Position numbers and translations under genes: made by a program
The notes under the pieces: generated by a model
Told to the model about the DNA's origin: nothing
Seen by the model: only the letters and a program-made list of their open reading frames with translations
The model's database searches: none
Shown here: positions 1 through 64,000 of the stretch, in pieces
Numbering within the stretch: the stretch's first letter is position 1
How the letters are laid out: the number at the start of each line of letters is the position of its first letter
Source of the DNA: an uncultured bacterium
GTDB lineage: Bacteria > Cyanobacteriota > Vampirovibrionia > Gastranaerophilales > Gastranaerophilaceae
Assembly (NCBI GenBank): GCA_902461945.1
Contig: CABPZQ010000001.1
Location: 114,004 to 178,003 of the forward strand
Direction of reading: 5' to 3'
DNA length: 64,000 bases

Positions 1-95
1 AAAGGCGTATAAGCATTTACAGAGGCAAAGGATTTCTGAATAAAATTACCCAGAAGCTTGACAGCAATTTAACACTTATTCGAACACTCAAAAAC

Positions 96-338
96 GTGGG
101 CACAAAGGATAAACCTAATTTAGTTACAGGAGGCTTGGTGCTCAGAGCTCCAAAAGGTGATCTTTTCGTACATATTGACAGTTGGGGTGAATCTCAAAAA
201 GGTATACACGTTGAAATTGACAGATATGACGGAGATTTTATTACATTCCAGCAAAAATATGACAGCTTTATGCATATGAGACAGGACAAATATTTTATGT
301 ACGTATTAGAAAGAATCACAGGGAAAAAACTTTTATAA
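96..338 (+). CDS. hypothetical protein (80 aa)
   Basis: ORF followed by a strong hairpin terminator. No recognisable motifs. Confidence 0.3.
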   Translation: MGTKDKPNLVTGGLVLRAPKGDLFVHIDSWGESQKGIHVEIDRYDGDFITFQQKYDSFMHMRQDKYFMYVLERITGKKLL

Positions 339-356
339 TATTTAAATAAGAATAAT

Positions 357-406
357 AAAAACGCAAAACAGAAGATATTTATTCTTCTGTTTTGCGTTTT
401 TATTAT
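357..406. terminator. bidirectional rho-independent terminator hairpin
   Basis: aaaaacgcaaaacagaag, 9-nt loop, cttctgttttgcgttttt: an 18-bp perfect stem flanked by A and T runs. Sits between convergent ORFs. Confidence 0.7.
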
Positions 407-421
407 ATCAAAGCTTAAAAA

Positions 422-925
422 TTACCATCTGTTATAGTGAACTCTGGTCATATCACTTCTATCAACAAAATGATTTTTATCCTGACTATATCCTAAAGCA
501 ATAACAGAAAAAGGAATTCTATCGTCCGGCATATTAAAACATTGTCTCACATTATTCACTCTTTCTTCATCCGGATAAAATCCCATCCAGCAGCCTCCAA
601 GTCCTTCTTCTGCAATTTGCAAAAGAATATTCTGCGTACAAGCTCCTAAATCTTGAGGTAAGTATTTAAGCATATCAGAATTTTTCTGATATCCAACAAC
701 AACAATTGCCACAGGAGCTTTTGCTACCATACCTGCCCATGGACTCATCTTGGATAGAGCTTCTCTTTTTTCTTGCTCTGTTACAACAAGAAATTCCCAT
801 GGTTGTAAATTATGTGCCGATGGAGCCTGCATACCTGCTTTTAAAATTCTATCAAGCTTTTCGGCCTCAACAAGTTTGTCTTCAAATCTTCTTATTGAAC
901 GTCTTGTAAAAATAACATTTTCCAT
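422..925 (-). CDS. nitroreductase family oxidoreductase
   Basis: 167 aa. N-terminal RRSIRRF, then HNLQPWEF and GLGGCW motifs typical of NAD(P)H nitroreductases. Confidence 0.8.
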   Translation of the reverse strand: MENVIFTRRSIRRFEDKLVEAEKLDRILKAGMQAPSAHNLQPWEFLVVTEQEKREALSKMSPWAGMVAKAPVAIVVVGYQKNSDMLKYLPQDLGACTQNILLQIAEEGLGGCWMGFYPDEERVNNVRQCFNMPDDRIPFSVIALGYSQDKNHFVDRSDMTRVHYNRW

Positions 926-1028
926 AATACTATACCTCCCTTATTTTATTAATAGCATAAAAATAAAACACACTAAAACAGATAAGTATACACTTACCAC
1001 AGGTTAAGAATAAGAATAAGAATAAATA

Positions 1029-1829
1029 TTACTCCCAGGAATATCTTTTTCCGGTACTTACCTCTTCAATTTTTACAAATTTTGATAGAATAATTTTTGA
1101 TTCCAAATCCGTGCAATGACAAGGGAAAATATGTTTAACATTCTGAGATTTCAAATATTCACCTAATGCGTTAATTTCATCAATACTGCGATTAAGAAGA
1201 TATAACCCTCCAATCATCGTATTAACACGATTTTCACCTGTCACAAACTTAGCATGTTCAATAATATTCTCAACACCACTGTGAGAACACCCTGAAATAA
1301 TAACTAGACCGTCTTTTGACTTATACGCAAGAGCAACCTCATCTGGCGAATAATCTTTTTTAACAGAACCATGTACAGGAATTTCACCCAAATATGTAAG
1401 TTTCGGAGTTAAACGTACTGGTTTTGCAGTTAAAACAAGATTGAAAAACTTTTCTATTTTATCTTTTGTCAAATGGAATGTCTCATCTGAAGCCGAAACC
1501 GCAACATCTGCACTATCCTTAAAGACATCAGGATGTGCAATCACATTCTTTTGCTTAAAATTTATACCGATATATCTAAACTTTTGATATAAAGATTGTA
1601 ATCTTATAAATCCACCAACATGATCAATATGACTATGTGATAAAATAATATCAGTTAACGGCTCTAAATCTAAATTCATTTTATAAGCATTTTTAATAAA
1701 TGCATCACTTGAACCGCAATCAAATAACAGCTTCAATTCAGCTTCTTCAATTAGAAATGACAACCCGTGCTCTGCTATCAAACAATTACCAACACGGGTA
1801 TTATTATCAACCAACACTGTTAAATCCAT
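1029..1829 (-). CDS. MBL-fold metallo-hydrolase
   Basis: 266 aa. HSHIDHVGG metal-binding motif and downstream His/Cys ligands (CHCTD). Confidence 0.75.
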   Translation of the reverse strand: MDLTVLVDNNTRVGNCLIAEHGLSFLIEEAELKLLFDCGSSDAFIKNAYKMNLDLEPLTDIILSHSHIDHVGGFIRLQSLYQKFRYIGINFKQKNVIAHPDVFKDSADVAVSASDETFHLTKDKIEKFFNLVLTAKPVRLTPKLTYLGEIPVHGSVKKDYSPDEVALAYKSKDGLVIISGCSHSGVENIIEHAKFVTGENRVNTMIGGLYLLNRSIDEINALGEYLKSQNVKHIFPCHCTDLESKIILSKFVKIEEVSTGKRYSWE

Positions 1830-2076
1830 GCATATATTTTAAATTATTTTTCAAATACTGTCAATCATTATAAAGAATTAGTATAAGGACTTTCGGATAT
1901 TCGATACCTTGAAGTGTTTAAATTTGCTGGAATTGAAGACACATCTTCAACACCAAGCAGCTGCTACAATTGTAACATTTATTAACAAACATTACTGTCT
2001 ATAGAGTTAGAAACCCTGCAAACTAGAGAATTTACCCCCTTACATTAAATGTGAGATGGTAAAAGGAGAGTTAAGC

Positions 2077-2189
2077 CTGCACGAGCAGAGGGCGAGAACA
2101 TAGTGGAATCCCGTTTAATGCGAATGCCGAGATGTAGACACTCTGAGGGCGTGTGCGACCGAAGAATCTTTTATTACTGTTATGTTTAT
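2077..2189 (+). repeat. dispersed GC-rich intergenic repeat, copy A (about 112 bp)
   Basis: About 88% identical to 51204..51314 in the same orientation. Contains the modules gagcagagggcga, cccgtttaatgcga and cgaagaatcttttattactgtt. Confidence 0.7.
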
Positions 2190-2202
2190 AAGAAGTTTTT
2201 GT

Positions 2203-3477
2203 TTATATTAAAGGACCGCCGTATTTTTTGTACAAATCCATAACTTCTTTTGGAAATTTTTCGCCTTTAACTAAGTATGAAAATGTTTCTGCAACAAATT
2301 CATTTGGCGAACTGGCAGCGTAACCAGATACCAATTTTGCTATTCTTTGCTCTTCCGGATTGGCAAGAAAATCTTTAAGCATTTTTGTTGGCTGCAGGTT
2401 AAACTGCTTATAGACATTCAAGGTGTGACATTGATCACATAAAGCATAAGACTTCTGATGCGCTAAGTGTCCTAACTCATGAAAAATATAACGCTCACTG
2501 CCAACAAATTTACCACGAAACATACCATCAAAACAGAATTTTTTACCCGTAATTCTATTGACTTCCTCAGCTAATCTGATAGCATGATTTGTAAGTTCTT
2601 TCTTTGGAAGCGCTAACATTTCATCCAGACTAAATACTTTATCATCAATGTGCAATAATCCATTCTTAGGTACAAAATTTTTATAGTAGAAATTGACAAC
2701 TTCTTCGGGATGACCTTTAAGAATATAGGTATTGAGCCAAATGTTGTGGGTAAGTAATTGTTTAAAATTACTTTTTTGAACAATGTTAAGCTTACCCTGT
2801 TTATATAAATTATAGTATTTGTTTGTTATGTTTATATATCCATTCTTGGTGTAAGTCTCGATTTTGTCATCTTGCAACCACTTTGGCAAATCTTCTTTTA
2901 TGTATTCATCAATATTGTTGAAATAATTTTTATTAATTATCAAGTCCTTATCTTTGACATACATTATCGCACTTGTATTATTTTCAATTGCTTTATAAAA
3001 CACATTATCAGGTAGAACAGCTTTGCCTTTGGTCTTGTTAACAACTTTAGACATTCCTTTATTAACCCAGTTTGCTATCTCCAAATTATCAACACTATAT
3101 GTTTTTATCCCAAAGTGTGTTTTAGCAAACTGAGCCGCCTCTTCAACTGTTTGCGCGGGTTTAAATTTAATATGCTTAGCGAGTTTTGTTGCCTCTTGTT
3201 TTGCCGCACCGATTTTACCTTTGATAGCTAGATATGCAATACCTCCAATAGTTGCAGCAATACCCAAATCTTTTAGAATTTTTTTAGTCTTACTAGTTGT
3301 TGATTTAACATTACCATTCACAATACTGTCCTGCGCAGGCTGTTGAAAATTGTTGTTATTAAACACAGAAAAACCATTTTGCGCAAAACTATTACCAAAA
3401 GATAAGCGTTTGTTGTATGGATTACCATACACATTCATATTTGGATTTGAATAATAACTTACAGAGTAAAATGACAC
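2203..3477 (-). CDS. membrane-anchored putative zinc metallopeptidase (HExxH...NEFVAE)
   Basis: 424 aa. N/Y/Q-rich N-terminus, one TM helix (LGIAATIGGIAYLAI), then FHELGHLAH followed about 50 aa later by NEFVAETF. This resembles gluzincin-type third-ligand motifs. Confidence 0.5.
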   Translation of the reverse strand: MSFYSVSYYSNPNMNVYGNPYNKRLSFGNSFAQNGFSVFNNNNFQQPAQDSIVNGNVKSTTSKTKKILKDLGIAATIGGIAYLAIKGKIGAAKQEATKLAKHIKFKPAQTVEEAAQFAKTHFGIKTYSVDNLEIANWVNKGMSKVVNKTKGKAVLPDNVFYKAIENNTSAIMYVKDKDLIINKNYFNNIDEYIKEDLPKWLQDDKIETYTKNGYINITNKYYNLYKQGKLNIVQKSNFKQLLTHNIWLNTYILKGHPEEVVNFYYKNFVPKNGLLHIDDKVFSLDEMLALPKKELTNHAIRLAEEVNRITGKKFCFDGMFRGKFVGSERYIFHELGHLAHQKSYALCDQCHTLNVYKQFNLQPTKMLKDFLANPEEQRIAKLVSGYAASSPNEFVAETFSYLVKGEKFPKEVMDLYKKYGGPLI

Positions 3478-3568
3478 TAGTACCTACTTTTTCTTTTTAT
3501 TTTCCACTTACTTATATAATAAACATTAACGCTAAAAAAATTGCTAATTAGGTTAATAAATTCCTAAT

Positions 3569-4939
3569 TTATTTATAAATAATTTCATTTAAACTATTCA
3601 TAATATTATAAATATCCTGCCTGATTTCATAAAACCCAAATCGGTACGTTATATTTGCCTGATTACTATAACAACCGTTTAAATATTTATAAATACCACG
3701 AAGATCCTTATACAAAGATTGAACTTTCATATTATCAGAAATCTTAGATAAATTCTTAGAAGCCAGATTAATAAAAAATTTATTAATCTCAATAATATCA
3801 TTTCTTAAATCGCTTTGATACTGAGAATTAACATCATGCCAGAGTTCAACATTTTGATTTGGAGCTACAGGGCTAAACATATTTTCATCATACGATTTAT
3901 TTTTAAACTTAAGCTTTGGTGGCTTTGTATTACTCAACGCAGTATCCAACAGGTGAAACATCATCAATTTTTCATTTCCCTGAAATTTTGTAATAACGTT
4001 ATTTTGATCAGCATTTAATGTTTCATCAAAAGACTCCGCTCTTCCGACAAGAGAAAAACATTTATATTTAGATTGCAATAACTCTTCTTCGCACAAATTA
4101 GAAAAAGTTCCTACAGATTCTAACAGCTCTTTATCAATATATTTTTCGGAATTTTCTATACTATCTATGGCTTTTAAGATATCTACAGAATATATATTTT
4201 TCTTTTTATTGCCCCAGATTAAATCGGATTTAAATAATTGATCAACCCCAAGTAAAGATTCTCCAGTAAAACAATAATCCGTCAGTATATAATTTTTCCC
4301 AGAATTTTCAATATCACTCCTGCTCAAATTGTTTGCCGACAAATATTTTAAAAATTTATCAAAACCAGCTTCTGTTTCAACTCTTTTTAAAAATAGTTTA
4401 TACGCATCAAGCTCCAAATTCCTACTATAAAACCTGCCTGCACTACTAAGCGGAATATTTTTAACATTTTCCTCGCCAATTTTTAACCCTAAAACTTTCC
4501 CTATAGTCGAAACTGATCTTCCAATAGGTACAACAACATAATTATTTTTCCCAAATCTGCTATCAAAAACTGTTTTCAAACAATCAGCCGCAAGATTATG
4601 AATTTCACCAATTCCATCATAATATAAATTCAAATTACAAAAATCATATTCATCACGAAGTCTGCTGCAATCTTTTGCAGACAACTTCATGTACTCTCCT
4701 GCAGTATAATTTTTAAAATTCGTCAACGGATTTCGAAATAATTGAATTAAATAATTATTCATCCATGAGCCTGTAAATTGAACATCTTTCACAGGTTCTG
4801 AAACCTGAGGATTCTCTCTATTTATATTTGACTTAGGGGGTACTGACTTATAGTATGAATTGCTATAAGTGTATATAACTGGGATTCTCATAAATATTTT
4901 AAATCCCGTAAAAAATAATTTTGCTATTATAAATAGCAA
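3569..4939 (-). CDS. hypothetical protein (456 aa); start may be internal (MRIPVIY...)
   Basis: Long ORF with a Y/S/N-rich N-terminus similar in composition to the neighbouring gene. No known motifs. Confidence 0.5.
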   Translation of the reverse strand: MLFIIAKLFFTGFKIFMRIPVIYTYSNSYYKSVPPKSNINRENPQVSEPVKDVQFTGSWMNNYLIQLFRNPLTNFKNYTAGEYMKLSAKDCSRLRDEYDFCNLNLYYDGIGEIHNLAADCLKTVFDSRFGKNNYVVVPIGRSVSTIGKVLGLKIGEENVKNIPLSSAGRFYSRNLELDAYKLFLKRVETEAGFDKFLKYLSANNLSRSDIENSGKNYILTDYCFTGESLLGVDQLFKSDLIWGNKKKNIYSVDILKAIDSIENSEKYIDKELLESVGTFSNLCEEELLQSKYKCFSLVGRAESFDETLNADQNNVITKFQGNEKLMMFHLLDTALSNTKPPKLKFKNKSYDENMFSPVAPNQNVELWHDVNSQYQSDLRNDIIEINKFFINLASKNLSKISDNMKVQSLYKDLRGIYKYLNGCYSNQANITYRFGFYEIRQDIYNIMNSLNEIIYK

Positions 4940-4974
4940 AATTATTTAATTTGTATTTTCTAAAAAATCTAATC

Positions 4975-6324
4975 CTACACTATACCTTGAGCCGACATAG
5001 CAGTTGCAAGTTTTTTAAAAGCTGCAATATTAGCCCCTGCAACATAATTTCCGCTGCAGCCATATGTATCTGCAGCCTCTTTACATGAGGTGAATATGTT
5101 AACCATAATTCTTTCTAATTTTGCCTCTACTTCTTCAAATGTATAATAAAATCTCATACTATTTTGAGACATTTCAATTGCTGAAGTTGCAACACCGCCG
5201 GCATTTGCTGCTTTTGCAGGAGCTACGAGAACACCATTTTCGAGCAAATAATTTGTAGCTTCCAGCGTACAAGGCATATTTGCACCTTCCCCAACAGCTA
5301 ATACCCCATTTTGAACTAATATTTTAGCTGAATTCAAAGTCAATTCATTTTGAGTGGCACAAGGTAATGCGATATCTGTTTTTATAGTCCAAACCGGAGA
5401 ATCATCTGATGTTTTTTCAATATAAACAGCTTCAGGATGAATATTTAAATATTCTTTTATTCTGCCTCTATTTACTTCCTTAATTTGTTTTATCGCTTCT
5501 ATATCAATGCCTTTTTCATCATAAATACAACCATTAGAATCACTCATTGCAACAACTTTTGCACCAAGTGCAGCTGCTTTTTGACAAGCATAAATTGCAA
5601 CATTACCGGAACCTGAAATAGTAACCGTTTTACCCTGGAGAGTATTATTGTTCGCTTTCAGCATTTCCCGCATGAAAAATATCAAACCATAGCCTGTGGC
5701 TTCTTTTCTAGCCAGAGAACCGCCGTAACAAACATCTTTACCTGTTAAAACTCCGCCCTCATAAGCATTTCTAATTCTCTTATATTGACCGAACAAATAA
5801 CCTATTTCTCTTCCGCCAACACCGATATCCCCTGCCGGAACATCAACATCCTGACCTATATGTCTGTATAATTCAGTCATAAAACTCTGGCAAAAGCGCA
5901 TAATTTCATTATCAGATTTTCCTTTAGGGTCGAAATCACTTCCCCCTTTAGCTCCACCAATTGGAAGACCGGTTAAAGCATTTTTAAAAATTTGTTCAAA
6001 ACCAAGAAATTTCATAATACTCTGGTTTACACTCGGATGAAAACGAAGCCCACCCTTGTACGGACCTAAAAGGGAGCTGAACTGAACTCTATACCCTCTG
6101 TTAACATTTACATTTCCATTATCATCAATCCAGGGAACTCTGAATGCAATAATTCTTTCAGGCTCTAACATCCTTTCAAGCAGTGCAATCTTTTCATACT
6201 CTTGATGTACATCCATCACAGGTTCTATAGATTTCAAAACCTCCTCAACTGCCTGTAAAAATTCAGGTTCATGCATATTCTTTTGTTCAGTCATTTCTAT
6301 AACTTTTTTAACATATTCATTCAT
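4975..6324 (-). CDS. gdhA: NADP-specific glutamate dehydrogenase
   Basis: GDH signatures LPIGGAKGGSDFDPKGKSD and the Rossmann motif GSGNVA. Start moved to MNEYVKK, which has an AGGCGG RBS 9 nt upstream. The ORF-track start at 6354 has no RBS. Confidence 0.9.
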   Translation of the reverse strand: MNEYVKKVIEMTEQKNMHEPEFLQAVEEVLKSIEPVMDVHQEYEKIALLERMLEPERIIAFRVPWIDDNGNVNVNRGYRVQFSSLLGPYKGGLRFHPSVNQSIMKFLGFEQIFKNALTGLPIGGAKGGSDFDPKGKSDNEIMRFCQSFMTELYRHIGQDVDVPAGDIGVGGREIGYLFGQYKRIRNAYEGGVLTGKDVCYGGSLARKEATGYGLIFFMREMLKANNNTLQGKTVTISGSGNVAIYACQKAAALGAKVVAMSDSNGCIYDEKGIDIEAIKQIKEVNRGRIKEYLNIHPEAVYIEKTSDDSPVWTIKTDIALPCATQNELTLNSAKILVQNGVLAVGEGANMPCTLEATNYLLENGVLVAPAKAANAGGVATSAIEMSQNSMRFYYTFEEVEAKLERIMVNIFTSCKEAADTYGCSGNYVAGANIAAFKKLATAMSAQGIV

Positions 6325-6495
6325 CGTTTCATACCGCCTAAAATTTATTAACATTTAATTACATATTATATTGTAAATTATACAATTGCAAATAAAAAGA
6401 TTCCCATATATTTACATAAAATTAATACAAATATTACCAACAAGCCACAATAAAAAAAATATATTATAATACTGAAAAAACAAAGAGGTTAGAAT

Positions 6496-7194
6496 ATGCT
6501 AAAAAAACTTATATTACTATTTGGAATTTTATCACTTTCACTCCAGACAAATGCGATTACCGTAGAACAACAGCTAAATACAGAAAATACAATTCAGTCA
6601 AGAATTGATAAAATAGGCACTGACATTTTAAATTACAATAAAATTCCAAAAAGAATAGTTTTTACCTACGATAAAAAAGAGAAAAAATCCCTTTTGTCTA
6701 TTGATAAAGTTTTAACAAAAAGACAAATAATAGTTTATGACGGATTGTACCAATCCGTTCAAACAGATGATGAACTTGCGGCAATGTTAGCCCGCGAAAT
6801 ATCAACTGCATTAAAAACATATAGCGGAATCTGGGGAGGTACACTTGATACAATTCAAGTGGCTCTTGGCTCAAAAAAGTTTGAAACAGTATCCGATAAA
6901 AGAGCCGTTGATTACATGGTTAACGCCGGCTACAATCCTCTGGCTCTAATTATTTATATAAATAAAACATGCCCGCAAAAACGTTTTGATAAATTTTCAA
7001 GACACAATCTGACTTCAAAAAGACTTGCCAGAATATACGAATATATAACCTACAAATATCCTCAATATCTTGAAGAAAATGAATTTATAAATAACGAATA
7101 TTACCAAAACTTTCTACTAACATCCGTTGAAAACAGAAGAAAATTAGAAGAAAAAATTCAAAACAATTCAAATGAGGAAATTAAATATGAATAA
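6496..7194 (+). CDS. secreted M48-like protein with degenerate active site
   Basis: Signal peptide. DDELAAMLAREISTAL lies where M48 peptidases carry HEXXH (here AREIS). A downstream block RAVDYMVNAGYNPLAL is also M48-like. Confidence 0.5.
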   Translation: MLKKLILLFGILSLSLQTNAITVEQQLNTENTIQSRIDKIGTDILNYNKIPKRIVFTYDKKEKKSLLSIDKVLTKRQIIVYDGLYQSVQTDDELAAMLAREISTALKTYSGIWGGTLDTIQVALGSKKFETVSDKRAVDYMVNAGYNPLALIIYINKTCPQKRFDKFSRHNLTSKRLARIYEYITYKYPQYLEENEFINNEYYQNFLLTSVENRRKLEEKIQNNSNEEIKYE

Positions 7195-7744
7195 ATTCAT
7201 CTTATCATTACTAACATTTATTCTTATTTTTTGTCAGACAAATTGTGTTTTTGCCAAATCGAATATAAACACACCAGAACCTGAACAAACCATTCAAACT
7301 ACTCTGCCATACAATTATCAGGATACAGAATATATTCCAATACATCTATCTATAACTAAAGAAATTTCAACAAGAGAAAATCATATTGAAGGAGAAATAT
7401 TAGAATTCCGTGTATTAAAAGATGTAATTTATAACAACCAAACAATATTACAAAAAGGAGATATTGTAAAAGCAAAATTGGAAACAATTATTACAAGCGG
7501 AATGAACGGTTTCCCAGCTGAAATAATTGTCGATAATTTTCAAATACCAGATGTAAAACAATCACAATTATTAAGTGCTTACACAAAAAAAGGGCAAAAC
7601 AGATGTCTCTGGGTTTATCCTTTAAAATGGTCTCTTACTTTGATTCCTTTTGTCGGCTCTCTAACAAACCTTATTATGGGAGGAGAAGCAATAATCAAAA
7701 CGACAGATATCATAACAATATATTACTTTCCAAATTGGAAATAA
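7187..7744 (+). CDS. secreted hypothetical protein
   Basis: Signal peptide MNKFILSLLTFILIFCQTNCVFA. GAGGAAA RBS 6 nt upstream of the ATG at 7187. Confidence 0.5.
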   Translation: MNKFILSLLTFILIFCQTNCVFAKSNINTPEPEQTIQTTLPYNYQDTEYIPIHLSITKEISTRENHIEGEILEFRVLKDVIYNNQTILQKGDIVKAKLETIITSGMNGFPAEIIVDNFQIPDVKQSQLLSAYTKKGQNRCLWVYPLKWSLTLIPFVGSLTNLIMGGEAIIKTTDIITIYYFPNWK

Positions 7745-7853
7745 AAAATAATGCAAAAAAATAATAACCTAAATTTGTAAAAAAATTTATTACCCGATTG
7801 TATTAACATAATAGCTAATTATTTTCCAATCATAAACTATATAATTATATATT

Positions 7854-9167
7854 ATGAATGAAGTTAATGAATTATTAAAAGCACTTGGAAAAGATACAAA
7901 ACTACAGCCGGATGAATGGACAAAAGAACATATATATACTTCCGGAAATAAAAAATGGATTGCTAATATTGTTCCATCACAACTCTTAAAAAGAGAGGTT
8001 AAAAGTGCAATAGAATCACTTATGACTCTGAATGAAAATAATATATTTTTTGACATATTCCCGGATAATGTTCAAACTCCTGATTACGGAGACAAATGGG
8101 GAGTCCATGCAAACTACATTGAAATTAATAATCGAGCAATAGCCGAAATGCATGGCAACAGAACAAAAAATGGAATTTTAAGTTCTATAAAAATCTTACC
8201 TGCAATTCCACCCTCTGCAAAAAGCTGGGCAAATTGCGTGATATTATCCCAAATATTTCCAAATATATTTGGAGATGGATACAACAAAGCTCCAAATGAA
8301 GAAAATTCCATATATGGAATCAAATTAAATGCTAACTATAGTGAAAATATTATAGACTTTGATATTGCAGACAAGATTTCCCCTGAAAAACAATTTAAAG
8401 CATTTAATCTGCTGGCAAATCTACATGGTCTAAAAACAGGTTTTCGCACAGTAATCTCTGCTGATCAAATAAAAATAGCTCATCCTAATAGCAATGATAA
8501 AAGTTTTGACTGGGATAATCCGGAACATCAGGAATTATTTATTAACGAACACGTCAAACTTATAAATCTGGGTTTTGAAGCCATTTTTATAGACTCGGCA
8601 AAACACATAGGCGGTTATGAAATGGAAAACTACGCAGGAGTCGGCGCATTACCGGGCTATGAACAAATGCAGTATATATTACACGAAATCAGAAAACGCT
8701 CAGGTAAAACTACTCTAAGTTTTGCAGGAGAAAAAAGTACCGGAGATTTTGAACGTTACAAAAATCTAGGTTTAACAACCGGAACAGCATTTATAGAACC
8801 TGAAAATTATGACGAAGTCAAAAACTGGTCTAAAAAACTCAAATACAATAGAGAATACGCCCCTGGTGTTGAAATCTCGAATGATAACGACGAGGGTGGA
8901 AGAAGTTTTGAAGATAGGCTAAAAAGAATCAATGCATCACTGTTTGGCTATGAATATCCAAGCGACAAACTGCCCAGTTTTATGCAAATGGAAGATATAT
9001 TCCCACTGCGATATGATACCAGCACACACCATTTAATGATGACCAATCCCTCATACTCCACTGATGGAAGTCCACAAAGCCATTGGGAAAACCTATTTAC
9101 AAAAGATGACGGAAAAAATTACAATTCAAAAGTTGCAGATTTATTTATTTACACCCTAAATTTATAA
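7854..9167 (+). CDS. hypothetical protein (437 aa), weak GH13-like motif
   Basis: LGFEAIFIDSAKHIGG loosely resembles alpha-amylase region II (GFRxDAAKH). No signal peptide. Confidence 0.45.
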   Translation: MNEVNELLKALGKDTKLQPDEWTKEHIYTSGNKKWIANIVPSQLLKREVKSAIESLMTLNENNIFFDIFPDNVQTPDYGDKWGVHANYIEINNRAIAEMHGNRTKNGILSSIKILPAIPPSAKSWANCVILSQIFPNIFGDGYNKAPNEENSIYGIKLNANYSENIIDFDIADKISPEKQFKAFNLLANLHGLKTGFRTVISADQIKIAHPNSNDKSFDWDNPEHQELFINEHVKLINLGFEAIFIDSAKHIGGYEMENYAGVGALPGYEQMQYILHEIRKRSGKTTLSFAGEKSTGDFERYKNLGLTTGTAFIEPENYDEVKNWSKKLKYNREYAPGVEISNDNDEGGRSFEDRLKRINASLFGYEYPSDKLPSFMQMEDIFPLRYDTSTHHLMMTNPSYSTDGSPQSHWENLFTKDDGKNYNSKVADLFIYTLNL

Positions 9168-9179
9168 ATTTAATAATTT

Positions 9180-9213
9180 CTGCGCAAGCATTTAAAAATA
9201 AATGCTTGCGCAG
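9180..9213. terminator. GC-rich hairpin between convergent genes
   Basis: ctgcgcaagcattt, 6-nt loop, aaatgcttgcgcag: a 14-bp perfect stem. The U-tract is weak. Confidence 0.5.
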
Positions 9214-9236
9214 AAGCCATCAAATATATAATTATC

Positions 9237-9527
9237 TTATATATCTTTATGATTTATAGCTTTATAACCTGTAAAAACACCTGCTGCAGCTCCAATAGTC
9301 CCATTTATAACCAGAGAATTCTTCATTGGAGACTTGAAAAAGCTAAATTTTCGTGACACATAATCCAACGCCACACCAAACCCAAACCAAGCACCGGCTG
9401 TATTAATTCCCTGTGTTAGAGGGCTTGTAGAAACAGTTGCAGATTGAGTTTTAGTTTTTGATTGAGTACGTCCGCGAAAGTTCACAGACGGGTTATAGCC
9501 GATGTTGTATACCTTCATTTTAATCAC
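9237..9527 (-). CDS. small glycine-zipper protein (96 aa)
   Basis: C-terminal GTIGAAAGVFTGY is a GxxxGxxxG glycine-zipper motif. Confidence 0.4.
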   Translation of the reverse strand: MIKMKVYNIGYNPSVNFRGRTQSKTKTQSATVSTSPLTQGINTAGAWFGFGVALDYVSRKFSFFKSPMKNSLVINGTIGAAAGVFTGYKAINHKDI

Positions 9528-9584
9528 TTCACAAGTTAAATGTATATCAAATTTCTCAAGAAAAAAGAGCCCTTAGGCTCATAA

Positions 9585-9660
9585 TGGCTGGGGCGGAAGG
9601 ATTCGAACCTCCGAGATGGCTGGACCAAAACCAGCTGCCTTACCACTTGGCGACGCCCCA
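9585..9660 (-). tRNA. tRNA-Gln (anticodon TTG)
   Basis: Reverse complement reads TGGGGCGTCGCCAAGTGGTAAGGCAGCTGGTTTTGGTCCAGCC...GGTTCGAATCC...CGCCCCAGCCA. This is a cloverleaf with anticodon loop TTTTGGT and an encoded CCA end. The stem sequences closely resemble E. coli tRNA-Gln. Confidence 0.85.
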
Positions 9661-9779
9661 ATATTTAGTGGTCATACCTATATTCTATATGATAAAAATT
9701 TATTGTCAATAATTTATTTAAGAGATTTATATAAAAGTTTCCACTAACAATGATTAAATGTCAGATTACACCTCACTCA

Positions 9780-9990
9780 GACTTCAATCACCCAAATGAG
9801 ATTCCGAACAAAATTCAGAATAGCAGTGCTCGCCGGAGCGGATTTTGACAGACGTAAAACGTCCATCGCGAGAGCGCTGTTTAAGTAGTCGGACTGCCAG
9901 CAATCCAAAAACGGGGTATTTGCCACAGCGGTTTACTCATAACATCAACGTCTCAGCTCCGCAAGGGTCCTATCCCTCTGCTCATACAGA
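9780..9990 (-). repeat. GC-rich intergenic island carrying repeat modules
   Basis: Read on the minus strand it contains gtcattcctag, gagcagaggg, cccttgcggagctga and ttcggaatct. The same modules occur at 2077, 45700 and 51000-51700. Confidence 0.55.
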
Positions 9991-10051
9991 CTAGGAATGA
10001 CAATAAAATTATTTTTTAATCAATATTTGATAAAAATCATATATATACTTA

Positions 10052-10462
10052 TTATTTCAACGTCATACCAAATAAAATAGATTTTAATTTTTCTAAAGAC
10101 GTTTTCTTTTCTAAAGCCTCTGCAGCTAAGAGTAAATACGCCGTTTTATCATCACTAACTGCCAATTTCTGGATTATTTTATTTAACTTTGAATAATTTT
10201 GTTTAAACTTCAAAATGCTATCTGATGTCATATTTTCACAATTATTAACAGAATCTTCAAACGTAAATAAATCTTTATAAGAAACATTTAAAGCTTTACA
10301 AAGTTTTTCCAGAGTCTCTGCAGTTACAAAACTATCACCGGACTCTATACGTGCCAGCTGTCGAATATCTATATCCACAAGTTCTGACAAGCATTCTTGA
10401 GTCATATTATAATATTGTCTTAATAATTTTACCTGTTTACCGAACTGCTCTTTTAAAGGCAT
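10052..10462 (-). CDS. XRE-family HTH transcriptional regulator
   Basis: HTH: MTQECLSELVDIDIRQLARIESG. AGGAGA RBS. Divergent from the pilin-like gene at 10605. Confidence 0.75.
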   Translation of the reverse strand: MPLKEQFGKQVKLLRQYYNMTQECLSELVDIDIRQLARIESGDSFVTAETLEKLCKALNVSYKDLFTFEDSVNNCENMTSDSILKFKQNYSKLNKIIQKLAVSDDKTAYLLLAAEALEKKTSLEKLKSILFGMTLK

Positions 10463-10476
10463 TTAGCTATCTCCTG

Positions 10477-10502
10477 TCAATTAAATTATAAAATTTAATT
10501 GA
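10477..10502. promoter_or_regulatory. AT-rich palindrome in the divergent XRE/pilin intergenic region
   Basis: caattaaatt-ataa-aatttaattg: 10-bp perfect arms. Confidence 0.35.
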
Positions 10503-10604
10503 TTTTTAATAATGACAAATTATTTCATATTTCTAATATATTTATTGACTTATGAATTTAAATGTCATATTATATTAATCAATTAGCATACTTGGAGGTG
10601 AATT

Positions 10605-11306
10605 ATGAGTATAAATAATTGCAAAAAATCAGGTTTCACACTTGCAGAAGTTCTGATAACACTTGGAATTATAGGTGTAGTTGCAGCAATTACAATACCC
10701 GGGCTATTAACTACTCATAAAGCCCAAAGACTGAAATCACAGTTTTTAGAATCTTATTCAATAATCCAGCAAGCCTTCAAGCAAATGGAAGCTGATGATG
10801 TTTCATTAGACCCGAACACATATCCAACAGGAACATTTTATCAAACTTTTATGAACTACCTGCAAGCTCCTTTTGACTGTGGTAAATCAAACAACTCTTC
10901 AGGAAAGAAAATCTTACCCTGCTACGATTACTCAAACGCAGCAAAAACTTACAAGTCACTAGATGGGAAATCAACAGTTGCGTATAACTGGTTTGACGAT
11001 GGTCAAATCGCCCTACAGAATGGAACACTTTTACTCATTGAAAACTATACAAATATTAATCAATTATGGGTATCTGTGGATTTAAACGGTTTTAACAACC
11101 CGCCTAACAGATGGGGATATGATTTATTTACTTTTCAATTTATAGAGGGCGAGTTATTAACAATGGGAGATAAAAAAACGAAATACAACGATATTGAAAA
11201 ATACTGCAACTTAAAAGGTTCAGGAGCATTTAACGGAGCTGCTTGCGCACAATTAGCAAAAACAGACACTGATTATTTTAAAACTTTAGTCAGAACACTG
11301 CATTAA
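10605..11306 (+). CDS. prepilin-type N-terminal cleavage/methylation domain protein (pilin/pseudopilin-like)
   Basis: KSGFTLAEVLITLGIIGVVAAITIP class III signal. Paralog of 48379..49059, sharing DLFTFQF...KYCN...FNG(A/I)ACAQ. Confidence 0.8.
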   Translation: MSINNCKKSGFTLAEVLITLGIIGVVAAITIPGLLTTHKAQRLKSQFLESYSIIQQAFKQMEADDVSLDPNTYPTGTFYQTFMNYLQAPFDCGKSNNSSGKKILPCYDYSNAAKTYKSLDGKSTVAYNWFDDGQIALQNGTLLLIENYTNINQLWVSVDLNGFNNPPNRWGYDLFTFQFIEGELLTMGDKKTKYNDIEKYCNLKGSGAFNGAACAQLAKTDTDYFKTLVRTLH

Positions 11307-12026
11307 TGGCTCAAACGGGGATTTTTCTTTCGCAAAAAGAATATCTATACAACGTTCTTCTATTAAATGTTTTATTACAGGTAAGACAAGAATTTCAGAC
11401 TCAAAATGCCCAATATCATAAACAACAATTTCACTCTCCAGTGCTGTGTGAAATTTCAAATCACCTGTAACAAGGCAATTTGCTCCAAGATTTTGAGCCT
11501 CTTGTATAAAATCAGAACCGCTCCCGGCACAAAAAGCAATACGACGCAACTCTTTAATTCCTCTGTTATTTATAATTCTTGCATTTGGAGAAATTACAGA
11601 AAGCATTTTAGAAAATTCTCTAACAGCAATACTTTCTTCAAATTCTACAAATCGTAAATATTCATGTTCTATTTGCAGCTTTCTATCATCCAGATTTAGT
11701 TTAGCGATAAGTGTATCTGTTGTACCACTGTATGCCTTATCAAGGTTTGTATGAGCACAATAGATATCAATATTTTTCCAGCAGCAAGGAACACAAAATG
11801 CCGGATGATGCGAAATTATCATATCGCAACCACAATTTTTCGCTTGCAAAACAATATCATCCGTCGGCGTTAAACACAACATTATTTTAAAAACTTCTTT
11901 TTTATCAGTCTCAACTATCCAGCCGGAAGCATCCCAGCTTTCAGCATTCTCTACAGGTGCAAAGTCTTCTATCTTTTTTATAATTTCATATTTATTCACA
12001 AATATACTCCAAAATTTCTCTTGCAA
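11286..12026 (-). CDS. Nif3-like dinuclear metal centre protein
   Basis: 246 aa. MIISHHPA and HTNLD metal-ligand motifs and a C-terminal DIGHFESE. Confidence 0.7.
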   Translation of the reverse strand: MQEKFWSIFVNKYEIIKKIEDFAPVENAESWDASGWIVETDKKEVFKIMLCLTPTDDIVLQAKNCGCDMIISHHPAFCVPCCWKNIDIYCAHTNLDKAYSGTTDTLIAKLNLDDRKLQIEHEYLRFVEFEESIAVREFSKMLSVISPNARIINNRGIKELRRIAFCAGSGSDFIQEAQNLGANCLVTGDLKFHTALESEIVVYDIGHFESEILVLPVIKHLIEERCIDILFAKEKSPFEPLMQCSD

Positions 12027-13167
12027 TCACTGACTTTGAAGCCTTTTCAAAAGTTTTAGCACCTCCTGATTTATCTAAAACAGTAACTTCATTTTCATCA
12101 GATGAAAAACCTATATCCGAACGGGAAATATCATTTGCAACAAGAAAATCACAGCCTTTTTTTTGAATTTTTTCTTTCGCATTTTGGAGCAGATTTTCAG
12201 ATTCTGCACAAAAGCCAACTACGATTTGCGAAGTTTTCTTTTCACACAAACCTTTTAATATATCAGGATTTTTGACTAACTCTAAAGACAATGTATCATC
12301 TGATGTTTTTTTCATTTTTTGTTCAGAATAATTTTTAACCCTGTAATCTGCAACTGCAGCAGCCATAATTATATAATTCGCATTTTTAAACTCATTATCT
12401 ATAGCCTTTTGCATATCAATCGCGGATTTTACATTTACGATTTTATATGGAGCTTCAAAATGCTTTGTAGTAATCAGAACAACTTCGGCTCCCATTTCAC
12501 ATGCACAATCAGCAATGGCTTTTCCCATCTTTCCGGATGAATAATTTGAAATATATCTAACAGGATCAATATCTTCAATAGTTCCACCAGCTGTTACAAC
12601 AATTTTTTTTCCCAGCAACACTTGTGAATAATTTAAAGATTCAACAACTGAATCATAAATTTTATCAATAGAACAAAGTCGCCCTTTACCAATATATCCA
12701 CAAGCCAAAAAACCACTTTCAGGCTCTAAAATTTCAACCCCTAAGCTTTTCAACTTTGAAATATTTTCTTGAACTATTTGATTATTCCACATATTACAAT
12801 TCATTGCAGGTGCAATAATCATTTTTTTTGAAAAAGCACAAGCAATCGATGTCAACAAGTTATCAGCAACTCCTTGAGCAATTTTAGAAATTGTATTAGC
12901 TGTAGCCGGAGCAATAACCATAACATCAGCTTCATCCGCTAGTGAAATATGCTCAGGCTTCCATTTTTTAACATCAAATTCTTGCACATAAACTTCATTT
13001 TGGCTTAAGTTTTGTAATGTAAGTTTAGTAACAAAATTCAATGAGTTTGGAGTTGCTACAACCTTTACATTTGCACCATTCTTTTTAAATTTTCTAATCA
13101 ATTCACAAATTTTATAAGCCGCAATTCCGCCAGTTATACCAACTAAGATTGTTTTACCATTAAGCAT
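11992..13167 (-). CDS. coaBC: bifunctional phosphopantothenoylcysteine decarboxylase/phosphopantothenate-cysteine ligase
   Basis: N-terminal flavoprotein domain (ILVGITGGIAAYK), a C-terminal CoaB domain, 391 aa. Confidence 0.9.
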   Translation of the reverse strand: MLNGKTILVGITGGIAAYKICELIRKFKKNGANVKVVATPNSLNFVTKLTLQNLSQNEVYVQEFDVKKWKPEHISLADEADVMVIAPATANTISKIAQGVADNLLTSIACAFSKKMIIAPAMNCNMWNNQIVQENISKLKSLGVEILEPESGFLACGYIGKGRLCSIDKIYDSVVESLNYSQVLLGKKIVVTAGGTIEDIDPVRYISNYSSGKMGKAIADCACEMGAEVVLITTKHFEAPYKIVNVKSAIDMQKAIDNEFKNANYIIMAAAVADYRVKNYSEQKMKKTSDDTLSLELVKNPDILKGLCEKKTSQIVVGFCAESENLLQNAKEKIQKKGCDFLVANDISRSDIGFSSDENEVTVLDKSGGAKTFEKASKSVIAREILEYICE

Positions 13168-13168
13168 T

Positions 13169-13729
13169 CTAAGCTAATTCCTTTTTAGTAATACTTTCGA
13201 TTTCTGAAATTGCACGTTCCAAATCATCATTCACGACAACATAATCATATTGTTTTGAGCGTTCCAATTCTATTTTTACAAAATCCAAGCGTTTTTGGAT
13301 AGTTTCTTCATCTTCAGTATTACGACCGCGCAAACGATGTTCCAATTCTTCAAAACTTGGGGGAGCTATAAATATCAAAACTGCTTCAGGCATTTTTTTC
13401 TTAACTTGTAACGCACCTTGAGTTTCAATTTCAAGAATTATATTCATACCTTCTTCAAATTTCTGATGAATATACTTTTGTTTCGTACCATAAAAATTTC
13501 CTGCAAATTGAGCGTGTTCCAAGAATTTATCTTTTTTTATACAATCTTCAAATTCTTCTTTAGTTAAGAAAAAATAATTAACACCATCAACTTCACCAGG
13601 GCGAGGTTTTCTTGTAGTACAAGAAACTGAAAGCATAAAATCCTTAGAGTTTCTAGCCATAAACTCTTTCAATACAGTGCCTTTACCAACACCAGAACAT
13701 CCTGATATTACAAACAATTTTTTATTCAT
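13169..13729 (-). CDS. gmk: guanylate kinase
   Basis: P-loop SGCSGVGKGT. Typical length. Confidence 0.9.
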   Translation of the reverse strand: MNKKLFVISGCSGVGKGTVLKEFMARNSKDFMLSVSCTTRKPRPGEVDGVNYFFLTKEEFEDCIKKDKFLEHAQFAGNFYGTKQKYIHQKFEEGMNIILEIETQGALQVKKKMPEAVLIFIAPPSFEELEHRLRGRNTEDEETIQKRLDFVKIELERSKQYDYVVVNDDLERAISEIESITKKELA

Positions 13730-14450
13730 AGATTGATTATACTATGAAGTATAAAAAAATTAAAGAATTTTAATACATAAAAATTATTATAAGAAATAAT
13801 AAATTTTCAGATTAGCAATCTGCAAATTTTATAAAAAAGGGGGTTCGGGGGTATAGCCCCTGATAACTCGAGCCATTCAATCAGGCGTGTTTTTCTTTTT
13901 CGGTTCTACTTTTTCTTTTTGCGTCGCAATCAAAAAGAAAAAGTGAACAAAAGGAAATTATTTAATGAAAATCATAATCTCAAATGAATACTTTAAATAA
14001 TTATCCTGCATACTCCATTTGAAATAAACGTATAACTTGACATATTGTGCTTTTATACCACATTTCTTTGACCGCAAAGAAACGTGGAACAAAGAAATTC
14101 TCTCCCATCGCTACGCTCACTAATAAATTGTAAATGCTCAACTTCAAAATGAGCAAACTCACTGAGAATAATCAAAACTGGATTGGAAATTTAAATTTTG
14201 CCCGTTCAAACATGCTCATTTTTGTTGTTGTTTCGCATAACATTTATTGTTCGCTTTGCGGAGGGCGAATTCTTAATAAAAATTCGCCTAATTTTTATAA
14301 ATAATAATAAATATAAATATATTTCATCTGCTTATAATAATTTTTATGTAATTATTAATTTTTCCTTAACTTTTAACTAAAATTTAAAAATCCGTTATAT
14401 AAATATATTGTTAGTTAAATTATATTCAGACTAAAAAAGGAGAGAAAATC

Positions 14451-14735
14451 ATGATTAAACCATTAGGTGAAAGAATTGTTATTAAAGTTGTAGAAGAAAC
14501 AGAACAAACTTCAGGCGGAATTTTCATTCCTGATAGCGCAAAAGAAAAACCTCAAAGAGGCGAAGTTGTAGCTGTTGGACTTGGAAAATTAAATGACAAA
14601 GGTGAAAGAGAACCAATGGATGTTAAAGTTGGTGATGTAATCCTATATGCTAAATATTCAGGCACTGATGTTAAGGTTGATGGTGTAGAATATAAAATTC
14701 TATCAATTAAAGATGCTTTAGCAGTTATTGAATAA
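14451..14735 (+). CDS. groES: co-chaperonin GroES
   Basis: 94 aa. [11 protein letters not shown] and mobile-loop motifs. AAGGAGAG RBS. Confidence 0.95.
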
Positions 14736-14751
14736 TAAAAAGTTATTGTAA

Positions 14752-16416
<1,665 letters not shown>

Positions 16417-16456
16417 TTTAAAAACATCGTATTTAACAACTACAATATAAAATTTT

Positions 16457-16488
16457 GGCGGTGAATAAAATTTATTCACCGCCTTTTT
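16457..16488 (+). terminator. rho-independent terminator of groESL
   Basis: ggcggtgaata-aaa-tttattcaccgcc followed by ttttt. Confidence 0.75.
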
Positions 16489-16512
16489 AATATAAAAAAT
16501 AAAATATAAAGT

Positions 16513-17160
16513 TTATTTATTAAATTTTTCTTTTAAAATTTCAACTTCAGCTTTCAATTTATTTATTTCACATCTAACAGGGTCTGGAATTCTGTTATGC
16601 ATCAAGTTTCCTTGTTTATCTACAACTGCTCTATGAACAACTCTGCCTGGGATACCAACTACTGTAGAATATTCTGGAACATCTTCAATTACAACAGAAC
16701 CAGCTCCAATTCGAACATAATCACCAATAGTAATATTTCCAAGAACCTTAGCTCCAGCTCCAACAATTACATTATTACCTAATGTTGGGTGTCTTTTACC
16801 TTGTTCTTTACCTGTACCACCTAGTGTAACTTGTTGATAAATCAAAACATCATCACCAACAATTGTAGTTGCGCCTATTACAACTCCCTCACCATGGTCA
16901 ATAAAAAATCTTCTGCCAATTCTGGCTCCAGGATGAATTTCAATACCTGTGATTATTCTTGTTAGATATGAAATTATACGAGGAATTAATGGTATATTCC
17001 ACTTGTACAAACGATGAGCAAATCTATATGCAACAATCGCATGCAAACCGGGATAGCAAAGAATTACCTCTAGCAAATTCGTTGCTGCAGGATCATTATC
17101 ATATATAACTTTTATGTCTTCTTTTACTTTAGAAATTCCTCGTTTTATAACTGATAGCAT
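16513..17160 (-). CDS. cysE: serine O-acetyltransferase
   Basis: SAT N-terminal domain plus hexapeptide repeats (GIEIHPGARIGRRFFIDHGEGVVIG). Confidence 0.85.
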   Translation of the reverse strand: MLSVIKRGISKVKEDIKVIYDNDPAATNLLEVILCYPGLHAIVAYRFAHRLYKWNIPLIPRIISYLTRIITGIEIHPGARIGRRFFIDHGEGVVIGATTIVGDDVLIYQQVTLGGTGKEQGKRHPTLGNNVIVGAGAKVLGNITIGDYVRIGAGSVVIEDVPEYSTVVGIPGRVVHRAVVDKQGNLMHNRIPDPVRCEINKLKAEVEILKEKFNK

Positions 17161-17175
17161 TATATCTTTACCTAT

Positions 17176-18399
17176 CTATTTTACTAGTTTTGCAAATTTA
17201 CGTTTTCCCGCTTGTAACACTACACTTTCTTCAAATGAAACAGCATATGACATATCGGTAACTTTTTCACCATCAATTTTTACACCGCCACCTTGAATTA
17301 GTCTTTTTGCTTCTCCACGACTAGCAGTAAATTTTAATTCTGTAATTAAATCAAGAATATTTTTACCTTGCTCAACTTTTACTTCTTGAATATCATCAGG
17401 AATACCTTTATTTGAAACTACATTAATAAAGTCTTCCTGAGCTTTATCTGCACCTTCTTTACCATGATATTCTTCGGTAATTTGATGTGCTAATTGCATT
17501 TTTATATTTCTTGGATTTACAGAACCATCTGCAATTTGTCTATCATAAGTTTCTAATTCTTCTTTTGTTGCATCTGTTAACAAACTATAATAACGTGTAA
17601 TCATATTATCTGGAATACTCATCAATTTTCCAAACATATCTTTTGCACTATCAGTTAAAGATATACAATGTTCAGGATATGTTTTTGACATTTTTACAAC
17701 ACCATCAGTACCTTCTAACAATGGAAGAAGCACAACTAATTGTGGATATTTTTTACCATAAGCAGTTTGTATATCTCTACCTAACAATGTGTTAAATCTT
17801 TGGTCTGTTCCGCCTAATTCAATATCTGCATCAATTGCAACTGAATCATATGCCTGCATTAATGGATAGAAAAATTCTACAATTGAAATAGGTTTACCAT
17901 CTGCATATCTTTTTGCAAAATCATCTCTAGTCATCATTTGAGCTACTGTAACTTGTGCTGATAATTTTAATAATTCAGTAAAACTCATTTTATGTAACCA
18001 ATCTGCATTATTAACTACTTCAGCTTTTGTAACATCTATAACTTTTGACATCTGGTCAAAATAAGTTTTCGCATTTTCTTCAACCTGTTCTTTAGTTAAA
18101 GCAGGTCTTGTTTCAGATTTCCCAGAAGGATCACCAACCATAGCTGTTGCCCCACCAACCAGAAGAACAATTTTATGACCTAAAGCTTGGAATTCTTTTA
18201 ATTTTCTCATTACAACAGTATGACCTAAGTGTAAATCCGGTCTTGTTGGATCCATACCCAATTTTATTCTTAATGGAGTATTAGTATCTGCTGAATGCTG
18301 TAATTTTGCAGCTAATTCTTCAATTCCACCCGGTAAAACTTCTGCATTTCTAGCTATATGTTGTGCCTGTTTTATAAATTCTTCTCTTATTTCTACCAT
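17176..18399 (-). CDS. tyrS: tyrosine-tRNA ligase
   Basis: HIGH-type motif HLGH, KMSKT motif and a C-terminal S4 domain. Confidence 0.9.
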   Translation of the reverse strand: MVEIREEFIKQAQHIARNAEVLPGGIEELAAKLQHSADTNTPLRIKLGMDPTRPDLHLGHTVVMRKLKEFQALGHKIVLLVGGATAMVGDPSGKSETRPALTKEQVEENAKTYFDQMSKVIDVTKAEVVNNADWLHKMSFTELLKLSAQVTVAQMMTRDDFAKRYADGKPISIVEFFYPLMQAYDSVAIDADIELGGTDQRFNTLLGRDIQTAYGKKYPQLVVLLPLLEGTDGVVKMSKTYPEHCISLTDSAKDMFGKLMSIPDNMITRYYSLLTDATKEELETYDRQIADGSVNPRNIKMQLAHQITEEYHGKEGADKAQEDFINVVSNKGIPDDIQEVKVEQGKNILDLITELKFTASRGEAKRLIQGGGVKIDGEKVTDMSYAVSFEESVVLQAGKRKFAKLVK

Positions 18400-18488
18400 A
18401 ATAAATTTCTCCTATCAGTTAAACTGATTATAACAAAAACAAATAGAAGAAACGACACCTAAAAATATTTTCAGGTGTCGTAATTTAT

Positions 18489-18863
18489 TTATAAAGAAGC
18501 TTCTATAGAATTCAAGCTCTCCCTTAATTCTGCAGCTTGCTCATTATAATACTCAAGCCAGGTTTGCCCTGTTTTAGAATCTTTAACTGTATTTTCACAA
18601 ACTGCACGAATTCGCTTGGAATCAATATCATTCAACTCCAATTTTATCTGTTCTATTCTGCGAATTTTATTTTCTTCTTGTTTTAATAATTCATAATCCG
18701 GATTTTCAACAATACTACCATTCGCGTATGAGTATTTCAAAGGGTCATTACAAAAATCATTATATATATCTTCAAAAACCTCTACATTTAAAACCTCATC
18801 ATTTAAACAACGACATTGACCGGCACCATTAATTTCATTATTCTCTATATAAATATAATACAT
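18489..18863 (-). CDS. hypothetical protein (124 aa)
   Basis: ORF immediately downstream of 18866..19456. Coiled-coil-like C-terminus. Confidence 0.4.
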   Translation of the reverse strand: MYYIYIENNEINGAGQCRCLNDEVLNVEVFEDIYNDFCNDPLKYSYANGSIVENPDYELLKQEENKIRRIEQIKLELNDIDSKRIRAVCENTVKDSKTGQTWLEYYNEQAAELRESLNSIEASL

Positions 18864-18865
18864 AA

Positions 18866-19456
18866 TTACCTAACCTTTCTATATGCTGAAATCCTGACAG
18901 AACAACTATTTGCATAACTTGCAGCGTTGGTTTCATCTCCAACAAAAAGCCTTATCTTTCTATCTTTAGATATCGGAACTACACAATTACCCGAAGCAAT
19001 ATTATTTACACCAGAAACTCGAGTTACAGCCCGACACATATAAAGAGACCCACAAAGAGCGGAACTAAGACTCAATGATAGGCAATTATTTATGTGCGTA
19101 CCAGTTCTAATTATCGCACTAACTATTATTTCATATACATTTTCATCTTTTGGAAGCATTGAAGATAAATCAAAAGACTTATCATAAGAACTACTTAAAG
19201 TAGCCTCTCGAATGATAAATTCACCTTTTATAATCCATTTGCCGTCAAGTTCTGTTTTGTCAGCTTTTGTATCTAAAACTTTTTGACCTTCCGTGTCGAT
19301 ATTTGATAAGTCCTTATTTAATTTTTGAGTATTCAAATCCTCGATTTTTACATTCGACTTTTCTATTTCGTCTAAAACAGCAACAAAATTTGCATTAACT
19401 TCTTCCGCCTTTGCCTTTGCTCCGGGCACAAAAGAGTATGGAACACTTGATGTCAT
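18866..19456 (-). CDS. hypothetical protein (196 aa), possibly phage tail-fibre-like
   Basis: N-terminal AEEVNANFVAVLDEI resembles motifs remembered from tail-fibre N-termini. Weak. Confidence 0.4.
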   Translation of the reverse strand: MTSSVPYSFVPGAKAKAEEVNANFVAVLDEIEKSNVKIEDLNTQKLNKDLSNIDTEGQKVLDTKADKTELDGKWIIKGEFIIREATLSSSYDKSFDLSSMLPKDENVYEIIVSAIIRTGTHINNCLSLSLSSALCGSLYMCRAVTRVSGVNNIASGNCVVPISKDRKIRLFVGDETNAASYANSCSVRISAYRKVR

Positions 19457-19566
19457 ATTTTCCTTTCTGACAGTTCCAACAACTCCTCGGCTAAAAATTA
19501 TATTATTGTGAAATTAACACCTTATTATATCATATATTTTCCTAAATCGTCAAGTTAAAACAGCTC

Positions 19567-19600
19567 TATAAGAATTATAGAGCTGTTTTTATTAAGTTAT
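19567..19600 (-). terminator. rho-independent terminator hairpin
   Basis: acagctctata-agaat-tatagagctgt, with a T-run on the minus strand. Confidence 0.6.
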
Positions 19601-19634
19601 TTTTATAAAAATTTTCTATTTCAATAAATTGGTA

Positions 19635-20003
19635 TTAAGCAGATTTACCTTTGAATAAATTTACTACAGGTTCATAAGTATATTTAGCAATTGCTTCACC
19701 TGCAGTTGCAACATAATGCCCAACTTTTTGCATCAATGTAGCAGCCTCTTTATCAGCTTGAGATAAAGTTTTTATAGCATTAGGGAAAACTTTTGGTAAC
19801 GCAACAAGAGTTGCTGCAACTACTGCTAAAGTTGCCAGTGTTCCTACAACCTTTTTACCTGTTCCGGAAGATTTTTTTTCTTCTACAGGAGCCTGCTCAG
19901 CTTTTGGTACTGGGGAAGAAAATTTGCCAGGTCTTTCTAATATACTTGAAACATTATTCTGCTCACCACAAAAACGAACACTTGAAATAGGACTAACCAT
20001 CAT
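19635..20003 (-). CDS. hypothetical membrane protein (122 aa)
   Basis: One hydrophobic helix, VVGTLATLAVVAATLVAL. Confidence 0.4.
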   Translation of the reverse strand: MMVSPISSVRFCGEQNNVSSILERPGKFSSPVPKAEQAPVEEKKSSGTGKKVVGTLATLAVVAATLVALPKVFPNAIKTLSQADKEAATLMQKVGHYVATAGEAIAKYTYEPVVNLFKGKSA

Positions 20004-20173
20004 TTGGAAAACCTCCTTAACACTTTAATACACACTAATAATAAAACACTTAATAACTTTATTTTGACCAATTAATTTTATTTTGCAAACTATTGTTACA
20101 AAAATTTACAAACAATTTGGAATATTTTCAATTGTCGTGTCATCTATATACATGTAGAGGAGGAGAGTATAAA

Positions 20174-23100
20174 ATGGTTGGAAAGCAAGATACACTGATT
20201 TATATTGAACAGGAAAACAAAACTGAAGCAGAATTTATGTCTAGGAGCTTTGTTAACAGTACTATAAAAAACAGAGCATACATTAACGCACTTGGGGCCG
20301 AATTGGTTATGAAATATTTAGCTTCAGAGGGGATAGATATTTCTGACACTCACAACATGCATTCAATATCTAAAATCCTCGAAAAAATTGACATATCAGA
20401 CATCTTGTTGCCTAATATTCATATTGATGTAAGAGTCATCTTTGACGAAAACCAAATATTTATTCCAAAAACACATTTTCAACTGGAAATAACTCCTGAC
20501 ATTTATGTTGTACTTAAACTTGCAAAAGATTTCAGCCATGTAGAATTTTTAGGATACTTTGAACCGGATTCACTAAATTTAAAACTTTGCAACAATGATT
20601 ACTATTTCTTTGAAAAAGAAAAATTACATGCTCCATCTACATTAAAACAATTTATTAAAAATTTTACAGGGAACACATCCCGTGGACTCTCTCAAGATGA
20701 TATTTTGAGAGGAAGAGAATTATCTATTGCTATGGCTGACCATAATATTTCAGATTCTGAGCAAAAAGAATTAATTGAACTTTTACTATTAAGTAGCGAA
20801 TTAAGAGAAAGTGTTTTGGAATTTGATAACTTTGAAACTCTATCATACAGCGTCGGCTCAACGTTATCCAAAAACAATACGGAACAAACAAAATCAGCAG
20901 CAATAATTTTAGACCCAGAACAAGACACCTCTGAGCAAAATGAAGAACAGCAAAATAATCAGGAAGAACAAACAGGTAATACTGAAGAAAATATTGAGGA
21001 TTTAACAGATAATACTCTTGAAGAAATTGATTTTTCAAATACTCAGGATGACATAGTACTAGATGAAAGCTTTTTCGAGTTGACCGAACCAGAAACTGCT
21101 GAAAATCTATCAGGAAATAAAGCTGATACTGAACAACCTGAAGCAGAAGCTGAAAACATTTTGGATTTTGAACAAAAAGACTCAAGCGTTACAAATATCT
21201 CAGATATACAAAATCCACAAGAAGAGACCTTGCTGGAAATCGAAGATTTGGTAACAACAGAAGAAAATATTGAACCCCTTGAAGAATTAGAATTAAATAG
21301 TCAAGATTTAATTCTTCCAGAAGCCGAAACATTACAGCTTGATGAAAATATTCCTCAAGAAGAAAATACATTAGAAAAAACAGTTGGTGATGCCGTTCAA
21401 AAAGCACTGAAAAAATCCGAAGAAATATCCACACCTGCAAATGACGATAATATTGAGCAAGGCGCCTCAAAAGATGCAATAAAACTAGCAGGAGTTTCAG
21501 GTGACATTGTTAACGAATTACTCAACAAAAATATAGAAAGCCAACAAGAAGAACTTAATAAAATTGACTATTCACAAATATCAACAAATGCGACAGAAGT
21601 ACCTGAACACATAGCAGCCTACGATCTTTCATCTGCAAAAATCGAAATGGACGCACAGGCAGAAGCTTCCGGACAATTTGATACACCAAAAGATCTTTCT
21701 GATTTCAAAACAGTAGAAATAAAACAAACTATAGGCGAGGAAGAAACTTTTGTTCCTGAAACTATAGATTTAGAAAGCATGGAATCTGTTGAAACTGAAG
21801 ATTTCAACGAAAACACTGAAAGCATTGTAGATTTAGAACATTTATCAACGATAGATTCCCCTACAAAACCAGTAGACGACTTGGAAGAAAAACTACAAAA
21901 TAACAATTCTGATGAACATTTATCAGATATGAATTTTTCAAACATGTCTTCATTTACAATAAACGAAGATGGCTCATCTCCAATAGATGACATCGATATC
22001 AATTTTAATAATGATAACGATGAACATCTTGTTGATTTTGGACCAGCCTCCAATACCTTAATAATAGATGATACACCACAACAATACTATTCTTCATCTA
22101 CAGATGAATCTCTTGAAGCAGATTTAATGCTTGAAGATGGTTTCTCTACAGATGAAATTTTCGAACCGGAAACCAAAAAAGAAGAAGTTACTTTAGTAGA
22201 CGATACACCACAAGAAACTTCAAATAATACAAACGAAACAATCACAATGGAAGAACTTTCAATTGATGAGACTTTTGAAGATACAATGTCACTAGACGAT
22301 TCTAATATTTTGCTTGACGAAAATCTTTCGGGTGAAGAATTTGATTTGGCTACAGAAACAACAATTGAAGAACTTTCACCTTCTCTTGAAAATGATGAAT
22401 CATTAAATATACTGGCAGAAAACTTAGCTGAACCGATGTTTGAAGAACCTTTGCCTGAAAATGATATTATAATTAACGAAACAATAGAACCAAATAATAA
22501 GGCTGATATTGAATCAATAGAACTTCCTGCAGCTCAAATAGATACCGGTGATGAATTATCACCTGATATGCTGCTTGATAATGTAATCAATAACATTGAA
22601 ACAGATAAGAACATGACAGCTAATGAAACTGTCAGTGAAGAAATACAAACAAACATAAATGAAACAATAGAATTACCAGAAAGCACAATTCTTGAGGAAA
22701 CAAATTTTGAACAAATTCAATTACCGAACGAAGTTTCTGAAACCAGCACAACTCAAGAATCTGATATTATTCAAAATAATTCTCTAGAACTTGATAATCA
22801 GGATTGGTTAAACGATACAACCTATGATAACATTCCGGATGCTGAAATTCAAGCACAATCCGATATTGAAACAATGGAACCTGATAATATACTGGATGAA
22901 TTATCACCTGAAGAATTTATAACCGAACCTGAACCAAATAACGAAAAAATCTTTGCAGTAACAGAAAACTCTGTTACAATTAGTGATATGAACTTTACAC
23001 CGGGAGAAATTCCAATAGATATCAACAACAATGAACAACCTCAGCTTGACGGTCCTGAACAGCTTGAAAGCATATACGATACAGATAACTCGGTACCAGG

Positions 23101-23839
23101 TTCTGCATTATTACAAAATCCTGGCAGATTAGGCTCCGCAAATAGAGGAGGAGCAAAGATTGGCATGGGTATGGGACTAGGTATTATCGGAGTCATTCTT
23201 GCAATAGCAATTGTAGGCATAATTGGATTTTCAGTATCAAAAATGTTGAATAAACCAGCTGATGACACTCCACAACCAATTACAGATGACCCAATTCCTA
23301 CAAACACGGATAATGGAGTTGCAGATGTAAACACACTAAATGTGAATCCAGATAATGTTGTAAACATGGATAGCACAAACAATACACCTGCTCTTCCTGC
23401 AGCTAAACCTGCAAAACAAAAACCAGTAGTAACTTCGCAACAACCGACAACAGTTCAACAACCAGCCAGACAGCAAAAAGTAATGCCTGCAACCTCATTC
23501 ATCGAAATTAACAAACTGACTTGGGAAATACCTGATTATATTTCATACAACGAGCAATTTAAACAATACTTCCAAGCAGCCGGTAAAAGTTTAAAATTAT
23601 CTTTAAATAGCGATTTACTTCTGGCAACAGATTATGCATATTCAGATCAAATAAGAGTAACTGTTACTTTTGCTAAAGATGGCACGTTTAAAGATGCAAA
23701 AATCTTATTATCAAGTGGCTCAAATCAAATAGATAATATTGTGTTACAAACTGTTAACCAAACCTTAAGAGTCCTTAAAGCCCCTCATAGCGTAGGAAAT
23801 GACGAAAGCACCACAGTTATACTTAAAATTTATTTTTAA
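20174..23839 (+). CDS. giant acidic single-pass membrane protein with C-terminal TonB-C-like domain
   Basis: Start at MVGKQ with a GAGGAGGAG RBS. There is a structured N-domain of about 200 aa, then a D/E-rich low-complexity region of about 800 aa. It then has one TM helix (GIIGVILAIAIVGIIGF), a P/T/Q-rich linker and a C-terminal block VTVTFAKDGTFKDAKILLSSGSNQIDNIVLQTV. That block resembles the TonB C-terminal fold. Confidence 0.65.
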   Translation: MVGKQDTLIYIEQENKTEAEFMSRSFVNSTIKNRAYINALGAELVMKYLASEGIDISDTHNMHSISKILEKIDISDILLPNIHIDVRVIFDENQIFIPKTHFQLEITPDIYVVLKLAKDFSHVEFLGYFEPDSLNLKLCNNDYYFFEKEKLHAPSTLKQFIKNFTGNTSRGLSQDDILRGRELSIAMADHNISDSEQKELIELLLLSSELRESVLEFDNFETLSYSVGSTLSKNNTEQTKSAAIILDPEQDTSEQNEEQQNNQEEQTGNTEENIEDLTDNTLEEIDFSNTQDDIVLDESFFELTEPETAENLSGNKADTEQPEAEAENILDFEQKDSSVTNISDIQNPQEETLLEIEDLVTTEENIEPLEELELNSQDLILPEAETLQLDENIPQEENTLEKTVGDAVQKALKKSEEISTPANDDNIEQGASKDAIKLAGVSGDIVNELLNKNIESQQEELNKIDYSQISTNATEVPEHIAAYDLSSAKIEMDAQAEASGQFDTPKDLSDFKTVEIKQTIGEEETFVPETIDLESMESVETEDFNENTESIVDLEHLSTIDSPTKPVDDLEEKLQNNNSDEHLSDMNFSNMSSFTINEDGSSPIDDIDINFNNDNDEHLVDFGPASNTLIIDDTPQQYYSSSTDESLEADLMLEDGFSTDEIFEPETKKEEVTLVDDTPQETSNNTNETITMEELSIDETFEDTMSLDDSNILLDENLSGEEFDLATETTIEELSPSLENDESLNILAENLAEPMFEEPLPENDIIINETIEPNNKADIESIELPAAQIDTGDELSPDMLLDNVINNIETDKNMTANETVSEEIQTNINETIELPESTILEETNFEQIQLPNEVSETSTTQESDIIQNNSLELDNQDWLNDTTYDNIPDAEIQAQSDIETMEPDNILDELSPEEFITEPEPNNEKIFAVTENSVTISDMNFTPGEIPIDINNNEQPQLDGPEQLESIYDTDNSVPGSALLQNPGRLGSANRGGAKIGMGMGLGIIGVILAIAIVGIIGFSVSKMLNKPADDTPQPITDDPIPTNTDNGVADVNTLNVNPDNVVNMDSTNNTPALPAAKPAKQKPVVTSQQPTTVQQPARQQKVMPATSFIEINKLTWEIPDYISYNEQFKQYFQAAGKSLKLSLNSDLLLATDYAYSDQIRVTVTFAKDGTFKDAKILLSSGSNQIDNIVLQTVNQTLRVLKAPHSVGNDESTTVILKIYF

Positions 23840-23870
23840 GTATGCTATAATAATTCTATAGTAGAGGAAC

Positions 23871-24437
23871 TTGGGTGTGGAATTAACACAGGATAAGATT
23901 GATTTAATAAGTAAGATAATTAAAAACGACCGTAAATATCCAAATAATGAGGATTTGTACGACGATTTTTTCAATGAAACATGTAAACGTTCAGTTGCAA
24001 TCATTAATGCTGTTGATTCAGAAATAACACTTGAAGCTTACCTAAAACGTGTTGTTACAACATCAATTATCAATGTGCTAAAAGACTCCGGAAGATTAAG
24101 AAGAACTCGTTCCGGTTACATGTCAACAAAAGAAGTTCTGCTAGATAATCACAATAAAATAGATTACTCTAATGTGTCCGTTAGCTATACTGATATAAAA
24201 CTTCCGGATACCCCTGAAGATATTGTAATTCAAAAAGAAATTCTTGAATTTGTTTCAAATACAATTAAAAATATCGATAAAGAAGAACCGGAAAAAGACT
24301 ATTTACATATCTACACTTTGCGTTATGATAAAGGCATGACTCAGAAAGAAATTTCTGAAGAGCTTGGCATCTCTCAATCTGAAATCTCTAAAAGATTATA
24401 TAAATTGATGGATAAAGTTAAAGATATTATTGGCTAA
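23871..24437 (+). CDS. sigma-70 family RNA polymerase sigma factor (ECF-like size)
   Basis: C-terminal region-4 HTH LRYDKGMTQKEISEELGISQSEISKRLYKLMDK. The start is TTG at 23871 or GTG at 23877, with an AGGA 9 nt upstream of the GTG. Confidence 0.6.
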   Translation: MGVELTQDKIDLISKIIKNDRKYPNNEDLYDDFFNETCKRSVAIINAVDSEITLEAYLKRVVTTSIINVLKDSGRLRRTRSGYMSTKEVLLDNHNKIDYSNVSVSYTDIKLPDTPEDIVIQKEILEFVSNTIKNIDKEEPEKDYLHIYTLRYDKGMTQKEISEELGISQSEISKRLYKLMDKVKDIIG

Positions 24438-24445
24438 TTTTTAAT

Positions 24446-27409
24446 ATGAAATGTCCTGTTTGTAAAAAAAATATTTCAAAATCGGTATTAAAATGTCCTT
24501 ATTGCAAAACCAGAGTAGGTTTGTTATGCAGCAACTGCAATACAATCAATTCTGTTGGCAATTTTGTCTGCAAAAAATGCGGAGAAGAATTGTTAAAAAT
24601 TTGTCCACACTGTAAAAGTGTAAATTTTCCAGGTGCAGCCAAATGCAGAAAATGCGGTCTACAGTTTAATATCCCTAAGAACACCACTGAAGATAATACC
24701 CCTCAAAACCTGCTATACAAACCCAAACTGTACAATAGAGAGAAGGCTTTAGAGATTTTGACAGATGACCTGCTTGCCAAAGAAAAAAAAATATTTTCTA
24801 TAACCGGAGACAAAGGTATTGGCAAAAGCACATTGCTAACGAAAGCAATGGCAAAATTAAACAATTATAATTTTCAATGGTGTACGGGTAAATGCACCTC
24901 ACTGAGCCAGCTAAGTCCCGGCGGCGTAATTCAAGATATGCTGCTAAATCTGTTTAAACTGCCGAATTATTGTATTAATAATGACGAACTGAAAAAAGAT
25001 GCAGTTAAATTTTTTACAAATGAATTTAAATTCCTAAATCAAGACGAAATTCTGATATTTTTTAATTTCCTTTACAACTTTCAAGATGGAAATTATGAAG
25101 AGATTATAAATAATAAAAAACGCACTTATAATATTTTACTGCAAATTTTTGAGGCATTCACGCACACTGAAAAATTTATCTACGTAATTGACAATTTTGA
25201 TTTTATAGACGGCTTTTCTATCGAATTTTTCACACATTTCATGCAAAAAAATTCCAATTGGAATAATTTAAAATTTATTGCAATATACAATGAACACAAA
25301 CCAATAAATAATTTTTTCAATTTTGAAGATAAAGATACAAAAGCGTATGTTGACATAAACCTCGCACCGCTTACGATAAAAGAACTTGAACACAGTATAA
25401 AACTCACAGGTGAGGCTGGAACTTACGTTACAGAAAGAGAAAAAGAAGTCATTTTTGCAAAAAGTAATGGGAATCCTGCATTTGTTGAACAGGCAATCAG
25501 CTACTCATTTGATTGTCAAATAGCAGACAAAGCGTTTTTACTACCTAATAATTTTGAATTTCTGATAAAAGAAAGACTAGAAACTCTAAAAAAAATAAAC
25601 AATGCAGCATACAAACTGCTTAGCGGGGCTGCAATTTTAGGAGATAAACTTAATCTGGCTCTTTTAAAAGAAATTTTTGGCTACAAGAATCAAGAATTTA
25701 ACGACATAATTTCATATCTTGTGAAATCAAGCTTTGTAAAACCGTACAGCGAAATTTATTATGAATTCAACAATCTTTTATTATGGGAAACAGTATTAAA
25801 AAATATAACTCATAATATAGAATTTGAAGAACTTAATATAAAAATAGGCAAAGCTTTGAGTATTTATACGCTTAACACCAATGCAACAATGGCTATGCTA
25901 GCTCATAATTTAAAAGAAAACCGTATGGCATTTGATATCTGGACTAAAACAACAAGGCTGGCTTCATACATTGGAGATATAAACTTATATGTAATCTCGC
26001 AAAAACAGTGCCTTGCACTCCTGAATGAATTTAATGAAAACGAAACATTAAATATCCGATATAACATTAGCGAAAGGCTTGGTAAATTGTTAACAGAATA
26101 TGATCCGGAAGAAGCTCTGGAATATTTACCTGATGCAATTTCTCATGCCAAATCAAATAACGACGAAACGAAAGAAATAGAACTGTTAGGATATTTAGCA
26201 CTATGCTGCAAAAAAACGGGTAACTATTTTGGTGACGTAGAATGCGTTGACAATGTTCTAAACAAAATGAAACCAAATCAGGAACTTGAAACAGCAATGA
26301 TAAAAAGTACAAAAATACCATCATTGCTCAATATAGGTAATTGCGGAGAAGTAATAAACCTTATAGACAACGATATTTTACCTATTCTGGATTCATATTT
26401 AACAAAACCACGTTTAAATAAATCACTTCCTCTTGGTTTATTATATGAAACCTGGCTTGAAGTTTACCTTTCTTTAGGAACAGCTCTTGCACTACAAGGA
26501 AATGATAGAGCTTTCACAATCTTAAATAATCTATTTGATATCATTGATAAACAAAAAATTAATGATAAAGCTTTAGTTTGCAAAGCCAAATTAATACTGG
26601 CATATGCAAATACAATGAAGGGCAATTTCAGAACATCAGAAAATATACTCCAAGGTTTGAGTAACCTTTTGGAAGCTGATGAAAATTGGATTAGCCCTGA
26701 AATAATTTCAAAATACAATCTAACAAACATAATTAATAAATTTCTGGAAAAGAAATACGACAATTTACAGCAAATACTATCAGATGCCGTAATTTTTGCA
26801 AATGATACAGGAGATAATTTTACTAAAAATATCTTAAAACTTTTACTTGGTAAAATGTTCAAGGATAACAAACAGGCAAAACATGCTGTTGAAATTTATA
26901 ATGAACAAATAACATATTTTGCTAAAGAAAAAATAGCACTGGGTGCATTACTTTCGTGGTATTTAATAGCAGAGGCTACAATGGTTACTGAATCACCAAA
27001 AAATGCTATTGAAATTGCTTCTCAAGCATTGGAAATTGCCCAAAATCCGCAAATCAATAATACCTATTTTATTGTTTTATTAAAAACTCTTATAGCAAAA
27101 GCGTATATAGAAATTTCAGATTACGAAACAGCTAAAATAAACATTGAATCCGCAATAATTTTAGCAAAAAAATATAGCCAGAATGATTTACTCTCACGAG
27201 TATATTTATTGTATGGCAAATATTATCAAGAACTCGGCACTGTGCAGTCGCCAAAACAGAATGAATATCTTAAAGCATCTGCAAAAATGTATGAACAAGC
27301 AATGGATATCGTTGGAGAAAAAACTCGAAATATATATGTAAAAAATCAAATCGAAGAACAGAAAAAAATCCTCATATCATATTGCGATTTAAACGGATTT
27401 AATAAATAA
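24446..27409 (+). CDS. zinc-ribbon / P-loop NTPase (STAND-like) / TPR-like repeat protein
   Basis: There are three CxxC...CxxC zinc ribbons in the first 70 aa, a Walker A (GDKGIGKST) and a Walker B (FIYVIDNFD). A long helical repeat C-terminus follows. It starts 8 bp after the sigma factor. Confidence 0.7.
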   Translation: MKCPVCKKNISKSVLKCPYCKTRVGLLCSNCNTINSVGNFVCKKCGEELLKICPHCKSVNFPGAAKCRKCGLQFNIPKNTTEDNTPQNLLYKPKLYNREKALEILTDDLLAKEKKIFSITGDKGIGKSTLLTKAMAKLNNYNFQWCTGKCTSLSQLSPGGVIQDMLLNLFKLPNYCINNDELKKDAVKFFTNEFKFLNQDEILIFFNFLYNFQDGNYEEIINNKKRTYNILLQIFEAFTHTEKFIYVIDNFDFIDGFSIEFFTHFMQKNSNWNNLKFIAIYNEHKPINNFFNFEDKDTKAYVDINLAPLTIKELEHSIKLTGEAGTYVTEREKEVIFAKSNGNPAFVEQAISYSFDCQIADKAFLLPNNFEFLIKERLETLKKINNAAYKLLSGAAILGDKLNLALLKEIFGYKNQEFNDIISYLVKSSFVKPYSEIYYEFNNLLLWETVLKNITHNIEFEELNIKIGKALSIYTLNTNATMAMLAHNLKENRMAFDIWTKTTRLASYIGDINLYVISQKQCLALLNEFNENETLNIRYNISERLGKLLTEYDPEEALEYLPDAISHAKSNNDETKEIELLGYLALCCKKTGNYFGDVECVDNVLNKMKPNQELETAMIKSTKIPSLLNIGNCGEVINLIDNDILPILDSYLTKPRLNKSLPLGLLYETWLEVYLSLGTALALQGNDRAFTILNNLFDIIDKQKINDKALVCKAKLILAYANTMKGNFRTSENILQGLSNLLEADENWISPEIISKYNLTNIINKFLEKKYDNLQQILSDAVIFANDTGDNFTKNILKLLLGKMFKDNKQAKHAVEIYNEQITYFAKEKIALGALLSWYLIAEATMVTESPKNAIEIASQALEIAQNPQINNTYFIVLLKTLIAKAYIEISDYETAKINIESAIILAKKYSQNDLLSRVYLLYGKYYQELGTVQSPKQNEYLKASAKMYEQAMDIVGEKTRNIYVKNQIEEQKKILISYCDLNGFNK

Positions 27410-27446
27410 AGAGAGTTTAGTAAAAAACTCTCTTTATTTATTTTTG
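27408..27446 (+). terminator. rho-independent terminator
   Basis: aaagagagttt-agtaaa-aaactctcttt, then a T-rich tract. Confidence 0.65.
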
Positions 27447-27461
27447 AATAAAAATTTTCAA

Positions 27462-27776
27462 TTATTTTTTAAAGATTGCACTAACAAAATCTGATATTGT
27501 TGACTTCTTTTTAAAAGGAGCATTCAAATCCTCTACCAATTTAATTCTAGCTAAATTTGATAAATAAGCTTTGCGCCAGCTATTTATGCTTTGCCTAAAA
27601 TTAGTAGCAGGTGGACCTGAAACCTGCACCAGCTTATCAATATAATATCTATTATGCTTAGCTTTAATAGGTTCCTTTGCTGCCTTATTAATAACTCTTC
27701 TATCCTGAGTAGCTCCAATTGCAGCAGTTACGATTCTTTGTATTTTCATATTCGGGGTCTTCTTTCTTGGGGACAA
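27462..27776 (-). CDS. small basic hypothetical protein (104 aa)
   Basis: Lys/Arg-rich ORF. No recognisable motifs. Confidence 0.35.
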   Translation of the reverse strand: MSPRKKTPNMKIQRIVTAAIGATQDRRVINKAAKEPIKAKHNRYYIDKLVQVSGPPATNFRQSINSWRKAYLSNLARIKLVEDLNAPFKKKSTISDFVSAIFKK

Positions 27777-27826
27777 AAACCGGCCTATTAAATAGACCGG
27801 TTTTTATAAACTATAATAACTAATAA

Positions 27827-29992
27827 TTAGTGGCAGCAGCCGCAAGAGCAAGAACCGCATTCACAACCTAATGCAGCATTTGCTTCTTCCATACGAACTT
27901 TAATACGTCCGTCAACCGCAATACCTTCACCTGTTTTTTCAGAAATTAACAATGGGTTAATATCTAATTCATCAATGAAGCTGAAATCGTGAACTAATTG
28001 AGATAATCTTAATAGAGTTTCTTCAATTTGTTCCATCTGAGCAGGTTTAGTACCTCTAGCACCTTCTAACAATTTATATGCTTTAACTGATTTAATCATT
28101 TCTTTAGCATCTACATCTGTCAAAGGTGCAATTCTGAAAGTTACGTCTTTCATAACTTCGATAAATACACCACCTAAACCGAACATCATCATTGGACCGT
28201 ATTGAGGATCAGTAGCAATACCACAAACCATTTCACGGTTACCTTTTACCATTTCCTGGATGATAACACCTTCTAAACCATCAACTAATCCTTTTTCTGT
28301 TAATTTTGCAATTAAGTCTTGATATTCAGCTCTTAATTGTTCTGCAGATTGAATATTAACTCTTACACCGCCAACATCTGTTTTGTGAGATGTAGTTTTA
28401 GAAGTCATTTTCATAACAACAGGATAACCAATTGAATTACCGATTTCTACAGCTTCATCTTCTGTTGTTGCGAAACCTGATTTACATACTCTGATACCAT
28501 AAGCATCCAATACATCAATTGATTCACGAGTTGTTAATTGAGCTCTACCTTCAGCTAAAGATTGTTTGATGATTCTTTTAGCTTTTTCGTAATCTACATC
28601 GTAAACCGGAATTTTACCTTCTGGTCTTTCCATCCATAATCTTTGTTGATTTAATCTGTTCAAACCATCTGCAGCTTCTTCTGCGTACATAAAGAATGGC
28701 ATATTAACTTCCATATCTGACAATTTAGTAAAGAAGTCGCTCTTAGTCATGAATACACCAATAACCGGTTTTTCAGGATGCTCAGCTTTAATTTCCATCA
28801 ATGCTTTTGCAACATCTATATCTTTCAATCCTAAGAATGGAAGATAGATTGTGATAATCATATCAACGTTAGGATCAGCAATAACTGTTTTTAAAGTTTC
28901 CTTATAGTGTTCAATAGGGGCTGAAGCAATCATATCAATTGGGTTTTTAACTGATGCTGCTGAAGGTAAGAAACTTCTTAATTTTTCTTTTGTTTCATCA
29001 GTAATTTTAGCCATTTGCATACCATATTCACAAACAGCGTCTGTAGCCATAATACCAGGACCGCCGGAGTTTGTAATAATAGCTACTCTGTCACCTTTTG
29101 GAATAGGGCAGTTTGCAAAAACTTTTGCTGTAGCAAATAAGTTTTTCAAAGAATATTCTCTGATTACACCGGATTGAGCCAACAAAGCATTTGCAGCCTT
29201 ATCCGCTCCAGCTAATGAACCAGTGTGTGAAGATGCGGCAGAAGCACCGGCAGCTGATCTTCCAGCTTTCAATGCAAGAATAGGTTTCTTTCTTGATATT
29301 CTTGATGCTAATTTTCTAAAGTTAGATGGGTTTTGGATTGATTCCATGTACAACAAAATTTGTTCAACATCTTTATCATCTTCCCAATATTCTAAAGCAG
29401 TTTCAGCATTCACATCAGCTTGGTTACCAATTGAAATGAATTGAGCAAAACCTAAGTTTAAGTCTTTCAAGATGTTCAAAATACCGCCACCTAAAGCACC
29501 TGATTGAGAAACAAAACCAATGTGTCCGCGTTCAGGAAGAGATTCGGCGAAACATCCGTCCATTCTAATTTCAGGATCTGTATTTACAACACCTAAACAG
29601 TTAGGACCAACGCATCTCATACCATATTCTCTAACTTTTGCAAGTAATTGTTTTTCAGCTTCTGCACCTTCTTTACCAGTTTCTTTGAAGCCTGCAGTAA
29701 TGATACATAAACCTTTAATCCCTTTTTCATGGCATTGATCAATTGTTGATAATACAAATTTTGCATTTACAACAATAATAGCTAAATCAACTTCGCCAGG
29801 GATTTCATTTACAGAAGTGTAAGCTTGTAAACCTTCAATTATACCACCTTTTGGGTTAACAGGATAAATTTTACCATTAAATTTATATTCCTGCAATCTT
29901 TTCATAATATCAGAACCGATTGTGTGTTCTTTAGTTGAAGCGCCAACAACTGCGATAGCTTTTGGCTTCATAATTTTGTCTAAATTACTCAT
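27827..29992 (-). CDS. acetyl-CoA synthetase (ADP-forming), fused alpha/beta
   Basis: CoA-binding N-terminus (AVVGAS), succinyl-CoA-synthetase-like and ATP-grasp domains, 721 aa. Unusual C-terminal CECGSCSCGCCH tail. Confidence 0.8.
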   Translation of the reverse strand: MSNLDKIMKPKAIAVVGASTKEHTIGSDIMKRLQEYKFNGKIYPVNPKGGIIEGLQAYTSVNEIPGEVDLAIIVVNAKFVLSTIDQCHEKGIKGLCIITAGFKETGKEGAEAEKQLLAKVREYGMRCVGPNCLGVVNTDPEIRMDGCFAESLPERGHIGFVSQSGALGGGILNILKDLNLGFAQFISIGNQADVNAETALEYWEDDKDVEQILLYMESIQNPSNFRKLASRISRKKPILALKAGRSAAGASAASSHTGSLAGADKAANALLAQSGVIREYSLKNLFATAKVFANCPIPKGDRVAIITNSGGPGIMATDAVCEYGMQMAKITDETKEKLRSFLPSAASVKNPIDMIASAPIEHYKETLKTVIADPNVDMIITIYLPFLGLKDIDVAKALMEIKAEHPEKPVIGVFMTKSDFFTKLSDMEVNMPFFMYAEEAADGLNRLNQQRLWMERPEGKIPVYDVDYEKAKRIIKQSLAEGRAQLTTRESIDVLDAYGIRVCKSGFATTEDEAVEIGNSIGYPVVMKMTSKTTSHKTDVGGVRVNIQSAEQLRAEYQDLIAKLTEKGLVDGLEGVIIQEMVKGNREMVCGIATDPQYGPMMMFGLGGVFIEVMKDVTFRIAPLTDVDAKEMIKSVKAYKLLEGARGTKPAQMEQIEETLLRLSQLVHDFSFIDELDINPLLISEKTGEGIAVDGRIKVRMEEANAALGCECGSCSCGCCH

Positions 29993-30090
29993 TTTTCGTC
30001 CTTTCCTTTCTCTCGAAATCTATTTATTAATCATTTTGCATAATTCTTAAGATTTATTTTAATACTTTTTAAAATCATTATTCCTTATAT

Positions 30091-30444
30091 TTAATAATTT
30101 CTACGATTTGCCCATTTTCTTTTATTTTGTGCCAGCTTATTGGATTCATTTACTATATCTTCATAAGTTTGCATTGTTGCTTTGATTATAGAGTCAAACA
30201 TTACCTGTGTTTTCCTTACAAATGTTGTAACTTTAGGAGCAATTAAAGAATTTACATCCTTAGACGCTTGTACAGTTATCCCAATATTTTCCCCAGCATC
30301 TGCAATAAACAAATCGTAACTTTTCTCTTCAATTGGTATAGTTTTTAATGCTTTATTAATTTTTGCATTTTGAGCAGCATTAACAATACTATTGTGTACA
30401 GTTCCATTAAAGTTTTGTTGGTTAGAGATGTTTTGAATTTGCAT
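30091..30444 (-). CDS. hypothetical protein (117 aa)
   Basis: ORF downstream of the radical SAM gene. Confidence 0.4.
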   Translation of the reverse strand: MQIQNISNQQNFNGTVHNSIVNAAQNAKINKALKTIPIEEKSYDLFIADAGENIGITVQASKDVNSLIAPKVTTFVRKTQVMFDSIIKATMQTYEDIVNESNKLAQNKRKWANRRNY

Positions 30445-30465
30445 AATAAAATCCTTTTCTAATAA

Positions 30466-31080
30466 TTAGTAACCGTTTACAATCCACTCTCTCACTCTTA
30501 ATTCTGCACCTAATTCATTAGCTATCAATTCGCATTTTTCGACATCAAGTCTCCTGCCTTTGTAGCCATCAACAATAGAAGCATACGTTTTTATTCCAGC
30601 CTCTGAACAACATTTGATAAATTTTTTTACTTCTTCATAAGCATTTTCAAACTTTGGCTGCGAAAGTTCATCATATTCTTCTGAATTAGAAGCATTCAAA
30701 CTTACAGAAATTTCATCTATAAGTCCGATTAATTCTGTAACAATATTTTTTTTATAAACAAAATTTGCATGACCGTTAGTATTTATTCTAATTTGAACAT
30801 CCGGATATTTTTCTTTGAGATATTTTGCAACTTGCTTTAACACTTCAAATTTCAACAAAGGTTCTCCATAGCCACAAAATACAACTTCTTTAGAAATTTC
30901 AAAATTTTCAAGCTGAGAAATAACATCTTCTACTAAAAAATCTTCATTCTCAAGCCATAATTTTTGACCGCAAACATCGTCTTTATCTTTTCTCAAACAA
31001 AAAATACAATCATTTGTACATCTATTGGTTAAATTTATATAAATTTTATTTTCAAGTGAATAAACTAAAATATTTGACAT
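30466..31080 (-). CDS. small radical SAM domain protein
   Basis: CTNDCIFC (Cx3Cx2C) near the N-terminus. 204 aa. Confidence 0.65.
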   Translation of the reverse strand: MSNILVYSLENKIYINLTNRCTNDCIFCLRKDKDDVCGQKLWLENEDFLVEDVISQLENFEISKEVVFCGYGEPLLKFEVLKQVAKYLKEKYPDVQIRINTNGHANFVYKKNIVTELIGLIDEISVSLNASNSEEYDELSQPKFENAYEEVKKFIKCCSEAGIKTYASIVDGYKGRRLDVEKCELIANELGAELRVREWIVNGY

Positions 31081-31194
31081 GTTTTATCCTTTATCAACCC
31101 TATTATCTTACACACACAAATAATTTACAAGTGGGATAATAACATTGAGCCTGCGCGTCTTGAAAATAAACTCTATTTGTCCTAAATTAAATGT

Positions 31195-32337
31195 ATGTAT
31201 GAAGATTATAAAAATTTATTAGAAGATTTAAAAGAAAAATCACATTTTAGGGATTTAAAAAATTTTGAAGATAAAGATGAAAAATATATTTATTTTAAAG
31301 GCAAAAAACTTTTAAATTTATCTTCGAATAATTATTTGAATTTTGCAGATAACAAAAAAATTACTAATGAATTTTTAGAATTTGTTGGAGATAAATATTC
31401 ATTTGGAAGTGCCTCTTCTAGACTTTTAACAGGAACATTACCTGTTTATAACGAATTAGAAAATCTTTTATCATCACTTTATAACAAAGATGCAACACTT
31501 TTATATAATAGCGGATATCACGCAAATGTTGGAATTTCCAGTGCCATAAATCAAAAAGGTGATGTTATATTTTCTGATAAATTAAATCATGCCAGCATTA
31601 TTGATGGAATGAAATTATCAGAAGGTAAATTTTTCAGATTTCCACATAATGATATGGAAGCCTTAGAAAGATTACTAATCAGAGAAAGAGAAAATTATAA
31701 AAATGCTTTTATTATCACTGAAAGCGTATTTTCAATGGATGGTGATATAGAAGATTTGAAAAAAATTGTAGAATTAAAGAAAAAATATAATTGTTACATG
31801 ATTATTGATGAAGCTCACGCATTTGGTGTCTTTGGAGAAAAAGGACTGGGCGTTGCTGAAGAATTAGGAATAATAAATGATGTAGATTTAATTGTAGGAA
31901 CTTTCGGAAAATCAGCAGGTTCAATGGGAGCTTTTGTTACCGGTTCAAGAACAATGATTGATTTCTTAATAAACAAATCTCGTTCTTTTATTTTTTCGAC
32001 AGCTCTTCCTCCTATAAATATTGCTTTTTCAAAATGGATTATTGAAACTCAATTTCCAAAAACACTAGAAAAAAGAAAAAGAATGTTATCTATAGCAAAA
32101 AAATTTGGTAGTGAAAGCCACATTATCCCAATTATTGTTGGCGAAAATAAAGATACCGTTAATTTATGTGAAATACTCTTCCATAATGGGTACTTTACAC
32201 TACCTATCAGACCTCCAACTGTGCCTGTTGGAACTTCCAGAATAAGATTATCTTTAACTTGTGAAATTGAAGAAGAAGAATTAAAAACTTTAACGGAGAA
32301 AATAAATGAACACTTATTGGTTAAACAACCAAAATAA
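31195..32337 (+). CDS. bioF: 8-amino-7-oxononanoate synthase
   Basis: Class-II aminotransferase fold. PLP lysine in GTFGKSAGSMGAF. Lies upstream of bioG-bioC. Confidence 0.8.
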   Translation: MYEDYKNLLEDLKEKSHFRDLKNFEDKDEKYIYFKGKKLLNLSSNNYLNFADNKKITNEFLEFVGDKYSFGSASSRLLTGTLPVYNELENLLSSLYNKDATLLYNSGYHANVGISSAINQKGDVIFSDKLNHASIIDGMKLSEGKFFRFPHNDMEALERLLIRERENYKNAFIITESVFSMDGDIEDLKKIVELKKKYNCYMIIDEAHAFGVFGEKGLGVAEELGIINDVDLIVGTFGKSAGSMGAFVTGSRTMIDFLINKSRSFIFSTALPPINIAFSKWIIETQFPKTLEKRKRMLSIAKKFGSESHIIPIIVGENKDTVNLCEILFHNGYFTLPIRPPTVPVGTSRIRLSLTCEIEEEELKTLTEKINEHLLVKQPK

Positions 32338-32974
32338 TAAAAACTTAATTGTTTTCTTTGCAGGATGGAGCTTTGATGAAAACCCATTCAAGTTTCTGGA
32401 TTGCTCTGGATACGATGTTCTTATGATATACGATTATAATGAAATTAAACCTTTAGATATATTTCAAAAATTCAATCAATACGAAAATAAGATTTTAATA
32501 ACCTGGTCAATGGGTGTTTTTGCAGCATACCTATTAAGAGATTTCTTTAAAAATTTCGACTATAAAATAGCGGTCAACGGGACTGTAACTCCTGTAGATA
32601 ATGAATTTGGTATTCCTATCAAAATGTTTGAGTTGACCCTAAAACATGCTGCAGTGGGACTTTCAGGGAAATTCTATAAAAATGTTTTCAAAACTAACGA
32701 AGAATTTGAAAAATATATGAAAAATCCAGTTCAACGCACAATAGAAAATAGAGTATCTGAACTCGAAAATTTATATGAACTAATTAAATCTACAAAAATA
32801 AATTATACAAATTTCTATGACACTACTTTTGTAAGTGAATTTGACAAAATAATACCTCCACAAAACCAAAAAGCTAGTCATAACAAAAACAATGTAATAG
32901 TAAAAGATTTGCCAATTGGGCATTTCCCATTTTACCAATTCAATAGTTGGGATGAAATTATAAAATGCAAATAG
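32306..32974 (+). CDS. bioG: pimeloyl-ACP methyl ester esterase BioG (DUF452)
   Basis: LIVFFAGWS, ITWSMGVFAAYLL and AVNGTVTPVDNEFGIP match blocks remembered from BioG sequences. Confidence 0.8.
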   Translation: MNTYWLNNQNNKNLIVFFAGWSFDENPFKFLDCSGYDVLMIYDYNEIKPLDIFQKFNQYENKILITWSMGVFAAYLLRDFFKNFDYKIAVNGTVTPVDNEFGIPIKMFELTLKHAAVGLSGKFYKNVFKTNEEFEKYMKNPVQRTIENRVSELENLYELIKSTKINYTNFYDTTFVSEFDKIIPPQNQKASHNKNNVIVKDLPIGHFPFYQFNSWDEIIKCK

Positions 32975-33705
32975 ATAATAAACTTATAAAAAAACATTTT
33001 GAAAAAAGTATGGATAAGTATGATAAAAACGCGACTGTCCAAGATTTGATGGCTTCTAAATTAATAATTGAACTAGAAAAAATCTCAAATAATTTTGAAA
33101 GCATTTTAGAACTAGGTTCAGGTACAGGATTATTAACTAAAAGAATAAATTCTCATATAAAATATTCAAACTTTTTTGCAAATGATTTAGTTGAAAAATC
33201 TAAAATTTATGTTCAAAAAATAATACCAAAATCTAATTTTTTATGTGGTAATGCCCTAAAAATAAAACCTTCAAAAAAAATGGATTTAATTATATCAAAC
33301 GCAATGTTTCAATGGTTCGAAAATCTTGATAAAGCTATTTCCATAATAAAATTACCACTTAATAAAAATGGAATTTTAGCTTTTTCTACATTTTCTCCGG
33401 CTAATTTTAAAGAAATTACTGAAATAACAGGCTTATCATTACAATATAAAACTCAGGAAGAAATTGAACAAATTTTATCTAATCAAGGTTTTGAAATCCT
33501 ATATAGTGAAACATTTTATGAAGAAATAGAATTTAAAACACCTTTAGAATTACTTGCACATATGAAAAACACTGGTGTTAATTCGCTATCTGAAAAAACT
33601 TGGACTGTAAAAAAAGTAAAAGATTTTTGTGATAATTTCACTAAAAAATACAAAAAAACAAAACTTACATATAGCCCAATAATTATTATTGCAAGAGCTA
33701 AATAA
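32965..33705 (+). CDS. bioC: malonyl-ACP O-methyltransferase
   Basis: SAM-dependent methyltransferase motif LELGSGTGLL. Sits in the bioF-bioG context. Confidence 0.7.
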   Translation: MQIDNKLIKKHFEKSMDKYDKNATVQDLMASKLIIELEKISNNFESILELGSGTGLLTKRINSHIKYSNFFANDLVEKSKIYVQKIIPKSNFLCGNALKIKPSKKMDLIISNAMFQWFENLDKAISIIKLPLNKNGILAFSTFSPANFKEITEITGLSLQYKTQEEIEQILSNQGFEILYSETFYEEIEFKTPLELLAHMKNTGVNSLSEKTWTVKKVKDFCDNFTKKYKKTKLTYSPIIIIARAK

Positions 33706-33716
33706 TTATAATTTTA

Positions 33717-34553
33717 TTATTTTAATTTGCCCAAAATAACTCTATCAATATTTGCAAGATCTTTTACAACCTGGATTTTTTCAAATCCCGTTTCGCTCAT
33801 AATCTCCGCAACATCTTTACTTTGTCCTAAGCCCAGTTCAAACAACAAATATCCACCTTTATTCAAAACTTTCGGTGCACCTTTTATAATTTGTTCATAA
33901 AATTCTAAACCTTTATCATCCTGAGTATAAAGAGCTAAATCCGGTTCAAATGAAACTTCTTTTTGGATTGTAGCTTTCATTTGCACAGAAATATATGGAG
34001 GATTAGAAACAATTATATCAAATTTTTCTTCATCCCTAATTTTTGAATATAAATCTGATTTTCTAAAAGTTGCTTTATTAAATAACTTAAATCTTTCCAT
34101 ATTACTAAATGCAACATGAATAGCCTCTGTTGAAATATCAGTACCAATAACCTGACAATCTGTCAATTTTGCAATCATACAAGCGATACAACCTGAACCT
34201 GTACACATATCTATCGCACATTTAAAATTATTATCCTGCATTATTTCAACAGCTTTCCTCACCAAAATCTCAGTTTCATCTCTAGGTATAAGAACATCTT
34301 TATTTACTATAAATTTCTCGCCCATAAAATCTGCTAATCCAATAATATACTGTATTGGCTGGCGTGATGAAGCTCTTAACTTTGCTTTTTCTTCAACAAG
34401 TTTTAACTTCTCTTCATCCAGTTTTTTACCCATCAGTATATCAACAAGACTATAGCCAGCAAAATGTTCAATTAATAATTTCACTTCGACATTTGCTTCA
34501 TTCTGTTCAATACCTGCATCTGTTAATATTTTTACAATATCTTGAATTAGCAT
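33717..34553 (-). CDS. prmC: release factor glutamine N5-methyltransferase
   Basis: MCTGSGCIA SAM motif and the NPPY motif. Confidence 0.85.
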   Translation of the reverse strand: MLIQDIVKILTDAGIEQNEANVEVKLLIEHFAGYSLVDILMGKKLDEEKLKLVEEKAKLRASSRQPIQYIIGLADFMGEKFIVNKDVLIPRDETEILVRKAVEIMQDNNFKCAIDMCTGSGCIACMIAKLTDCQVIGTDISTEAIHVAFSNMERFKLFNKATFRKSDLYSKIRDEEKFDIIVSNPPYISVQMKATIQKEVSFEPDLALYTQDDKGLEFYEQIIKGAPKVLNKGGYLLFELGLGQSKDVAEIMSETGFEKIQVVKDLANIDRVILGKLK

Positions 34554-35071
34554 AATTCGTCAGTTTCACTTTCTACTTCTATTTTATAATCGGTTTGATG
34601 ATCTGTAATAATCTTATCAATTGTATTACGAGCTTCTAATTTTGATTTTAATTCGATTTTTTCTATATCATATTTTTTACACAATCGCTCATAATAGTAA
34701 AGTTGTTTTTTTGTCGGCGGTTCTTTTGACATTTTTACTTCTTGTAAAAATTTTCGTTTTTTCTTTTCATATTCTTTATTTGCCTCTATTATCGGACGCT
34801 GCTTTTCTTTGTAATCATAATACCTTTTACATTCTTTCAGGTATTTTAAAGTATCGTTTTCAAAAATTTCATCGTCAATAATTTCTGCCAAAAATTCAAA
34901 TCTGGAACAATTTAACTCCAGATAATACTTTTCATCCGCAACAAAACTATCCCAAATCTCTTCTACAGTTAAATCCATAGATTTTTTAACTAATGCACGT
35001 AAAAAATTGCATAATGCTGACTTCTGATTTTTCGTTAAATCTAAATAAATTTGTTTTTTTATTTCGTACAT
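34547..35071 (-). CDS. hypothetical protein (174 aa)
   Basis: Overlaps the prmC start by 7 bp. Lys/Glu-rich. Confidence 0.45.
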   Translation of the reverse strand: MYEIKKQIYLDLTKNQKSALCNFLRALVKKSMDLTVEEIWDSFVADEKYYLELNCSRFEFLAEIIDDEIFENDTLKYLKECKRYYDYKEKQRPIIEANKEYEKKKRKFLQEVKMSKEPPTKKQLYYYERLCKKYDIEKIELKSKLEARNTIDKIITDHQTDYKIEVESETDELC

Positions 35072-35200
35072 AACTACCTGAAATTAAAATAAATACCTTA
35101 ATTACACAAAAAGTGTAACGAAGTAAAATTAATTTTCAACCTTTCGCAAACCGCACAAATTGATGTACGTGTCGATCCTCATAAAACCGTGCGACAGGGT

Positions 35201-35383
35201 CTATCGTGTGAACAAATCTTTGACTGAAAATCTGCGGGTTTTGTTAGCGTTGCTAAAGTCCAGCAGCTTTCTTGCAATAGGATTCGTCTGGTGAGACAAC
35301 CGATGTTGCTCAAAAACTTCATTTTCACTCATCTCTCTGTGATTTTTAATTAATTCTAAGTTTTGTTCAGTTTTCTCGACCAT
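35201..35383 (-). CDS. small hypothetical ORF (60 aa)
   Basis: GAGGT RBS 12 nt upstream. Lies in a GC-richer 620-bp intergenic region. Confidence 0.25.
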   Translation of the reverse strand: MVEKTEQNLELIKNHREMSENEVFEQHRLSHQTNPIARKLLDFSNANKTRRFSVKDLFTR

Positions 35384-35693
35384 GATTTTAATTATACCTC
35401 GTTACACTATAATAAACAATTTTTGAAACATTTAATTGCTTAAAATTATAGAAAAAGTATATATTCTTTACATATTGTTACATTACCAATAATATGATTA
35501 CACAGAGGTTATTCACATCAGTTCAGAACATACATTACGTACTGACTAAGTTTATGATTACACTATTATAACTATTGAAAAGTCATACAGAATTCGTTTC
35601 ATTATCTAAAAAACTTGTACTGGTGAGGCTCTAAAGATGAGATTCAGATATTTAATCCTAACAACAATCCGCCTTTTTATAAAACGAAATGAT

Positions 35694-38600
35694 TTAATCT
35701 TTAATCCAACGGAAACTCTTTACATAATTATTTCCATTAATATCACCATAAATTTCAGCCTTAAAAACTCTCAACGTATTATTTTTATCAAAATTAGGTA
35801 TTTTATTTATATTACTTGTAGATTTTGGATTAATTTCATTGATACTAATTCCAGGAATTGCGCTAAATAACCTGTTCAACGAAGCATTACCTATTCGGCC
35901 AAGTAATGTTGAGAAATTTTTAGAAAGACTTCCATAAACTTCCATGTCTGCAACAAGTGTTGCTATATTATAACTACCAGTCAAATACATATTCAAATCT
36001 TTACCTTTTGAAAATACCTGAATATCATTTGCAATACCATCTTTAATCTTAATTGAACCACTTATACTCTGGAAATTCCCTGTTTTTAACGGAGTAATCA
36101 AATCTATAATCCCATTAATTGAAAGCCCGGTAATTCCACCTGTTATCAGGTTACCAGCTTTTAACAAATATTCAAGAGAACCAAGTTTCGGCATTCTGCC
36201 ATCTGCAACCGTAAAATTACCATTTCCGGACAATGTATTTATACAATCTACACTTGTAACACCTTTACAGGCAACACTCATTTCGCCTGTAACCAAACCA
36301 TACATCTGCCCAGGCATATCAAAGAAATTTTCACCTATAATAGAAGCATCGGCATTTTTAATATGCATTTCACCATAGCCATTCTGTGACGATAGATTAT
36401 AGCTTAATCGTCCATCAACAGTCCCATTTGCCAGATTAAAACGATATTTATTAATATTAAATATATGATCGGCTCCTAACGATATATCTGATTTGAAATT
36501 AGTTGCATTAGCTTTCTTTATCAAAATTTTATCAGCATTCACTTCCGCGTGTTTAATGATAAATTGTTCCGGAGTAACCGGCATAGAACCGTTCGCTTTG
36601 ATATGATTTGTTCTTGTGTAATCTGCATCAAAATCATTCAATGCATTTGATATAACATTCAAATCTAAAACATCCATCTGAACATTAACATCATCAATAA
36701 CATATGGAGGTTCTGTTTTATTCAAAATCTTAGCAAACATAATAATATCATTTGTTAAGATAACCCCTTTTGATTTCAAATAAATAAAATCATTCTTAAA
36801 ATCTACGCTAATATCACGAATTGTAGAATCAAGTAATGGAATATCAACACTTGTGACATTTAAATTTCCTAATATTTTTGGCGCTAAAGAAGTTCCATTT
36901 ATTATCACATCAGATGTAAACACACCCTGTTTTATTGTGGGTTTCTTCATTAAAATATTGAAAATCTTAGCATTTGTAGGCTGATTAGTCGTAATTTTTA
37001 AATTTTTAAAACCTAGAACATTATCCTTCAAAAGCATTACTTCCCCAGAGGCGTTAAGCTGATTCTGCACAGAGGCTCTTTTGTTTTGAGATGTAATTGT
37101 TTGGTTATATCTTAAATAATTCAATTTAATCTTATTAGGATACAATACAACATCCGAAATCAAAGATACCGGATTTGTCGTCATCCCTTCTGAACTGATT
37201 GTTCCTGTCGGGGCTCCTGCAAGAGTTGCACCCATATAATAAATAGAAGAATTTTCTCCAATATTTAAATTTGATCTAATTCCAAGACGATTCAATGTTC
37301 CTCTAAGATGAGCATTAAAATTCACATCTCCTTTTAGTTTTACAGGATAAACAGATTTCGAATTCAAAAATCTATCAAAAAACACTTGAGTAGGTTTTGC
37401 ACTTACAAACAAATGCAAATTCGGTTTTGTATAGATATCTGAAACACTCCCATCAATAAACACTGGCATTGAACTGACTTTTGTATTTACACGTTCTAAA
37501 TAAAGTTCATTCCCTCGAACTTTTGCCTGACCATTCAAAATTCTTACAAGAGTATTATACGGTTTGTAAACAAAACTTATATTTGCCAAATTAGTATTTG
37601 CCCAAATTTTGCCATTATGAATATGACCATTGATATTTGTTTTACCTCTAATATCAGATATCAATGCCATTTGTTGTTCTAATTCTTTTGGGAGCTTCAT
37701 TTGTGTTTTTACGACATTAAGAACACTTACATCAAAATTTTTAAAATTAAAGACAGCATTCGAAATATTCATTTTATCGTAAATATCTGTAAGAGTTAAA
37801 GAAAGTGTATATGGATTATTATTAAACAATCCTGATAACTGTGATGTCTTAAGCTCCCCTTTTCTAATTGTAAATGTTCCGCCATTAATTTTTATAGGAT
37901 TTGATGAAGCTCTGTTTGATAAGAATTTTCCATCTACAAGAACATTATTATAATCAAGTTTTCCAGCTTCGGCAACTCCCTTATAATGTCCGGTAAAAGC
38001 AACATCTATCTTGCCCACTTCTTTTTGATAAGGCAAATTCATCTTTGGATACAACAAATCATTACAATCCCCTATTGCAAACCTATCAGATTTAGCAGTT
38101 AAATCAATCTGAGAATTTGACCCTGTACCTTTTACAAAAATTTTAGAACCTCTAACATAACCGTTTATATCATAATCTGAATCGTATTGATTAAAATTAA
38201 CTACTCCATTTACCCTGGTAAATGGCAAGTAGGTATCCTGCATCACAGTTGTCGCGTTATGAAGAGTTATTGTTCCTTTAGCAAATAAATCTTTGTTAAA
38301 TTCAATAGTTTCAGCATTTTTTGCATTACCGTAAATATTTAGAAATACATCAGCAACACCACGAGGATTAGTAAAAGGTGCAACAACTTTTTGAATATCT
38401 ACAAGGATTGGAGAAGTATTAATTACTTTTATCAACTGAGGAATATTCTGACCTTTTGAAGTAACAAGAACATTCAACTTTCCTAAAACAGAACAATCAC
38501 CCTTTATTTCAACAGGTTTACCATTTATTGTTGCATGATAACTTTTAAAAGTCGTTTGCGTATCATTAAAAATAACTTCACCTGAACCATTTTTTAAAAC

Positions 38601-40187
38601 TAAATTGTGAATATCATTAAATGAGGCCGTTACATTTCTAAAATGAATTTCGCCCCAAATATGCGGATCTACCTTTTTACCGGCAGAACGGAGCTTGATA
38701 CCTCCAAGCCCTGCCACTTTTAAAATTGGTACCGGACCGAGTTGAAACTTCAAAATTTCATGCAATGGATTTAAAACTTCCTGCGCCGGAGCAAGTGATA
38801 CTGAATCGGTACTTTCTATTTGCAGCTCCGAATATTTTGAACCATCAATAAGAACCATACCTTTAACACTTACCGATTGATCCTTGCTTGTTGGAACATA
38901 TACATCAAGATTCATTTTTTTTCCAACAAAATTTAAATCAATATTCGCATTTGCAGGAGCGCCTTTTATTGGGTGAATTAAATATCCGTCTCGTATTTTA
39001 ACAAAACCGGTTACAAATGGTCTATTGGCAACACCTTTAAATTTAATTTTTCCCTCACCACTGCCATAAAATACATATTTTTTCAATTTATACAAGTTAA
39101 ACTCAGGAATAAGAGTTTCTGTTCCTGGTAAAAGAGAGCAAATCTCATCCAATCTCGAAGTTTTAGCAGCAACACTCAAATCAAGATACGGATATTTTTG
39201 TCCCAGTTTATATATACTGCCGTCAACAGATGCATATATATTTTTTGAAGTTATAGTTGAATTTTTAAAATTAACACCGTTTTCAACTGTAGTAAAATTA
39301 ATCTTTGCAGTTAAATCATCTTTATATATTATTGAAGCTGCTTTATCTTTACCAAGAATTTCAAGATTCTTTGTTGAAACTTCTGCTATAACCCTTTTAT
39401 GCCCAAAACTATTATCTTCAGTTGTTGCAGAAAAATTCACAGTACCATTTAAATCTTTAAGTTGGTCTTTTGATAAAATTCTGGCATACTCTGCAATAGA
39501 AGAAATATCAAAATCCTCGATTTTAGCATTTATTTTCAATTTATCTTCACTAAATTGATTGATAGGCAAATTAATTTCAACATCGGCAAAATAATCAGTA
39601 GCTTTATCTTGAACTTTTAAAACACCTTTTGTTCCAAACTTTAATTGTTTATTTTGAACAAATTTGCCATGCTCAAAATATTCTCCATTTACTGTTAATT
39701 TTTGCCCATTAAGCTTATCATCCAACAAAACATTATATGCTCCCAGGTTCAAATCCATTTTTTCTAAAGTAAAATCTTGTTTTGCATTAACTTGCAACGG
39801 ATATTCGCCAAGCTGGAATTTACCCTCTTTTGACAATACAAAATAAATATCTTCTTTTGTTGCAGACACTTTTGATATTTCAACTTTTTTAAATAGCAAA
39901 GGAAATATTTTTACCTTAAATCTAGGATTTTCAATAGAAAGAGCCTTAGAGTTATCTTCATTTAAAATAGAAAAATTATCTGTTTTTATCCATACTGAAG
40001 GAAACATACCCATAGAAAGCTCAGGATTTCCAATATCAACAATATATCCTGAATTTTCATATATTTTATTTTCGATAAAATTCTTATGGGCTTTTATATT
40101 AACAACAGCAGGAATTCCCCACGTATAAAACCCGCAAGTTAACAATAAAATTCCCGCTGCTGTTACAATTTTCCATTTTTTCTTCAT
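35694..40187 (-). CDS. AsmA/TamB-like giant N-terminally anchored protein
   Basis: 1497 aa. N-terminal TM anchor (IVTAAGILLLTCGFYTWGIP), then a long predicted beta-rich body typical of AsmA/TamB-like proteins. Confidence 0.5.
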   Translation of the reverse strand: MKKKWKIVTAAGILLLTCGFYTWGIPAVVNIKAHKNFIENKIYENSGYIVDIGNPELSMGMFPSVWIKTDNFSILNEDNSKALSIENPRFKVKIFPLLFKKVEISKVSATKEDIYFVLSKEGKFQLGEYPLQVNAKQDFTLEKMDLNLGAYNVLLDDKLNGQKLTVNGEYFEHGKFVQNKQLKFGTKGVLKVQDKATDYFADVEINLPINQFSEDKLKINAKIEDFDISSIAEYARILSKDQLKDLNGTVNFSATTEDNSFGHKRVIAEVSTKNLEILGKDKAASIIYKDDLTAKINFTTVENGVNFKNSTITSKNIYASVDGSIYKLGQKYPYLDLSVAAKTSRLDEICSLLPGTETLIPEFNLYKLKKYVFYGSGEGKIKFKGVANRPFVTGFVKIRDGYLIHPIKGAPANANIDLNFVGKKMNLDVYVPTSKDQSVSVKGMVLIDGSKYSELQIESTDSVSLAPAQEVLNPLHEILKFQLGPVPILKVAGLGGIKLRSAGKKVDPHIWGEIHFRNVTASFNDIHNLVLKNGSGEVIFNDTQTTFKSYHATINGKPVEIKGDCSVLGKLNVLVTSKGQNIPQLIKVINTSPILVDIQKVVAPFTNPRGVADVFLNIYGNAKNAETIEFNKDLFAKGTITLHNATTVMQDTYLPFTRVNGVVNFNQYDSDYDINGYVRGSKIFVKGTGSNSQIDLTAKSDRFAIGDCNDLLYPKMNLPYQKEVGKIDVAFTGHYKGVAEAGKLDYNNVLVDGKFLSNRASSNPIKINGGTFTIRKGELKTSQLSGLFNNNPYTLSLTLTDIYDKMNISNAVFNFKNFDVSVLNVVKTQMKLPKELEQQMALISDIRGKTNINGHIHNGKIWANTNLANISFVYKPYNTLVRILNGQAKVRGNELYLERVNTKVSSMPVFIDGSVSDIYTKPNLHLFVSAKPTQVFFDRFLNSKSVYPVKLKGDVNFNAHLRGTLNRLGIRSNLNIGENSSIYYMGATLAGAPTGTISSEGMTTNPVSLISDVVLYPNKIKLNYLRYNQTITSQNKRASVQNQLNASGEVMLLKDNVLGFKNLKITTNQPTNAKIFNILMKKPTIKQGVFTSDVIINGTSLAPKILGNLNVTSVDIPLLDSTIRDISVDFKNDFIYLKSKGVILTNDIIMFAKILNKTEPPYVIDDVNVQMDVLDLNVISNALNDFDADYTRTNHIKANGSMPVTPEQFIIKHAEVNADKILIKKANATNFKSDISLGADHIFNINKYRFNLANGTVDGRLSYNLSSQNGYGEMHIKNADASIIGENFFDMPGQMYGLVTGEMSVACKGVTSVDCINTLSGNGNFTVADGRMPKLGSLEYLLKAGNLITGGITGLSINGIIDLITPLKTGNFQSISGSIKIKDGIANDIQVFSKGKDLNMYLTGSYNIATLVADMEVYGSLSKNFSTLLGRIGNASLNRLFSAIPGISINEINPKSTSNINKIPNFDKNNTLRVFKAEIYGDINGNNYVKSFRWIKD

Positions 40188-40245
40188 ATTATACTTATTA
40201 TATTATAATATGTGTATTTAGTGCAATAAAAAAAATCATACATAT

Positions 40246-40824
40246 CTAGTATTTTTCACATAGTAATTGAAAATAAGCTCTAGGATGTTCACAACAAGGA
40301 CATACATGAGGTGCTTCATCTGAAATATATATATAACCGCATTTTCGGCATATCCATTCTTCTTTTCTATCTTTTTTGAATATAGAATCATCTTTCAAGT
40401 TTTCGTATAATTCTTTATATCTTCTTGCATGATGTTGTTCTGAAACTCTTACATGCCGGAAAGTATCGGATATTTCATCAAAACCCTCTTCTTTAGCAAT
40501 CAATTCACCATTATAGTAAAGCACGCTAAACTCTTCTTCTTCACCATCAATGGCAGATTTTAAATTTTGTTCCGTTGTTCCTAAAAAGAAGGGATAAAAT
40601 CCGTCAACATGAGCATTTGAATGATTCCCAACATGTTTGTAAAACAATTTCGCATGCTCTAACTCATTTTCAGCAGTTTCCAAAAAGATAGCAGAGATTT
40701 GTTCATATCCCTCTTTTTTAGCAATCTTGGAAAAATATGTATATCTGTTTCTTGCCTGAGCTTCGCCTGCAAATGAATTTATTAATATTTGTTCTGTCTT
40801 TGAGCCTTTAATACTTTTATTCAT
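40246..40824 (-). CDS. rbr: rubrerythrin
   Basis: Ferritin-like diiron domain with EXXH motifs and a C-terminal rubredoxin-like CRKCGY...CPCCEHP. Confidence 0.9.
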   Translation of the reverse strand: MNKSIKGSKTEQILINSFAGEAQARNRYTYFSKIAKKEGYEQISAIFLETAENELEHAKLFYKHVGNHSNAHVDGFYPFFLGTTEQNLKSAIDGEEEEFSVLYYNGELIAKEEGFDEISDTFRHVRVSEQHHARRYKELYENLKDDSIFKKDRKEEWICRKCGYIYISDEAPHVCPCCEHPRAYFQLLCEKY

Positions 40825-40997
40825 TTATAACACTCCTTTATTACCCCGTACATCATAATTTTTTATCAAAAAAATAACAAGACTAAACCAGAGTAATCCT
40901 TTTAGGGAATAATAAACATACCCGTTTGATACTTTTCGGGGATTATTTTAAGACTCCAATAATACAAAATATAATTGTTATGATAGTTAGGAAATTT

Positions 40998-41165
40998 ATG
41001 ACAGATTTACTTGAATATACAAAAAAAATTGCGAAAAAGATTTCATATTATGATGCAATAATAGATTTTACAGACGACAGCCACTGGTTTAACCCATTTT
41101 ACAGACAGCCGGATGTAACAGTTATATGGGTAGAAAACCCTGAAGATAAACACTGGCGTTACTAA
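40998..41165 (+). CDS. small hypothetical protein (55 aa)
   Basis: AGGAAA RBS before the internal ATG of the ORF-track ORF. Confidence 0.25.
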   Translation: MTDLLEYTKKIAKKISYYDAIIDFTDDSHWFNPFYRQPDVTVIWVENPEDKHWRY

Positions 41166-41173
41166 AAAATCAA

Positions 41174-41440
41174 CTACATATTATTTATAATTTTTTCGAG
41201 AGTGTTGAACCTTGAATGTAAATCTTTTATTTTGTTATACAGAACAGACTGGAGACATTCACAATCATATGGCTCCAAATATGAAGGTTCCCGCATACAA
41301 GTAGTTAATATTCGAGCAAGACTCTCTACTACTATAAATTTATATGCAATAAAATTTAGTTTTGATTTTAAAAATTTTGTATCTGTTTGCTTATTCATAT
41401 TCAATCTATTATCCTTAATCTTTATTAAAATTAATCTCAT
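41174..41440 (-). CDS. small hypothetical protein (start uncertain)
   Basis: The ORF-track start lies inside the palindrome. An internal start MNKQTD at 41398 is possible. Confidence 0.3.
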   Translation of the reverse strand: MRLILIKIKDNRLNMNKQTDTKFLKSKLNFIAYKFIVVESLARILTTCMREPSYLEPYDCECLQSVLYNKIKDLHSRFNTLEKIINNM

Positions 41441-41484
41441 CTATGCATAATAATTCTCATATATGAGAATTATTATACATAGAT
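41439..41484. promoter_or_regulatory. 46-bp near-perfect palindrome
   Basis: atctatgcataataattctcata|tatgagaattattatacatagat: 23-bp arms with 1 mismatch. Lies between divergent small genes. Confidence 0.5.
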
Positions 41485-41518
41485 ATGAATATATAGTCAA
41501 TTATGTTATAATATTGCT

Positions 41519-41728
41519 ATGAATAATAAGAACTACATAAGATCTCTTTTAACATTAAATAATATGAGTATTGCAAAACTTGCTGAAAAAATGTCCGAAC
41601 TTTCCAATGAAAAATACACACAGGGAAGTTTATACGGAAAACTTTCACGCGACACTCTAACATTAAAAGAATGCCAATTAATCGCTAAAATAATTGGTTA
41701 TCGAATCGAATTTATAAAAGAAAATTAA
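41519..41728 (+). CDS. small HTH-like protein (69 aa)
   Basis: LNNMSIAKLAEKMSELSNEKYTQGSLYGKL has a helix-turn-helix character. Confidence 0.4.
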   Translation: MNNKNYIRSLLTLNNMSIAKLAEKMSELSNEKYTQGSLYGKLSRDTLTLKECQLIAKIIGYRIEFIKEN

Positions 41729-42738
41729 TAAATCCTGACACCGGTTGCTGAATCAAATTTATACAAATCAGAACTTCTAAAAGATAACTCAATCGTTTTA
41801 CCTATTGTGTAATCAGCATCTAATTTTGCTGAACATTTTTTATCACCTATATTAAAATATGCAATCTTTTCACTGCCAAGCATTTCAGAAATTTCGACTT
41901 CAACTGTCAATTTTATATCTCCATCGGCTCTTATCATTTTTTCAGGACGAATGCCATATAGAATATTTTCATCCAGACCAATATCTTTGCCGTTTATAAA
42001 ATTCATCTGTGGGGAGCCAACAAACCCTGCTACAAAAGTATTTTTTGGATTGTTATAAATTTCATCAGAGCTATCAACCTGCTGGATATCCCCATTATTA
42101 AGCACAACAATTCTATCCCCCATTGTCAACGCTTCTGTCTGATCATGAGTCACATAGATAAATGTAGTTTGCAATTTTTCGTGCAATTTTTTTATTTCTG
42201 AACGCATTTGAACACGCAGCTTAGCATCAAGATTAGACAAAGGCTCATCCATGAGAAAAACTTTAGGATTTCTTACAATAGCACGTCCAAGAGCTACACG
42301 CTGTCTCTGTCCTCCTGATAACTGCTTAGGTTTTCTATCAAGATACTCGCCTAAATTCAAAATTTCAGCAGCCTCCAAAACTTTTTTCTCAATTGTTGCT
42401 CTGTCAACTTTGCGCATTTTTAACCCGAATGCAATATTTTCTCTGACTGTCATATGTGGATATAATGCATAACTTTGAAAAACAAAGGCTATATCCCTAT
42501 CTTTTGGAGCTACATTATTTACTTTTTTATCTCCTATATATATTTCTCCATCAGAAATATCTTCCAATCCGGCAATCATTCTTAAAAGTGTAGATTTTCC
42601 ACAACCTGAAGCTCCTACAAGAACAACAAACTCTTTATCCTTTATCTCAAGATTAACATTATTGATAACAGTTTTATTGTTATCATATGTTTTTCGTACA
42701 TTTTTAAGAATTACACTACTCATGATTTCCCTTTTCAA
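41725..42738 (-). CDS. ABC transporter ATP-binding protein, MalK/UgpC-like with C-terminal TOBE domain
   Basis: Walker A GASGCGKST, LSGGQRQRVALGRA signature, Walker B FLMDEPLSNLD. No permease or binding-protein genes adjacent. Confidence 0.85.
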   Translation of the reverse strand: MKREIMSSVILKNVRKTYDNNKTVINNVNLEIKDKEFVVLVGASGCGKSTLLRMIAGLEDISDGEIYIGDKKVNNVAPKDRDIAFVFQSYALYPHMTVRENIAFGLKMRKVDRATIEKKVLEAAEILNLGEYLDRKPKQLSGGQRQRVALGRAIVRNPKVFLMDEPLSNLDAKLRVQMRSEIKKLHEKLQTTFIYVTHDQTEALTMGDRIVVLNNGDIQQVDSSDEIYNNPKNTFVAGFVGSPQMNFINGKDIGLDENILYGIRPEKMIRADGDIKLTVEVEISEMLGSEKIAYFNIGDKKCSAKLDADYTIGKTIELSFRSSDLYKFDSATGVRIY

Positions 42739-43840
42739 CAGGTATAATTATATCGTATCTTGAGCCTTTCATAACTTCCGAACGAACATAAATATAACCA
42801 CCGGCTCTCTTTATTAATATACTAGCTGCTCCCATTTGGAATGCTCTTAATAAATATTTTTTTCCTTTTTCCAATTGAGCATATGGATCACATAAATACT
42901 TCATATCTTCATCAGAAATACCTATACCTGTGTCCCTAATCGAAATTTGCAAATACCCTTTACTATAATCAATAGCAGTAAGCCCGAATCTACTTGCAGC
43001 TTTTTCATCCGGTTGCTTTAATTTTATAGTCAAATATCCGGCATCTGTCATTGCCAGAGCTACTTCCAAAATATTTCTTAACGCTTTTTGAACAGCTTTC
43101 AAATCAGTATAAACAGTCCGTTTGTCAATTGACTCATAATCAAAGTCAAAAGCCAGCTTTTTTTCCTGCAAAACAGATTCAAAATCTTTTATTACAGTCT
43201 TGAACGCTTCAACTATATCAAAGTTTTGATACACAGGTTCGTATAACGAAGACTCAGCTTCTGTAAACTCTAAAAACTTATCCATAAAATGATAAAGTTC
43301 CTGGGAGTTTGAGTTTATAATTTTAATATATTTTGCCTGCTTATCTGACAATTCCCCTCCAAGTCCGTCAAGAAGCCCTTGAGAAAATCCGGATATTGAA
43401 TTAATTGGAGATTTAATATCATTTTCCAACTTAACTAGCATTGCATTTTTTTCACCATTAAACCTGGCAATTTTTTCTTCTGTTACAATTTCATCTGTTA
43501 ACTTTGTCAAATCTCTGATTGCAACACAATAGCCATTGCCTTTTTTATATGCATTCAGTTCAACATAAAAATCCCTGCCTGGAATTGAAGCGGTTGCAAC
43601 AACCGGTTTTTGAGCATTAATAGAAGAATAAACAGCATCCATACCATCTTTTATAAAATCTTTAAGCATTATTGGACTTGTTTCTTCAATCGTTAATCCA
43701 AAACATTCAAAAGCTTTTTTATTTGCTCTTTTTACAAAACCTTTAGAATCTACAAAAATAATTGAATCCGGCAAATCATTAATAGTATTAGCCGCAGTAA
43801 CCATCCACCATAAATCTTTCAAGAATTTTTCTAAATTCAT
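42716..43840 (-). CDS. cytoplasmic PAS / histidine-kinase-like protein with His->Asn at the phospho-acceptor position
   Basis: The PAS-like N-terminus leads into a HisKA-like helix LENDIKSPIN, which aligns to SHELRTPLN with Asn in place of His. A HATPase_c region follows (IRDTGIGI, GGYIY). Overlaps the ABC ATPase gene by 23 nt. Confidence 0.65.
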   Translation of the reverse strand: MNLEKFLKDLWWMVTAANTINDLPDSIIFVDSKGFVKRANKKAFECFGLTIEETSPIMLKDFIKDGMDAVYSSINAQKPVVATASIPGRDFYVELNAYKKGNGYCVAIRDLTKLTDEIVTEEKIARFNGEKNAMLVKLENDIKSPINSISGFSQGLLDGLGGELSDKQAKYIKIINSNSQELYHFMDKFLEFTEAESSLYEPVYQNFDIVEAFKTVIKDFESVLQEKKLAFDFDYESIDKRTVYTDLKAVQKALRNILEVALAMTDAGYLTIKLKQPDEKAASRFGLTAIDYSKGYLQISIRDTGIGISDEDMKYLCDPYAQLEKGKKYLLRAFQMGAASILIKRAGGYIYVRSEVMKGSRYDIIIPVEKGNHE

Positions 43841-44026
43841 AATTGCATTACTTCCTTTTATAGTATATAATACATAATAACATGAAAAATTATTGAAAAA
43901 TTACATGTAAATTTTTGTAATTTTTTTTGATTAAAAGTAGCAAAAAATATTATTTAGATGTTTTCTAACTAAAAACCAAACATGATGATATAAAATGAAG
44001 TAATCTTCTGAAAGTAAGGTGATACT

Positions 44027-44359
44027 ATGAGAGAAATAGACAACAACAACATCAACAATTTGAACTTCAAAAGCATACAGCAAAAACCTGCTGTTGAAGA
44101 TATCACCCTTGATGAAACAACTGTTAACTCTGCAGAATCTAAAGAAATAAAAGATTTGTCAAGCATGCCGGCAGCGTCTCTTGGAAAATCACAAATTTCA
44201 ACAGATTCAGTGGAAAGTGATATGAAATTTTTGGAAAAAAATCCTAAATTAGCACAAGAGTTAAACAAAGCAATTGATAAATATGCTGAAACTCACAGCG
44301 AAGAAGATACTCTTAAAATGATTGAAAAAATGCATCAAGAATTTGTTGCAAAAAAATAA
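44027..44359 (+). CDS. hypothetical acidic protein (110 aa)
   Basis: AAGGTGA RBS. Preferred over the overlapping antisense ORF. Confidence 0.4.
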   Translation: MREIDNNNINNLNFKSIQQKPAVEDITLDETTVNSAESKEIKDLSSMPAASLGKSQISTDSVESDMKFLEKNPKLAQELNKAIDKYAETHSEEDTLKMIEKMHQEFVAKK

Positions 44360-44390
44360 AAAATTACAAGAGTCAGCAACAACTCTAAAA

Positions 44391-45031
44391 CTAGTAATCT
44401 ATATTATTAATTACGTTATACATACAACCAATTCCTTGAATTGGTCCAAGATTCTTTAAAGATTTTTTTCTATCACATGAAATTTTTACAGGCCATCTGG
44501 ACTCTGACACCCCCATAGGATAAAGATTTCCGTCTCGATTCACCCAAAAGGTAAAAACATCTCTTCCCCAAACATTGGGCATTGACTTATACCCATTAAC
44601 ATCTACTGTTATAAGTAACAAATCTGAAAAGTCAGAATTTTGAATCATCCAAAATTGCCCGTCTAAAGTAGAAAATTGACCCTCATCCATCAGTGAAGCA
44701 TCCGCATTTTCACCGTTTAAGGTTCTATAAACATTAGAATTATATGAAAAAGGAACGCAATTTCTTAAGCCACAATCCTGTGCAACTTTAAAATATGCCA
44801 TAAAATCATTTTTAAAAGTTTGAGGATTTAAATAATATTCCTCCAAAACTTTACCATCATCCTGCATAGACCTAAAAGCTTGCTGAGCAACACTATAAGC
44901 TTTTTTAGCAGCTGTTTTATATTGCATATCCTGAATTTTTGTAATTAAGCTAGGAATTGTTATTGCTGCAACAATCCCAATGAGGCCAACAGTTATTAAT
45001 GATTCTGCTAAAGTAAAGCCTTTATTATATC
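44391..45031 (-). CDS. prepilin-type N-terminal domain protein, paralog; non-canonical or lost start
   Basis: In-frame upstream of the ORF-track Met the sequence encodes NKGFTLAESLITVGLIGIVAAITIPSL (class III signal). No ATG/GTG/TTG lies between the upstream stop and this signal. ATT at 45031 is the only candidate. Confidence 0.5.
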
Positions 45032-45144
45032 TACAATAAATATTGGTTTGATAAACTTTATTAAACTAGCAGAAGTATTTGATATCAGCCTTGATGAATT
45101 AGCTGATTTTAAAACAAAATCTAAATAAAATACAAAAAAAATAT

Positions 45145-45600
45145 TTAATCGTTTGCACTGGTTAGGAAATTAACCAAACCTTGAAGTCCCAATTTATAAC
45201 TGTCTATCTTAAAACCGGTAATCTGCCCCACACAAACATCAGCAAACATTGAGTTATGACGAAATTCTTCACGTCTATATATATTTGAAATATGGACTTC
45301 AACAGTAGGAATTTTAACTGAAGTCAAGGCATCACGAATCGCCACACTGGTATGAGTATAAGCTCCGGCATTTAAAATAATTCCATCAAAATTTCCCAGA
45401 GCATATTGAATCTTTTCAACAATCTCGCCTTCAAAATTACTTTGAAATATTTCAAGATTAACCCCGAGCTCAAAGGAATATTCATGCAATTCCATTTCTA
45501 AATCTTTATAAGACTTAGAACCATATTGTTCAGGCTCTCTGACACCTAACATATTAATATTTGGACCATTAATAACGAGTATATTTAAATCTTTTTCCAT
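45145..45600 (-). CDS. aroQ: 3-dehydroquinate dehydratase, type II
   Basis: MEKDLNILVINGPNINMLGVREPEQYG is the canonical type II DHQase N-terminus. HISNI motif present. Confidence 0.85.
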   Translation of the reverse strand: MEKDLNILVINGPNINMLGVREPEQYGSKSYKDLEMELHEYSFELGVNLEIFQSNFEGEIVEKIQYALGNFDGIILNAGAYTHTSVAIRDALTSVKIPTVEVHISNIYRREEFRHNSMFADVCVGQITGFKIDSYKLGLQGLVNFLTSAND

Positions 45601-45689
45601 ATTTATATTATAACACAAAACCTCAAACTTACATATAAAATAGCATCAAAATATTTCAAAACATAGTCAAAATATCATCCCAAACTATT

Positions 45690-45800
45690 TTCAGGAATTC
45701 CAAACTTAGTGCGGAATCTGTTCTTATTGTCATGCTGATTTATTTCAGCATCTATTTTACCAAATTAACCCTTGAAACAAGTTCAGGGGGACAATTTATT
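45690..45800 (+). repeat. intergenic repeat modules
   Basis: agtgcggaatct and the hairpin cccttgaaacaagttcaggggg match 51010..51065 (tttcggaatct, ccctgaaacaagttcagggtg). Confidence 0.55.
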
Positions 45801-46023
45801 AGTTCTACAAAACGAATTTATACGTCTTCAATCAAAACTGATATAAAAATCCCAAAACTTTATATTTGTAAATTTTTGTTAAAATTTCCAATATACAAGT
45901 AACCAAAATTACATGCTTGCATTATCATGCATGTACAAACTATCCCAAAATCTCCTCCCAAGATTATTGTTCAAGTCGCAAAAGTTGTGACTTTTTTTTT
46001 GCTCAAAAATAAAAATTTCATTA

Positions 46024-46281
46024 TTAATTTTCATTCATGCTAATCTTAGACGAAACTTCTGCAACAATTCTTGCAATATCAGCTCCACCAACAGAAACTT
46101 CTAATATCAAAGGGGCATAGATTAATAAAGTTTCACGATATTCCATATTATCAACATCCAGAATATTAAATTCTATAAAGTCTTCGCCTACGCACATAAG
46201 CTTTCCATATTCACCACCTGTCGCCCAGCGGATAAATAAATACTGACCCTCAAATTCTTTAAGTTTCTCTACTAATCTCAT
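46024..46281 (-). CDS. hypothetical protein (85 aa)
   Basis: ORF in an apparent operon with 46343..46984. Confidence 0.4.
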   Translation of the reverse strand: MRLVEKLKEFEGQYLFIRWATGGEYGKLMCVGEDFIEFNILDVDNMEYRETLLIYAPLILEVSVGGADIARIVAEVSSKISMNEN

Positions 46282-46342
46282 ATCCTAACCTATTACCTTT
46301 AATAACATATTAATAATATTTTACCATAAGTCAATTAGAAAA

Positions 46343-46984
46343 TTAAACAATAAATGTTTTAACAGAACCGTCCTGATGGTACAATCCACCGCCACATACA
46401 GTTTCAACCACCTTTAATACAACCTCTCTTGGAGCATCTATCTGATTAAGAGCAAATTCCTGCCCTGTATGTTTTATTTTAAAAATACACTTTTGATTTT
46501 GGTCTGCAGGAACGTATAAAGATGCAATCTCATTTTCCAAGAGTTTAACCATTTCCTCTTCTCTGTCCTTAGCATCTTTTATAATATCATTATAATTTCC
46601 TCTAATAGCCATAATTCTATTTGAAAATACATGCCTGCCGTCATCTCTAAACAAGGCTTGAGGCTGAAAATTACAACGTGTAGTAAAACTCATTTTGTGC
46701 CATAAAATATTGATAACGGCAACAGATTTTAATGAATCCGCATCAATATAAATATTTTGAGTAGTTACCCCACGAGACGAAAAAGATTGTTTCAAATTAT
46801 TCGATACCAGCTCTAAACAATCAATCATCCTTGTAAAAATATCATTCATATTAACAGTAGAATGCTGGTAATCTAAAAATTGTTTATACATATGAGAAGA
46901 AACCAGTTCAACTCTCTCCTGTATCACTATGTCTTTTTTAGTTGCAGTTTCTGAATTGTCAAAACTTTCAAAATTATTTAGCAA
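46343..46984 (-). CDS. hypothetical protein (213 aa)
   Basis: ORF downstream of the kinase-family gene. Confidence 0.45.
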   Translation of the reverse strand: MLNNFESFDNSETATKKDIVIQERVELVSSHMYKQFLDYQHSTVNMNDIFTRMIDCLELVSNNLKQSFSSRGVTTQNIYIDADSLKSVAVINILWHKMSFTTRCNFQPQALFRDDGRHVFSNRIMAIRGNYNDIIKDAKDREEEMVKLLENEIASLYVPADQNQKCIFKIKHTGQEFALNQIDAPREVVLKVVETVCGGGLYHQDGSVKTFIV

Positions 46985-47124
46985 TTTCGTATCCTTTTTT
47001 ATACCATATTTTTAAAATAAACATGTGTTGTTGTAAAGATTATACATTTTTTCGTTACAAAACTGAATACATATACGAGCTTATTTACAAATATTATTAT
47101 TTGAAGACCAAGTCAAATACAGCT

Positions 47125-47982
47125 CTACTGAAAATTATTTGTAAACGTGTGAATATATTCAAGAATCATCGCAAAGTATTTCAAATCAGAATTACCATTT
47201 AATACTAAATCAGCTTCCTTACGGAACGGTTTCACGTATTTTTCACCGGCTTCAGCTATATAATGCCAATGCTTTTCAGCATTTTCTTCACTCTGATTGC
47301 GTTCTTCGATTGCTCTGCTCATAAAGCGGCTTTTTCTTAGTTCATTTTCAGTTTCAACATAAATTTTAATATCAAAAACATCTTTAACAGTTTCATACAT
47401 CGTTGCAATGCCTTCAACAACAATAATCTTTTGAGAATGAACATCAAACGCTTTGGGAACTGAAACCCCGGTACCATTAGGGAGATACATTGGAGCTTTT
47501 ATATCTAAACCGTCAGATAAATCTTCCAAATCCGATCTTAAAATATCCAATTGAAAACTTGATGGAGCATCAACATCATACCCGTTATCTCTAAGATTAT
47601 CAAACGAACCATACTTATTAATAAGCAGAGATATATCATTAAAATAGTTATCTGTACTCAATACAGCCACAGGCATAGATAATTGTTCAATCACATTTTT
47701 AATTTCATGACAAATTGTAGATTTACCAGAGGCAGACTCACCGGTAACACCTATTAACAAACGTTTTGTAGGATTATTTATTATTCTGCGGCAGAACCGG
47801 TTAACAAAATCAGGATTAACCGAATTAATAATAGGGACTTCCTGTTTTTTATCATACAAATATATTTGTCTAAATTTTGTCTGCAGGTAAAACGCTAATA
47901 ATTCTCGTCCGGATTTTGAATTAAAGTCGGGCTTGAATATTTTGTCTGTAGAATTTAGTTCTTTATCTATCAACAATTGCAT
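47125..47982 (-). CDS. uridine kinase / phosphoribulokinase family P-loop kinase
   Basis: LIGVTGESASGKST Walker A with a PRK/UDK-like context. Start chosen at MQLLID (GGAAAG RBS). The alternative start is 48015. Confidence 0.65.
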   Translation of the reverse strand: MQLLIDKELNSTDKIFKPDFNSKSGRELLAFYLQTKFRQIYLYDKKQEVPIINSVNPDFVNRFCRRIINNPTKRLLIGVTGESASGKSTICHEIKNVIEQLSMPVAVLSTDNYFNDISLLINKYGSFDNLRDNGYDVDAPSSFQLDILRSDLEDLSDGLDIKAPMYLPNGTGVSVPKAFDVHSQKIIVVEGIATMYETVKDVFDIKIYVETENELRKSRFMSRAIEERNQSEENAEKHWHYIAEAGEKYVKPFRKEADLVLNGNSDLKYFAMILEYIHTFTNNFQ

Positions 47983-48057
47983 ATTCTTTCCATGTTTTTG
48001 GGATATGCATATCATAATACATGAGAAAAAACTTTTTTGCTAGTGTTTTTGTAAAAA

Positions 48058-48276
48058 TTAAGAAACATTTTTCAATAAATCATTAATATCAATATCTAAA
48101 ACTTTTGAAATATCATAAACAAGGAAAATTGACGGAGTCTGCAACCCTCTTTCTAAAAGGCTTATAGTACTCTCGCTAACATCGACTTTTTCAGCCAGTT
48201 CAGACTGAGTTATTCCACACCGATACCTTTCTGCTTTTAAATTTCTAGCAAAGATTTTATTGCGATGGTCTTTCAT
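48058..48276 (-). CDS. XRE-family HTH transcriptional regulator
   Basis: HTH ITQSELAEKVDVSESTISLLERG. Start set at MKDHRNK, because the ORF-track start at 48327 lies inside the palindrome. Confidence 0.6.
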   Translation of the reverse strand: MKDHRNKIFARNLKAERYRCGITQSELAEKVDVSESTISLLERGLQTPSIFLVYDISKVLDIDINDLLKNVS

Positions 48277-48317
48277 AAACAAATTATAACGGCTTGACAA
48301 TTTTTTATTAAGAGGAT

Positions 48318-48361
48318 AAACTACCACTAACTAGTAGTTAACTACTAGTTAGTGGTAGTTT
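48318..48361. promoter_or_regulatory. perfect 44-bp palindrome (putative operator) between the divergent XRE and pilin-like genes
   Basis: aaactaccactaactagtagtt|aactactagttagtggtagttt: 22-bp perfect arms centred on GTTAAC, 18 bp upstream of the pilin ATG at 48379. Confidence 0.6.
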
Positions 48362-48378
48362 TAAACGTGGAGATATAC

Positions 48379-49059
48379 ATGAAAAATTCTAAACAAAAAG
48401 CATTTACACTCGCCGAGGTGCTTATTACACTAGGGATAATAGGTGTAGTTGCAGCAATGACAATCCCTAACTTAATTACAAACTACAAAGCACACCAGCT
48501 CCGTTCACAGTTTTTGAAAGCCTATTCACTAACGCAACAAGCTTTTAAACTTATGGAAGAAGATGATGTATCACTTGATCCTACATCGTATCCGGGTGTA
48601 ACATTCTACAAAACATTTCAAAAGTATTTTACAGGCAGTATAGACTGCCAAGCCCCAAGCGCACGTCAGAAAAAGCCATGCTACCATCTTAACAGCTCCG
48701 CACCTGATGCCTATAAAACATACCACGGCTCATCTTTTCATGGATTTAAATTAGATGACGGACAGTTTGCACTGCAAGACGGAACACTATTTCTGTTTGA
48801 AAATCCGAATGCCAGGGATACACCTATACTTATAAGTGTTGATATAAACGGATTTGGCAATAAACCAAACAAAGCCGGTTATGATTTGTTCACATTCCAA
48901 TTTTTTGACGGTGAATTAAAAACAATGGGAGCCATTGGCACGCAATACGATGTAGAAAAATATTGTAACAAAAATACCAATAATGCTTTTAATGGTATTG
49001 CCTGTGCTCAAAAAGCTAAAGAAGATCCGGATTATTTTAAAAATTTATTAAAAGAATAA
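48379..49059 (+). CDS. prepilin-type N-terminal cleavage/methylation domain protein
   Basis: MKNSKQKAFTLAEVLITLGIIGVVAAMTIP. Paralog of 10605..11306. Confidence 0.8.
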   Translation: MKNSKQKAFTLAEVLITLGIIGVVAAMTIPNLITNYKAHQLRSQFLKAYSLTQQAFKLMEEDDVSLDPTSYPGVTFYKTFQKYFTGSIDCQAPSARQKKPCYHLNSSAPDAYKTYHGSSFHGFKLDDGQFALQDGTLFLFENPNARDTPILISVDINGFGNKPNKAGYDLFTFQFFDGELKTMGAIGTQYDVEKYCNKNTNNAFNGIACAQKAKEDPDYFKNLLKE

Positions 49060-49129
49060 AATAAACTTCCCTTTATTTATCCAAAATATTTCCAAAGGTA
49101 TTATTTAAAAAATTTTTCTTGATGTATAA

Positions 49130-50572
<1,443 letters not shown>

Positions 50573-50574
50573 TT

Positions 50575-50967
50575 ATGAAATTAAAAATTATTACGCAAGA
50601 AAGAGTTGTTTTTGACGAAGAAGTAGATGAAATCTATTCAAAGGGAGTAGATGGCGAATTCGGAATACTAAAAGGACATATCCCAATGATGACAGCTCTA
50701 GATATAGGTGTCACACGCGTTACTCAAGGAAGTGAAGTAAAAATGTTCACCACAATGGGAGGCATATTACAATTCAAAGATGAAGAATGTTTGATACTGA
50801 CAACCTTAGCGGAACCCGGCGAAGAAATCGACGAAGCGCGAGCAAGAGAAGCACTTGAAAAAGCGAGAAGAAAACTAAGAGAAGCTAACGCAAGAATGGA
50901 TGCAAAACGAGCCGAAGCTGCAATTGCTAGAGCAGAAGCTCGTTTAAAAGCAAAATTGTCAAAATAA
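50575..50967 (+). CDS. atpC: F0F1 ATP synthase subunit epsilon
   Basis: N-terminal beta-sandwich and C-terminal helical region. Starts 3 bp after atpD. Confidence 0.9.
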   Translation: MKLKIITQERVVFDEEVDEIYSKGVDGEFGILKGHIPMMTALDIGVTRVTQGSEVKMFTTMGGILQFKDEECLILTTLAEPGEEIDEARAREALEKARRKLREANARMDAKRAEAAIARAEARLKAKLSK

Positions 50968-51203
50968 ATATAAAAAACAGTTGAGTTCAGGAAACGTAAT
51001 TTTCTGTTCCTACTCGGAGTTTCGGAATCTTACCAGCACTAAGACCCTGAAACAAGTTCAGGGTGACAGTTCTAGCTATGTTTAAAATGCTATATAAGTT
51101 CCTGTTTCAGCATCTTTTTTGTTGAGTAATCAGGGAGCTCATTAGTGGAATGTCGCGTCGGCAGAAGCCTCCTCGCAATGACGGCTATTTCGTCATTCTA
51201 AAT

Positions 51204-51314
51204 CTGCACGAGCAGAGGGCGAAACGTAGTGGAGTCCCGTTTAATGCGAGTGCAGAGATGTCATTCTGAGGGAGCAGGCGACCGAAGAATCTTTTATTAC
51301 TGTTCTGTTTATTA
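51204..51314 (+). repeat. dispersed GC-rich intergenic repeat, copy B
   Basis: About 88% identical to 2077..2189. Confidence 0.7.
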
Positions 51315-51432
51315 GATACTTCGGCTAAAGCCTCAGTATGACAGTCGGGTTGATTTTGAGGACAAACATGTGTTCTACTGTATCCGTCATTCTGAGCGAA
51401 TGCGAAGAATCTTTTTACACTTTTCACCCTAA

Positions 51433-51630
51433 CCTTGCGGAGCTAAATTTGCTGGTGTTGTGAGCAAATATTTGGTAGCAAAATGCCACGTGCGTAGCAC
51501 CCTTGCGGAGCTGAATTTGCTGGTGCTGTGAGCAAATATTTGGTAGCATACCTACGTGCGTAGCACCCTTGCGGAGCTGAATTTGCTGGTGTTGTGAGCA
51601 AATAATTGGTAGCAAAATGCCACGTGCAAC
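51433..51630 (+). repeat. tandem repeat, about 3 units of 66-68 bp
   Basis: Unit ccttgcggagct(a/g)aatttgctggtg(t/c)tgtgagcaaatatttggtagca...cgtgcgtagcac, repeated at 51433, 51501 and 51567. Confidence 0.75.
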
Positions 51631-51680
51631 GGGCGCAGTCATTCCGAATTTAGTTCGGAATCTCTTGGTTGGACACTTAG

Positions 51681-51713
51681 ATTGTCATCCTGAACTTGCT
51701 TCAGGATGACAAT
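51681..51713. other. perfect 14-bp-stem hairpin
   Basis: attgtcatcctgaa-cttgc-ttcaggatgacaat. Confidence 0.5.
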
Positions 51714-51753
51714 TATCCGTTAGGTTCTTTTAATTATCCAAACAAACTAAAAC

Positions 51754-52419
51754 CTACTCTTGAACAGCTTTTGAACTATTTGTCATATTTTTCGCTAAAA
51801 GCAAACTATCTGCCGCTTTCGCTCTTTGATTATTAATAAAGCTATCTGTTAGCAATCCGATACCATAACCGGCAAGAGCAAGCATTGGACAAGCAACGGC
51901 CAATTGTTTAATCTTAAACAACTCTGCAAACTTTCCACCATTAGAAAGTTGAACACACTTTCCCGCAATTGGAGCAGTGAATCCTAAAAGAGCAAGTGTT
52001 TTCTTTGACACATCAGTTTCTTTATAAGGATTACCAAATTCTGTCAATGCCATATCTTTATTATTGAAATCTAAAGAATAATTTTTTAATTCCTGATTGA
52101 CATCATCGGCTTTATAAGGTAGCTTTTGAGATTCCTGTTCAACAGTTTTAGCAGACAAGTTTTGAGAAACTGAGTTATCCGCAAACAACACTTCCGGAGC
52201 AGCATTATTTCCAGTATTTACTTTTAAAAACTCGGGCATCATAAAATCATCTTCATAATTATTATTCACGCTCTGCAAAGAATTCAATGGAGCTGTATTA
52301 AAAATTGACGAATTATCAGACAAACCATTCACCGGTTGTTGTAACTGTCCGATATTCAGATTATTCCCAAACGGTTGAGCAAATCCGACATTAAAAGTTT
52401 TATCCAATCCTACTGACAT
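51754..52419 (-). CDS. hypothetical protein (221 aa) with C-terminal hydrophobic segment
   Basis: N/Q/S-rich N-terminal region. C-terminal MLALAGYGIGLL. Confidence 0.45.
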   Translation of the reverse strand: MSVGLDKTFNVGFAQPFGNNLNIGQLQQPVNGLSDNSSIFNTAPLNSLQSVNNNYEDDFMMPEFLKVNTGNNAAPEVLFADNSVSQNLSAKTVEQESQKLPYKADDVNQELKNYSLDFNNKDMALTEFGNPYKETDVSKKTLALLGFTAPIAGKCVQLSNGGKFAELFKIKQLAVACPMLALAGYGIGLLTDSFINNQRAKAADSLLLAKNMTNSSKAVQE

Positions 52420-52561
52420 AATATAACCTTTCTATACACATAACTTTCCACTTATATAAAGTATTTTTAAATACAAAAATTGCAAAATATGTAATATTTT
52501 TAAAACTTTGTAACATAATATTTTTATTTACTGAAACCTGCTTTTATGGTATATCCAGAAT

Positions 52562-53125
52562 ATGAATAAATCTTTTTACAGCATTTTCAAAACTTTTTTT
52601 AAAGTTGGAACATTATTGCTAGGCGGCGGATATGTGATTTTACCCCTACTAACAAGTGAACTTGTTGACAAAAAGAAATGGATAACCAATGATGAATTAT
52701 GTGAATATTATGCACTAGGCGCAAGTCTCCCAGGTATTATTGCTGCAAATACAGCAATATTCACTGGACGAAAGCTATTAGGCACTCGAGGCGCAATTGC
52801 TGCAACATTAGGTATCGTTACACCGGCATTTCTTGCAATTGTACTGTTAGCATCTATTTTAAGTGAAATAGTCACAAAGCCTTCAGTACAACATATTTTC
52901 TGGGGTGTAGGCATTGGAGTTATAACACTTTTATACCTTGCCGTAAAAGAAATGTGGACAAAATGCATAACTGACAAATTTACACTTATTGTATATTTTG
53001 CATGCCTGCTACTAGCTCTAACAGGAAAGATTCCTCTATCTTTGATTATAATCGGGGCAATAATAACAGGTATAATATACCAGAAATTCCAGTCTGAAAA
53101 TTCTATAAATAAGGAGAGTAAATGA
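52562..53125 (+). CDS. chromate transporter ChrA, N-terminal-half homolog
   Basis: CHR family motifs GGGYVILPL and GASLPG. Confidence 0.75.
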   Translation: MNKSFYSIFKTFFKVGTLLLGGGYVILPLLTSELVDKKKWITNDELCEYYALGASLPGIIAANTAIFTGRKLLGTRGAIAATLGIVTPAFLAIVLLASILSEIVTKPSVQHIFWGVGIGVITLLYLAVKEMWTKCITDKFTLIVYFACLLLALTGKIPLSLIIIGAIITGIIYQKFQSENSINKESK

Positions 53126-53661
53126 AGCTATTTTTACAGTTATTTTTACAATTCTTTCATATTGGAGTTTTTTCATTTGGCGGGGGATATGCAACATTAC
53201 CTTTTTTATATGATATTGCAGAAAAATATCACTGGTACACAACAAAACAACTGACTGATATGCTGGCAATTTCGTCAATTACCCCGGGACCTGTGGGAGT
53301 TAATGTTGCCACATTTGCAGGATTTGCGACCTCCGGAATTTTAGGAGCAATAATTGCTACAACAGCAATTATTCTTCCATCATTCATTATTGTAACTATT
53401 GTATCTAAAGTTTTGGATAAATTTAAAACAAATACATATATTAAAGGCGCAATTAAAGCGTTAAAACCTGCAGGCTGCGCCCTACTTTCCGCTGTTGGAT
53501 TAAAATTAATCTTCACATCTAATCTCCACTTACTTGGAACAATCGTGCTAATAACATTTATTTCTACAAGTTTCTGGAAAAAACAAGATCCCCTATTTTA
53601 TCTTGGGGTCTCCGCAGTAATTGGGCTTATTCTTGGACACTACAACTGGATTGGTGTATAA
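53122..53661 (+). CDS. chromate transporter ChrA, C-terminal-half homolog
   Basis: FGGGYATLPF and ITPGPVGVN. Overlaps the previous gene by 4 bp. Confidence 0.75.
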   Translation: MKLFLQLFLQFFHIGVFSFGGGYATLPFLYDIAEKYHWYTTKQLTDMLAISSITPGPVGVNVATFAGFATSGILGAIIATTAIILPSFIIVTIVSKVLDKFKTNTYIKGAIKALKPAGCALLSAVGLKLIFTSNLHLLGTIVLITFISTSFWKKQDPLFYLGVSAVIGLILGHYNWIGV

Positions 53662-53665
53662 AATA

Positions 53666-54502
53666 TTAAATATATATAATTTTCTTTTCAGGATTAGTTT
53701 CTGAAACTAAAGCAGTATTTTTAGGAGTACAAAAAACTACTCCGTTTTTTAGCCCAATATAAGTATCTTTTACCTTGAAATCTTCAGGAACATGTAGATG
53801 CTTTATTTTACAATCAGGCAGATAAGCTTTAAAAACTTGAGTTAGAAAATTCAAACTTCTATTTGTATCTTCTCTAACTCCTGGAATAAATGTAACCTCG
53901 GGATTTTTCAAACCCCGAATTAAAAATTTTATAAGATTTATACTATCACCTTCATCACTATATAAGAAGTAATGCAACAATTTCTGTCGATTTTTAACTT
54001 TATCTACAATTGCAACACCGGCACATTGATACAAACCATGTGTATAAAAAGTATCAGACAAATCCCCTTCTATTGAAATAGTACCACCGGGTTTAGAAAA
54101 ATTATCAATCATAACTCCAATTTCCGGATTATTTTCAATTTTCATAGGAGTAGAAATATTAGTTTGGAAATACACATCATCAATAGCATTTCCAGCTTTC
54201 TTTGGTACTAAGAATTTAAAATCAGGCGCCTTTCCTAGTGCATATTCAGTAGGCATTGGATTTGTATTTTTATCATTGAAGTGTAATTTTCTTTGCCAAC
54301 CTTTTTTGGCAAAATCTATTGAAACTCTGTCATAATCAGGATATAACAATCCTTTTGTTTTATAAACCGAAACTACATCGCTAGACATTTCAACAAGCTT
54401 ATTTGCCTCATCCAGTATCGCCTTGGAACTATTACTACTTTTACTTTCAAGGCAAGACATCATCATATTAAATTTATCTATAATTTTAGATGTAATTTTC
54501 AT
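53666..54502 (-). CDS. hypothetical protein
   Basis: Start at MKITSK with an AAGGT RBS. No motifs. Confidence 0.45.
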   Translation of the reverse strand: MKITSKIIDKFNMMMSCLESKSSNSSKAILDEANKLVEMSSDVVSVYKTKGLLYPDYDRVSIDFAKKGWQRKLHFNDKNTNPMPTEYALGKAPDFKFLVPKKAGNAIDDVYFQTNISTPMKIENNPEIGVMIDNFSKPGGTISIEGDLSDTFYTHGLYQCAGVAIVDKVKNRQKLLHYFLYSDEGDSINLIKFLIRGLKNPEVTFIPGVREDTNRSLNFLTQVFKAYLPDCKIKHLHVPEDFKVKDTYIGLKNGVVFCTPKNTALVSETNPEKKIIYI

Positions 54503-54561
54503 ACTATACCTTTTACCAAATAAAGTAAAACAAATACTATACAAAAATTGCCCATATAAAA

Positions 54562-55593
54562 TTATGGCTTAATCAAAAATTTAATTGCCTTTCCTGCAAT
54601 ATGCTGCTGCATAGCATATTCTACCCTATCCAAAGGTAAAGTATCAGTTATAAGTTTTTCGACTTCCATGTCGCCTGATGCAATATAATCCAGCGCCATT
54701 CTAAAATACTTAGGTGTATGATGGAACACACTCATCATCTTTATGTCACCATAGTGCATTTTTGTAGTATCAAATGTAACTTTTGAACCTGATTTACACC
54801 CACCAAAAAAGTGAACAGTACCACCCGGCCGTACGCAATCAAAAATTTGTTCCCAAATTTCCGGGAGTCCCACACATTCGACAGCAACATCAAGCCCTTT
54901 ATGCTCTTCTGAAAACTCTTTAAAGATGCGTTCCGGATTAGGATATTTTTTCAAATCAATAATTTCATCAGCATGGGCAAATTCTTCGGCAGCTTTAAGT
55001 TTTATAGGATTACGACCTGCAACAATAACTCTAGCCCCCATAAGCTTAGCTACGCGGGCAAACATCAAACCTATAGGTCCTATTCCAATAATTCCAACAC
55101 TATCACCCGGTTTAATACCTGTTCTTTCAGCACCATGAACAACATTTGCCAGAGGTTCACAAAATGCAGCACGCTCAAAACTTAAACTTGGAGGTAAATG
55201 GAGTAAGTTCTTTTTTACAATACGAGCTGGAACATTGATATATTCAGCATAAGCACCATTTAGAAGATTTAAATTTTCGCAAAGATTATATTCCTGTTTT
55301 TTACAGTAAAAACACTCCCCGCAAGGTGCAGAATTTGCAGCAACAACACGGTCACCGACATTGAATCCGTCAACATTACGTCCTATTTTTTCTATAATTC
55401 CGGAAAATTCATGCCCGAATCCTGATGGAACTTCTTTGATGAGCACAGGATGCCCGCGACGAAATGTTTTAACATCAGTACCACAGGTTAATGCAGCCAT
55501 GACCTTCACAACAACTTCGCCCTCTTCCGGAGGTTTTACCATTACATTTTCATATCTTATATCATTTGGTCCGTAATATTGTATAGCTTTCAT
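54562..55593 (-). CDS. zinc-binding alcohol dehydrogenase (MDR family, threonine/sorbitol dehydrogenase-like)
   Basis: Catalytic-zinc ligands (C in LTCGTDV, H in GHEFSG), a structural-zinc cysteine cluster, and Rossmann GIGPIG. Confidence 0.85.
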   Translation of the reverse strand: MKAIQYYGPNDIRYENVMVKPPEEGEVVVKVMAALTCGTDVKTFRRGHPVLIKEVPSGFGHEFSGIIEKIGRNVDGFNVGDRVVAANSAPCGECFYCKKQEYNLCENLNLLNGAYAEYINVPARIVKKNLLHLPPSLSFERAAFCEPLANVVHGAERTGIKPGDSVGIIGIGPIGLMFARVAKLMGARVIVAGRNPIKLKAAEEFAHADEIIDLKKYPNPERIFKEFSEEHKGLDVAVECVGLPEIWEQIFDCVRPGGTVHFFGGCKSGSKVTFDTTKMHYGDIKMMSVFHHTPKYFRMALDYIASGDMEVEKLITDTLPLDRVEYAMQQHIAGKAIKFLIKP

Positions 55594-55634
55594 AAAATAA
55601 TAATACCAGAAATAAAACTTCAGGACATTAAAAT

Positions 55635-56876
55635 TTATGTAAGGTTCAACTTAAATCGTTCGGCAAGTTCACTAATCATATATAAAGAACCACATATTAC
55701 ATTAAGTCTTCCATCATTAAAATCTATCTGAGTCTCTTTAGTTAACTCTTTTGCATGTATAGGACTTGCCTCCATCAAAGCTCTTACATCACAAGAATTT
55801 TGATGGCTAAAATGATAAAAATACACTTCCGGAGTATTATATTCAGTCTGCCCGATAAATTGCTCAAACAATAAATTCAGCATTTTTGCATAATCCTTAT
55901 TATTCAAACAGCCAAAAATATAACGTCTTCTAGAAATTGGATAATAAGAATCTAAACTTTGAACAAGAGAACTTATCCCGTTTGGATTGTGTGCACCGTC
56001 GATAATAAGGTTCTTATCCTCAATATATTGAAATCTGCCAATGTGCTTAACCTGCTTTAGCCCCTCATCTATTATATTTTGCGAAATAGTTGGGAATATA
56101 GTTTCAATAGCTGCAAGTGCCAGAGACAAATTTTCTTGCTGATAAGTCCCCTTTAAAGATAACTTTGAAACATCTGCAAATGGTGCTACCATCACAAGCA
56201 TCGAACTTTTTTCATCCGCAACATCTCGATAAACCTCCCGTCCCTCAAATACAATACAAGGACAATTTGGTTTTATAATACCTGCTTTTTCAAAAGCTAT
56301 TTTTTCAATAGTATCACCCAATCTATCTGTATGATCATAATCAACATGAGTTATAATAGAACAAAGATTTTTTTTTATAACATTTGTCGCATCAAACCTG
56401 CCGCCCAGACCAGTTTCTAAAACTACAACATCCACATTATTATCTGCAAAATATTTAAACATTACAGCAGTTAATATTTCAAACTCGGTTAAATCAATAC
56501 CGTTTTTATCAGCTAAATTTGATATTTCAAAAACATATTTTGCAAAATCTTCATCAGGAATATTAGCATTTTCCCCTGCACCCTGCTGTAGAGTGTTAGG
56601 GAAAGGGGGCAATAAAATCTTTATCCTCTCATTATATTTAAAAATATGCGGAGAAGTGTATACACCAACTTTTTTACCGGCACAAGCCAGAATTGACGAT
56701 AAAATTGCACATACAGAACCTTTTCCATTTGTTCCTGCAACGTGAATACAATCTAACTTGTCTTGAGGATTTCCTAGCAGCTCTAAAATTTTAGAAATTC
56801 TTTCAAGCCCCAGAGACACATGAAACTTTCCAACAGAAGTTAATAACTTTACTGCATCATTATATTTACCGCTCAT
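55635..56876 (-). CDS. folC: folylpolyglutamate synthase/dihydrofolate synthase
   Basis: Mur-ligase P-loop HVAGTNGKGS, 413 aa. Confidence 0.85.
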   Translation of the reverse strand: MSGKYNDAVKLLTSVGKFHVSLGLERISKILELLGNPQDKLDCIHVAGTNGKGSVCAILSSILACAGKKVGVYTSPHIFKYNERIKILLPPFPNTLQQGAGENANIPDEDFAKYVFEISNLADKNGIDLTEFEILTAVMFKYFADNNVDVVVLETGLGGRFDATNVIKKNLCSIITHVDYDHTDRLGDTIEKIAFEKAGIIKPNCPCIVFEGREVYRDVADEKSSMLVMVAPFADVSKLSLKGTYQQENLSLALAAIETIFPTISQNIIDEGLKQVKHIGRFQYIEDKNLIIDGAHNPNGISSLVQSLDSYYPISRRRYIFGCLNNKDYAKMLNLLFEQFIGQTEYNTPEVYFYHFSHQNSCDVRALMEASPIHAKELTKETQIDFNDGRLNVICGSLYMISELAERFKLNLT

Positions 56877-56912
56877 ATTAAACCTCTATTTCTATAAAAT
56901 TAAAATCTATAA

Positions 56913-57242
56913 TCATTTTAGCAAAAAAGTTCTTATATATTTATAAGCTAATATTAATTCTTCTTCCTTAAGAATATCTAACATAGATATTATTTCAGAT
57001 TTTAAATCTGTAAAATTCTGTAAATGATAAAATTCAAACAAATCTTTTGGTTCAACCGATAAAGCACGCGAAAATCTATCAATTAATTCTGGAGATGGAA
57101 AATTTTTACCACTTTCAATACAACTAATATGTTTATCATCAACATTTACCAATTCGGCAAGTTGAGCCTGTGTGTAATGCATTTTTTTGCGGTATTCTTT
57201 AATTTTACGTCCAAATAATACTTTTATATTTGCCATTTCCAC
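56913..57242 (-). CDS. XRE-family HTH transcriptional regulator
   Basis: HTH YTQAQLAELVNVDDKHISCIESG. GAGGTG RBS. Divergent from the pilin-like gene at 57385. Confidence 0.7.
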   Translation of the reverse strand: MEMANIKVLFGRKIKEYRKKMHYTQAQLAELVNVDDKHISCIESGKNFPSPELIDRFSRALSVEPKDLFEFYHLQNFTDLKSEIISMLDILKEEELILAYKYIRTFLLK

Positions 57243-57384
57243 CTCGTTTTCATTTTACATAACCAGCCATGGTATTGGAATTAAAATATAGGTAAAAATT
57301 TGACAAAAACTTACCTGATAAGTATAATAATTTACGTAGAACGTAATTTTCCTTAATATATTTACCTAACGTATAGGAGAGAAA

Positions 57385-58137
57385 ATGAATAAGAAACAAC
57401 CAAAAAAATTAGCTTTTACACTTGCAGAAGTTTTAATTACATTAGGTATAATTGGAATTGTTGCAGCCTTGAGCATTCCAACACTAATTTCTGCTTATCA
57501 AAAGAAAACCACTGCTCTTGAAGTAAAAAAAGCCTACACAGAACTTAATCAGATATTAAAAATGGCAATCGCAGACTACGGCGAACCTCTCGGCTGGCAA
57601 TATTATGGAGCTGATGAATTGCCACAGTGGGTTCAAACATATTTTGTACCATATGTTAACGGTGCACAACATAAAGCTTGTAATTCAAACGAAAGATGTT
57701 TCGGACTTGCTTTGCCATTTCCTTTACATTTTAAAAAACCAGGTTCTGTTAATACAATGGTTGGGCAATATGTAGTATCAAAACTTGGCAGTCCTGTTGC
57801 CTATGCCTTCTTTAGGTACCCATCGCCATATGACAAAGTAACCAGAGTAAAAGCCTACATACGAAATCCTAAAAAATATGCTATGCTTGGCAAGGATGTA
57901 TTCACTTTTATACTAACAACGGCAGACGAAAATCCGACATTCAAACCTTACGGCTATGGTACTCTCGGATCTTACGGAATGAGCACAAAAGATAGAAACA
58001 CTCTACTTGGAACAGGATGGGGAGGATGCAATTCCAAAGCAAGCGGTTCCGGTTACTTTGGTCCAGGAGATGCCTGTGCCGCCGTCATAATGATGGATGG
58101 CTGGAAGATTGCCAAAGATTACCCATGGACAAAATAA
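57385..58137 (+). CDS. prepilin-type N-terminal cleavage/methylation domain protein
   Basis: KKLAFTLAEVLITLGIIGIVAALSIP. Shares KDVFTF with the other paralogs. Confidence 0.75.
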   Translation: MNKKQPKKLAFTLAEVLITLGIIGIVAALSIPTLISAYQKKTTALEVKKAYTELNQILKMAIADYGEPLGWQYYGADELPQWVQTYFVPYVNGAQHKACNSNERCFGLALPFPLHFKKPGSVNTMVGQYVVSKLGSPVAYAFFRYPSPYDKVTRVKAYIRNPKKYAMLGKDVFTFILTTADENPTFKPYGYGTLGSYGMSTKDRNTLLGTGWGGCNSKASGSGYFGPGDACAAVIMMDGWKIAKDYPWTK

Positions 58138-58157
58138 AAAATAGATTTTAAAGAATA

Positions 58158-58190
58158 AAAAGAGAACTAAGATTTATAGTTCTCTTTTTA
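58158..58190 (+). terminator. rho-independent terminator
   Basis: aaagagaacta-agattta-tagttctcttt, then ttta. Confidence 0.7.
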
Positions 58191-58216
58191 TAATTATAAT
58201 TTGATTTACGCAAGTT

Positions 58217-59575
58217 CTATTTTTCTTCCAACCCCTTACGTTTGTAGAATTCTTCAATGAAACCAGTATTAAAATTTCCGCTCATAAAGACTTCATCTTC
58301 AATAATTGCCTGATGGAATGGAATAGTTGTTTCAACACCTGTTACAACGTATTCTTTCAAAGCTCTGTACATTCTTCTGCGAGCTTCGTTTCTATCACGT
58401 CCCCAACAAATCAATTTTCCAATCATTGAATCGTAGTACGGAGGAATTGTATAATCTTGATAAACATGAGAATCCACTCTTATACCAAAACCTCCAGGTG
58501 CTAAATAACCTGTAATTTGTCCAGGGTTTGGCATAAAATTCTTAGCTGGATTTTCAGCATTGATACGGCATTCAATAGCATGACCTTTTAAGTGAATATC
58601 ATCTTGAGTGTAACTTAATTTTTCACCAGCCGCAACTAGGATTTGTTCACGAACCAAATCAACACTTGAAATCATTTCTGTTACACAGTGTTCAACCTGA
58701 ATTCTTGTATTCATTTCCATGAAATACCAGCTGCCATCATGATCAAGTAAGAATTCACAAGTTCCGGCCCCTTCATAGTTAATCGCTTTAGCTGCACGAA
58801 CAGCTGCGGCTCCCATTTCTTTTCTTGTTTCTTCATTGATAGCCGGAGATGGGGCTTCTTCCAACAATTTTTGGTGACGTCTTTGAATAGAACAATCTCT
58901 TTCTCCTAAGTGGACAACGTTACCAAAACTGTCACCCAATATTTGAACCTCAATATGACGAGGATTTTCTAAGTATTTTTCAGCATATACATCAGGATTT
59001 CCAAAGAAATTTTTAGCTTCAGTCTGGCAAAGTTCCATATTAACTTTAACATCTTCATCACTGCGGCAAATTCTCATACCTTTACCGCCGCCACCGGCTG
59101 TAGCTTTCAAAATAATCGGATAACCAACTTTATTTGCAAAAGCCTGAACATCTTCAACCGTATGAACAATTCCTGTACCCGGAGTAACTGGAACATTATT
59201 TTCAATCATTGTTTTACGAGCTGTAGCTTTATCTCCCATTTTCTTCATAGCCTCGGAAGATGGACCAATAAATTTAATACCTTGCTGTTCACAGATTTCT
59301 ACAAAATCTGCTCTTTCAGACATAAATCCATATCCAGGGTGGATTGCATCAGCACCTGATACCATAGCTGCTGACATTATTGCAGGAATGCTTAAATAAC
59401 TATCAGCACTTTTTGCAGGTCCAATACAATAAGCCTCTGTTGCTAACCTAACATGAAGAGAATTTGCATCTGCCTGTGAATAAATAGCAACCGTAGGAAT
59501 ACCCAATTCTCTACATGCCCTGATAATCCTTACAGCTATTTCTCCCCTATTCGCAATTAATACTTTTCTAAACAT
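58217..59575 (-). CDS. accC: acetyl-CoA carboxylase biotin carboxylase subunit
   Basis: ATP-grasp fold and the conserved motifs MNTRIQVEHCVTE and KATAGGGGKGMR. Confidence 0.95.
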   Translation of the reverse strand: MFRKVLIANRGEIAVRIIRACRELGIPTVAIYSQADANSLHVRLATEAYCIGPAKSADSYLSIPAIMSAAMVSGADAIHPGYGFMSERADFVEICEQQGIKFIGPSSEAMKKMGDKATARKTMIENNVPVTPGTGIVHTVEDVQAFANKVGYPIILKATAGGGGKGMRICRSDEDVKVNMELCQTEAKNFFGNPDVYAEKYLENPRHIEVQILGDSFGNVVHLGERDCSIQRRHQKLLEEAPSPAINEETRKEMGAAAVRAAKAINYEGAGTCEFLLDHDGSWYFMEMNTRIQVEHCVTEMISSVDLVREQILVAAGEKLSYTQDDIHLKGHAIECRINAENPAKNFMPNPGQITGYLAPGGFGIRVDSHVYQDYTIPPYYDSMIGKLICWGRDRNEARRRMYRALKEYVVTGVETTIPFHQAIIEDEVFMSGNFNTGFIEEFYKRKGLEEK

Positions 59576-59646
59576 TTTTCAAATATCCCTTATCAAATTA
59601 GAAAGTGAACAGATATAACCGTTCACTTTCTAATATTTTAAAATTA

Positions 59647-60099
59647 TTATTCTACATACATAAGAACTTGACCAAATTCAACAGGTTGTCCATCCTCAAC
59701 ACAAATTTCAAGGACTTTACCGGCAACCTCTGCTTTAATTTCGTTCATCATTTTCATAGCTTCAACAATACAAACCACATCGCCATTTTTCACAGTATCA
59801 CCAACAGACACAAAAGGAGCTGCATCCGGAGAAGGTGATTTGTAGAAAGTTCCAACCATTGGAGATGTAATTGGAGTACCTTTTTTAGCAGGTGCTGCCG
59901 GCGCACTTGCTGCAGGCTGAGCTGACGGAGCTGAAGCCGGAGCAGAAGGAGCTGCAGCTACAACTTGAGGAGCTGCTGAAACAATAACATCTTTTCTTAA
60001 TGTAATAGCTTGTTCTCCATCTTCTAGAGAAATTTCTGTCAAGCCAGTTTCAGATATAATTTTTGCTAATTTTTCTATATAATCTGTTTCAAATTTCAT
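59647..60099 (-). CDS. accB: acetyl-CoA carboxylase biotin carboxyl carrier protein
   Basis: EAMKMMNEI biotinylation motif. Ala/Pro linker. Confidence 0.9.
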
Positions 60100-60201
60100 A
60101 ATTTGCCTTTCCTATAAGTCAAAACACAAGATTTTTCGGATTGTGTTAATTTAAAAAAGCGAAAAATCTTACAAAAGTATCGCCTCAGAATGACATCAAG
60201 A

Positions 60202-60759
60202 CTAGCATCTGTCTAAATATTCATTTGTTCTGGTGTCAACTCTGATAATATCACCGTTAGCTACAAAGAAAGGAACGTTTACTACCGCACCTGTTTCTAA
60301 TGTTGCAGGTTTTGTACCGCCTTGAGAAGTGTTTCCTTTTTCTGAAGGAGGAGTATCTACAACAGCCAATTCAACATGAGCAGGAATATCAACACCAATA
60401 ACTTTTCCTTCATGTGTCAAAATCATGACATTCATATTTTCTTTTAAGTATTTAATACCACTACCAATTTGAGCTTCTTCAACGTGTAATTGATCATAAG
60501 TTTCATTGTCCATCATTACATATGCTGAACCTTCTTTGTATAAATATTGCATTTCTCTTCTATCTAAAGTAGCTTTTGCAACTTTTTCACCTGCTCTGAA
60601 TGTCTTTTCAACAACTTGTCCTGTAATAACGTTTTTCAACTTAGAACGAACAAATGCTGCACCTTTACCAGGTTTCACGTGCAAAAACTCAACTACAGAC
60701 CACAAACCGTTGTCCAACTCAACTGTCAAGCCTGTTTTAAAATCATTTACTGAAATCAT
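60202..60759 (-). CDS. efp: elongation factor P
   Basis: Start MISVNDFK with an [17 protein letters not shown] motif containing the modified-lysine loop. Confidence 0.9.
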
Positions 60760-60896
60760 ATTTTTCCCCTTTTTCAAAAGTATTCTTCTTCTAGTGAACC
60801 AATAATAACACAAAAACTTCTTTTTACAAAGTTATTTACAATTAAGGGAAAAAATATTGTTACCATTTGTTCATATTTCATGATAAAATTTAAACT

Positions 60897-62189
60897 ATGA
60901 TAGAAAGATACTCAAAAAAAGAAATGGCAAAAATTTGGGAACTTAATTCCAAATTTGATTATTATTTACAGGTAGAATTAGCTGTATGTGACGCTTATGC
61001 AGAGTTAGGAACAATACCTAAAGAAGCAGCTGAAGAAATCCGCAAAAAAGCAATGTTCACCGTTGAAAGAATCGATGAAATTGAAAAAGAAGTTCGACAT
61101 GACGTTATTGCATTTTTAACTTGCGTAAACGAAAGCTTAGGAGACTTAGGCAGATATGTCCATGTTGGAATGACAAGTTCTGATGTTATAGATACAGCTT
61201 TCGCCCTTCAAATCCAAGACAGCGGAAAACTTGTAAGTGAAGACTTAGAAAAAACAATAAATACATTAAAAAGTCTTGCAAGCCAACATAAAACAACAAT
61301 ATGCATAGGACGTTCACATGGAATTCATGCGGAAGTTATGACTTTCGGTGCAAAATTGTGCTCATGGATAGATATTTTAGAACGTCAAAAAGAAAACTTC
61401 GAACACGCATTAGAACAAATCCGTGTAGGCCAAATTTCTGGTCCTGTTGGAACTTATAGTAATATTTCAACAGATGTTGAGAGAATTACGTGCAAACACC
61501 TTAATTTAAAACCTGCAAAAATATCTACACAAATTATTGCTCGGGATTACCATGCATACTTTATGCAATCCTTAGCGCTAATTGCCAGTGTTATTGAACA
61601 ATTTGCAACCGAAATACGACATCTGCAAAAAACAGAAGTTCTGGAATTGGAAGAGGGGTTTGGAAAAGGTCAAAAAGGATCATCAGCTATGCCGCACAAG
61701 AAAAACCCTGTATTGAGCGAAAATCTTTGCGGATTAGCAAGAGTTGTTAGAGCAAATTCCATTGTTGCATTAGAAAATATTCCATTATGGCATGAAAGAG
61801 ACATCTCTCACTCATCTGCAGAACGAATTATTTTCCCTGACAGTTTTACTCTAGTAGACTTTATGTTGAACAGATTCAATGGTTTAATGGAAAATATTGT
61901 AGTTCATAAGGATAATATGCTAAAAAATACAGATAAGTTCGGAGGAATAGTATTCTCGCAAAAAGTATTATTATCTCTTGTAGCAAAAGGATTATCCAGA
62001 GAAGATGCTTATATAGTAGTACAAAGAAATGCTCTTGATGCTTTCCAAAACCACGGAGACTTCAAAGCCAATTTATTAAAAGACAACGAAGTAACGAATC
62101 TTTTAACGAACGAAGAAATTGAAAAAATATTTGATAAACAAGCTTTCTTACAAAACATCAACGAAATTTATTCCAGATTTGGAATTTAA
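60897..62189 (+). CDS. purB: adenylosuccinate lyase
   Basis: Fumarate-lyase family. Signature GSSAMPHKKNP. Confidence 0.9.
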   Translation: MIERYSKKEMAKIWELNSKFDYYLQVELAVCDAYAELGTIPKEAAEEIRKKAMFTVERIDEIEKEVRHDVIAFLTCVNESLGDLGRYVHVGMTSSDVIDTAFALQIQDSGKLVSEDLEKTINTLKSLASQHKTTICIGRSHGIHAEVMTFGAKLCSWIDILERQKENFEHALEQIRVGQISGPVGTYSNISTDVERITCKHLNLKPAKISTQIIARDYHAYFMQSLALIASVIEQFATEIRHLQKTEVLELEEGFGKGQKGSSAMPHKKNPVLSENLCGLARVVRANSIVALENIPLWHERDISHSSAERIIFPDSFTLVDFMLNRFNGLMENIVVHKDNMLKNTDKFGGIVFSQKVLLSLVAKGLSREDAYIVVQRNALDAFQNHGDFKANLLKDNEVTNLLTNEEIEKIFDKQAFLQNINEIYSRFGI

Positions 62190-62223
62190 ATCAGCAGTTT
62201 ATAAATTTCGAATAAGGCAATAA

Positions 62224-62256
62224 AAAAGACAGGGTTTAAATATCCTGTCTTTTTTA
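62224..62256. terminator. bidirectional rho-independent terminator
   Basis: aaaagacaggg-loop-cctgtctttttt between convergent purB and the MFS gene. Confidence 0.7.
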
Positions 62257-62283
62257 TTATAAATATTATTTTATAAATATCAA

Positions 62284-63702
62284 TTAAACTTCTGACTTCT
62301 TAGAATCTTTTTTATATTCTTCAATAGCTAAAATTGTACAAATTATTAAACATATAATTCCTGATGCTAACCAGAAATATATAGCTCCATCCCAATTCTG
62401 ATTACCGTTAGAACCCAATTTATCTACAAGGAATCCTGTTCCGGTTGCAGATAAAAATGCGCCTACATAACCAAATGTTCCAGTAAAACCTGATGCCGCA
62501 GAAGCTACTTTTTTAGAACTTGATTCAACTGCACAAAGACCGCCTATCATCATTTGCGGACCATACGTAAATGCTCCAAGCAAACCAATAATTACATAAT
62601 TCAAAGCAGCTATTGTATTAAATTTCAACGCAATAATAGCAAGAATAACACCAACTAAATAAATTAAATTAACAGGAGCTCTTTTTCCTTTAAACAATTT
62701 ATCAGAAATTAACCCCGCACAAACTGTACCACAAATACCCACAAGAGGTAATGACGCTATCATATTTGTTGCATCTTTCAGTTCAATATTTTTTGCATTC
62801 TTCAAATACATTATCATCCAGTCTTCTGCGCCAAACCTAATAATATACACAAATATATAAGCGATGGCCAAAAGCCAAATTGTTTTATTACATAAAACAT
62901 ACTTTTTAAAGATCTGAACATAAGACATCTCGTCTTCTTCTTTTTTATCATTACCAGATGTTTCTTTAACAGGTTCATTTCTATAAACTTCAACATCAGG
63001 AAGGCCTAAAGACTGAGGTCTGTCACGAAGCCTGTCAAACAACCATATTGCAGTAACTATAGCCAAGGCTCCAGGAACTAAAAATGCCGCTCTCCAGCCA
63101 AAATGAGCAGCGATGTGACCGGCAAGAATGAAGCTTAAAAATGTACCGGTCTGATGTGAACATGACCATAAAGACCATTTTGTACCACGTTCTGAATTTG
63201 AATACCAGTAAGTCAAACTCTTGGCAACAGCAGGAAAACCTGCAGATTGAAACCATCCGCTAACACCCCATAAAAATGCCAGAGTCCACAATAATACCAT
63301 TGCTGACATTTTCGTACTCAATCCTAATATGCTCACCGCATTTGGCGCTAACGCAAACAAGATATTTGCAATTGCAGTCATTAACAGGGCTGTAGGGAAG
63401 AATTTTCTAACATCAGCACCATCTGCTAAAACACCGTTAACAAATTTACCTATACCATAAGTCAAGTATAGAGAACTGCCCAACAAACCTAATTCTGTTG
63501 CTGAATAATGAAATTCTGCCATAATACCCGGCAACGCAACTGCAATATTTTTTTTACAAAGATAGAATACTGTATACCCTATAAAGCAAGCATAAAATAT
63601 TCTTAACCTCCAATGTTTATACATTGAATCTACTTTTTCAGAATCTTGTATAGGTTCTTTTACAGGAGGTTCTTTATAAAATGCACTTAATCCTTTTAAC
63701 AT
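62284..63702 (-). CDS. MFS transporter, organophosphate:phosphate antiporter family (GlpT/UhpC-like)
   Basis: 12-TM MFS with an N-terminal region typical of GlpT/UhpT proteins (RLRIFYACFIGYTVFYLCKKNIAVALP). Confidence 0.75.
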   Translation of the reverse strand: MLKGLSAFYKEPPVKEPIQDSEKVDSMYKHWRLRIFYACFIGYTVFYLCKKNIAVALPGIMAEFHYSATELGLLGSSLYLTYGIGKFVNGVLADGADVRKFFPTALLMTAIANILFALAPNAVSILGLSTKMSAMVLLWTLAFLWGVSGWFQSAGFPAVAKSLTYWYSNSERGTKWSLWSCSHQTGTFLSFILAGHIAAHFGWRAAFLVPGALAIVTAIWLFDRLRDRPQSLGLPDVEVYRNEPVKETSGNDKKEEDEMSYVQIFKKYVLCNKTIWLLAIAYIFVYIIRFGAEDWMIMYLKNAKNIELKDATNMIASLPLVGICGTVCAGLISDKLFKGKRAPVNLIYLVGVILAIIALKFNTIAALNYVIIGLLGAFTYGPQMMIGGLCAVESSSKKVASAASGFTGTFGYVGAFLSATGTGFLVDKLGSNGNQNWDGAIYFWLASGIICLIICTILAIEEYKKDSKKSEV

Positions 63703-63715
63703 AAGTCTTTTTCTC

Positions 63716-64000
63716 CTATTTATTCTTAATTACTTGAATATTTCTTGTTTCAGTTAATTCATGTCTGGCATTTTTAATAATTTCCCGTTTTTCCTCATCG
63801 AGACTATGACCGTTAACTAATCTATCAACAAATCCGGTATTTAATTTTGTAGCCCTCTCAAGAGCACCAATCTCTTCCAAAACAGGTTTTATCTGTTCGA
63901 AATCATAACCAAATGATTGTTTCGAATTATAAAGCAGCAAATCACCTTCCTGAGAGGTAATTGAACTACCTCCCAAATCAAAATATAGCTTAAATATAGA
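63716..64000 (-). CDS. hypothetical protein, 5'-truncated by the window edge
   Basis: The reading frame stays open to position 64000. The ORF-track Met is a TTG. Confidence 0.3.
   Translation of the reverse strand, partial: SIFKLYFDLGGSSITSQEGDLLLYNSKQSFGYDFEQIKPVLEEIGALERATKLNTGFVDRLVNGHSLDEEKREIIKNARHELTETRNIQVIKNK

Follow-up and report, generated by a model that had tools for sequence, protein, structure and literature searches.

The window analysed is a 64,000-nt stretch of a human-gut Gastranaerophilales (Melainabacteria) genome. Repeat modules lie at five loci in it: a composite copy antisense to both neighbouring genes (locus 1), an element between an HTH gene and tRNA-Gln (locus 2), a small hairpin cluster (locus 3), a long block after atpC (locus 4), and the efp-accB spacer (locus 5). 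All seven modules and five loci of the original prediction were found where it had placed them. The loci had also been described as GC-rich islands; this held for 2077-2193 (46% GC), 9799-10001 (49%) and 51013-51710 (45%), relative to 32.5% for the window, and failed for 45692-45792 (38%) and 60126-60194 (30%) as wholes. Comparison with 100 dinucleotide-preserving shuffles confirmed that most modules, not all, exceed expectation in the window. GTCATTCYGAG with up to one mismatch gave 8 matches (1.16 expected; no shuffle reached 8), CCCTTGCGGAGCTGA with up to three mismatches gave 5 (0.41 expected; 0/100 shuffles), and exact TCGGAATCT gave 3 (0.27 expected; 0/100 shuffles). GAGCAGAGGG with up to one mismatch was found 4 times (0.84 expected; 1/100 shuffles) and CTGAAACAAGTTCAG with up to three mismatches 7 times (2.56 expected; 2/100 shuffles). 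Significance of CGAAGAATCTTTT was limited to its 3 exact copies; with up to two mismatches it showed no significant excess in the window (7 matches vs. 4.99 expected).

Most modules are halves or wholes of a single hairpin type, and the window contains at least 14 whole or half hairpin units. The basic unit is ~26 nt long, with an unpaired YGTC head, a stem of 8-9 bp, a 5-nt loop and a CTN/CCN tail (CTC, CTG, CTT, CTA, CCC or CCA; CCA is in the minority, e.g. L307). The stem begins with A-T or, in a variant common here (GTCAC...GTCT), with A-C; 8-bp stems have the form ATNNNGAA/TTCN'N'N'AT. Canonical 26-nt units have the loops CTTGT, TTTAG, CTAGA or CTTGA; long-loop and nested copies differ. 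Two forms occur: one has a perfect stem, and the other has tandem G.A pairs in place of the inner stem and a GCGNAGC-type tip. In Gastranaerophilales, the base before GTC was T in 16, A in 7, G in 4 and C in 1 of the 28 perfect-type units, and T in 5, C in 4 and A in 1 of the G.A-type units; in IMG/VR it was T or C in 94/109 and 160/165 cases. The first two bases of the stem were AT in 17 and AC in 11 of 28 local units, and AT in 87/109 and 161/165 IMG/VR cases. Covariation was tested without bias by leaving 4+4 stem positions free. Among the distinct Gastranaerophilales sequences 17 of 22 were fully paired, with 8 different stems; observed pairing was 0.84, and partner-shuffled pairing had a mean of 0.57 and a maximum of 0.71. 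In IMG/VR, 12 of 15 were fully paired, with at least 10 stems (0.95 vs. 0.71). The structure of the unit is evidently preserved while stem sequences vary through compensatory changes.

Locus 1 is the composite copy A1 (2077-2193, plus strand). Its parts are an A-module of the loop type at 2077-2133, in which GAGCAGAGGG occupies 2083-2092, a G.A-type hairpin at 2134-2169 that is degenerate and has its head mutated to GTAGACACTCTGAGG, and a 24-nt tail. At the same site, relatives L316 and L317 have the intact head GTCATTCTGAGG and an 8-nt indel in the module loop. The ~88% identity claimed between A1 and the copy after atpC was reproduced for 2077-2193 vs. 51204-51316 (117 aligned columns, ~14 differences). 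Between the window and the distant relative L182, the A-module is 83% conserved, its 16-nt loop is conserved, and one compensatory pair (GGG/CCC to GTG/CAC) is present. Three long A-module copies were found in ~1 Mb of related genomes, inside different host hairpins, and no long copy was found in JGI metagenomes. The homologue at 12239-12314 of L182 lies within the loop of an intact host hairpin, and unfilled copies of that hairpin occur at 12462 and 13690.

The block after atpC (51013-51710) begins with a solo 3' half-hairpin ending in TTTCGGAATCT (51013-51030, plus strand), the left edge of the block missing from sister-lineage alleles. It is followed by the perfect-type hairpin GTCACCCTGAACTTGTTTCAGGGTCT (51042-51067, minus strand), with identical copies in L151 and near-identical copies in L152, L177, L182 and L188; by a solo 3' half-hairpin, TTTCAGCATCT, read from sequence and followed by T6 (51099-51120, plus); and by a degenerate G.A-type hairpin, GTCATTGCGAGGAGG...CGACGCGACATTCC (51147-51182, minus). 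The 5' half-hairpin CGTCATTCT (51191-51199), AAAT and A-module copy A2 (51204-51259) together occupy 51191-51259 on the plus strand. The ends of A2 are palindromic (ATCTGCAC...GTGCAGAGAT), and its junction is of the same type as that of element B at locus 2 (GTCATTCY, NNN TCTGYAYGAGCAGAGGG). The G.A-type hairpin GTCATTCTGAGGGAGCAGGCGACCGAAGAATCT (51260-51292, plus), identical in form to many IMG/VR copies, carries the 24-nt tail common to A1 and A2 (to 51316) and forms a tail-to-tail doublet with the G.A-type hairpin GTCATACTGAGGCTTTAGCCGAAGTATCT (51314-51342, minus). Further downstream are the G.A-type hairpin GTCATTCTGAGCGAATGCGAAGAATCT (51386-51412, plus), a tandem array of 2.9 units of 66-68 bp (51433-51627, minus; minus-strand units begin GGTGCTACGCACGT), the perfect-type hairpin GTCATTCCGAATTTAGTTCGGAATCT (51638-51663, plus), and the fully palindromic hairpin GTCATCCTGAA-CTTGC-TTCAGGATGAC (51684-51710, unstranded). 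The tandem units share homology with a 60-nt unit, 'GATHVDxPPxxxKxGFTLAE', in the leader-coding regions of prepilins; the tandem units are frameshifted, and no gene body follows them.

Close relatives differ at this block. Among strains 98-100% identical, unit numbers in the array are 3, 4 and at least 4; L003 has 4 units, and L006, whose array is broken by an assembly gap, has 4 or more (these two strains are 98.4-98.8% identical). In L003 and L006, the loop of the 51684-51710 hairpin is inverted (GCAAG) and followed by a 40-nt segment with a duplicated arm. A sister lineage 90-94% identical lacks the ~650-bp block after atpC and has a different hairpin of the family, GTCTTGCTGAACGTGTTTCAGCCTCT, on the minus strand at the 51684-51710 site; the 'empty' allele is no clean excision, the difference being a replacement of 20 nt by ~660 nt. 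Arrays are gained, lost and inverted, and their tandem copy number changes, between close relatives.

Element B (9799-10001, minus strand) lies between the tRNA-Gln promoter (9709-9682) and the HTH gene, whose stop is at 10052. It is a TGTC-tagged hairpin split by an insert of ~172 nt. Its head, GTCATTCC, occupies 10001-9994; the insert runs from TAGTCTGTATGAGCAGAGGG to ...GCACTGCT, and the remainder of the hairpin, ATTCTGAATTTTGTTCGGAATCT, is at 9821-9799. At the tRNA-Gln site, L307, L311 and L313 have the intact 26-nt hairpin TGTCATTCCGAACTTGGTTCGGAATC alone, and L310 has a hairpin, ~150 nt of different cargo and a second hairpin. Terminal inverted repeats are missing from element B. Duplicates of ATTCY or GTCATTCY stand on either side of the A2 and B inserts, the ATTCY duplication being imperfect (ATTCC/ATTCT). 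A unit within B (9915-9968, plus strand) has its homologue in the 66-bp tandem unit at locus 4 and holds CCCTTGCGGAGCTGA in antisense; the homology between loci 2 and 4, originally given as 15 nt, extends for ~55 nt. Locus 3 comprises a degenerate headless hairpin, gaATTCC...GGAATct, identified by reading the sequence (45695-45719, plus), the perfect-type hairpin GTCATGCTGATTTATTTCAGCATCT (45729-45753, plus), and a slightly degenerate one, GTCCCCCTGAACTTGTTTCAAGGGTT (45767-45792, minus). Locus 5, taken earlier for a 12-nt fragment, proved to be a complete long-loop G.A-type hairpin (60129-60194, minus strand), in sense orientation in the efp-accB spacer and with a degenerate 3' arm (CCGAAAAATCT). 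The L220 allele of this hairpin consists of GTCATTCTGAGG, 37 nt and CCCGAAGAATCT.

The units occur almost exclusively outside ORFs and in both orientations, true hairpins lying nearly all within the 10.7% of non-ORF DNA. Convergent, tandem and divergent contexts accounted for 12, 23 and 5 hairpins, relative to 17%, 52% and 31% of intergenic bp, respectively. Tandem-context hairpins were sense in 13 cases and antisense in 10. In about 9 of 13 independent cases, as read from gene context, the hairpin closest to a stop codon had sense orientation, which would allow for a role at the RNA level. No protein family recurred beside hairpins in ~3 Mb of loci, and no transposase or recombinase was found in the ~20 kb examined per related genome.

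The modules had been proposed to be specific to this lineage. The hairpins are not: the same head, inner stem and loop were present in at least 120 and 81 IMG/VR stretches (~1-2 expected by chance), on contigs of 28-69% GC, more than 200 environmental stretches in all. The hairpins also fit the published superfamily of CGTC-tagged REPs (Di Nocera, De Gregorio & Rocco 2013, BMC Genomics 14:522; PMC3733652). Lineage restriction applies only to the composite arrangements; the A2/B junction pattern had 0 matches in 185,579 species representatives. The published account includes Neisseria dRS3 (CGTC-1) and Rickettsia RPE-6/RPE-4 (CGTC-1/-4) in the superfamily and names Proteobacteria, Chlorobi, Bacteroidetes, Spirochaetes and Thermotogae as hosts, not Melainabacteria or Cyanobacteria. 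Head and stem statistics of our hairpins match the definition given there: an unpaired CGTC head, often TGTC (CCTC allowed), a stem of 8-9 bp with its first two positions complementary A-T, and a loop of 4-5 nt (5 nt in canonical 26-nt units). The unpaired tail is short, with the consensus CCA there and CTN/CCN here. Also common to both are an extragenic position, chiefly between ORFs that are unidirectional or convergent, the occurrence of several stem sub-types in one genome, and the lack of an attached transposase gene. However, the A-C start variant, common in Gastranaerophilales, departs from the definition, and the G.A-type and long-loop or nested forms are absent from the description as far as it is available.

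REP/BIME and REPIN elements associated with RAYT (TnpA-REP) transposases (PMC2817692, PMC3116915, PMC3333891) are likewise extragenic; they are short, imperfect palindromes whose unpaired foot is conserved, arranged in doublets or in alternating orientation with linkers; GCGNAGC-type loops also occur in enterobacterial REPs. In contrast to these, the window hairpins have the head YGTC, not GTAG, and are common to very different genomes, whereas RAYT-linked REPs are species-specific. The small dispersed repeats (SDR) of Nostocaceae are reportedly hairpin-forming units of 21-27 nt, said to be mobile between close relatives and to insert into one another, giving nested mosaics. Small hairpin units, mobility, nested mosaics and a cyanobacterial-lineage genome are points of likeness by description, not by sequence. 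SDRs were found only in Nostocaceae (PMC5861425); PMC5861425 and PMC3116915 both cite the SDR study of Elhai et al. (2008, Genome Res 18:1484). In the neisserial intergenic mosaic elements (NIME), dRS3 inverted repeats flank RS units (Bentley et al. 2007, PLoS Genet 3:e23; PMC1797815), and such arrays were not observed outside Neisseria according to these authors. NIME resemble the present arrays in that repeat units of 50-150 bp, belonging to many families, have short palindromes of the ATTCC type on their flanks, array positions are fixed while unit number and length vary between related genomes, GC peaks fall on palindromes, and pilin-related sequence lies within arrays. Inverted repeats flanking units in arrays were found at 51013-51710, in L310, and at 4300-5400 and 12150-14000 of L182. 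However, Gastranaerophilales belong to another phylum, with other cargo families and far smaller arrays; no counterpart of the proposed dRS3 recombinase/phage link was found here, and some of the cargo here lies within a hairpin, in its arm or loop, besides that placed between hairpins. Membership was rejected because the host is not Neisseria and dRS3 is ATTCCCN8GGGAAT, vs. ATTCCGAA-N5-TTCGGAAT and variants here. The hairpin arrays are an analogue of NIME, not a member.

The modules are probably DNA-level, non-coding, hairpin-forming CGTC/TGTC-tagged REP-type repeats in BIME/NIME-like mosaic arrays. 'REP/MITE-like' was an apt description of the hairpin modules. They are short imperfect palindromes, almost all of them extragenic, that occur in either orientation, form mosaic clusters and vary among close relatives; L182 has a 1.1-kb array in which orientation alternates. 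The units serve as landing and joining points for other palindromic modules and for cargo of 50-180 bp, which they flank or enclose. These lie within the loop, within the 5' arm (accompanied by an ATTCY duplication of 5-8 nt), or between two copies. We propose that folding of the hairpins takes place in DNA that is single-stranded or cruciform, the G.A form being stable presumably on a single strand only, and that the hairpins may be recognised in trans by an enzyme encoded elsewhere; an HUH/RAYT-like nuclease or a Piv/IS110-like recombinase, as for Neisseria dRS3, would be a candidate. Arrays could then expand via recombination between hairpins and slippage, and copies behind genes would probably double, as a by-product, as terminator or stabiliser hairpins. 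Points that weigh against the REP-type reading are the negative result for a transposase or recombinase in the ~20 kb examined per relative, the missing terminal inverted repeats of B, the imperfect ATTCY duplication, the 'empty' atpC allele that is no clean excision, the sense orientation of most hairpins closest to stop codons, and a tail consensus of CTN where CCA is published.

That the shared motifs reflect mere chance or the base composition of GC-rich islands has next to no probability. Some modules are short, and CGAAGAATCTTTT with mismatches is no more frequent than chance; however, the shuffle controls, the 117-bp duplicate with 88% identity, the stem covariation and the recurrence in other genomes led us to reject it. 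A structured-RNA family had also been suggested, in which element B and/or the A-module would be lineage-specific small RNA genes with conserved helices as shared motifs. The 49% GC of B in a 32% GC genome, its position adjoining tRNA-Gln, and the conservation of the A-module in L182 agree with this. However, relatives with 88-92% identical flanks lack B and carry the bare 26-nt hairpin, which largely refutes an RNA gene there; no promoter was found for B; fold z-scores were unremarkable (-1.4 for B, -1.6 and +1.4 for the two A copies); only tRNA-Gln reached gathering score in Rfam 15, the islands otherwise giving sub-threshold snoRNA/miRNA noise; and the A-module has the scarcity and differing hosts noted above. 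Conserved structured RNA is thus not supported, and small RNA genes are very improbable. The hairpins are a recognised and widespread element, the CGTC/TGTC-tagged REP, and therefore not a new RNA.

It is unlikely that the hairpins are primarily RNA elements, i.e., intrinsic or bidirectional terminators or 3'-end or intercistronic mRNA stabilisers, with similarity due to RNA selection and gene conversion instead of mobility. Enrichment at convergent and 3' positions, T-runs after several window copies (51292, 51412, 51120), the sense-oriented efp-accB copy within an operon, and the plain CTGAAA...TTTCAG terminator after atpC in the closest species, L198, point to such a role, and REPs are generally thought to be transcribed (PMC3733652). 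Terminator-like copies are at 51099-51120, 51260-51300 and 51386-51418; many others are antisense or have no T-run, and a terminator scan of 50900-51800 gave no more than 2 sites vs. 0.8 expected. Hairpins in tandem context show no strand bias, A1 runs antisense to the genes on either side, neither the unpaired YGTC head nor the tail, both conserved, has a part in termination, and genomes of different phyla and GC content share the same sequence. A process at the DNA level is required for nested insertions and for hairpin-cargo-hairpin alleles. A rather unlikely reading, though less so, is that the atpC-downstream block and element B are decayed 5' ends and upstream regions of prepilin-like genes, with the hairpins as passengers and not repeats themselves. 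Both the cccttgcggagctga module and the 66-bp tandem unit have a homologue in a repeat of the leader-coding regions of prepilins: the tandem unit and CCCTTGCGGAGCTGA match the leader unit GATHVD..PP....GFTLAE in L151, L152, L166, L173 and L188, with 31/35 nt identical at the unit start. Many metagenome ORFs are short 5' fragments of prepilin-like genes, N_methyl genes of L182 and L152 have clusters of hairpins upstream, and 17 of 56 hairpins are within 1 kb of a prepilin-like 5' end (11.4% expected). However, enrichment at cluster level is weak (7/27), no remnant of a mature pilin domain (VLITLGIIG...) follows the array, its period is 66-68 nt with frameshifts, and only 2 of the 7 modules are accounted for. 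Prepilin homology is compatible with REP-type repeats as the source of their cargo, and is no alternative to them.

All five intergenic loci and all seven GC-rich modules of the original prediction were found at their predicted positions. Exact-protein look-ups matched the window to assemblies from human-gut metagenomes, and a genome scan based on atpC assigned it to Gastranaerophilales (Melainabacteria/Vampirovibrionia), with 92-95% AtpC identity to the nearest species representatives. Locus 1 (2077-2193) lies between two minus-strand genes, locus 2 (9799-10001) between the stop of an XRE-type HTH gene and the promoter of tRNA-Gln (9585-9660, minus strand; the sole RNA gene of the window), locus 3 at 45692-45792, locus 4 (51013-51710) between the convergent atpC and a 221-aa ORF, and locus 5 (60129-60194) in the efp-accB spacer. 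GC content was 32.5% in the window, 46% at 2077-2193, 49% at 9799-10001, and 45% at 51013-51710. Dinucleotide-preserving shuffles of the window, used as baseline, bore out for most modules the claim that they recur above chance. GTCATTCYGAG (≤1 mismatch) was present 8 times (1.16 expected), CCCTTGCGGAGCTGA (≤3 mismatches) 5 times (0.41), TCGGAATCT 3 times (0.27), GAGCAGAGGG 4 times (0.84), and CTGAAACAAGTTCAG 7 times (2.56); CGAAGAATCTTTT exceeded the shuffles by its 3 exact copies only. The ~88% identity claimed for the two long copies, A1 (2077-2193) and A2 (51204-51316), held over 117 aligned columns. The feature is real.

One hairpin design accounts, in whole or in half, for five of the seven modules. 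Its head, (Y)GTC, is unpaired; the stem opens with A-T (or A-C) and continues through three variable pairs into a conserved inner segment; the loop has 5 nt, and the tail, CTN/CCN, is again unpaired. Two forms were distinguished. The perfect form, GTCA(Y)NNN-GAA-loop-TTC-N'N'N'(R)TCT, occurs at 51638-51663, 51042-51067 (minus), 51684-51710, and 45729-45753, and both "hairpins" of the original prediction are units of this form. The G.A form, GTCATNNN-GAG...CGA-AN'N'N'ATCT, has tandem G.A/A.G mismatches in place of the inner stem, closing a GC-rich tip. It occurs at 51260-51292, 51314-51342 (minus), 51386-51412, and 60129-60194 (minus), with degenerate units at 51147-51182 (minus) and 2134-2169. 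Of the modules as originally listed, gtcattcYgag and cgaagaatctttt each correspond to one arm of the G.A form, and (t/g)tcggaatct to a 3' arm.

Stem pairing was analyzed with a pattern in which head, inner stem, and tail were fixed and 4+4 stem positions were free. In ~1 Mb of Gastranaerophilales sequence, 17 of 22 distinct matches were fully paired, with 8 different stems; the fraction paired was 0.84; partner shuffling gave 0.57 on average and at most 0.71. The five unpaired matches were chance occurrences, mostly within ORFs. Among the IMG/VR matches, the same analysis found full pairing in 12 of 15, across at least 10 stems (0.95 vs. 0.71). Hairpin structure is thus kept while stem sequence varies. 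Because the G.A mismatches would be pyrimidine-pyrimidine on the opposite strand, the structure belongs to one strand.

Units are found in either orientation, joined by short linkers, as in the tail-to-tail doublet at 51260-51342. In contig stretch L182, alternating units with conserved linkers form an array of 1.1 kb. Other modules are located inside hairpins: the L182 hairpin GTCATGCCGAA-CTAGA-TTCGGCATCT has two unfilled copies, and in a third copy within the same flanking repeat the loop is replaced by a 50-nt module. This module is a homologue (83% identity) of the "gagcagaggg" part of A1 and A2 (the A-module) and shows a single compensatory change, GGG/CCC to GTG/CAC. Shorter loop modules (CAGCACGAACGAYAGWGAGTGCG), and one more insert in a loop, were found repeatedly in L182, L184, and L152. 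A blastn comparison of the islands with ~1 Mb of 58 related genomes returned short hairpins and one A-module only. The junction GTCATN6TCTGYAYGAGCAGAGGG, shared by A2 and the island beside tRNA-Gln, had no match in a contig scan of 185,579 species representatives, and the A-module core had none in metagenome contigs.

Relatives provided clean allelic series. At the tRNA-Gln locus, the window and relatives with 88-92% identical flanks carry three alleles. Contig stretches L307, L311, and L313 have TGTCATTCCGAACTTGGTTCGGAATC only. The window has GTCATTCC, a ~172-nt insert opening with TAGTCTGTATGAGCAGAGGG and closing with GCACTGCT, and then ATTCTGAATTTTGTTCGGAATCT; the insertion splits the 5' arm and is accompanied by an imperfect duplication of ATTCY. 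L310 has a hairpin, 150 nt of different cargo that holds a G.A hairpin and a leader-like unit, and a second hairpin. A2 has the same junction as the window allele (GTCATTCT/AAATCTGCACGAGCAGAGGG ... GATGTCATTCT/GAGG). The three series (bare hairpin, interrupted hairpin, hairpin-cargo-hairpin) mark insertion points inside the hairpin.

At the atpC locus, the window carries an array of 2.9 tandem units, each of 66-68 bp (51433-51627). L005 does not differ from the window. L003 and L006 match it at 98.4-98.8% identity, with 4 units in L003 and at least 4, split by an assembly gap, in L006; in both, the terminal loop is inverted and there is an additional 40-nt segment containing a duplicated arm. 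In L001, L002, and L004, whose flanks are ~94% and 90% identical, the region measures 141 bp vs. 785 bp in the window, and its right edge bears a different hairpin of the family. The efp-accB locus has two alleles, differing in loop and 3' arm. A1 is 97% conserved, with its hairpin head intact, in a lineage without the A2 block, indicating that A2 was copied later. Two hairpins hold the same positions in four rumen species, so inserted copies can persist.

The family had been proposed to be specific to this lineage, and this proved incorrect. The pattern GTCATTCTGAG-N3-14-CGAAGAATC was found in at least 120 IMG/VR stretches vs. ~1 expected by chance (estimated from collection size), and GTCA-N4-GAACTTGTTTC-N4-TCT in 81; carrier contigs ranged from 28 to 69% GC. 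Loops among the IMG/VR matches listed were typically GCGNAGC or GGAGCGNAGCGAC, forms shared with the window. PLSDB plasmids were without the hairpins, a canonical G.A hairpin query giving partial chance matches only. The IMG/VR stretch L126 (8533-8915) has five G.A-type hairpins in head-to-tail tandem with a period of ~88 bp and conserved spacers, an array form absent from the window.

The comparison with REP elements in the original prediction was upheld: the design fits the CGTC-tagged REP superfamily as defined in PMC3733652. There, the head of such REPs is given as CGTC, in many cases TGTC, the stem as 8-9 bp with A-T nearly always at its start, the loop as 4-5 nt, and the tail as short and unpaired; the REPs occur in five phyla, include Neisseria dRS3 and Rickettsia RPE-4/-6, and are described as having no dedicated transposase. 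The head, stem-start, and tail counts of our hairpins conform to this with one exception, a tail that is CTN more often than CCA. The hairpins are nearly all outside ORFs and prefer convergent and tandem over divergent intergenic regions (12, 23, and 5 hairpins vs. 17%, 52%, and 31% of intergenic bp), with no strand bias relative to genes (13 vs. 10). No recurring protein family that might be a candidate transposase was found beside them in ~3 Mb of loci, matching what is reported for CGTC REPs (PMC3733652). Literature full-text searches with hairpin sequences or peptide strings matched only primers and noise. The element is of a known type in a new phylum, with clear allelic series.

The evidence best supports a DNA-level family of CGTC/TGTC-tagged REP hairpins that act as points of insertion and recombination and would gather cargo into NIME/BIME-like arrays. 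The alternative of a structured-RNA family, also raised originally, received no support from Rfam, folding, or the tRNA-Gln locus alleles: Rfam at gathering and E-value thresholds gave nothing beyond tRNA-Gln, and when the tRNA-Gln island, A1, A2, and the array were folded as single sequences, none was convincingly more stable than expected. Some hairpin copies are likely to have an RNA-level role as terminator or stabilizer; however, such a role leaves head and tail, antisense copies, and nesting unexplained. Readings as a hammerhead ribozyme (judged by eye), a kink-turn/C-D box, an integron attC site, a DNA uptake sequence, CRISPR, or an IS110 bridge RNA were set aside for lack of core motifs, sequence constancy, spacer variability, or a 2-nt core duplication.

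The arrays closely fit the Neisseria NIME, in which ATTCC-type palindromes flank units of 50-150 bp, GC peaks fall on the palindromes, arrays vary by strain, and pilin cassettes are embedded in them (PMC1797815). NIME-like arrays were stated to be absent outside Neisseria (PMC1797815). With the present case, both the superfamily and NIME-like mosaic arrays reach into Melainabacteria, a non-photosynthetic lineage that is sister to the cyanobacteria. Very different environmental genomes have the same 26-nt hairpin in common, in compensatory stem variants, which sharpens the question of what mobilizes REPs that have no dedicated transposase.

The least expected element was a link to prepilin leaders. 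Each 66-bp unit of the array at the atpC locus, read on the minus strand, opens with GGTGCTACGCACGT and is homologous (31/35 nt at the unit start) to a 60-nt unit found at the 5' ends of prepilin-like (N_methyl) genes of related species, where the leader is encoded. The 60-nt unit is tandemly repeated 0-2 times per 5' end in genes of gut Melainabacteria and for at least one Brachyspira protein (L151 12955; L152 4790-4900; L166 6690-6800; L173 6733; L188 7600-7720; proteins P0074-P0193). The leader encodes ...GFTLAE-GATHVDxPPxxxKx-GFTLAE-VLITLGIIG..., so that repetition duplicates the peptidase-site motif. cccttgcggagctga is the antisense of the FSSAE-G junction in this unit; a copy also occurs in the tRNA-Gln island (9915-9968) and in the L310 cargo. 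The unit is absent from the window's own two N_methyl genes. We found no description of its duplication in searchable literature. The leader architecture is common among metagenome proteins, with 1256 matches, Brachyspira included, and many of the best matches were ORFs of 50-116 aa covering this 5' part only.

Hairpins were modestly enriched near prepilin-like 5' ends (17 of 56 within 1 kb vs. 11.4% expected). Clusters tend to adjoin prepilin-like genes (L182 4300-5400 and 12150-14000; L152 4000-4800; window 9799-11306), only 7 of 27 being near a 5' end; an XRE-type HTH gene lies between cluster and gene twice, in the window and L152. It is possible, though we consider it improbable, that the arrays are a Neisseria-NIME-like recombination system of gut Melainabacteria, perhaps also Brachyspira, tied to the large prepilin-like family. 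Hairpins and the 60-nt leader unit (FTLAE-GATHVD..PP....-FTLAE) would then serve as recombination handles that shuffle or duplicate the 5' ends and promoters of surface pseudopilin genes; if so, they would be a source of 5' gene fragments and leader-unit copy-number variants in metagenomes.

These repeats call for caution in annotation. The GC-rich islands described here should not be taken for sRNA genes, spurious ORFs arise there, and CGTC/TGTC-type repeats generate false small proteins. The 80-aa ORF at 51185-51427 (minus), wholly within the mosaic, is almost certainly spurious. Beside A1, an MBL-fold hydrolase (1029-1829, minus) matches PF23023 (Anti-Pycsar Apyc1) and Lactamase_B in precomputed Pfam annotation. 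Short GC-rich stretches at 13840-13900 and 14240-14290 (gggggttcgggggtatagcccctg...; ...cgctttgcggagggcgaattc...), in a 720-bp intergenic region, did not match the hairpin design. At 9162-9231 and 41432-41491 lie two long inverted repeats, both local and unrelated to the family: one, located between convergent genes, has a 4-nt spacer separating 33-nt arms (85% identity), and the other has 30-nt arms (87%) with no spacer. A perfect 44-bp palindrome at 48318-48361 (AAACTACCACTAACTAGTAGTT/AACTACTAGTTAGTGGTAGTTT), unrelated to the family, lies directly 5' of the N_methyl gene preceding atpD and looks like an operator.

Follow-up and report, generated by a model that had tools for sequence, protein, structure and literature searches.

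Class I anti-sigma/ECF pairs such as RseA-sigmaE, RsiW-sigmaW and MucA-AlgU are the first of the described systems with which the locus reported here can be compared, and in the known membrane anti-sigma factors RseA and RsiW the anti-sigma domain lies close to the membrane helix. The FecA-FecR-FecI system, together with TonB, forms an envelope-to-ECF-sigma pathway with an outer-membrane contact of the TonB_C type, and MalT is a STAND ATPase that activates transcription. TonB proteins generally have no cytoplasmic domain (PMC8262864). In GltJ, a TonB_C-tailed membrane protein of the Agl-Glt gliding machinery of Myxococcus, a disordered linker is bound by a zinc ribbon, and a P-loop GTPase competes with this binding (PMC11135422). 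Kaur et al. (2021, PMC8195603) described gene neighbourhoods of multicellular bacteria, cyanobacteria among them, that combine an ECF sigma factor, DUF1822 and an EACC2-caspase (CHAT).

Here we describe a four-gene cluster from a stretch of 64,000 nucleotides (the window) of a Gastranaerophilales (Melainabacteria) gut genome. Its most likely role is to connect the envelope of the cell with transcription, in a form that has not yet been described. Gastranaerophilales are uncultured, non-photosynthetic relatives of cyanobacteria found in human and animal guts, and our literature searches returned no paper mentioning sigma or anti-sigma factors of this order. With slightly better than even confidence, we read the cluster as a membrane-anchored sigma/anti-sigma switch in which a periplasmic TonB_C domain is the sensor and a STAND protein the co-regulator. 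Three of its genes, g1 (giant acidic membrane protein), g2 (sigma factor) and g3 (zinc-ribbon STAND protein), lie on the same strand and are found where an earlier note on this DNA had placed them (Table 1). The envelope-to-transcription reading offered in that note stands as regards the anatomy and the co-conservation of the genes, whereas the anti-sigma likeness was not recovered by Foldseek or profile searches and the genes do not form a plain operon. The note did not recognise the system as a described one. The linkage of ECF sigma and DUF1822 genes had already been noted computationally in cyanobacteria (PMC8195603), and the module is therefore not wholly undescribed. That gene linkage is the only part noted previously.

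Table 1. Features of the cluster; positions are those of the window.
Feature	Position	Strand	Remarks
up122, small single-pass membrane protein	19635..20003	-	divergent from g1; fourth gene conserved in the neighbourhood
Candidate sigma-70-type promoter of up122	20061..20088	-	TTGCAA (20083-20088), 16-nt spacer, CAAAAT (20061-20066)
Upstream element TTGTTACAAAAnTTTACA	20093..20110	+	directly 5' of the -35-like box of g1
ECF-like promoter motif of g1	20118..20145	+	TGGAATA (-35-like)-N12-GTGTCATCT (-10-like); conserved
g1, whole gene	20174..23839	+	
g1 residues 1-165	20174..20668	+	DUF1822-type domain, PD-(D/E)xK (restriction-endonuclease-like) fold
g1 residues 166-236	20669..20881	+	three-helix bundle resembling class I anti-sigma domain; ends in LR..(L/I)EFDNFE
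g1 residues 237-985	20882..23128	+	polyanionic, apparently disordered cytoplasmic tether
g1 residues ~996-1022	23159..23239	+	single Gly-rich transmembrane helix; hydropathy peak 2.7
g1 residues 1023-1221	23240..23839	+	periplasmic Pro/Thr/Asn/Gln-rich linker (1023-1105), TonB_C/TonB_2 domain (1106-1221)
Extended -10 promoter TGcTATAAT	23843..23851	+	g1-g2 gap, directly past the g1 stop codon
g2, 186-aa two-domain sigma-70-family factor, ECF-like	23877..24437	+	invariant GTG start codon
g3, whole gene	24446..27409	+	
g3 residues 1-75	24446..24670	+	three CxxC...CxxC zinc ribbons; basic module, pI 9.4
g3 residues 95-455	24728..25810	+	STAND-type nucleotide-binding oligomerisation module: P-loop domain, helical domain, winged helix
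g3 residues 456-987	25811..27409	+	TPR-like superhelix, similar to MalT domain III and RRNPP receptors
Intrinsic terminator	27406..27445	+	13-bp hairpin (27406-27437) then U-run; overlaps the g3 stop codon

The g1-g2-g3 arrangement is conserved far beyond chance. Among the best 80 loci retrieved, 75 extend far enough to show the three genes, and all 75 of these species-level loci keep the gene order and the strand; g1 and g2 are 33-42 nt apart, g2 and g3 1-19 nt. The genes flanking the trio vary between clades while the trio itself is kept, so the joint conservation in related genomes, on which the earlier note had made its proposal depend, is borne out. Relatives of g1 turned up in 208 species-level genomes, and the 80 genomes retrieved have one locus each. 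This distribution has the pattern of a vertically inherited core module, unlike that of a mobile, patchy defence island. In one clade, the cluster is syntenic with tyrS.

Translation of g1 starts at ATG 20174, with the ribosome-binding site GGAGGAG ahead of it. For g2, the gene caller chose GTG 23877, and GTGGAA at this position is invariant across all orthologous loci. On these grounds, this start is more likely than TTG 23871. An exact-sequence look-up of the product starting at TTG found no match. The gap between g1 and g2 is therefore 37 nt and not 31 nt as had been given before; the 8 nt between g2 and g3 are correct. The fourth gene, up122, is absent from the earlier account of the cluster. 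A homologous small open reading frame is present in essentially all of about 74 loci, on the strand opposite to g1 and 100-230 nt upstream of it, and is detectable by tblastn in the closer ones. Its product matched no Pfam family and combines the N-terminal motif S.V.F.GE...PGKF/Y with a basic patch and a transmembrane helix. The intergenic alignment contains two blocks conserved across loci, ATTTTGAC and TTGCAA/TTGAAA, which we interpret as the putative promoter of up122.

By its profile matches, the g2 product is a divergent two-domain, ECF-like sigma factor. It matches TIGR02937 (sigma70-ECF) over residues 23-185 of 186-188 with E 1.2e-20 (73.8 bits, cut-off 42.9), shows Sigma70_r4 and r4_2 above the Pfam thresholds, and has orthologues of 184-191 aa, in agreement with the small sigma factor proposed in the earlier note. 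The presence of sigma-2 and sigma-4 domains only, in a protein within the range of ~170-200 aa, places it in the ECF type of the sigma-70 family. All specific NCBIfam sigma models scored far below their cut-offs. A profile search of the PDB gave weak matches only, limited to region 4 of SigF-type sigmas (E 5e-4), and this region of g2 is nearer to SigF/SigB-type factors than to typical ECFs. The best 120 of 899 relatives of g2 bear generic names only and include no characterised orthologue, which argues against g2 being the orthologue of a known housekeeping alternative sigma factor, the case in which the earlier reading was to be abandoned. Database searches with g2 and g3 gave only close orthologues among the best 120 matches listed.

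The g1 protein begins with a DUF1822-type head; next come a polyanionic, apparently disordered tether, a single transmembrane helix, a proline-rich linker and, at the C-terminus, a TonB_C domain. Invariant polar residues of the head include E70, D73, D76, N81, H83, D85, R87, K99 and H101. Scanned alone, the head matches PF08852 (DUF1822) with 29.6 bits against a cut-off of 25. The same model is matched by 15 of 15 relatives (best E 2e-10), only over model positions 1-140 of 370, and precomputed matches to it exist for 32 of 35 homologues. By these matches, the head is a DUF1822 member. Its hhalign comparison with a canonical DUF1822 protein of Tolypothrix was weak (E 0.19), and a tblastn search with the head against plasmids gave nothing. 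A head-domain profile searched against representatives found 770 clusters, the best 150 of which all belong to one family. The apparent sigma-DUF1822 fusion P0030 was discarded, as it looks like a chimeric assembly.

The head brings the cluster close to the EACC2-caspase neighbourhoods, in which DUF1822 and an ECF-type sigma factor also occur together and the large, variable signalling partner may hold a STAND module and TPRs (PMC8195603). The cluster could thus be a conflict system, either anti-invader or programmed-death, with g3 sensing the invader and the effector arm being either the nuclease fold in the g1 head or the sigma regulon. The PD-(D/E)xK fold of the head, with its cluster of invariant acidic, basic and His residues, is consistent with such a role, as is a canonical cyanobacterial DUF1822 gene that adjoins CHAT and CHAT-CHASE2 genes on a Tolypothrix plasmid. 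However, no caspase/CHAT or EACC2-like domain was found in g3 or within 10 kb, and neither g1 nor g3 matched any PADLOC defence model at E <= 0.01. The sensor region of g3 is MalT/RRNPP-like and not that of an Avs-type invader sensor, and the single locus per genome, the spread over 208 species-level genomes and the tyrS synteny of one clade make up the pattern of a core module, here behaving as a single-copy one of one order. The DUF1822 part of g1 also differs from that of the described neighbourhoods in corresponding only to the first ~140 of 370 model positions and in sharing its chain with a tether, a transmembrane helix and a TonB_C domain. We consider a conflict system or defence island to be a distinctly improbable reading. 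For the sigma/anti-sigma switch, the same literature counts in favour: the anti-sigma-like role of g1 is supported because ECF sigma and DUF1822 genes are linked in cyanobacteria (PMC8195603) and the g1 head is a DUF1822 member.

The part of g1 that could hold the sigma factor is the three-helix bundle following the head, whose terminal motif is invariant. Its resemblance to class I anti-sigma domains is moderate only. A Foldseek search of the PDB with the model of the g1 head gave no significant match, Pfam anti-sigma families (zf-HC2, RseA_N and others) were not matched in 38 orthologous segments at E up to 10, and a profile search with the segment found no anti-sigma chain in the PDB. The distance between this putative anti-sigma domain and the membrane helix of g1, ~760 residues, speaks against the switch. 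Compared with the class I pairs, the g1 bundle is preceded by the 165-aa DUF1822 nuclease-fold domain, is split from the membrane by a polyanionic tether of 400-900 aa, and has neither a zinc motif nor sequence similarity to known anti-sigma families. The gene order differs as well, with the anti-sigma-like gene first and the sigma gene behind what appears to be its own housekeeping-type promoter, and a STAND NTPase is the constant third partner.

The acidic stretch between residues 237 and 1000 of g1 contains 203 D/E in 764 residues. In the tether (237-985), 203 D/E stand against 23 K/R, and its net charge is about -180. In 73 orthologues, the tether varies from 398 to 921 aa, with D+E of 23-36% and K+R of 0.6-5%, and has no conserved sequence islands. 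All g1 orthologues show a comparable hydropathy peak, and 200-227 aa separate the helix from the C-terminus. The helix itself is poorly conserved in sequence, and a TonB-like His motif was not found in it. The linker behind it has 13 Pro in 83 residues. In the g1 of the window, the Pfam matches to TonB_2 (E 5e-5) and TonB_C (E 6e-4) are both borderline for a single sequence; both families were matched in 37 of 37 g1 orthologues (best E 9e-9 and 8e-7), and 135 of 144 representatives of the g1 family have a C-terminal TonB_C-type domain. The top PDB sequence matches of the C-terminus are the TonB chains 5lw8 and 6sly, which are weak (E 0.1). These profiles of modest strength point to a TonB_C domain behind a proline-rich periplasmic spacer. 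The single-span protein with a huge acidic domain that the earlier note had described, and the TonB-C-like tail that it had named for checking, are both recovered.

The g1 protein nevertheless departs from TonB in having ~995 predicted cytoplasmic residues ahead of the helix instead of a short N-terminus, and in lacking the conserved transmembrane anchor through which TonB couples to ExbB-ExbD. The comparison with FecA-FecR-FecI gives a similar picture. The proposed outer-membrane contact would be of the same TonB_C type, but in g1 the TonB_C domain is fused to the putative sigma regulator itself, a FecR domain was not found, nor were a TonB-dependent transducer or exbBD in the flanks; Pfam families of the exbB/exbD type were not found among the genes within 10 kb.

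These features raise the possibility that g1 is a structural or mechanical adaptor spanning the envelope, of the TonB/GltJ/SjdR kind, with a part in motility or in tethering the cell wall or the outer membrane. The head and the acidic region would then draw in cytoplasmic partners, for instance g3, and g2 would remain unsequestered and only control the expression of the cluster. The TonB_C tail with its Pro-rich linker in all g1 orthologues fits this role, and so does the only moderate anti-sigma similarity. GltJ sits in the inner membrane and has a periplasmic tail like TonB_C; its long cytoplasmic region (377 aa, ZnR-linker-GYF) includes a disordered linker and is regulated by a P-loop GTPase (PMC11135422). 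SjdR, a TonB-like protein of cyanobacteria, extends into the cytoplasm and has a role at the cell wall (PMC8262864). The transmembrane-linker region of g1 does match the GltJ equivalog model NF033761, but only with 21.6 bits against a cut-off of 450. GltJ differs in that it carries the zinc ribbon in its own chain and has the small GTPase MglA as its switch, and it comes with no sigma factor, DUF1822 head or polyanionic tether. Motor genes (exbBD, tolQR, aglRQS-like) were not found in the 10-kb flanks. An adaptor would also leave unexplained both the sigma gene that follows g1 in every species, here by 37 nt, and the DUF1822-sigma linkage elsewhere, and we judge it unlikely.

In g3, all 12 cysteines of the three zinc ribbons are invariant in 74 sequences; DZR was matched above the Pfam threshold, and Zn_ribbon_3 was matched too. 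The basic charge of this module contrasts with that of the g1 tether. The following P-loop domain contains GDKGIGKS as Walker A (motif GxxGxGKS) and AAA_16 above the Pfam threshold, with orthologues also matching AAA_22, KAP_NTPase, NB-ARC and ATPase_2. Its Walker B reads hhhD249-N250, where the D-N pair is invariant in 74 sequences and replaces the canonical hhhhD(D/E). The AlphaFold2 model (pLDDT 84.7) has a nucleotide-binding and a helical domain, then a winged helix and all-alpha repeats, which is the architecture of a STAND NTPase, and the three ribbons, the Walker A/B positions and the repeats listed in the earlier note are all present. The TPR-like superhelix is probably the sensor, and conservation within g3 is highest at residues 501-600. 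Two features set g3 apart from MalT/AfsR-type proteins. The second acidic residue of Walker B is replaced by the invariant Asn, which suggests nucleotide binding with little hydrolysis. Furthermore, the output of g3, as compared with these proteins and the RRNPP receptors, would be an N-terminal basic triple zinc ribbon and not a LuxR or SARP DNA-binding domain.

The coding strand of the trio has two conserved promoter-like elements. The ECF-like motif TGGAATA-N12-GTGTCATCT is invariant upstream of g1 in all loci. In typical ECF promoters the spacing is ~2 nt longer, and the autoregulated type of ECF promoter reads GGAAC...CGT/GTC. Among near-motif matches, defined by at most 2 mismatches, in the loci and the window, the spacer is 12 nt in 82 of 83, and the lone match with 13 nt is a chance site away from g1. 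In the window and the 1.5 Mb of loci, its only location is upstream of g1. A metagenome scan agreed: every listed match with extended context lies upstream of g1, and the others are chance matches. As no second site was found in the window, the 1.5 Mb of related loci or the 120 metagenome stretches listed, no regulon can be named, and the motif could belong to a regulator other than g2. The second element, TATGnTATAAT, occupies the same place in the g1-g2 gap in nearly all of 74 orthologous loci, and a promoter scan found the copy in the window too. This extended -10 is likely a housekeeping-type promoter for g2 and g3. The two genes are therefore probably also transcribed separately, and g1-g2-g3 is probably not one simple transcription unit. 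Both elements are kept across species that share 53-60% protein identity in the g1 head.

A terminator after g3 only had been claimed previously, implying a single unit. The terminator is confirmed by a hairpin of -14 kcal/mol (z = -4.86; 0 of 200 shuffles fold as well), which a simple consensus scan missed because its stem is A+T-rich, but the single unit is at odds with the extended -10 in the g1-g2 gap. Another hairpin, at the g1 stop codon, was rejected as a terminator (z = -1.3, unconserved).

With a transcription start near 20150, the element TTGTTACAAAAnTTTACA would lie at about -57 to -40. Its conservation in 74 loci is at least 90%, and it abuts the -35-like box of g1, which makes it a candidate activator site or UP element. 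An alternative centred on g3 makes use of it: as a master regulator, a STAND activator of the MalT/AfsR kind, g3 would bind TTGTTACAAAAnTTTACA via its basic ribbons and, together with g2, switch on g1, which would be no regulator but simply an envelope protein under their control. The STAND architecture, the MalT-like sensor and the separate promoter of g2 and g3 are compatible with this, and MalT/AfsR-type proteins carry their DNA-binding output where g3 has its basic N-terminal module. However, sequence-specific DNA binding by such zinc ribbons is putative here, the A+T-rich element could be an UP element, and the anti-sigma-like bundle and the DUF1822-sigma linkage would have no explanation. 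Taken as the whole account, the master regulator is very unlikely; it is compatible with the sigma/anti-sigma switch and may be part of it.

For the sigma/anti-sigma switch, we infer the protein-protein contacts, the signal and the pairing of sigma factor and promoter as follows. The g1 protein would be the membrane-anchored partner of g2, which its head, made of the DUF1822-type nuclease fold and the anti-sigma-like bundle, would hold, with the polyanionic tether connecting the head to the single transmembrane helix. The periplasmic TonB_C domain would contact a partner in the outer membrane or the cell wall and act as the sensor. A change in the envelope would then release or destroy the hold of g1 on g2, for example by regulated proteolysis. 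The g3 protein, presumably produced together with g2 from the conserved extended -10 promoter, would serve as a STAND NTPase switch whose MalT/RRNPP-like TPR region binds a cytoplasmic ligand or peptide and whose basic triple zinc ribbon is the output end. This output may be directed at the acidic tether or the head of g1, freeing g2, or at the element upstream of the g1 promoter. If g2 reads TGGAATA-N12-GTGTCATCT, the circuit has negative feedback. In favour of the switch are the conserved cluster, the topology common to all g1 orthologues, the ECF type of g2, the STAND build and MalT-like sensor of g3, the two invariant promoter-like elements, and the charge contrast between zinc ribbons and tether, to which the ribbon and linker of GltJ are a parallel (PMC11135422). 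Against it count the modest TonB_C profiles, the poorly conserved helix with no exbB/exbD-like genes within 10 kb, the restriction of the promoter motif to g1 in the DNA scanned, and the SigF/SigB-like region 4 of g2.

A bolder version, to which we give little credence at present, sees in the cluster a new class of trans-envelope sigma control. The anti-sigma head would sit on a polyanionic tether of several hundred residues, and this tether would itself be the regulatory surface on which g3 docks via its basic triple ribbon, and ligand-triggered oligomerisation of g3 would strip or expose g2. The TonB_C domain would report the state of the outer membrane or the cell wall directly, without a FecR-like or TonB-ExbBD relay. 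If this were true, DUF1822 proteins in general would be sigma-factor regulators built on a nuclease fold.

The cluster is intact in all 75 informative loci and its regulatory DNA is near-invariant; the four genes therefore likely control something central to the Gastranaerophilales lineage. The conserved promoters and the domain boundaries make the system directly testable in a heterologous host. The cluster would offer a first way into the function of DUF1822, a family common in cyanobacteria to which no function has been assigned. It would also exemplify an anti-sigma-like protein that joins a nuclease-fold head, a giant polyanionic tether, a TonB_C sensor and a STAND partner, a combination that would add to the ways in which the envelope is known to be coupled to RNA polymerase.

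Three consecutive plus-strand ORFs make up the region, where G+C is 29-37% (2-kb windows): g1, encoding a giant acidic membrane protein, g2, encoding a small sigma-70-family factor, and g3, encoding a zinc-ribbon STAND NTPase with TPR repeats. The genes are separated by 37 nt (g1-g2) and 8 nt (g2-g3). The earlier note had started g2 at TTG 23871, which was replaced by the gene caller's GTG, the GTGGAA at this position being invariant in all relatives. The terminator it had placed after g3 was borne out as a hairpin, which a consensus terminator scan overlooked because the stem is A+T-rich. Elsewhere in the window, a minus-strand ORF (35694-40187, 1497 aa) had no Pfam match at E <=0.01 and was also called as a gene on an identical metagenome contig (L001).

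Features of the cluster and its surroundings (window coordinates)
Feature	Position	Strand	Remarks
Two small ORFs between tyrS and up122	18489-18863, 18866-19456	-	124 and 196 aa; no Pfam family; closer Gastranaerophilales clade only
up122	19635-20003	-	small membrane protein gene
Upstream element and promoter-like motif of g1	20093-20110, 20118-20145	+	cross-species conservation
g1	20174-23839	+	1221 aa; ATG preceded by GGAGGAG ribosome-binding site
Extended -10 element	TG 23843-23844, TATAAT 23846-23851	+	housekeeping type
g2	start GTG 23877	+	186 aa; GTG picked by gene caller on identical contigs
g3	24446-27409	+	987 aa
Terminator hairpin	immediately 3' of g3	+	13-bp stem, then U-run; -14 kcal/mol, z = -4.9

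The identical g3 protein is encoded on nine gut-metagenome contigs, where the gene order is unchanged. With the g1-head alignment as query and one genome per species, relatives were found in 208 genomes, the best 80 of which are nearly all labelled Gastranaerophilales, Melainabacteria or 'uncultured', with a few evident mislabels. In all 75 loci of sufficient length, g1, g2 and g3 are consecutive on one strand, with spacings of 33-42 nt (g1-g2) and 1-19 nt (g2-g3). The g1 gene is a single ORF (852-1382 aa) in 74 of the 75 loci, as is g3 (about 979-1004 aa, 74/75), and g2 encodes 184-191 aa. The flanks of the cluster vary, the upstream tyrS and two small ORFs being restricted to the closer clade. 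In essentially all loci (homologues L004-L082), g1 is divergent from up122, whose single-pass product combines a motif in its N-terminal part (S.V.F.GE...PGKF/Y) with a basic KKKS patch and a transmembrane helix, and matches no Pfam family. The earlier note does not mention this gene, which probably belongs to the system as its fourth member; since it is constant beside the trio, the conserved unit comprises four genes. The trio reported earlier was confirmed and extended. Each genome apparently has the unit at a single locus, and the pattern is that of vertical inheritance. For six module-bearing genomes (L010, L034, L041, L057, L070, L078) the label reads Methanomethylophilaceae archaeon, Muribaculaceae, Clostridium sp. 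CAG:768 / CAG:967 or Brachyspira sp. CAG:484; gene content and synteny mark their loci as Gastranaerophilales, and misassignment of the bins or names is probable.

In a separate scan, the N-terminal 270 aa of g1 matched Pfam DUF1822 (PF08852, E 4.8e-7), as did 15 of 15 aligned relatives (best E 2e-10), the latter matches being confined to the start of the model (~140 of 370 positions). In a set of 1.84 billion representatives, no more than 770 clusters match the head profile. The invariant polar residues of the head are E70, D73, D76, N81, H83, D85, R87, K99 and H101, plus the motif EFDNFE. A nuclease fold of the head is reasonably supported; Foldseek returned no significant match for it, the weak matches being mostly nucleases. 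The anti-sigma likeness of the helical bundle is only moderately supported, and its sequence profiles matched no anti-sigma family. A database protein (P0030, 254 aa) in which a sigma region 4-like segment is joined to the middle of the g1 head looks more like a chimeric assembly than like a natural fusion. The acidic stretch after the head has 749 residues, with 203 D/E versus 23 K/R; among 73 orthologues its length ranges from 398 to 921 aa, and its composition is kept (23-36% D+E, 0.6-5% K+R) without conserved islands.

Linkage of ECF sigma and DUF1822 genes is known, computationally only, from Kaur et al. (PMC8195603). A canonical DUF1822 gene on a Tolypothrix sp. PCC 7712 plasmid (L083, NZ_CP063788, 54000-72000) adjoins CHAT and CHAT-CHASE2 genes, in the run 468-aa hypothetical, DUF1822, 1527-aa TPR-CHAT protein, CHAT-CHASE2 protein, 244-aa hypothetical; within this interval, for which the gene table of the plasmid may be incomplete, a sigma gene is neither annotated nor recognisable. 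A DUF1822/ECF-type conflict system would draw on the head and its sigma neighbour; compared with the neighbourhoods of Kaur et al., however, the Gastranaerophilales version is without a caspase, and we regard this reading as improbable. In g1, the head comprises only part of DUF1822 and is fused to tether, transmembrane helix and TonB_C domain.

The single hydrophobic helix of g1 (about residues 996-1022) is followed by a Pro/Thr/Gln-rich linker and the C-terminal domain, which matches TonB_2 and TonB_C in all 37 orthologues scanned (best E 9e-9 and 8e-7), upholding the TonB-C-like tail proposed earlier. The tail is present in 135 of 144 cluster representatives of the g1 family, and TonB chains came out on top, weakly, in a PDB search. 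Because no signal peptide is present and ~995 residues precede the helix, we infer that head and tether are cytoplasmic and the tail periplasmic. TonB proteins normally have no cytoplasmic domain (PMC8262864). TonB_C-related precedents for g1 are the TonB-like SjdR of cyanobacteria, which extends into the cytoplasm and has a cell-wall role (PMC8262864), and GltJ, whose 377-aa cytoplasmic region is built from zinc ribbon, linker and GYF domain, the disordered linker being bound by the zinc ribbon in competition with a GTPase (PMC11135422). These precedents would fit g1 as a structural GltJ/TonB-like adaptor, which, beside its constant pairing with a sigma gene, seems to us unlikely.

The generic sigma70-ECF model TIGR02937 matches g2 along its length (E 1.2e-20), as do Pfam region 4 models, and none of the specific sigma models came near its cut-off. 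Among the matches listed, g2 relatives bear generic names only, and the family profile matched nothing in the PDB beyond region 4 of SigF-type sigmas. The g2 sigma is divergent, has two domains and lacks a characterised orthologue. Literature searches yielded no account of sigma regulation in Melainabacteria, and no mention of STAND partners in the ECF re-classification paper (main text).

In g3, residues 1-75 form three CxxC...CxxC zinc ribbons from twelve invariant cysteines (pI 9.4). Walker A is conserved, and the Walker B position is an invariant D249-N250 (window 25190-25195). The second Walker B position in STAND proteins is normally acidic; the D-N pair suggests a nucleotide-binding switch with little hydrolysis. 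DZR and AAA_16 exceed the Pfam threshold, and orthologues additionally match AAA_22, KAP_NTPase, NB-ARC, ATPase_2 and TPR_MalT. The last match would suit a reading in which g3 is a MalT-like activator and g1 no more than its output, the least probable of the readings considered.

The region upstream of g1, TTGTTACAAAAnTTTACA-N7-TGGAATA-N12-GTGTCATCT, is near-unchanged between species whose g1 heads are only 53-60% identical to that of the window. Of 83 near-motif matches, 82 have a 12-nt spacer, the lone 13-nt match being a chance site away from g1. Neither the window nor 1.5 Mb of related loci contained further copies, and among the matches listed from a metagenome scan all those with extended context lie upstream of a g1 gene. 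ECF promoters generally have the form GGAAT...GTC; the spacing upstream of g1 is slightly short. Just upstream of the -35-like box, TTGTTACAAAAnTTTACA, at least 90% conserved in 74 species, has partial dyad symmetry (TTGT-N11-ACAA) and could be an activator site or UP element. The g1 promoter thus appears special and tightly conserved. Directly after the g1 stop codon, nearly all loci carry TATGnTATAAT in the g1-g2 gap; given this extended -10, constitutive expression of g2 and g3 from a promoter of their own is probable. The single-operon picture of the earlier note retains the shared strand, tight spacing and terminator after g3, and is to be corrected for the conserved extended -10.

The most economical reading, which we rate somewhat better than even, is that the trio is a sigma/anti-sigma module, its every contact one that we infer. 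The g1 head would hold g2, and the TonB_C tail would sense an outer-membrane or cell-wall partner. Co-expressed with g2, g3 would add a second, cytoplasmic input, its basic zinc ribbons acting on the acidic tether or head of g1 or at the upstream promoter element, and the own promoter of g1 may provide feedback. The signalling interpretation of the earlier note is partly supported: it keeps its TonB_C tail, conserved trio and sigma without characterised orthologue, while its single operon needs correcting. The module would represent sigma/anti-sigma signalling across the envelope by an unprecedented combination of domains, in a lineage that is unstudied.
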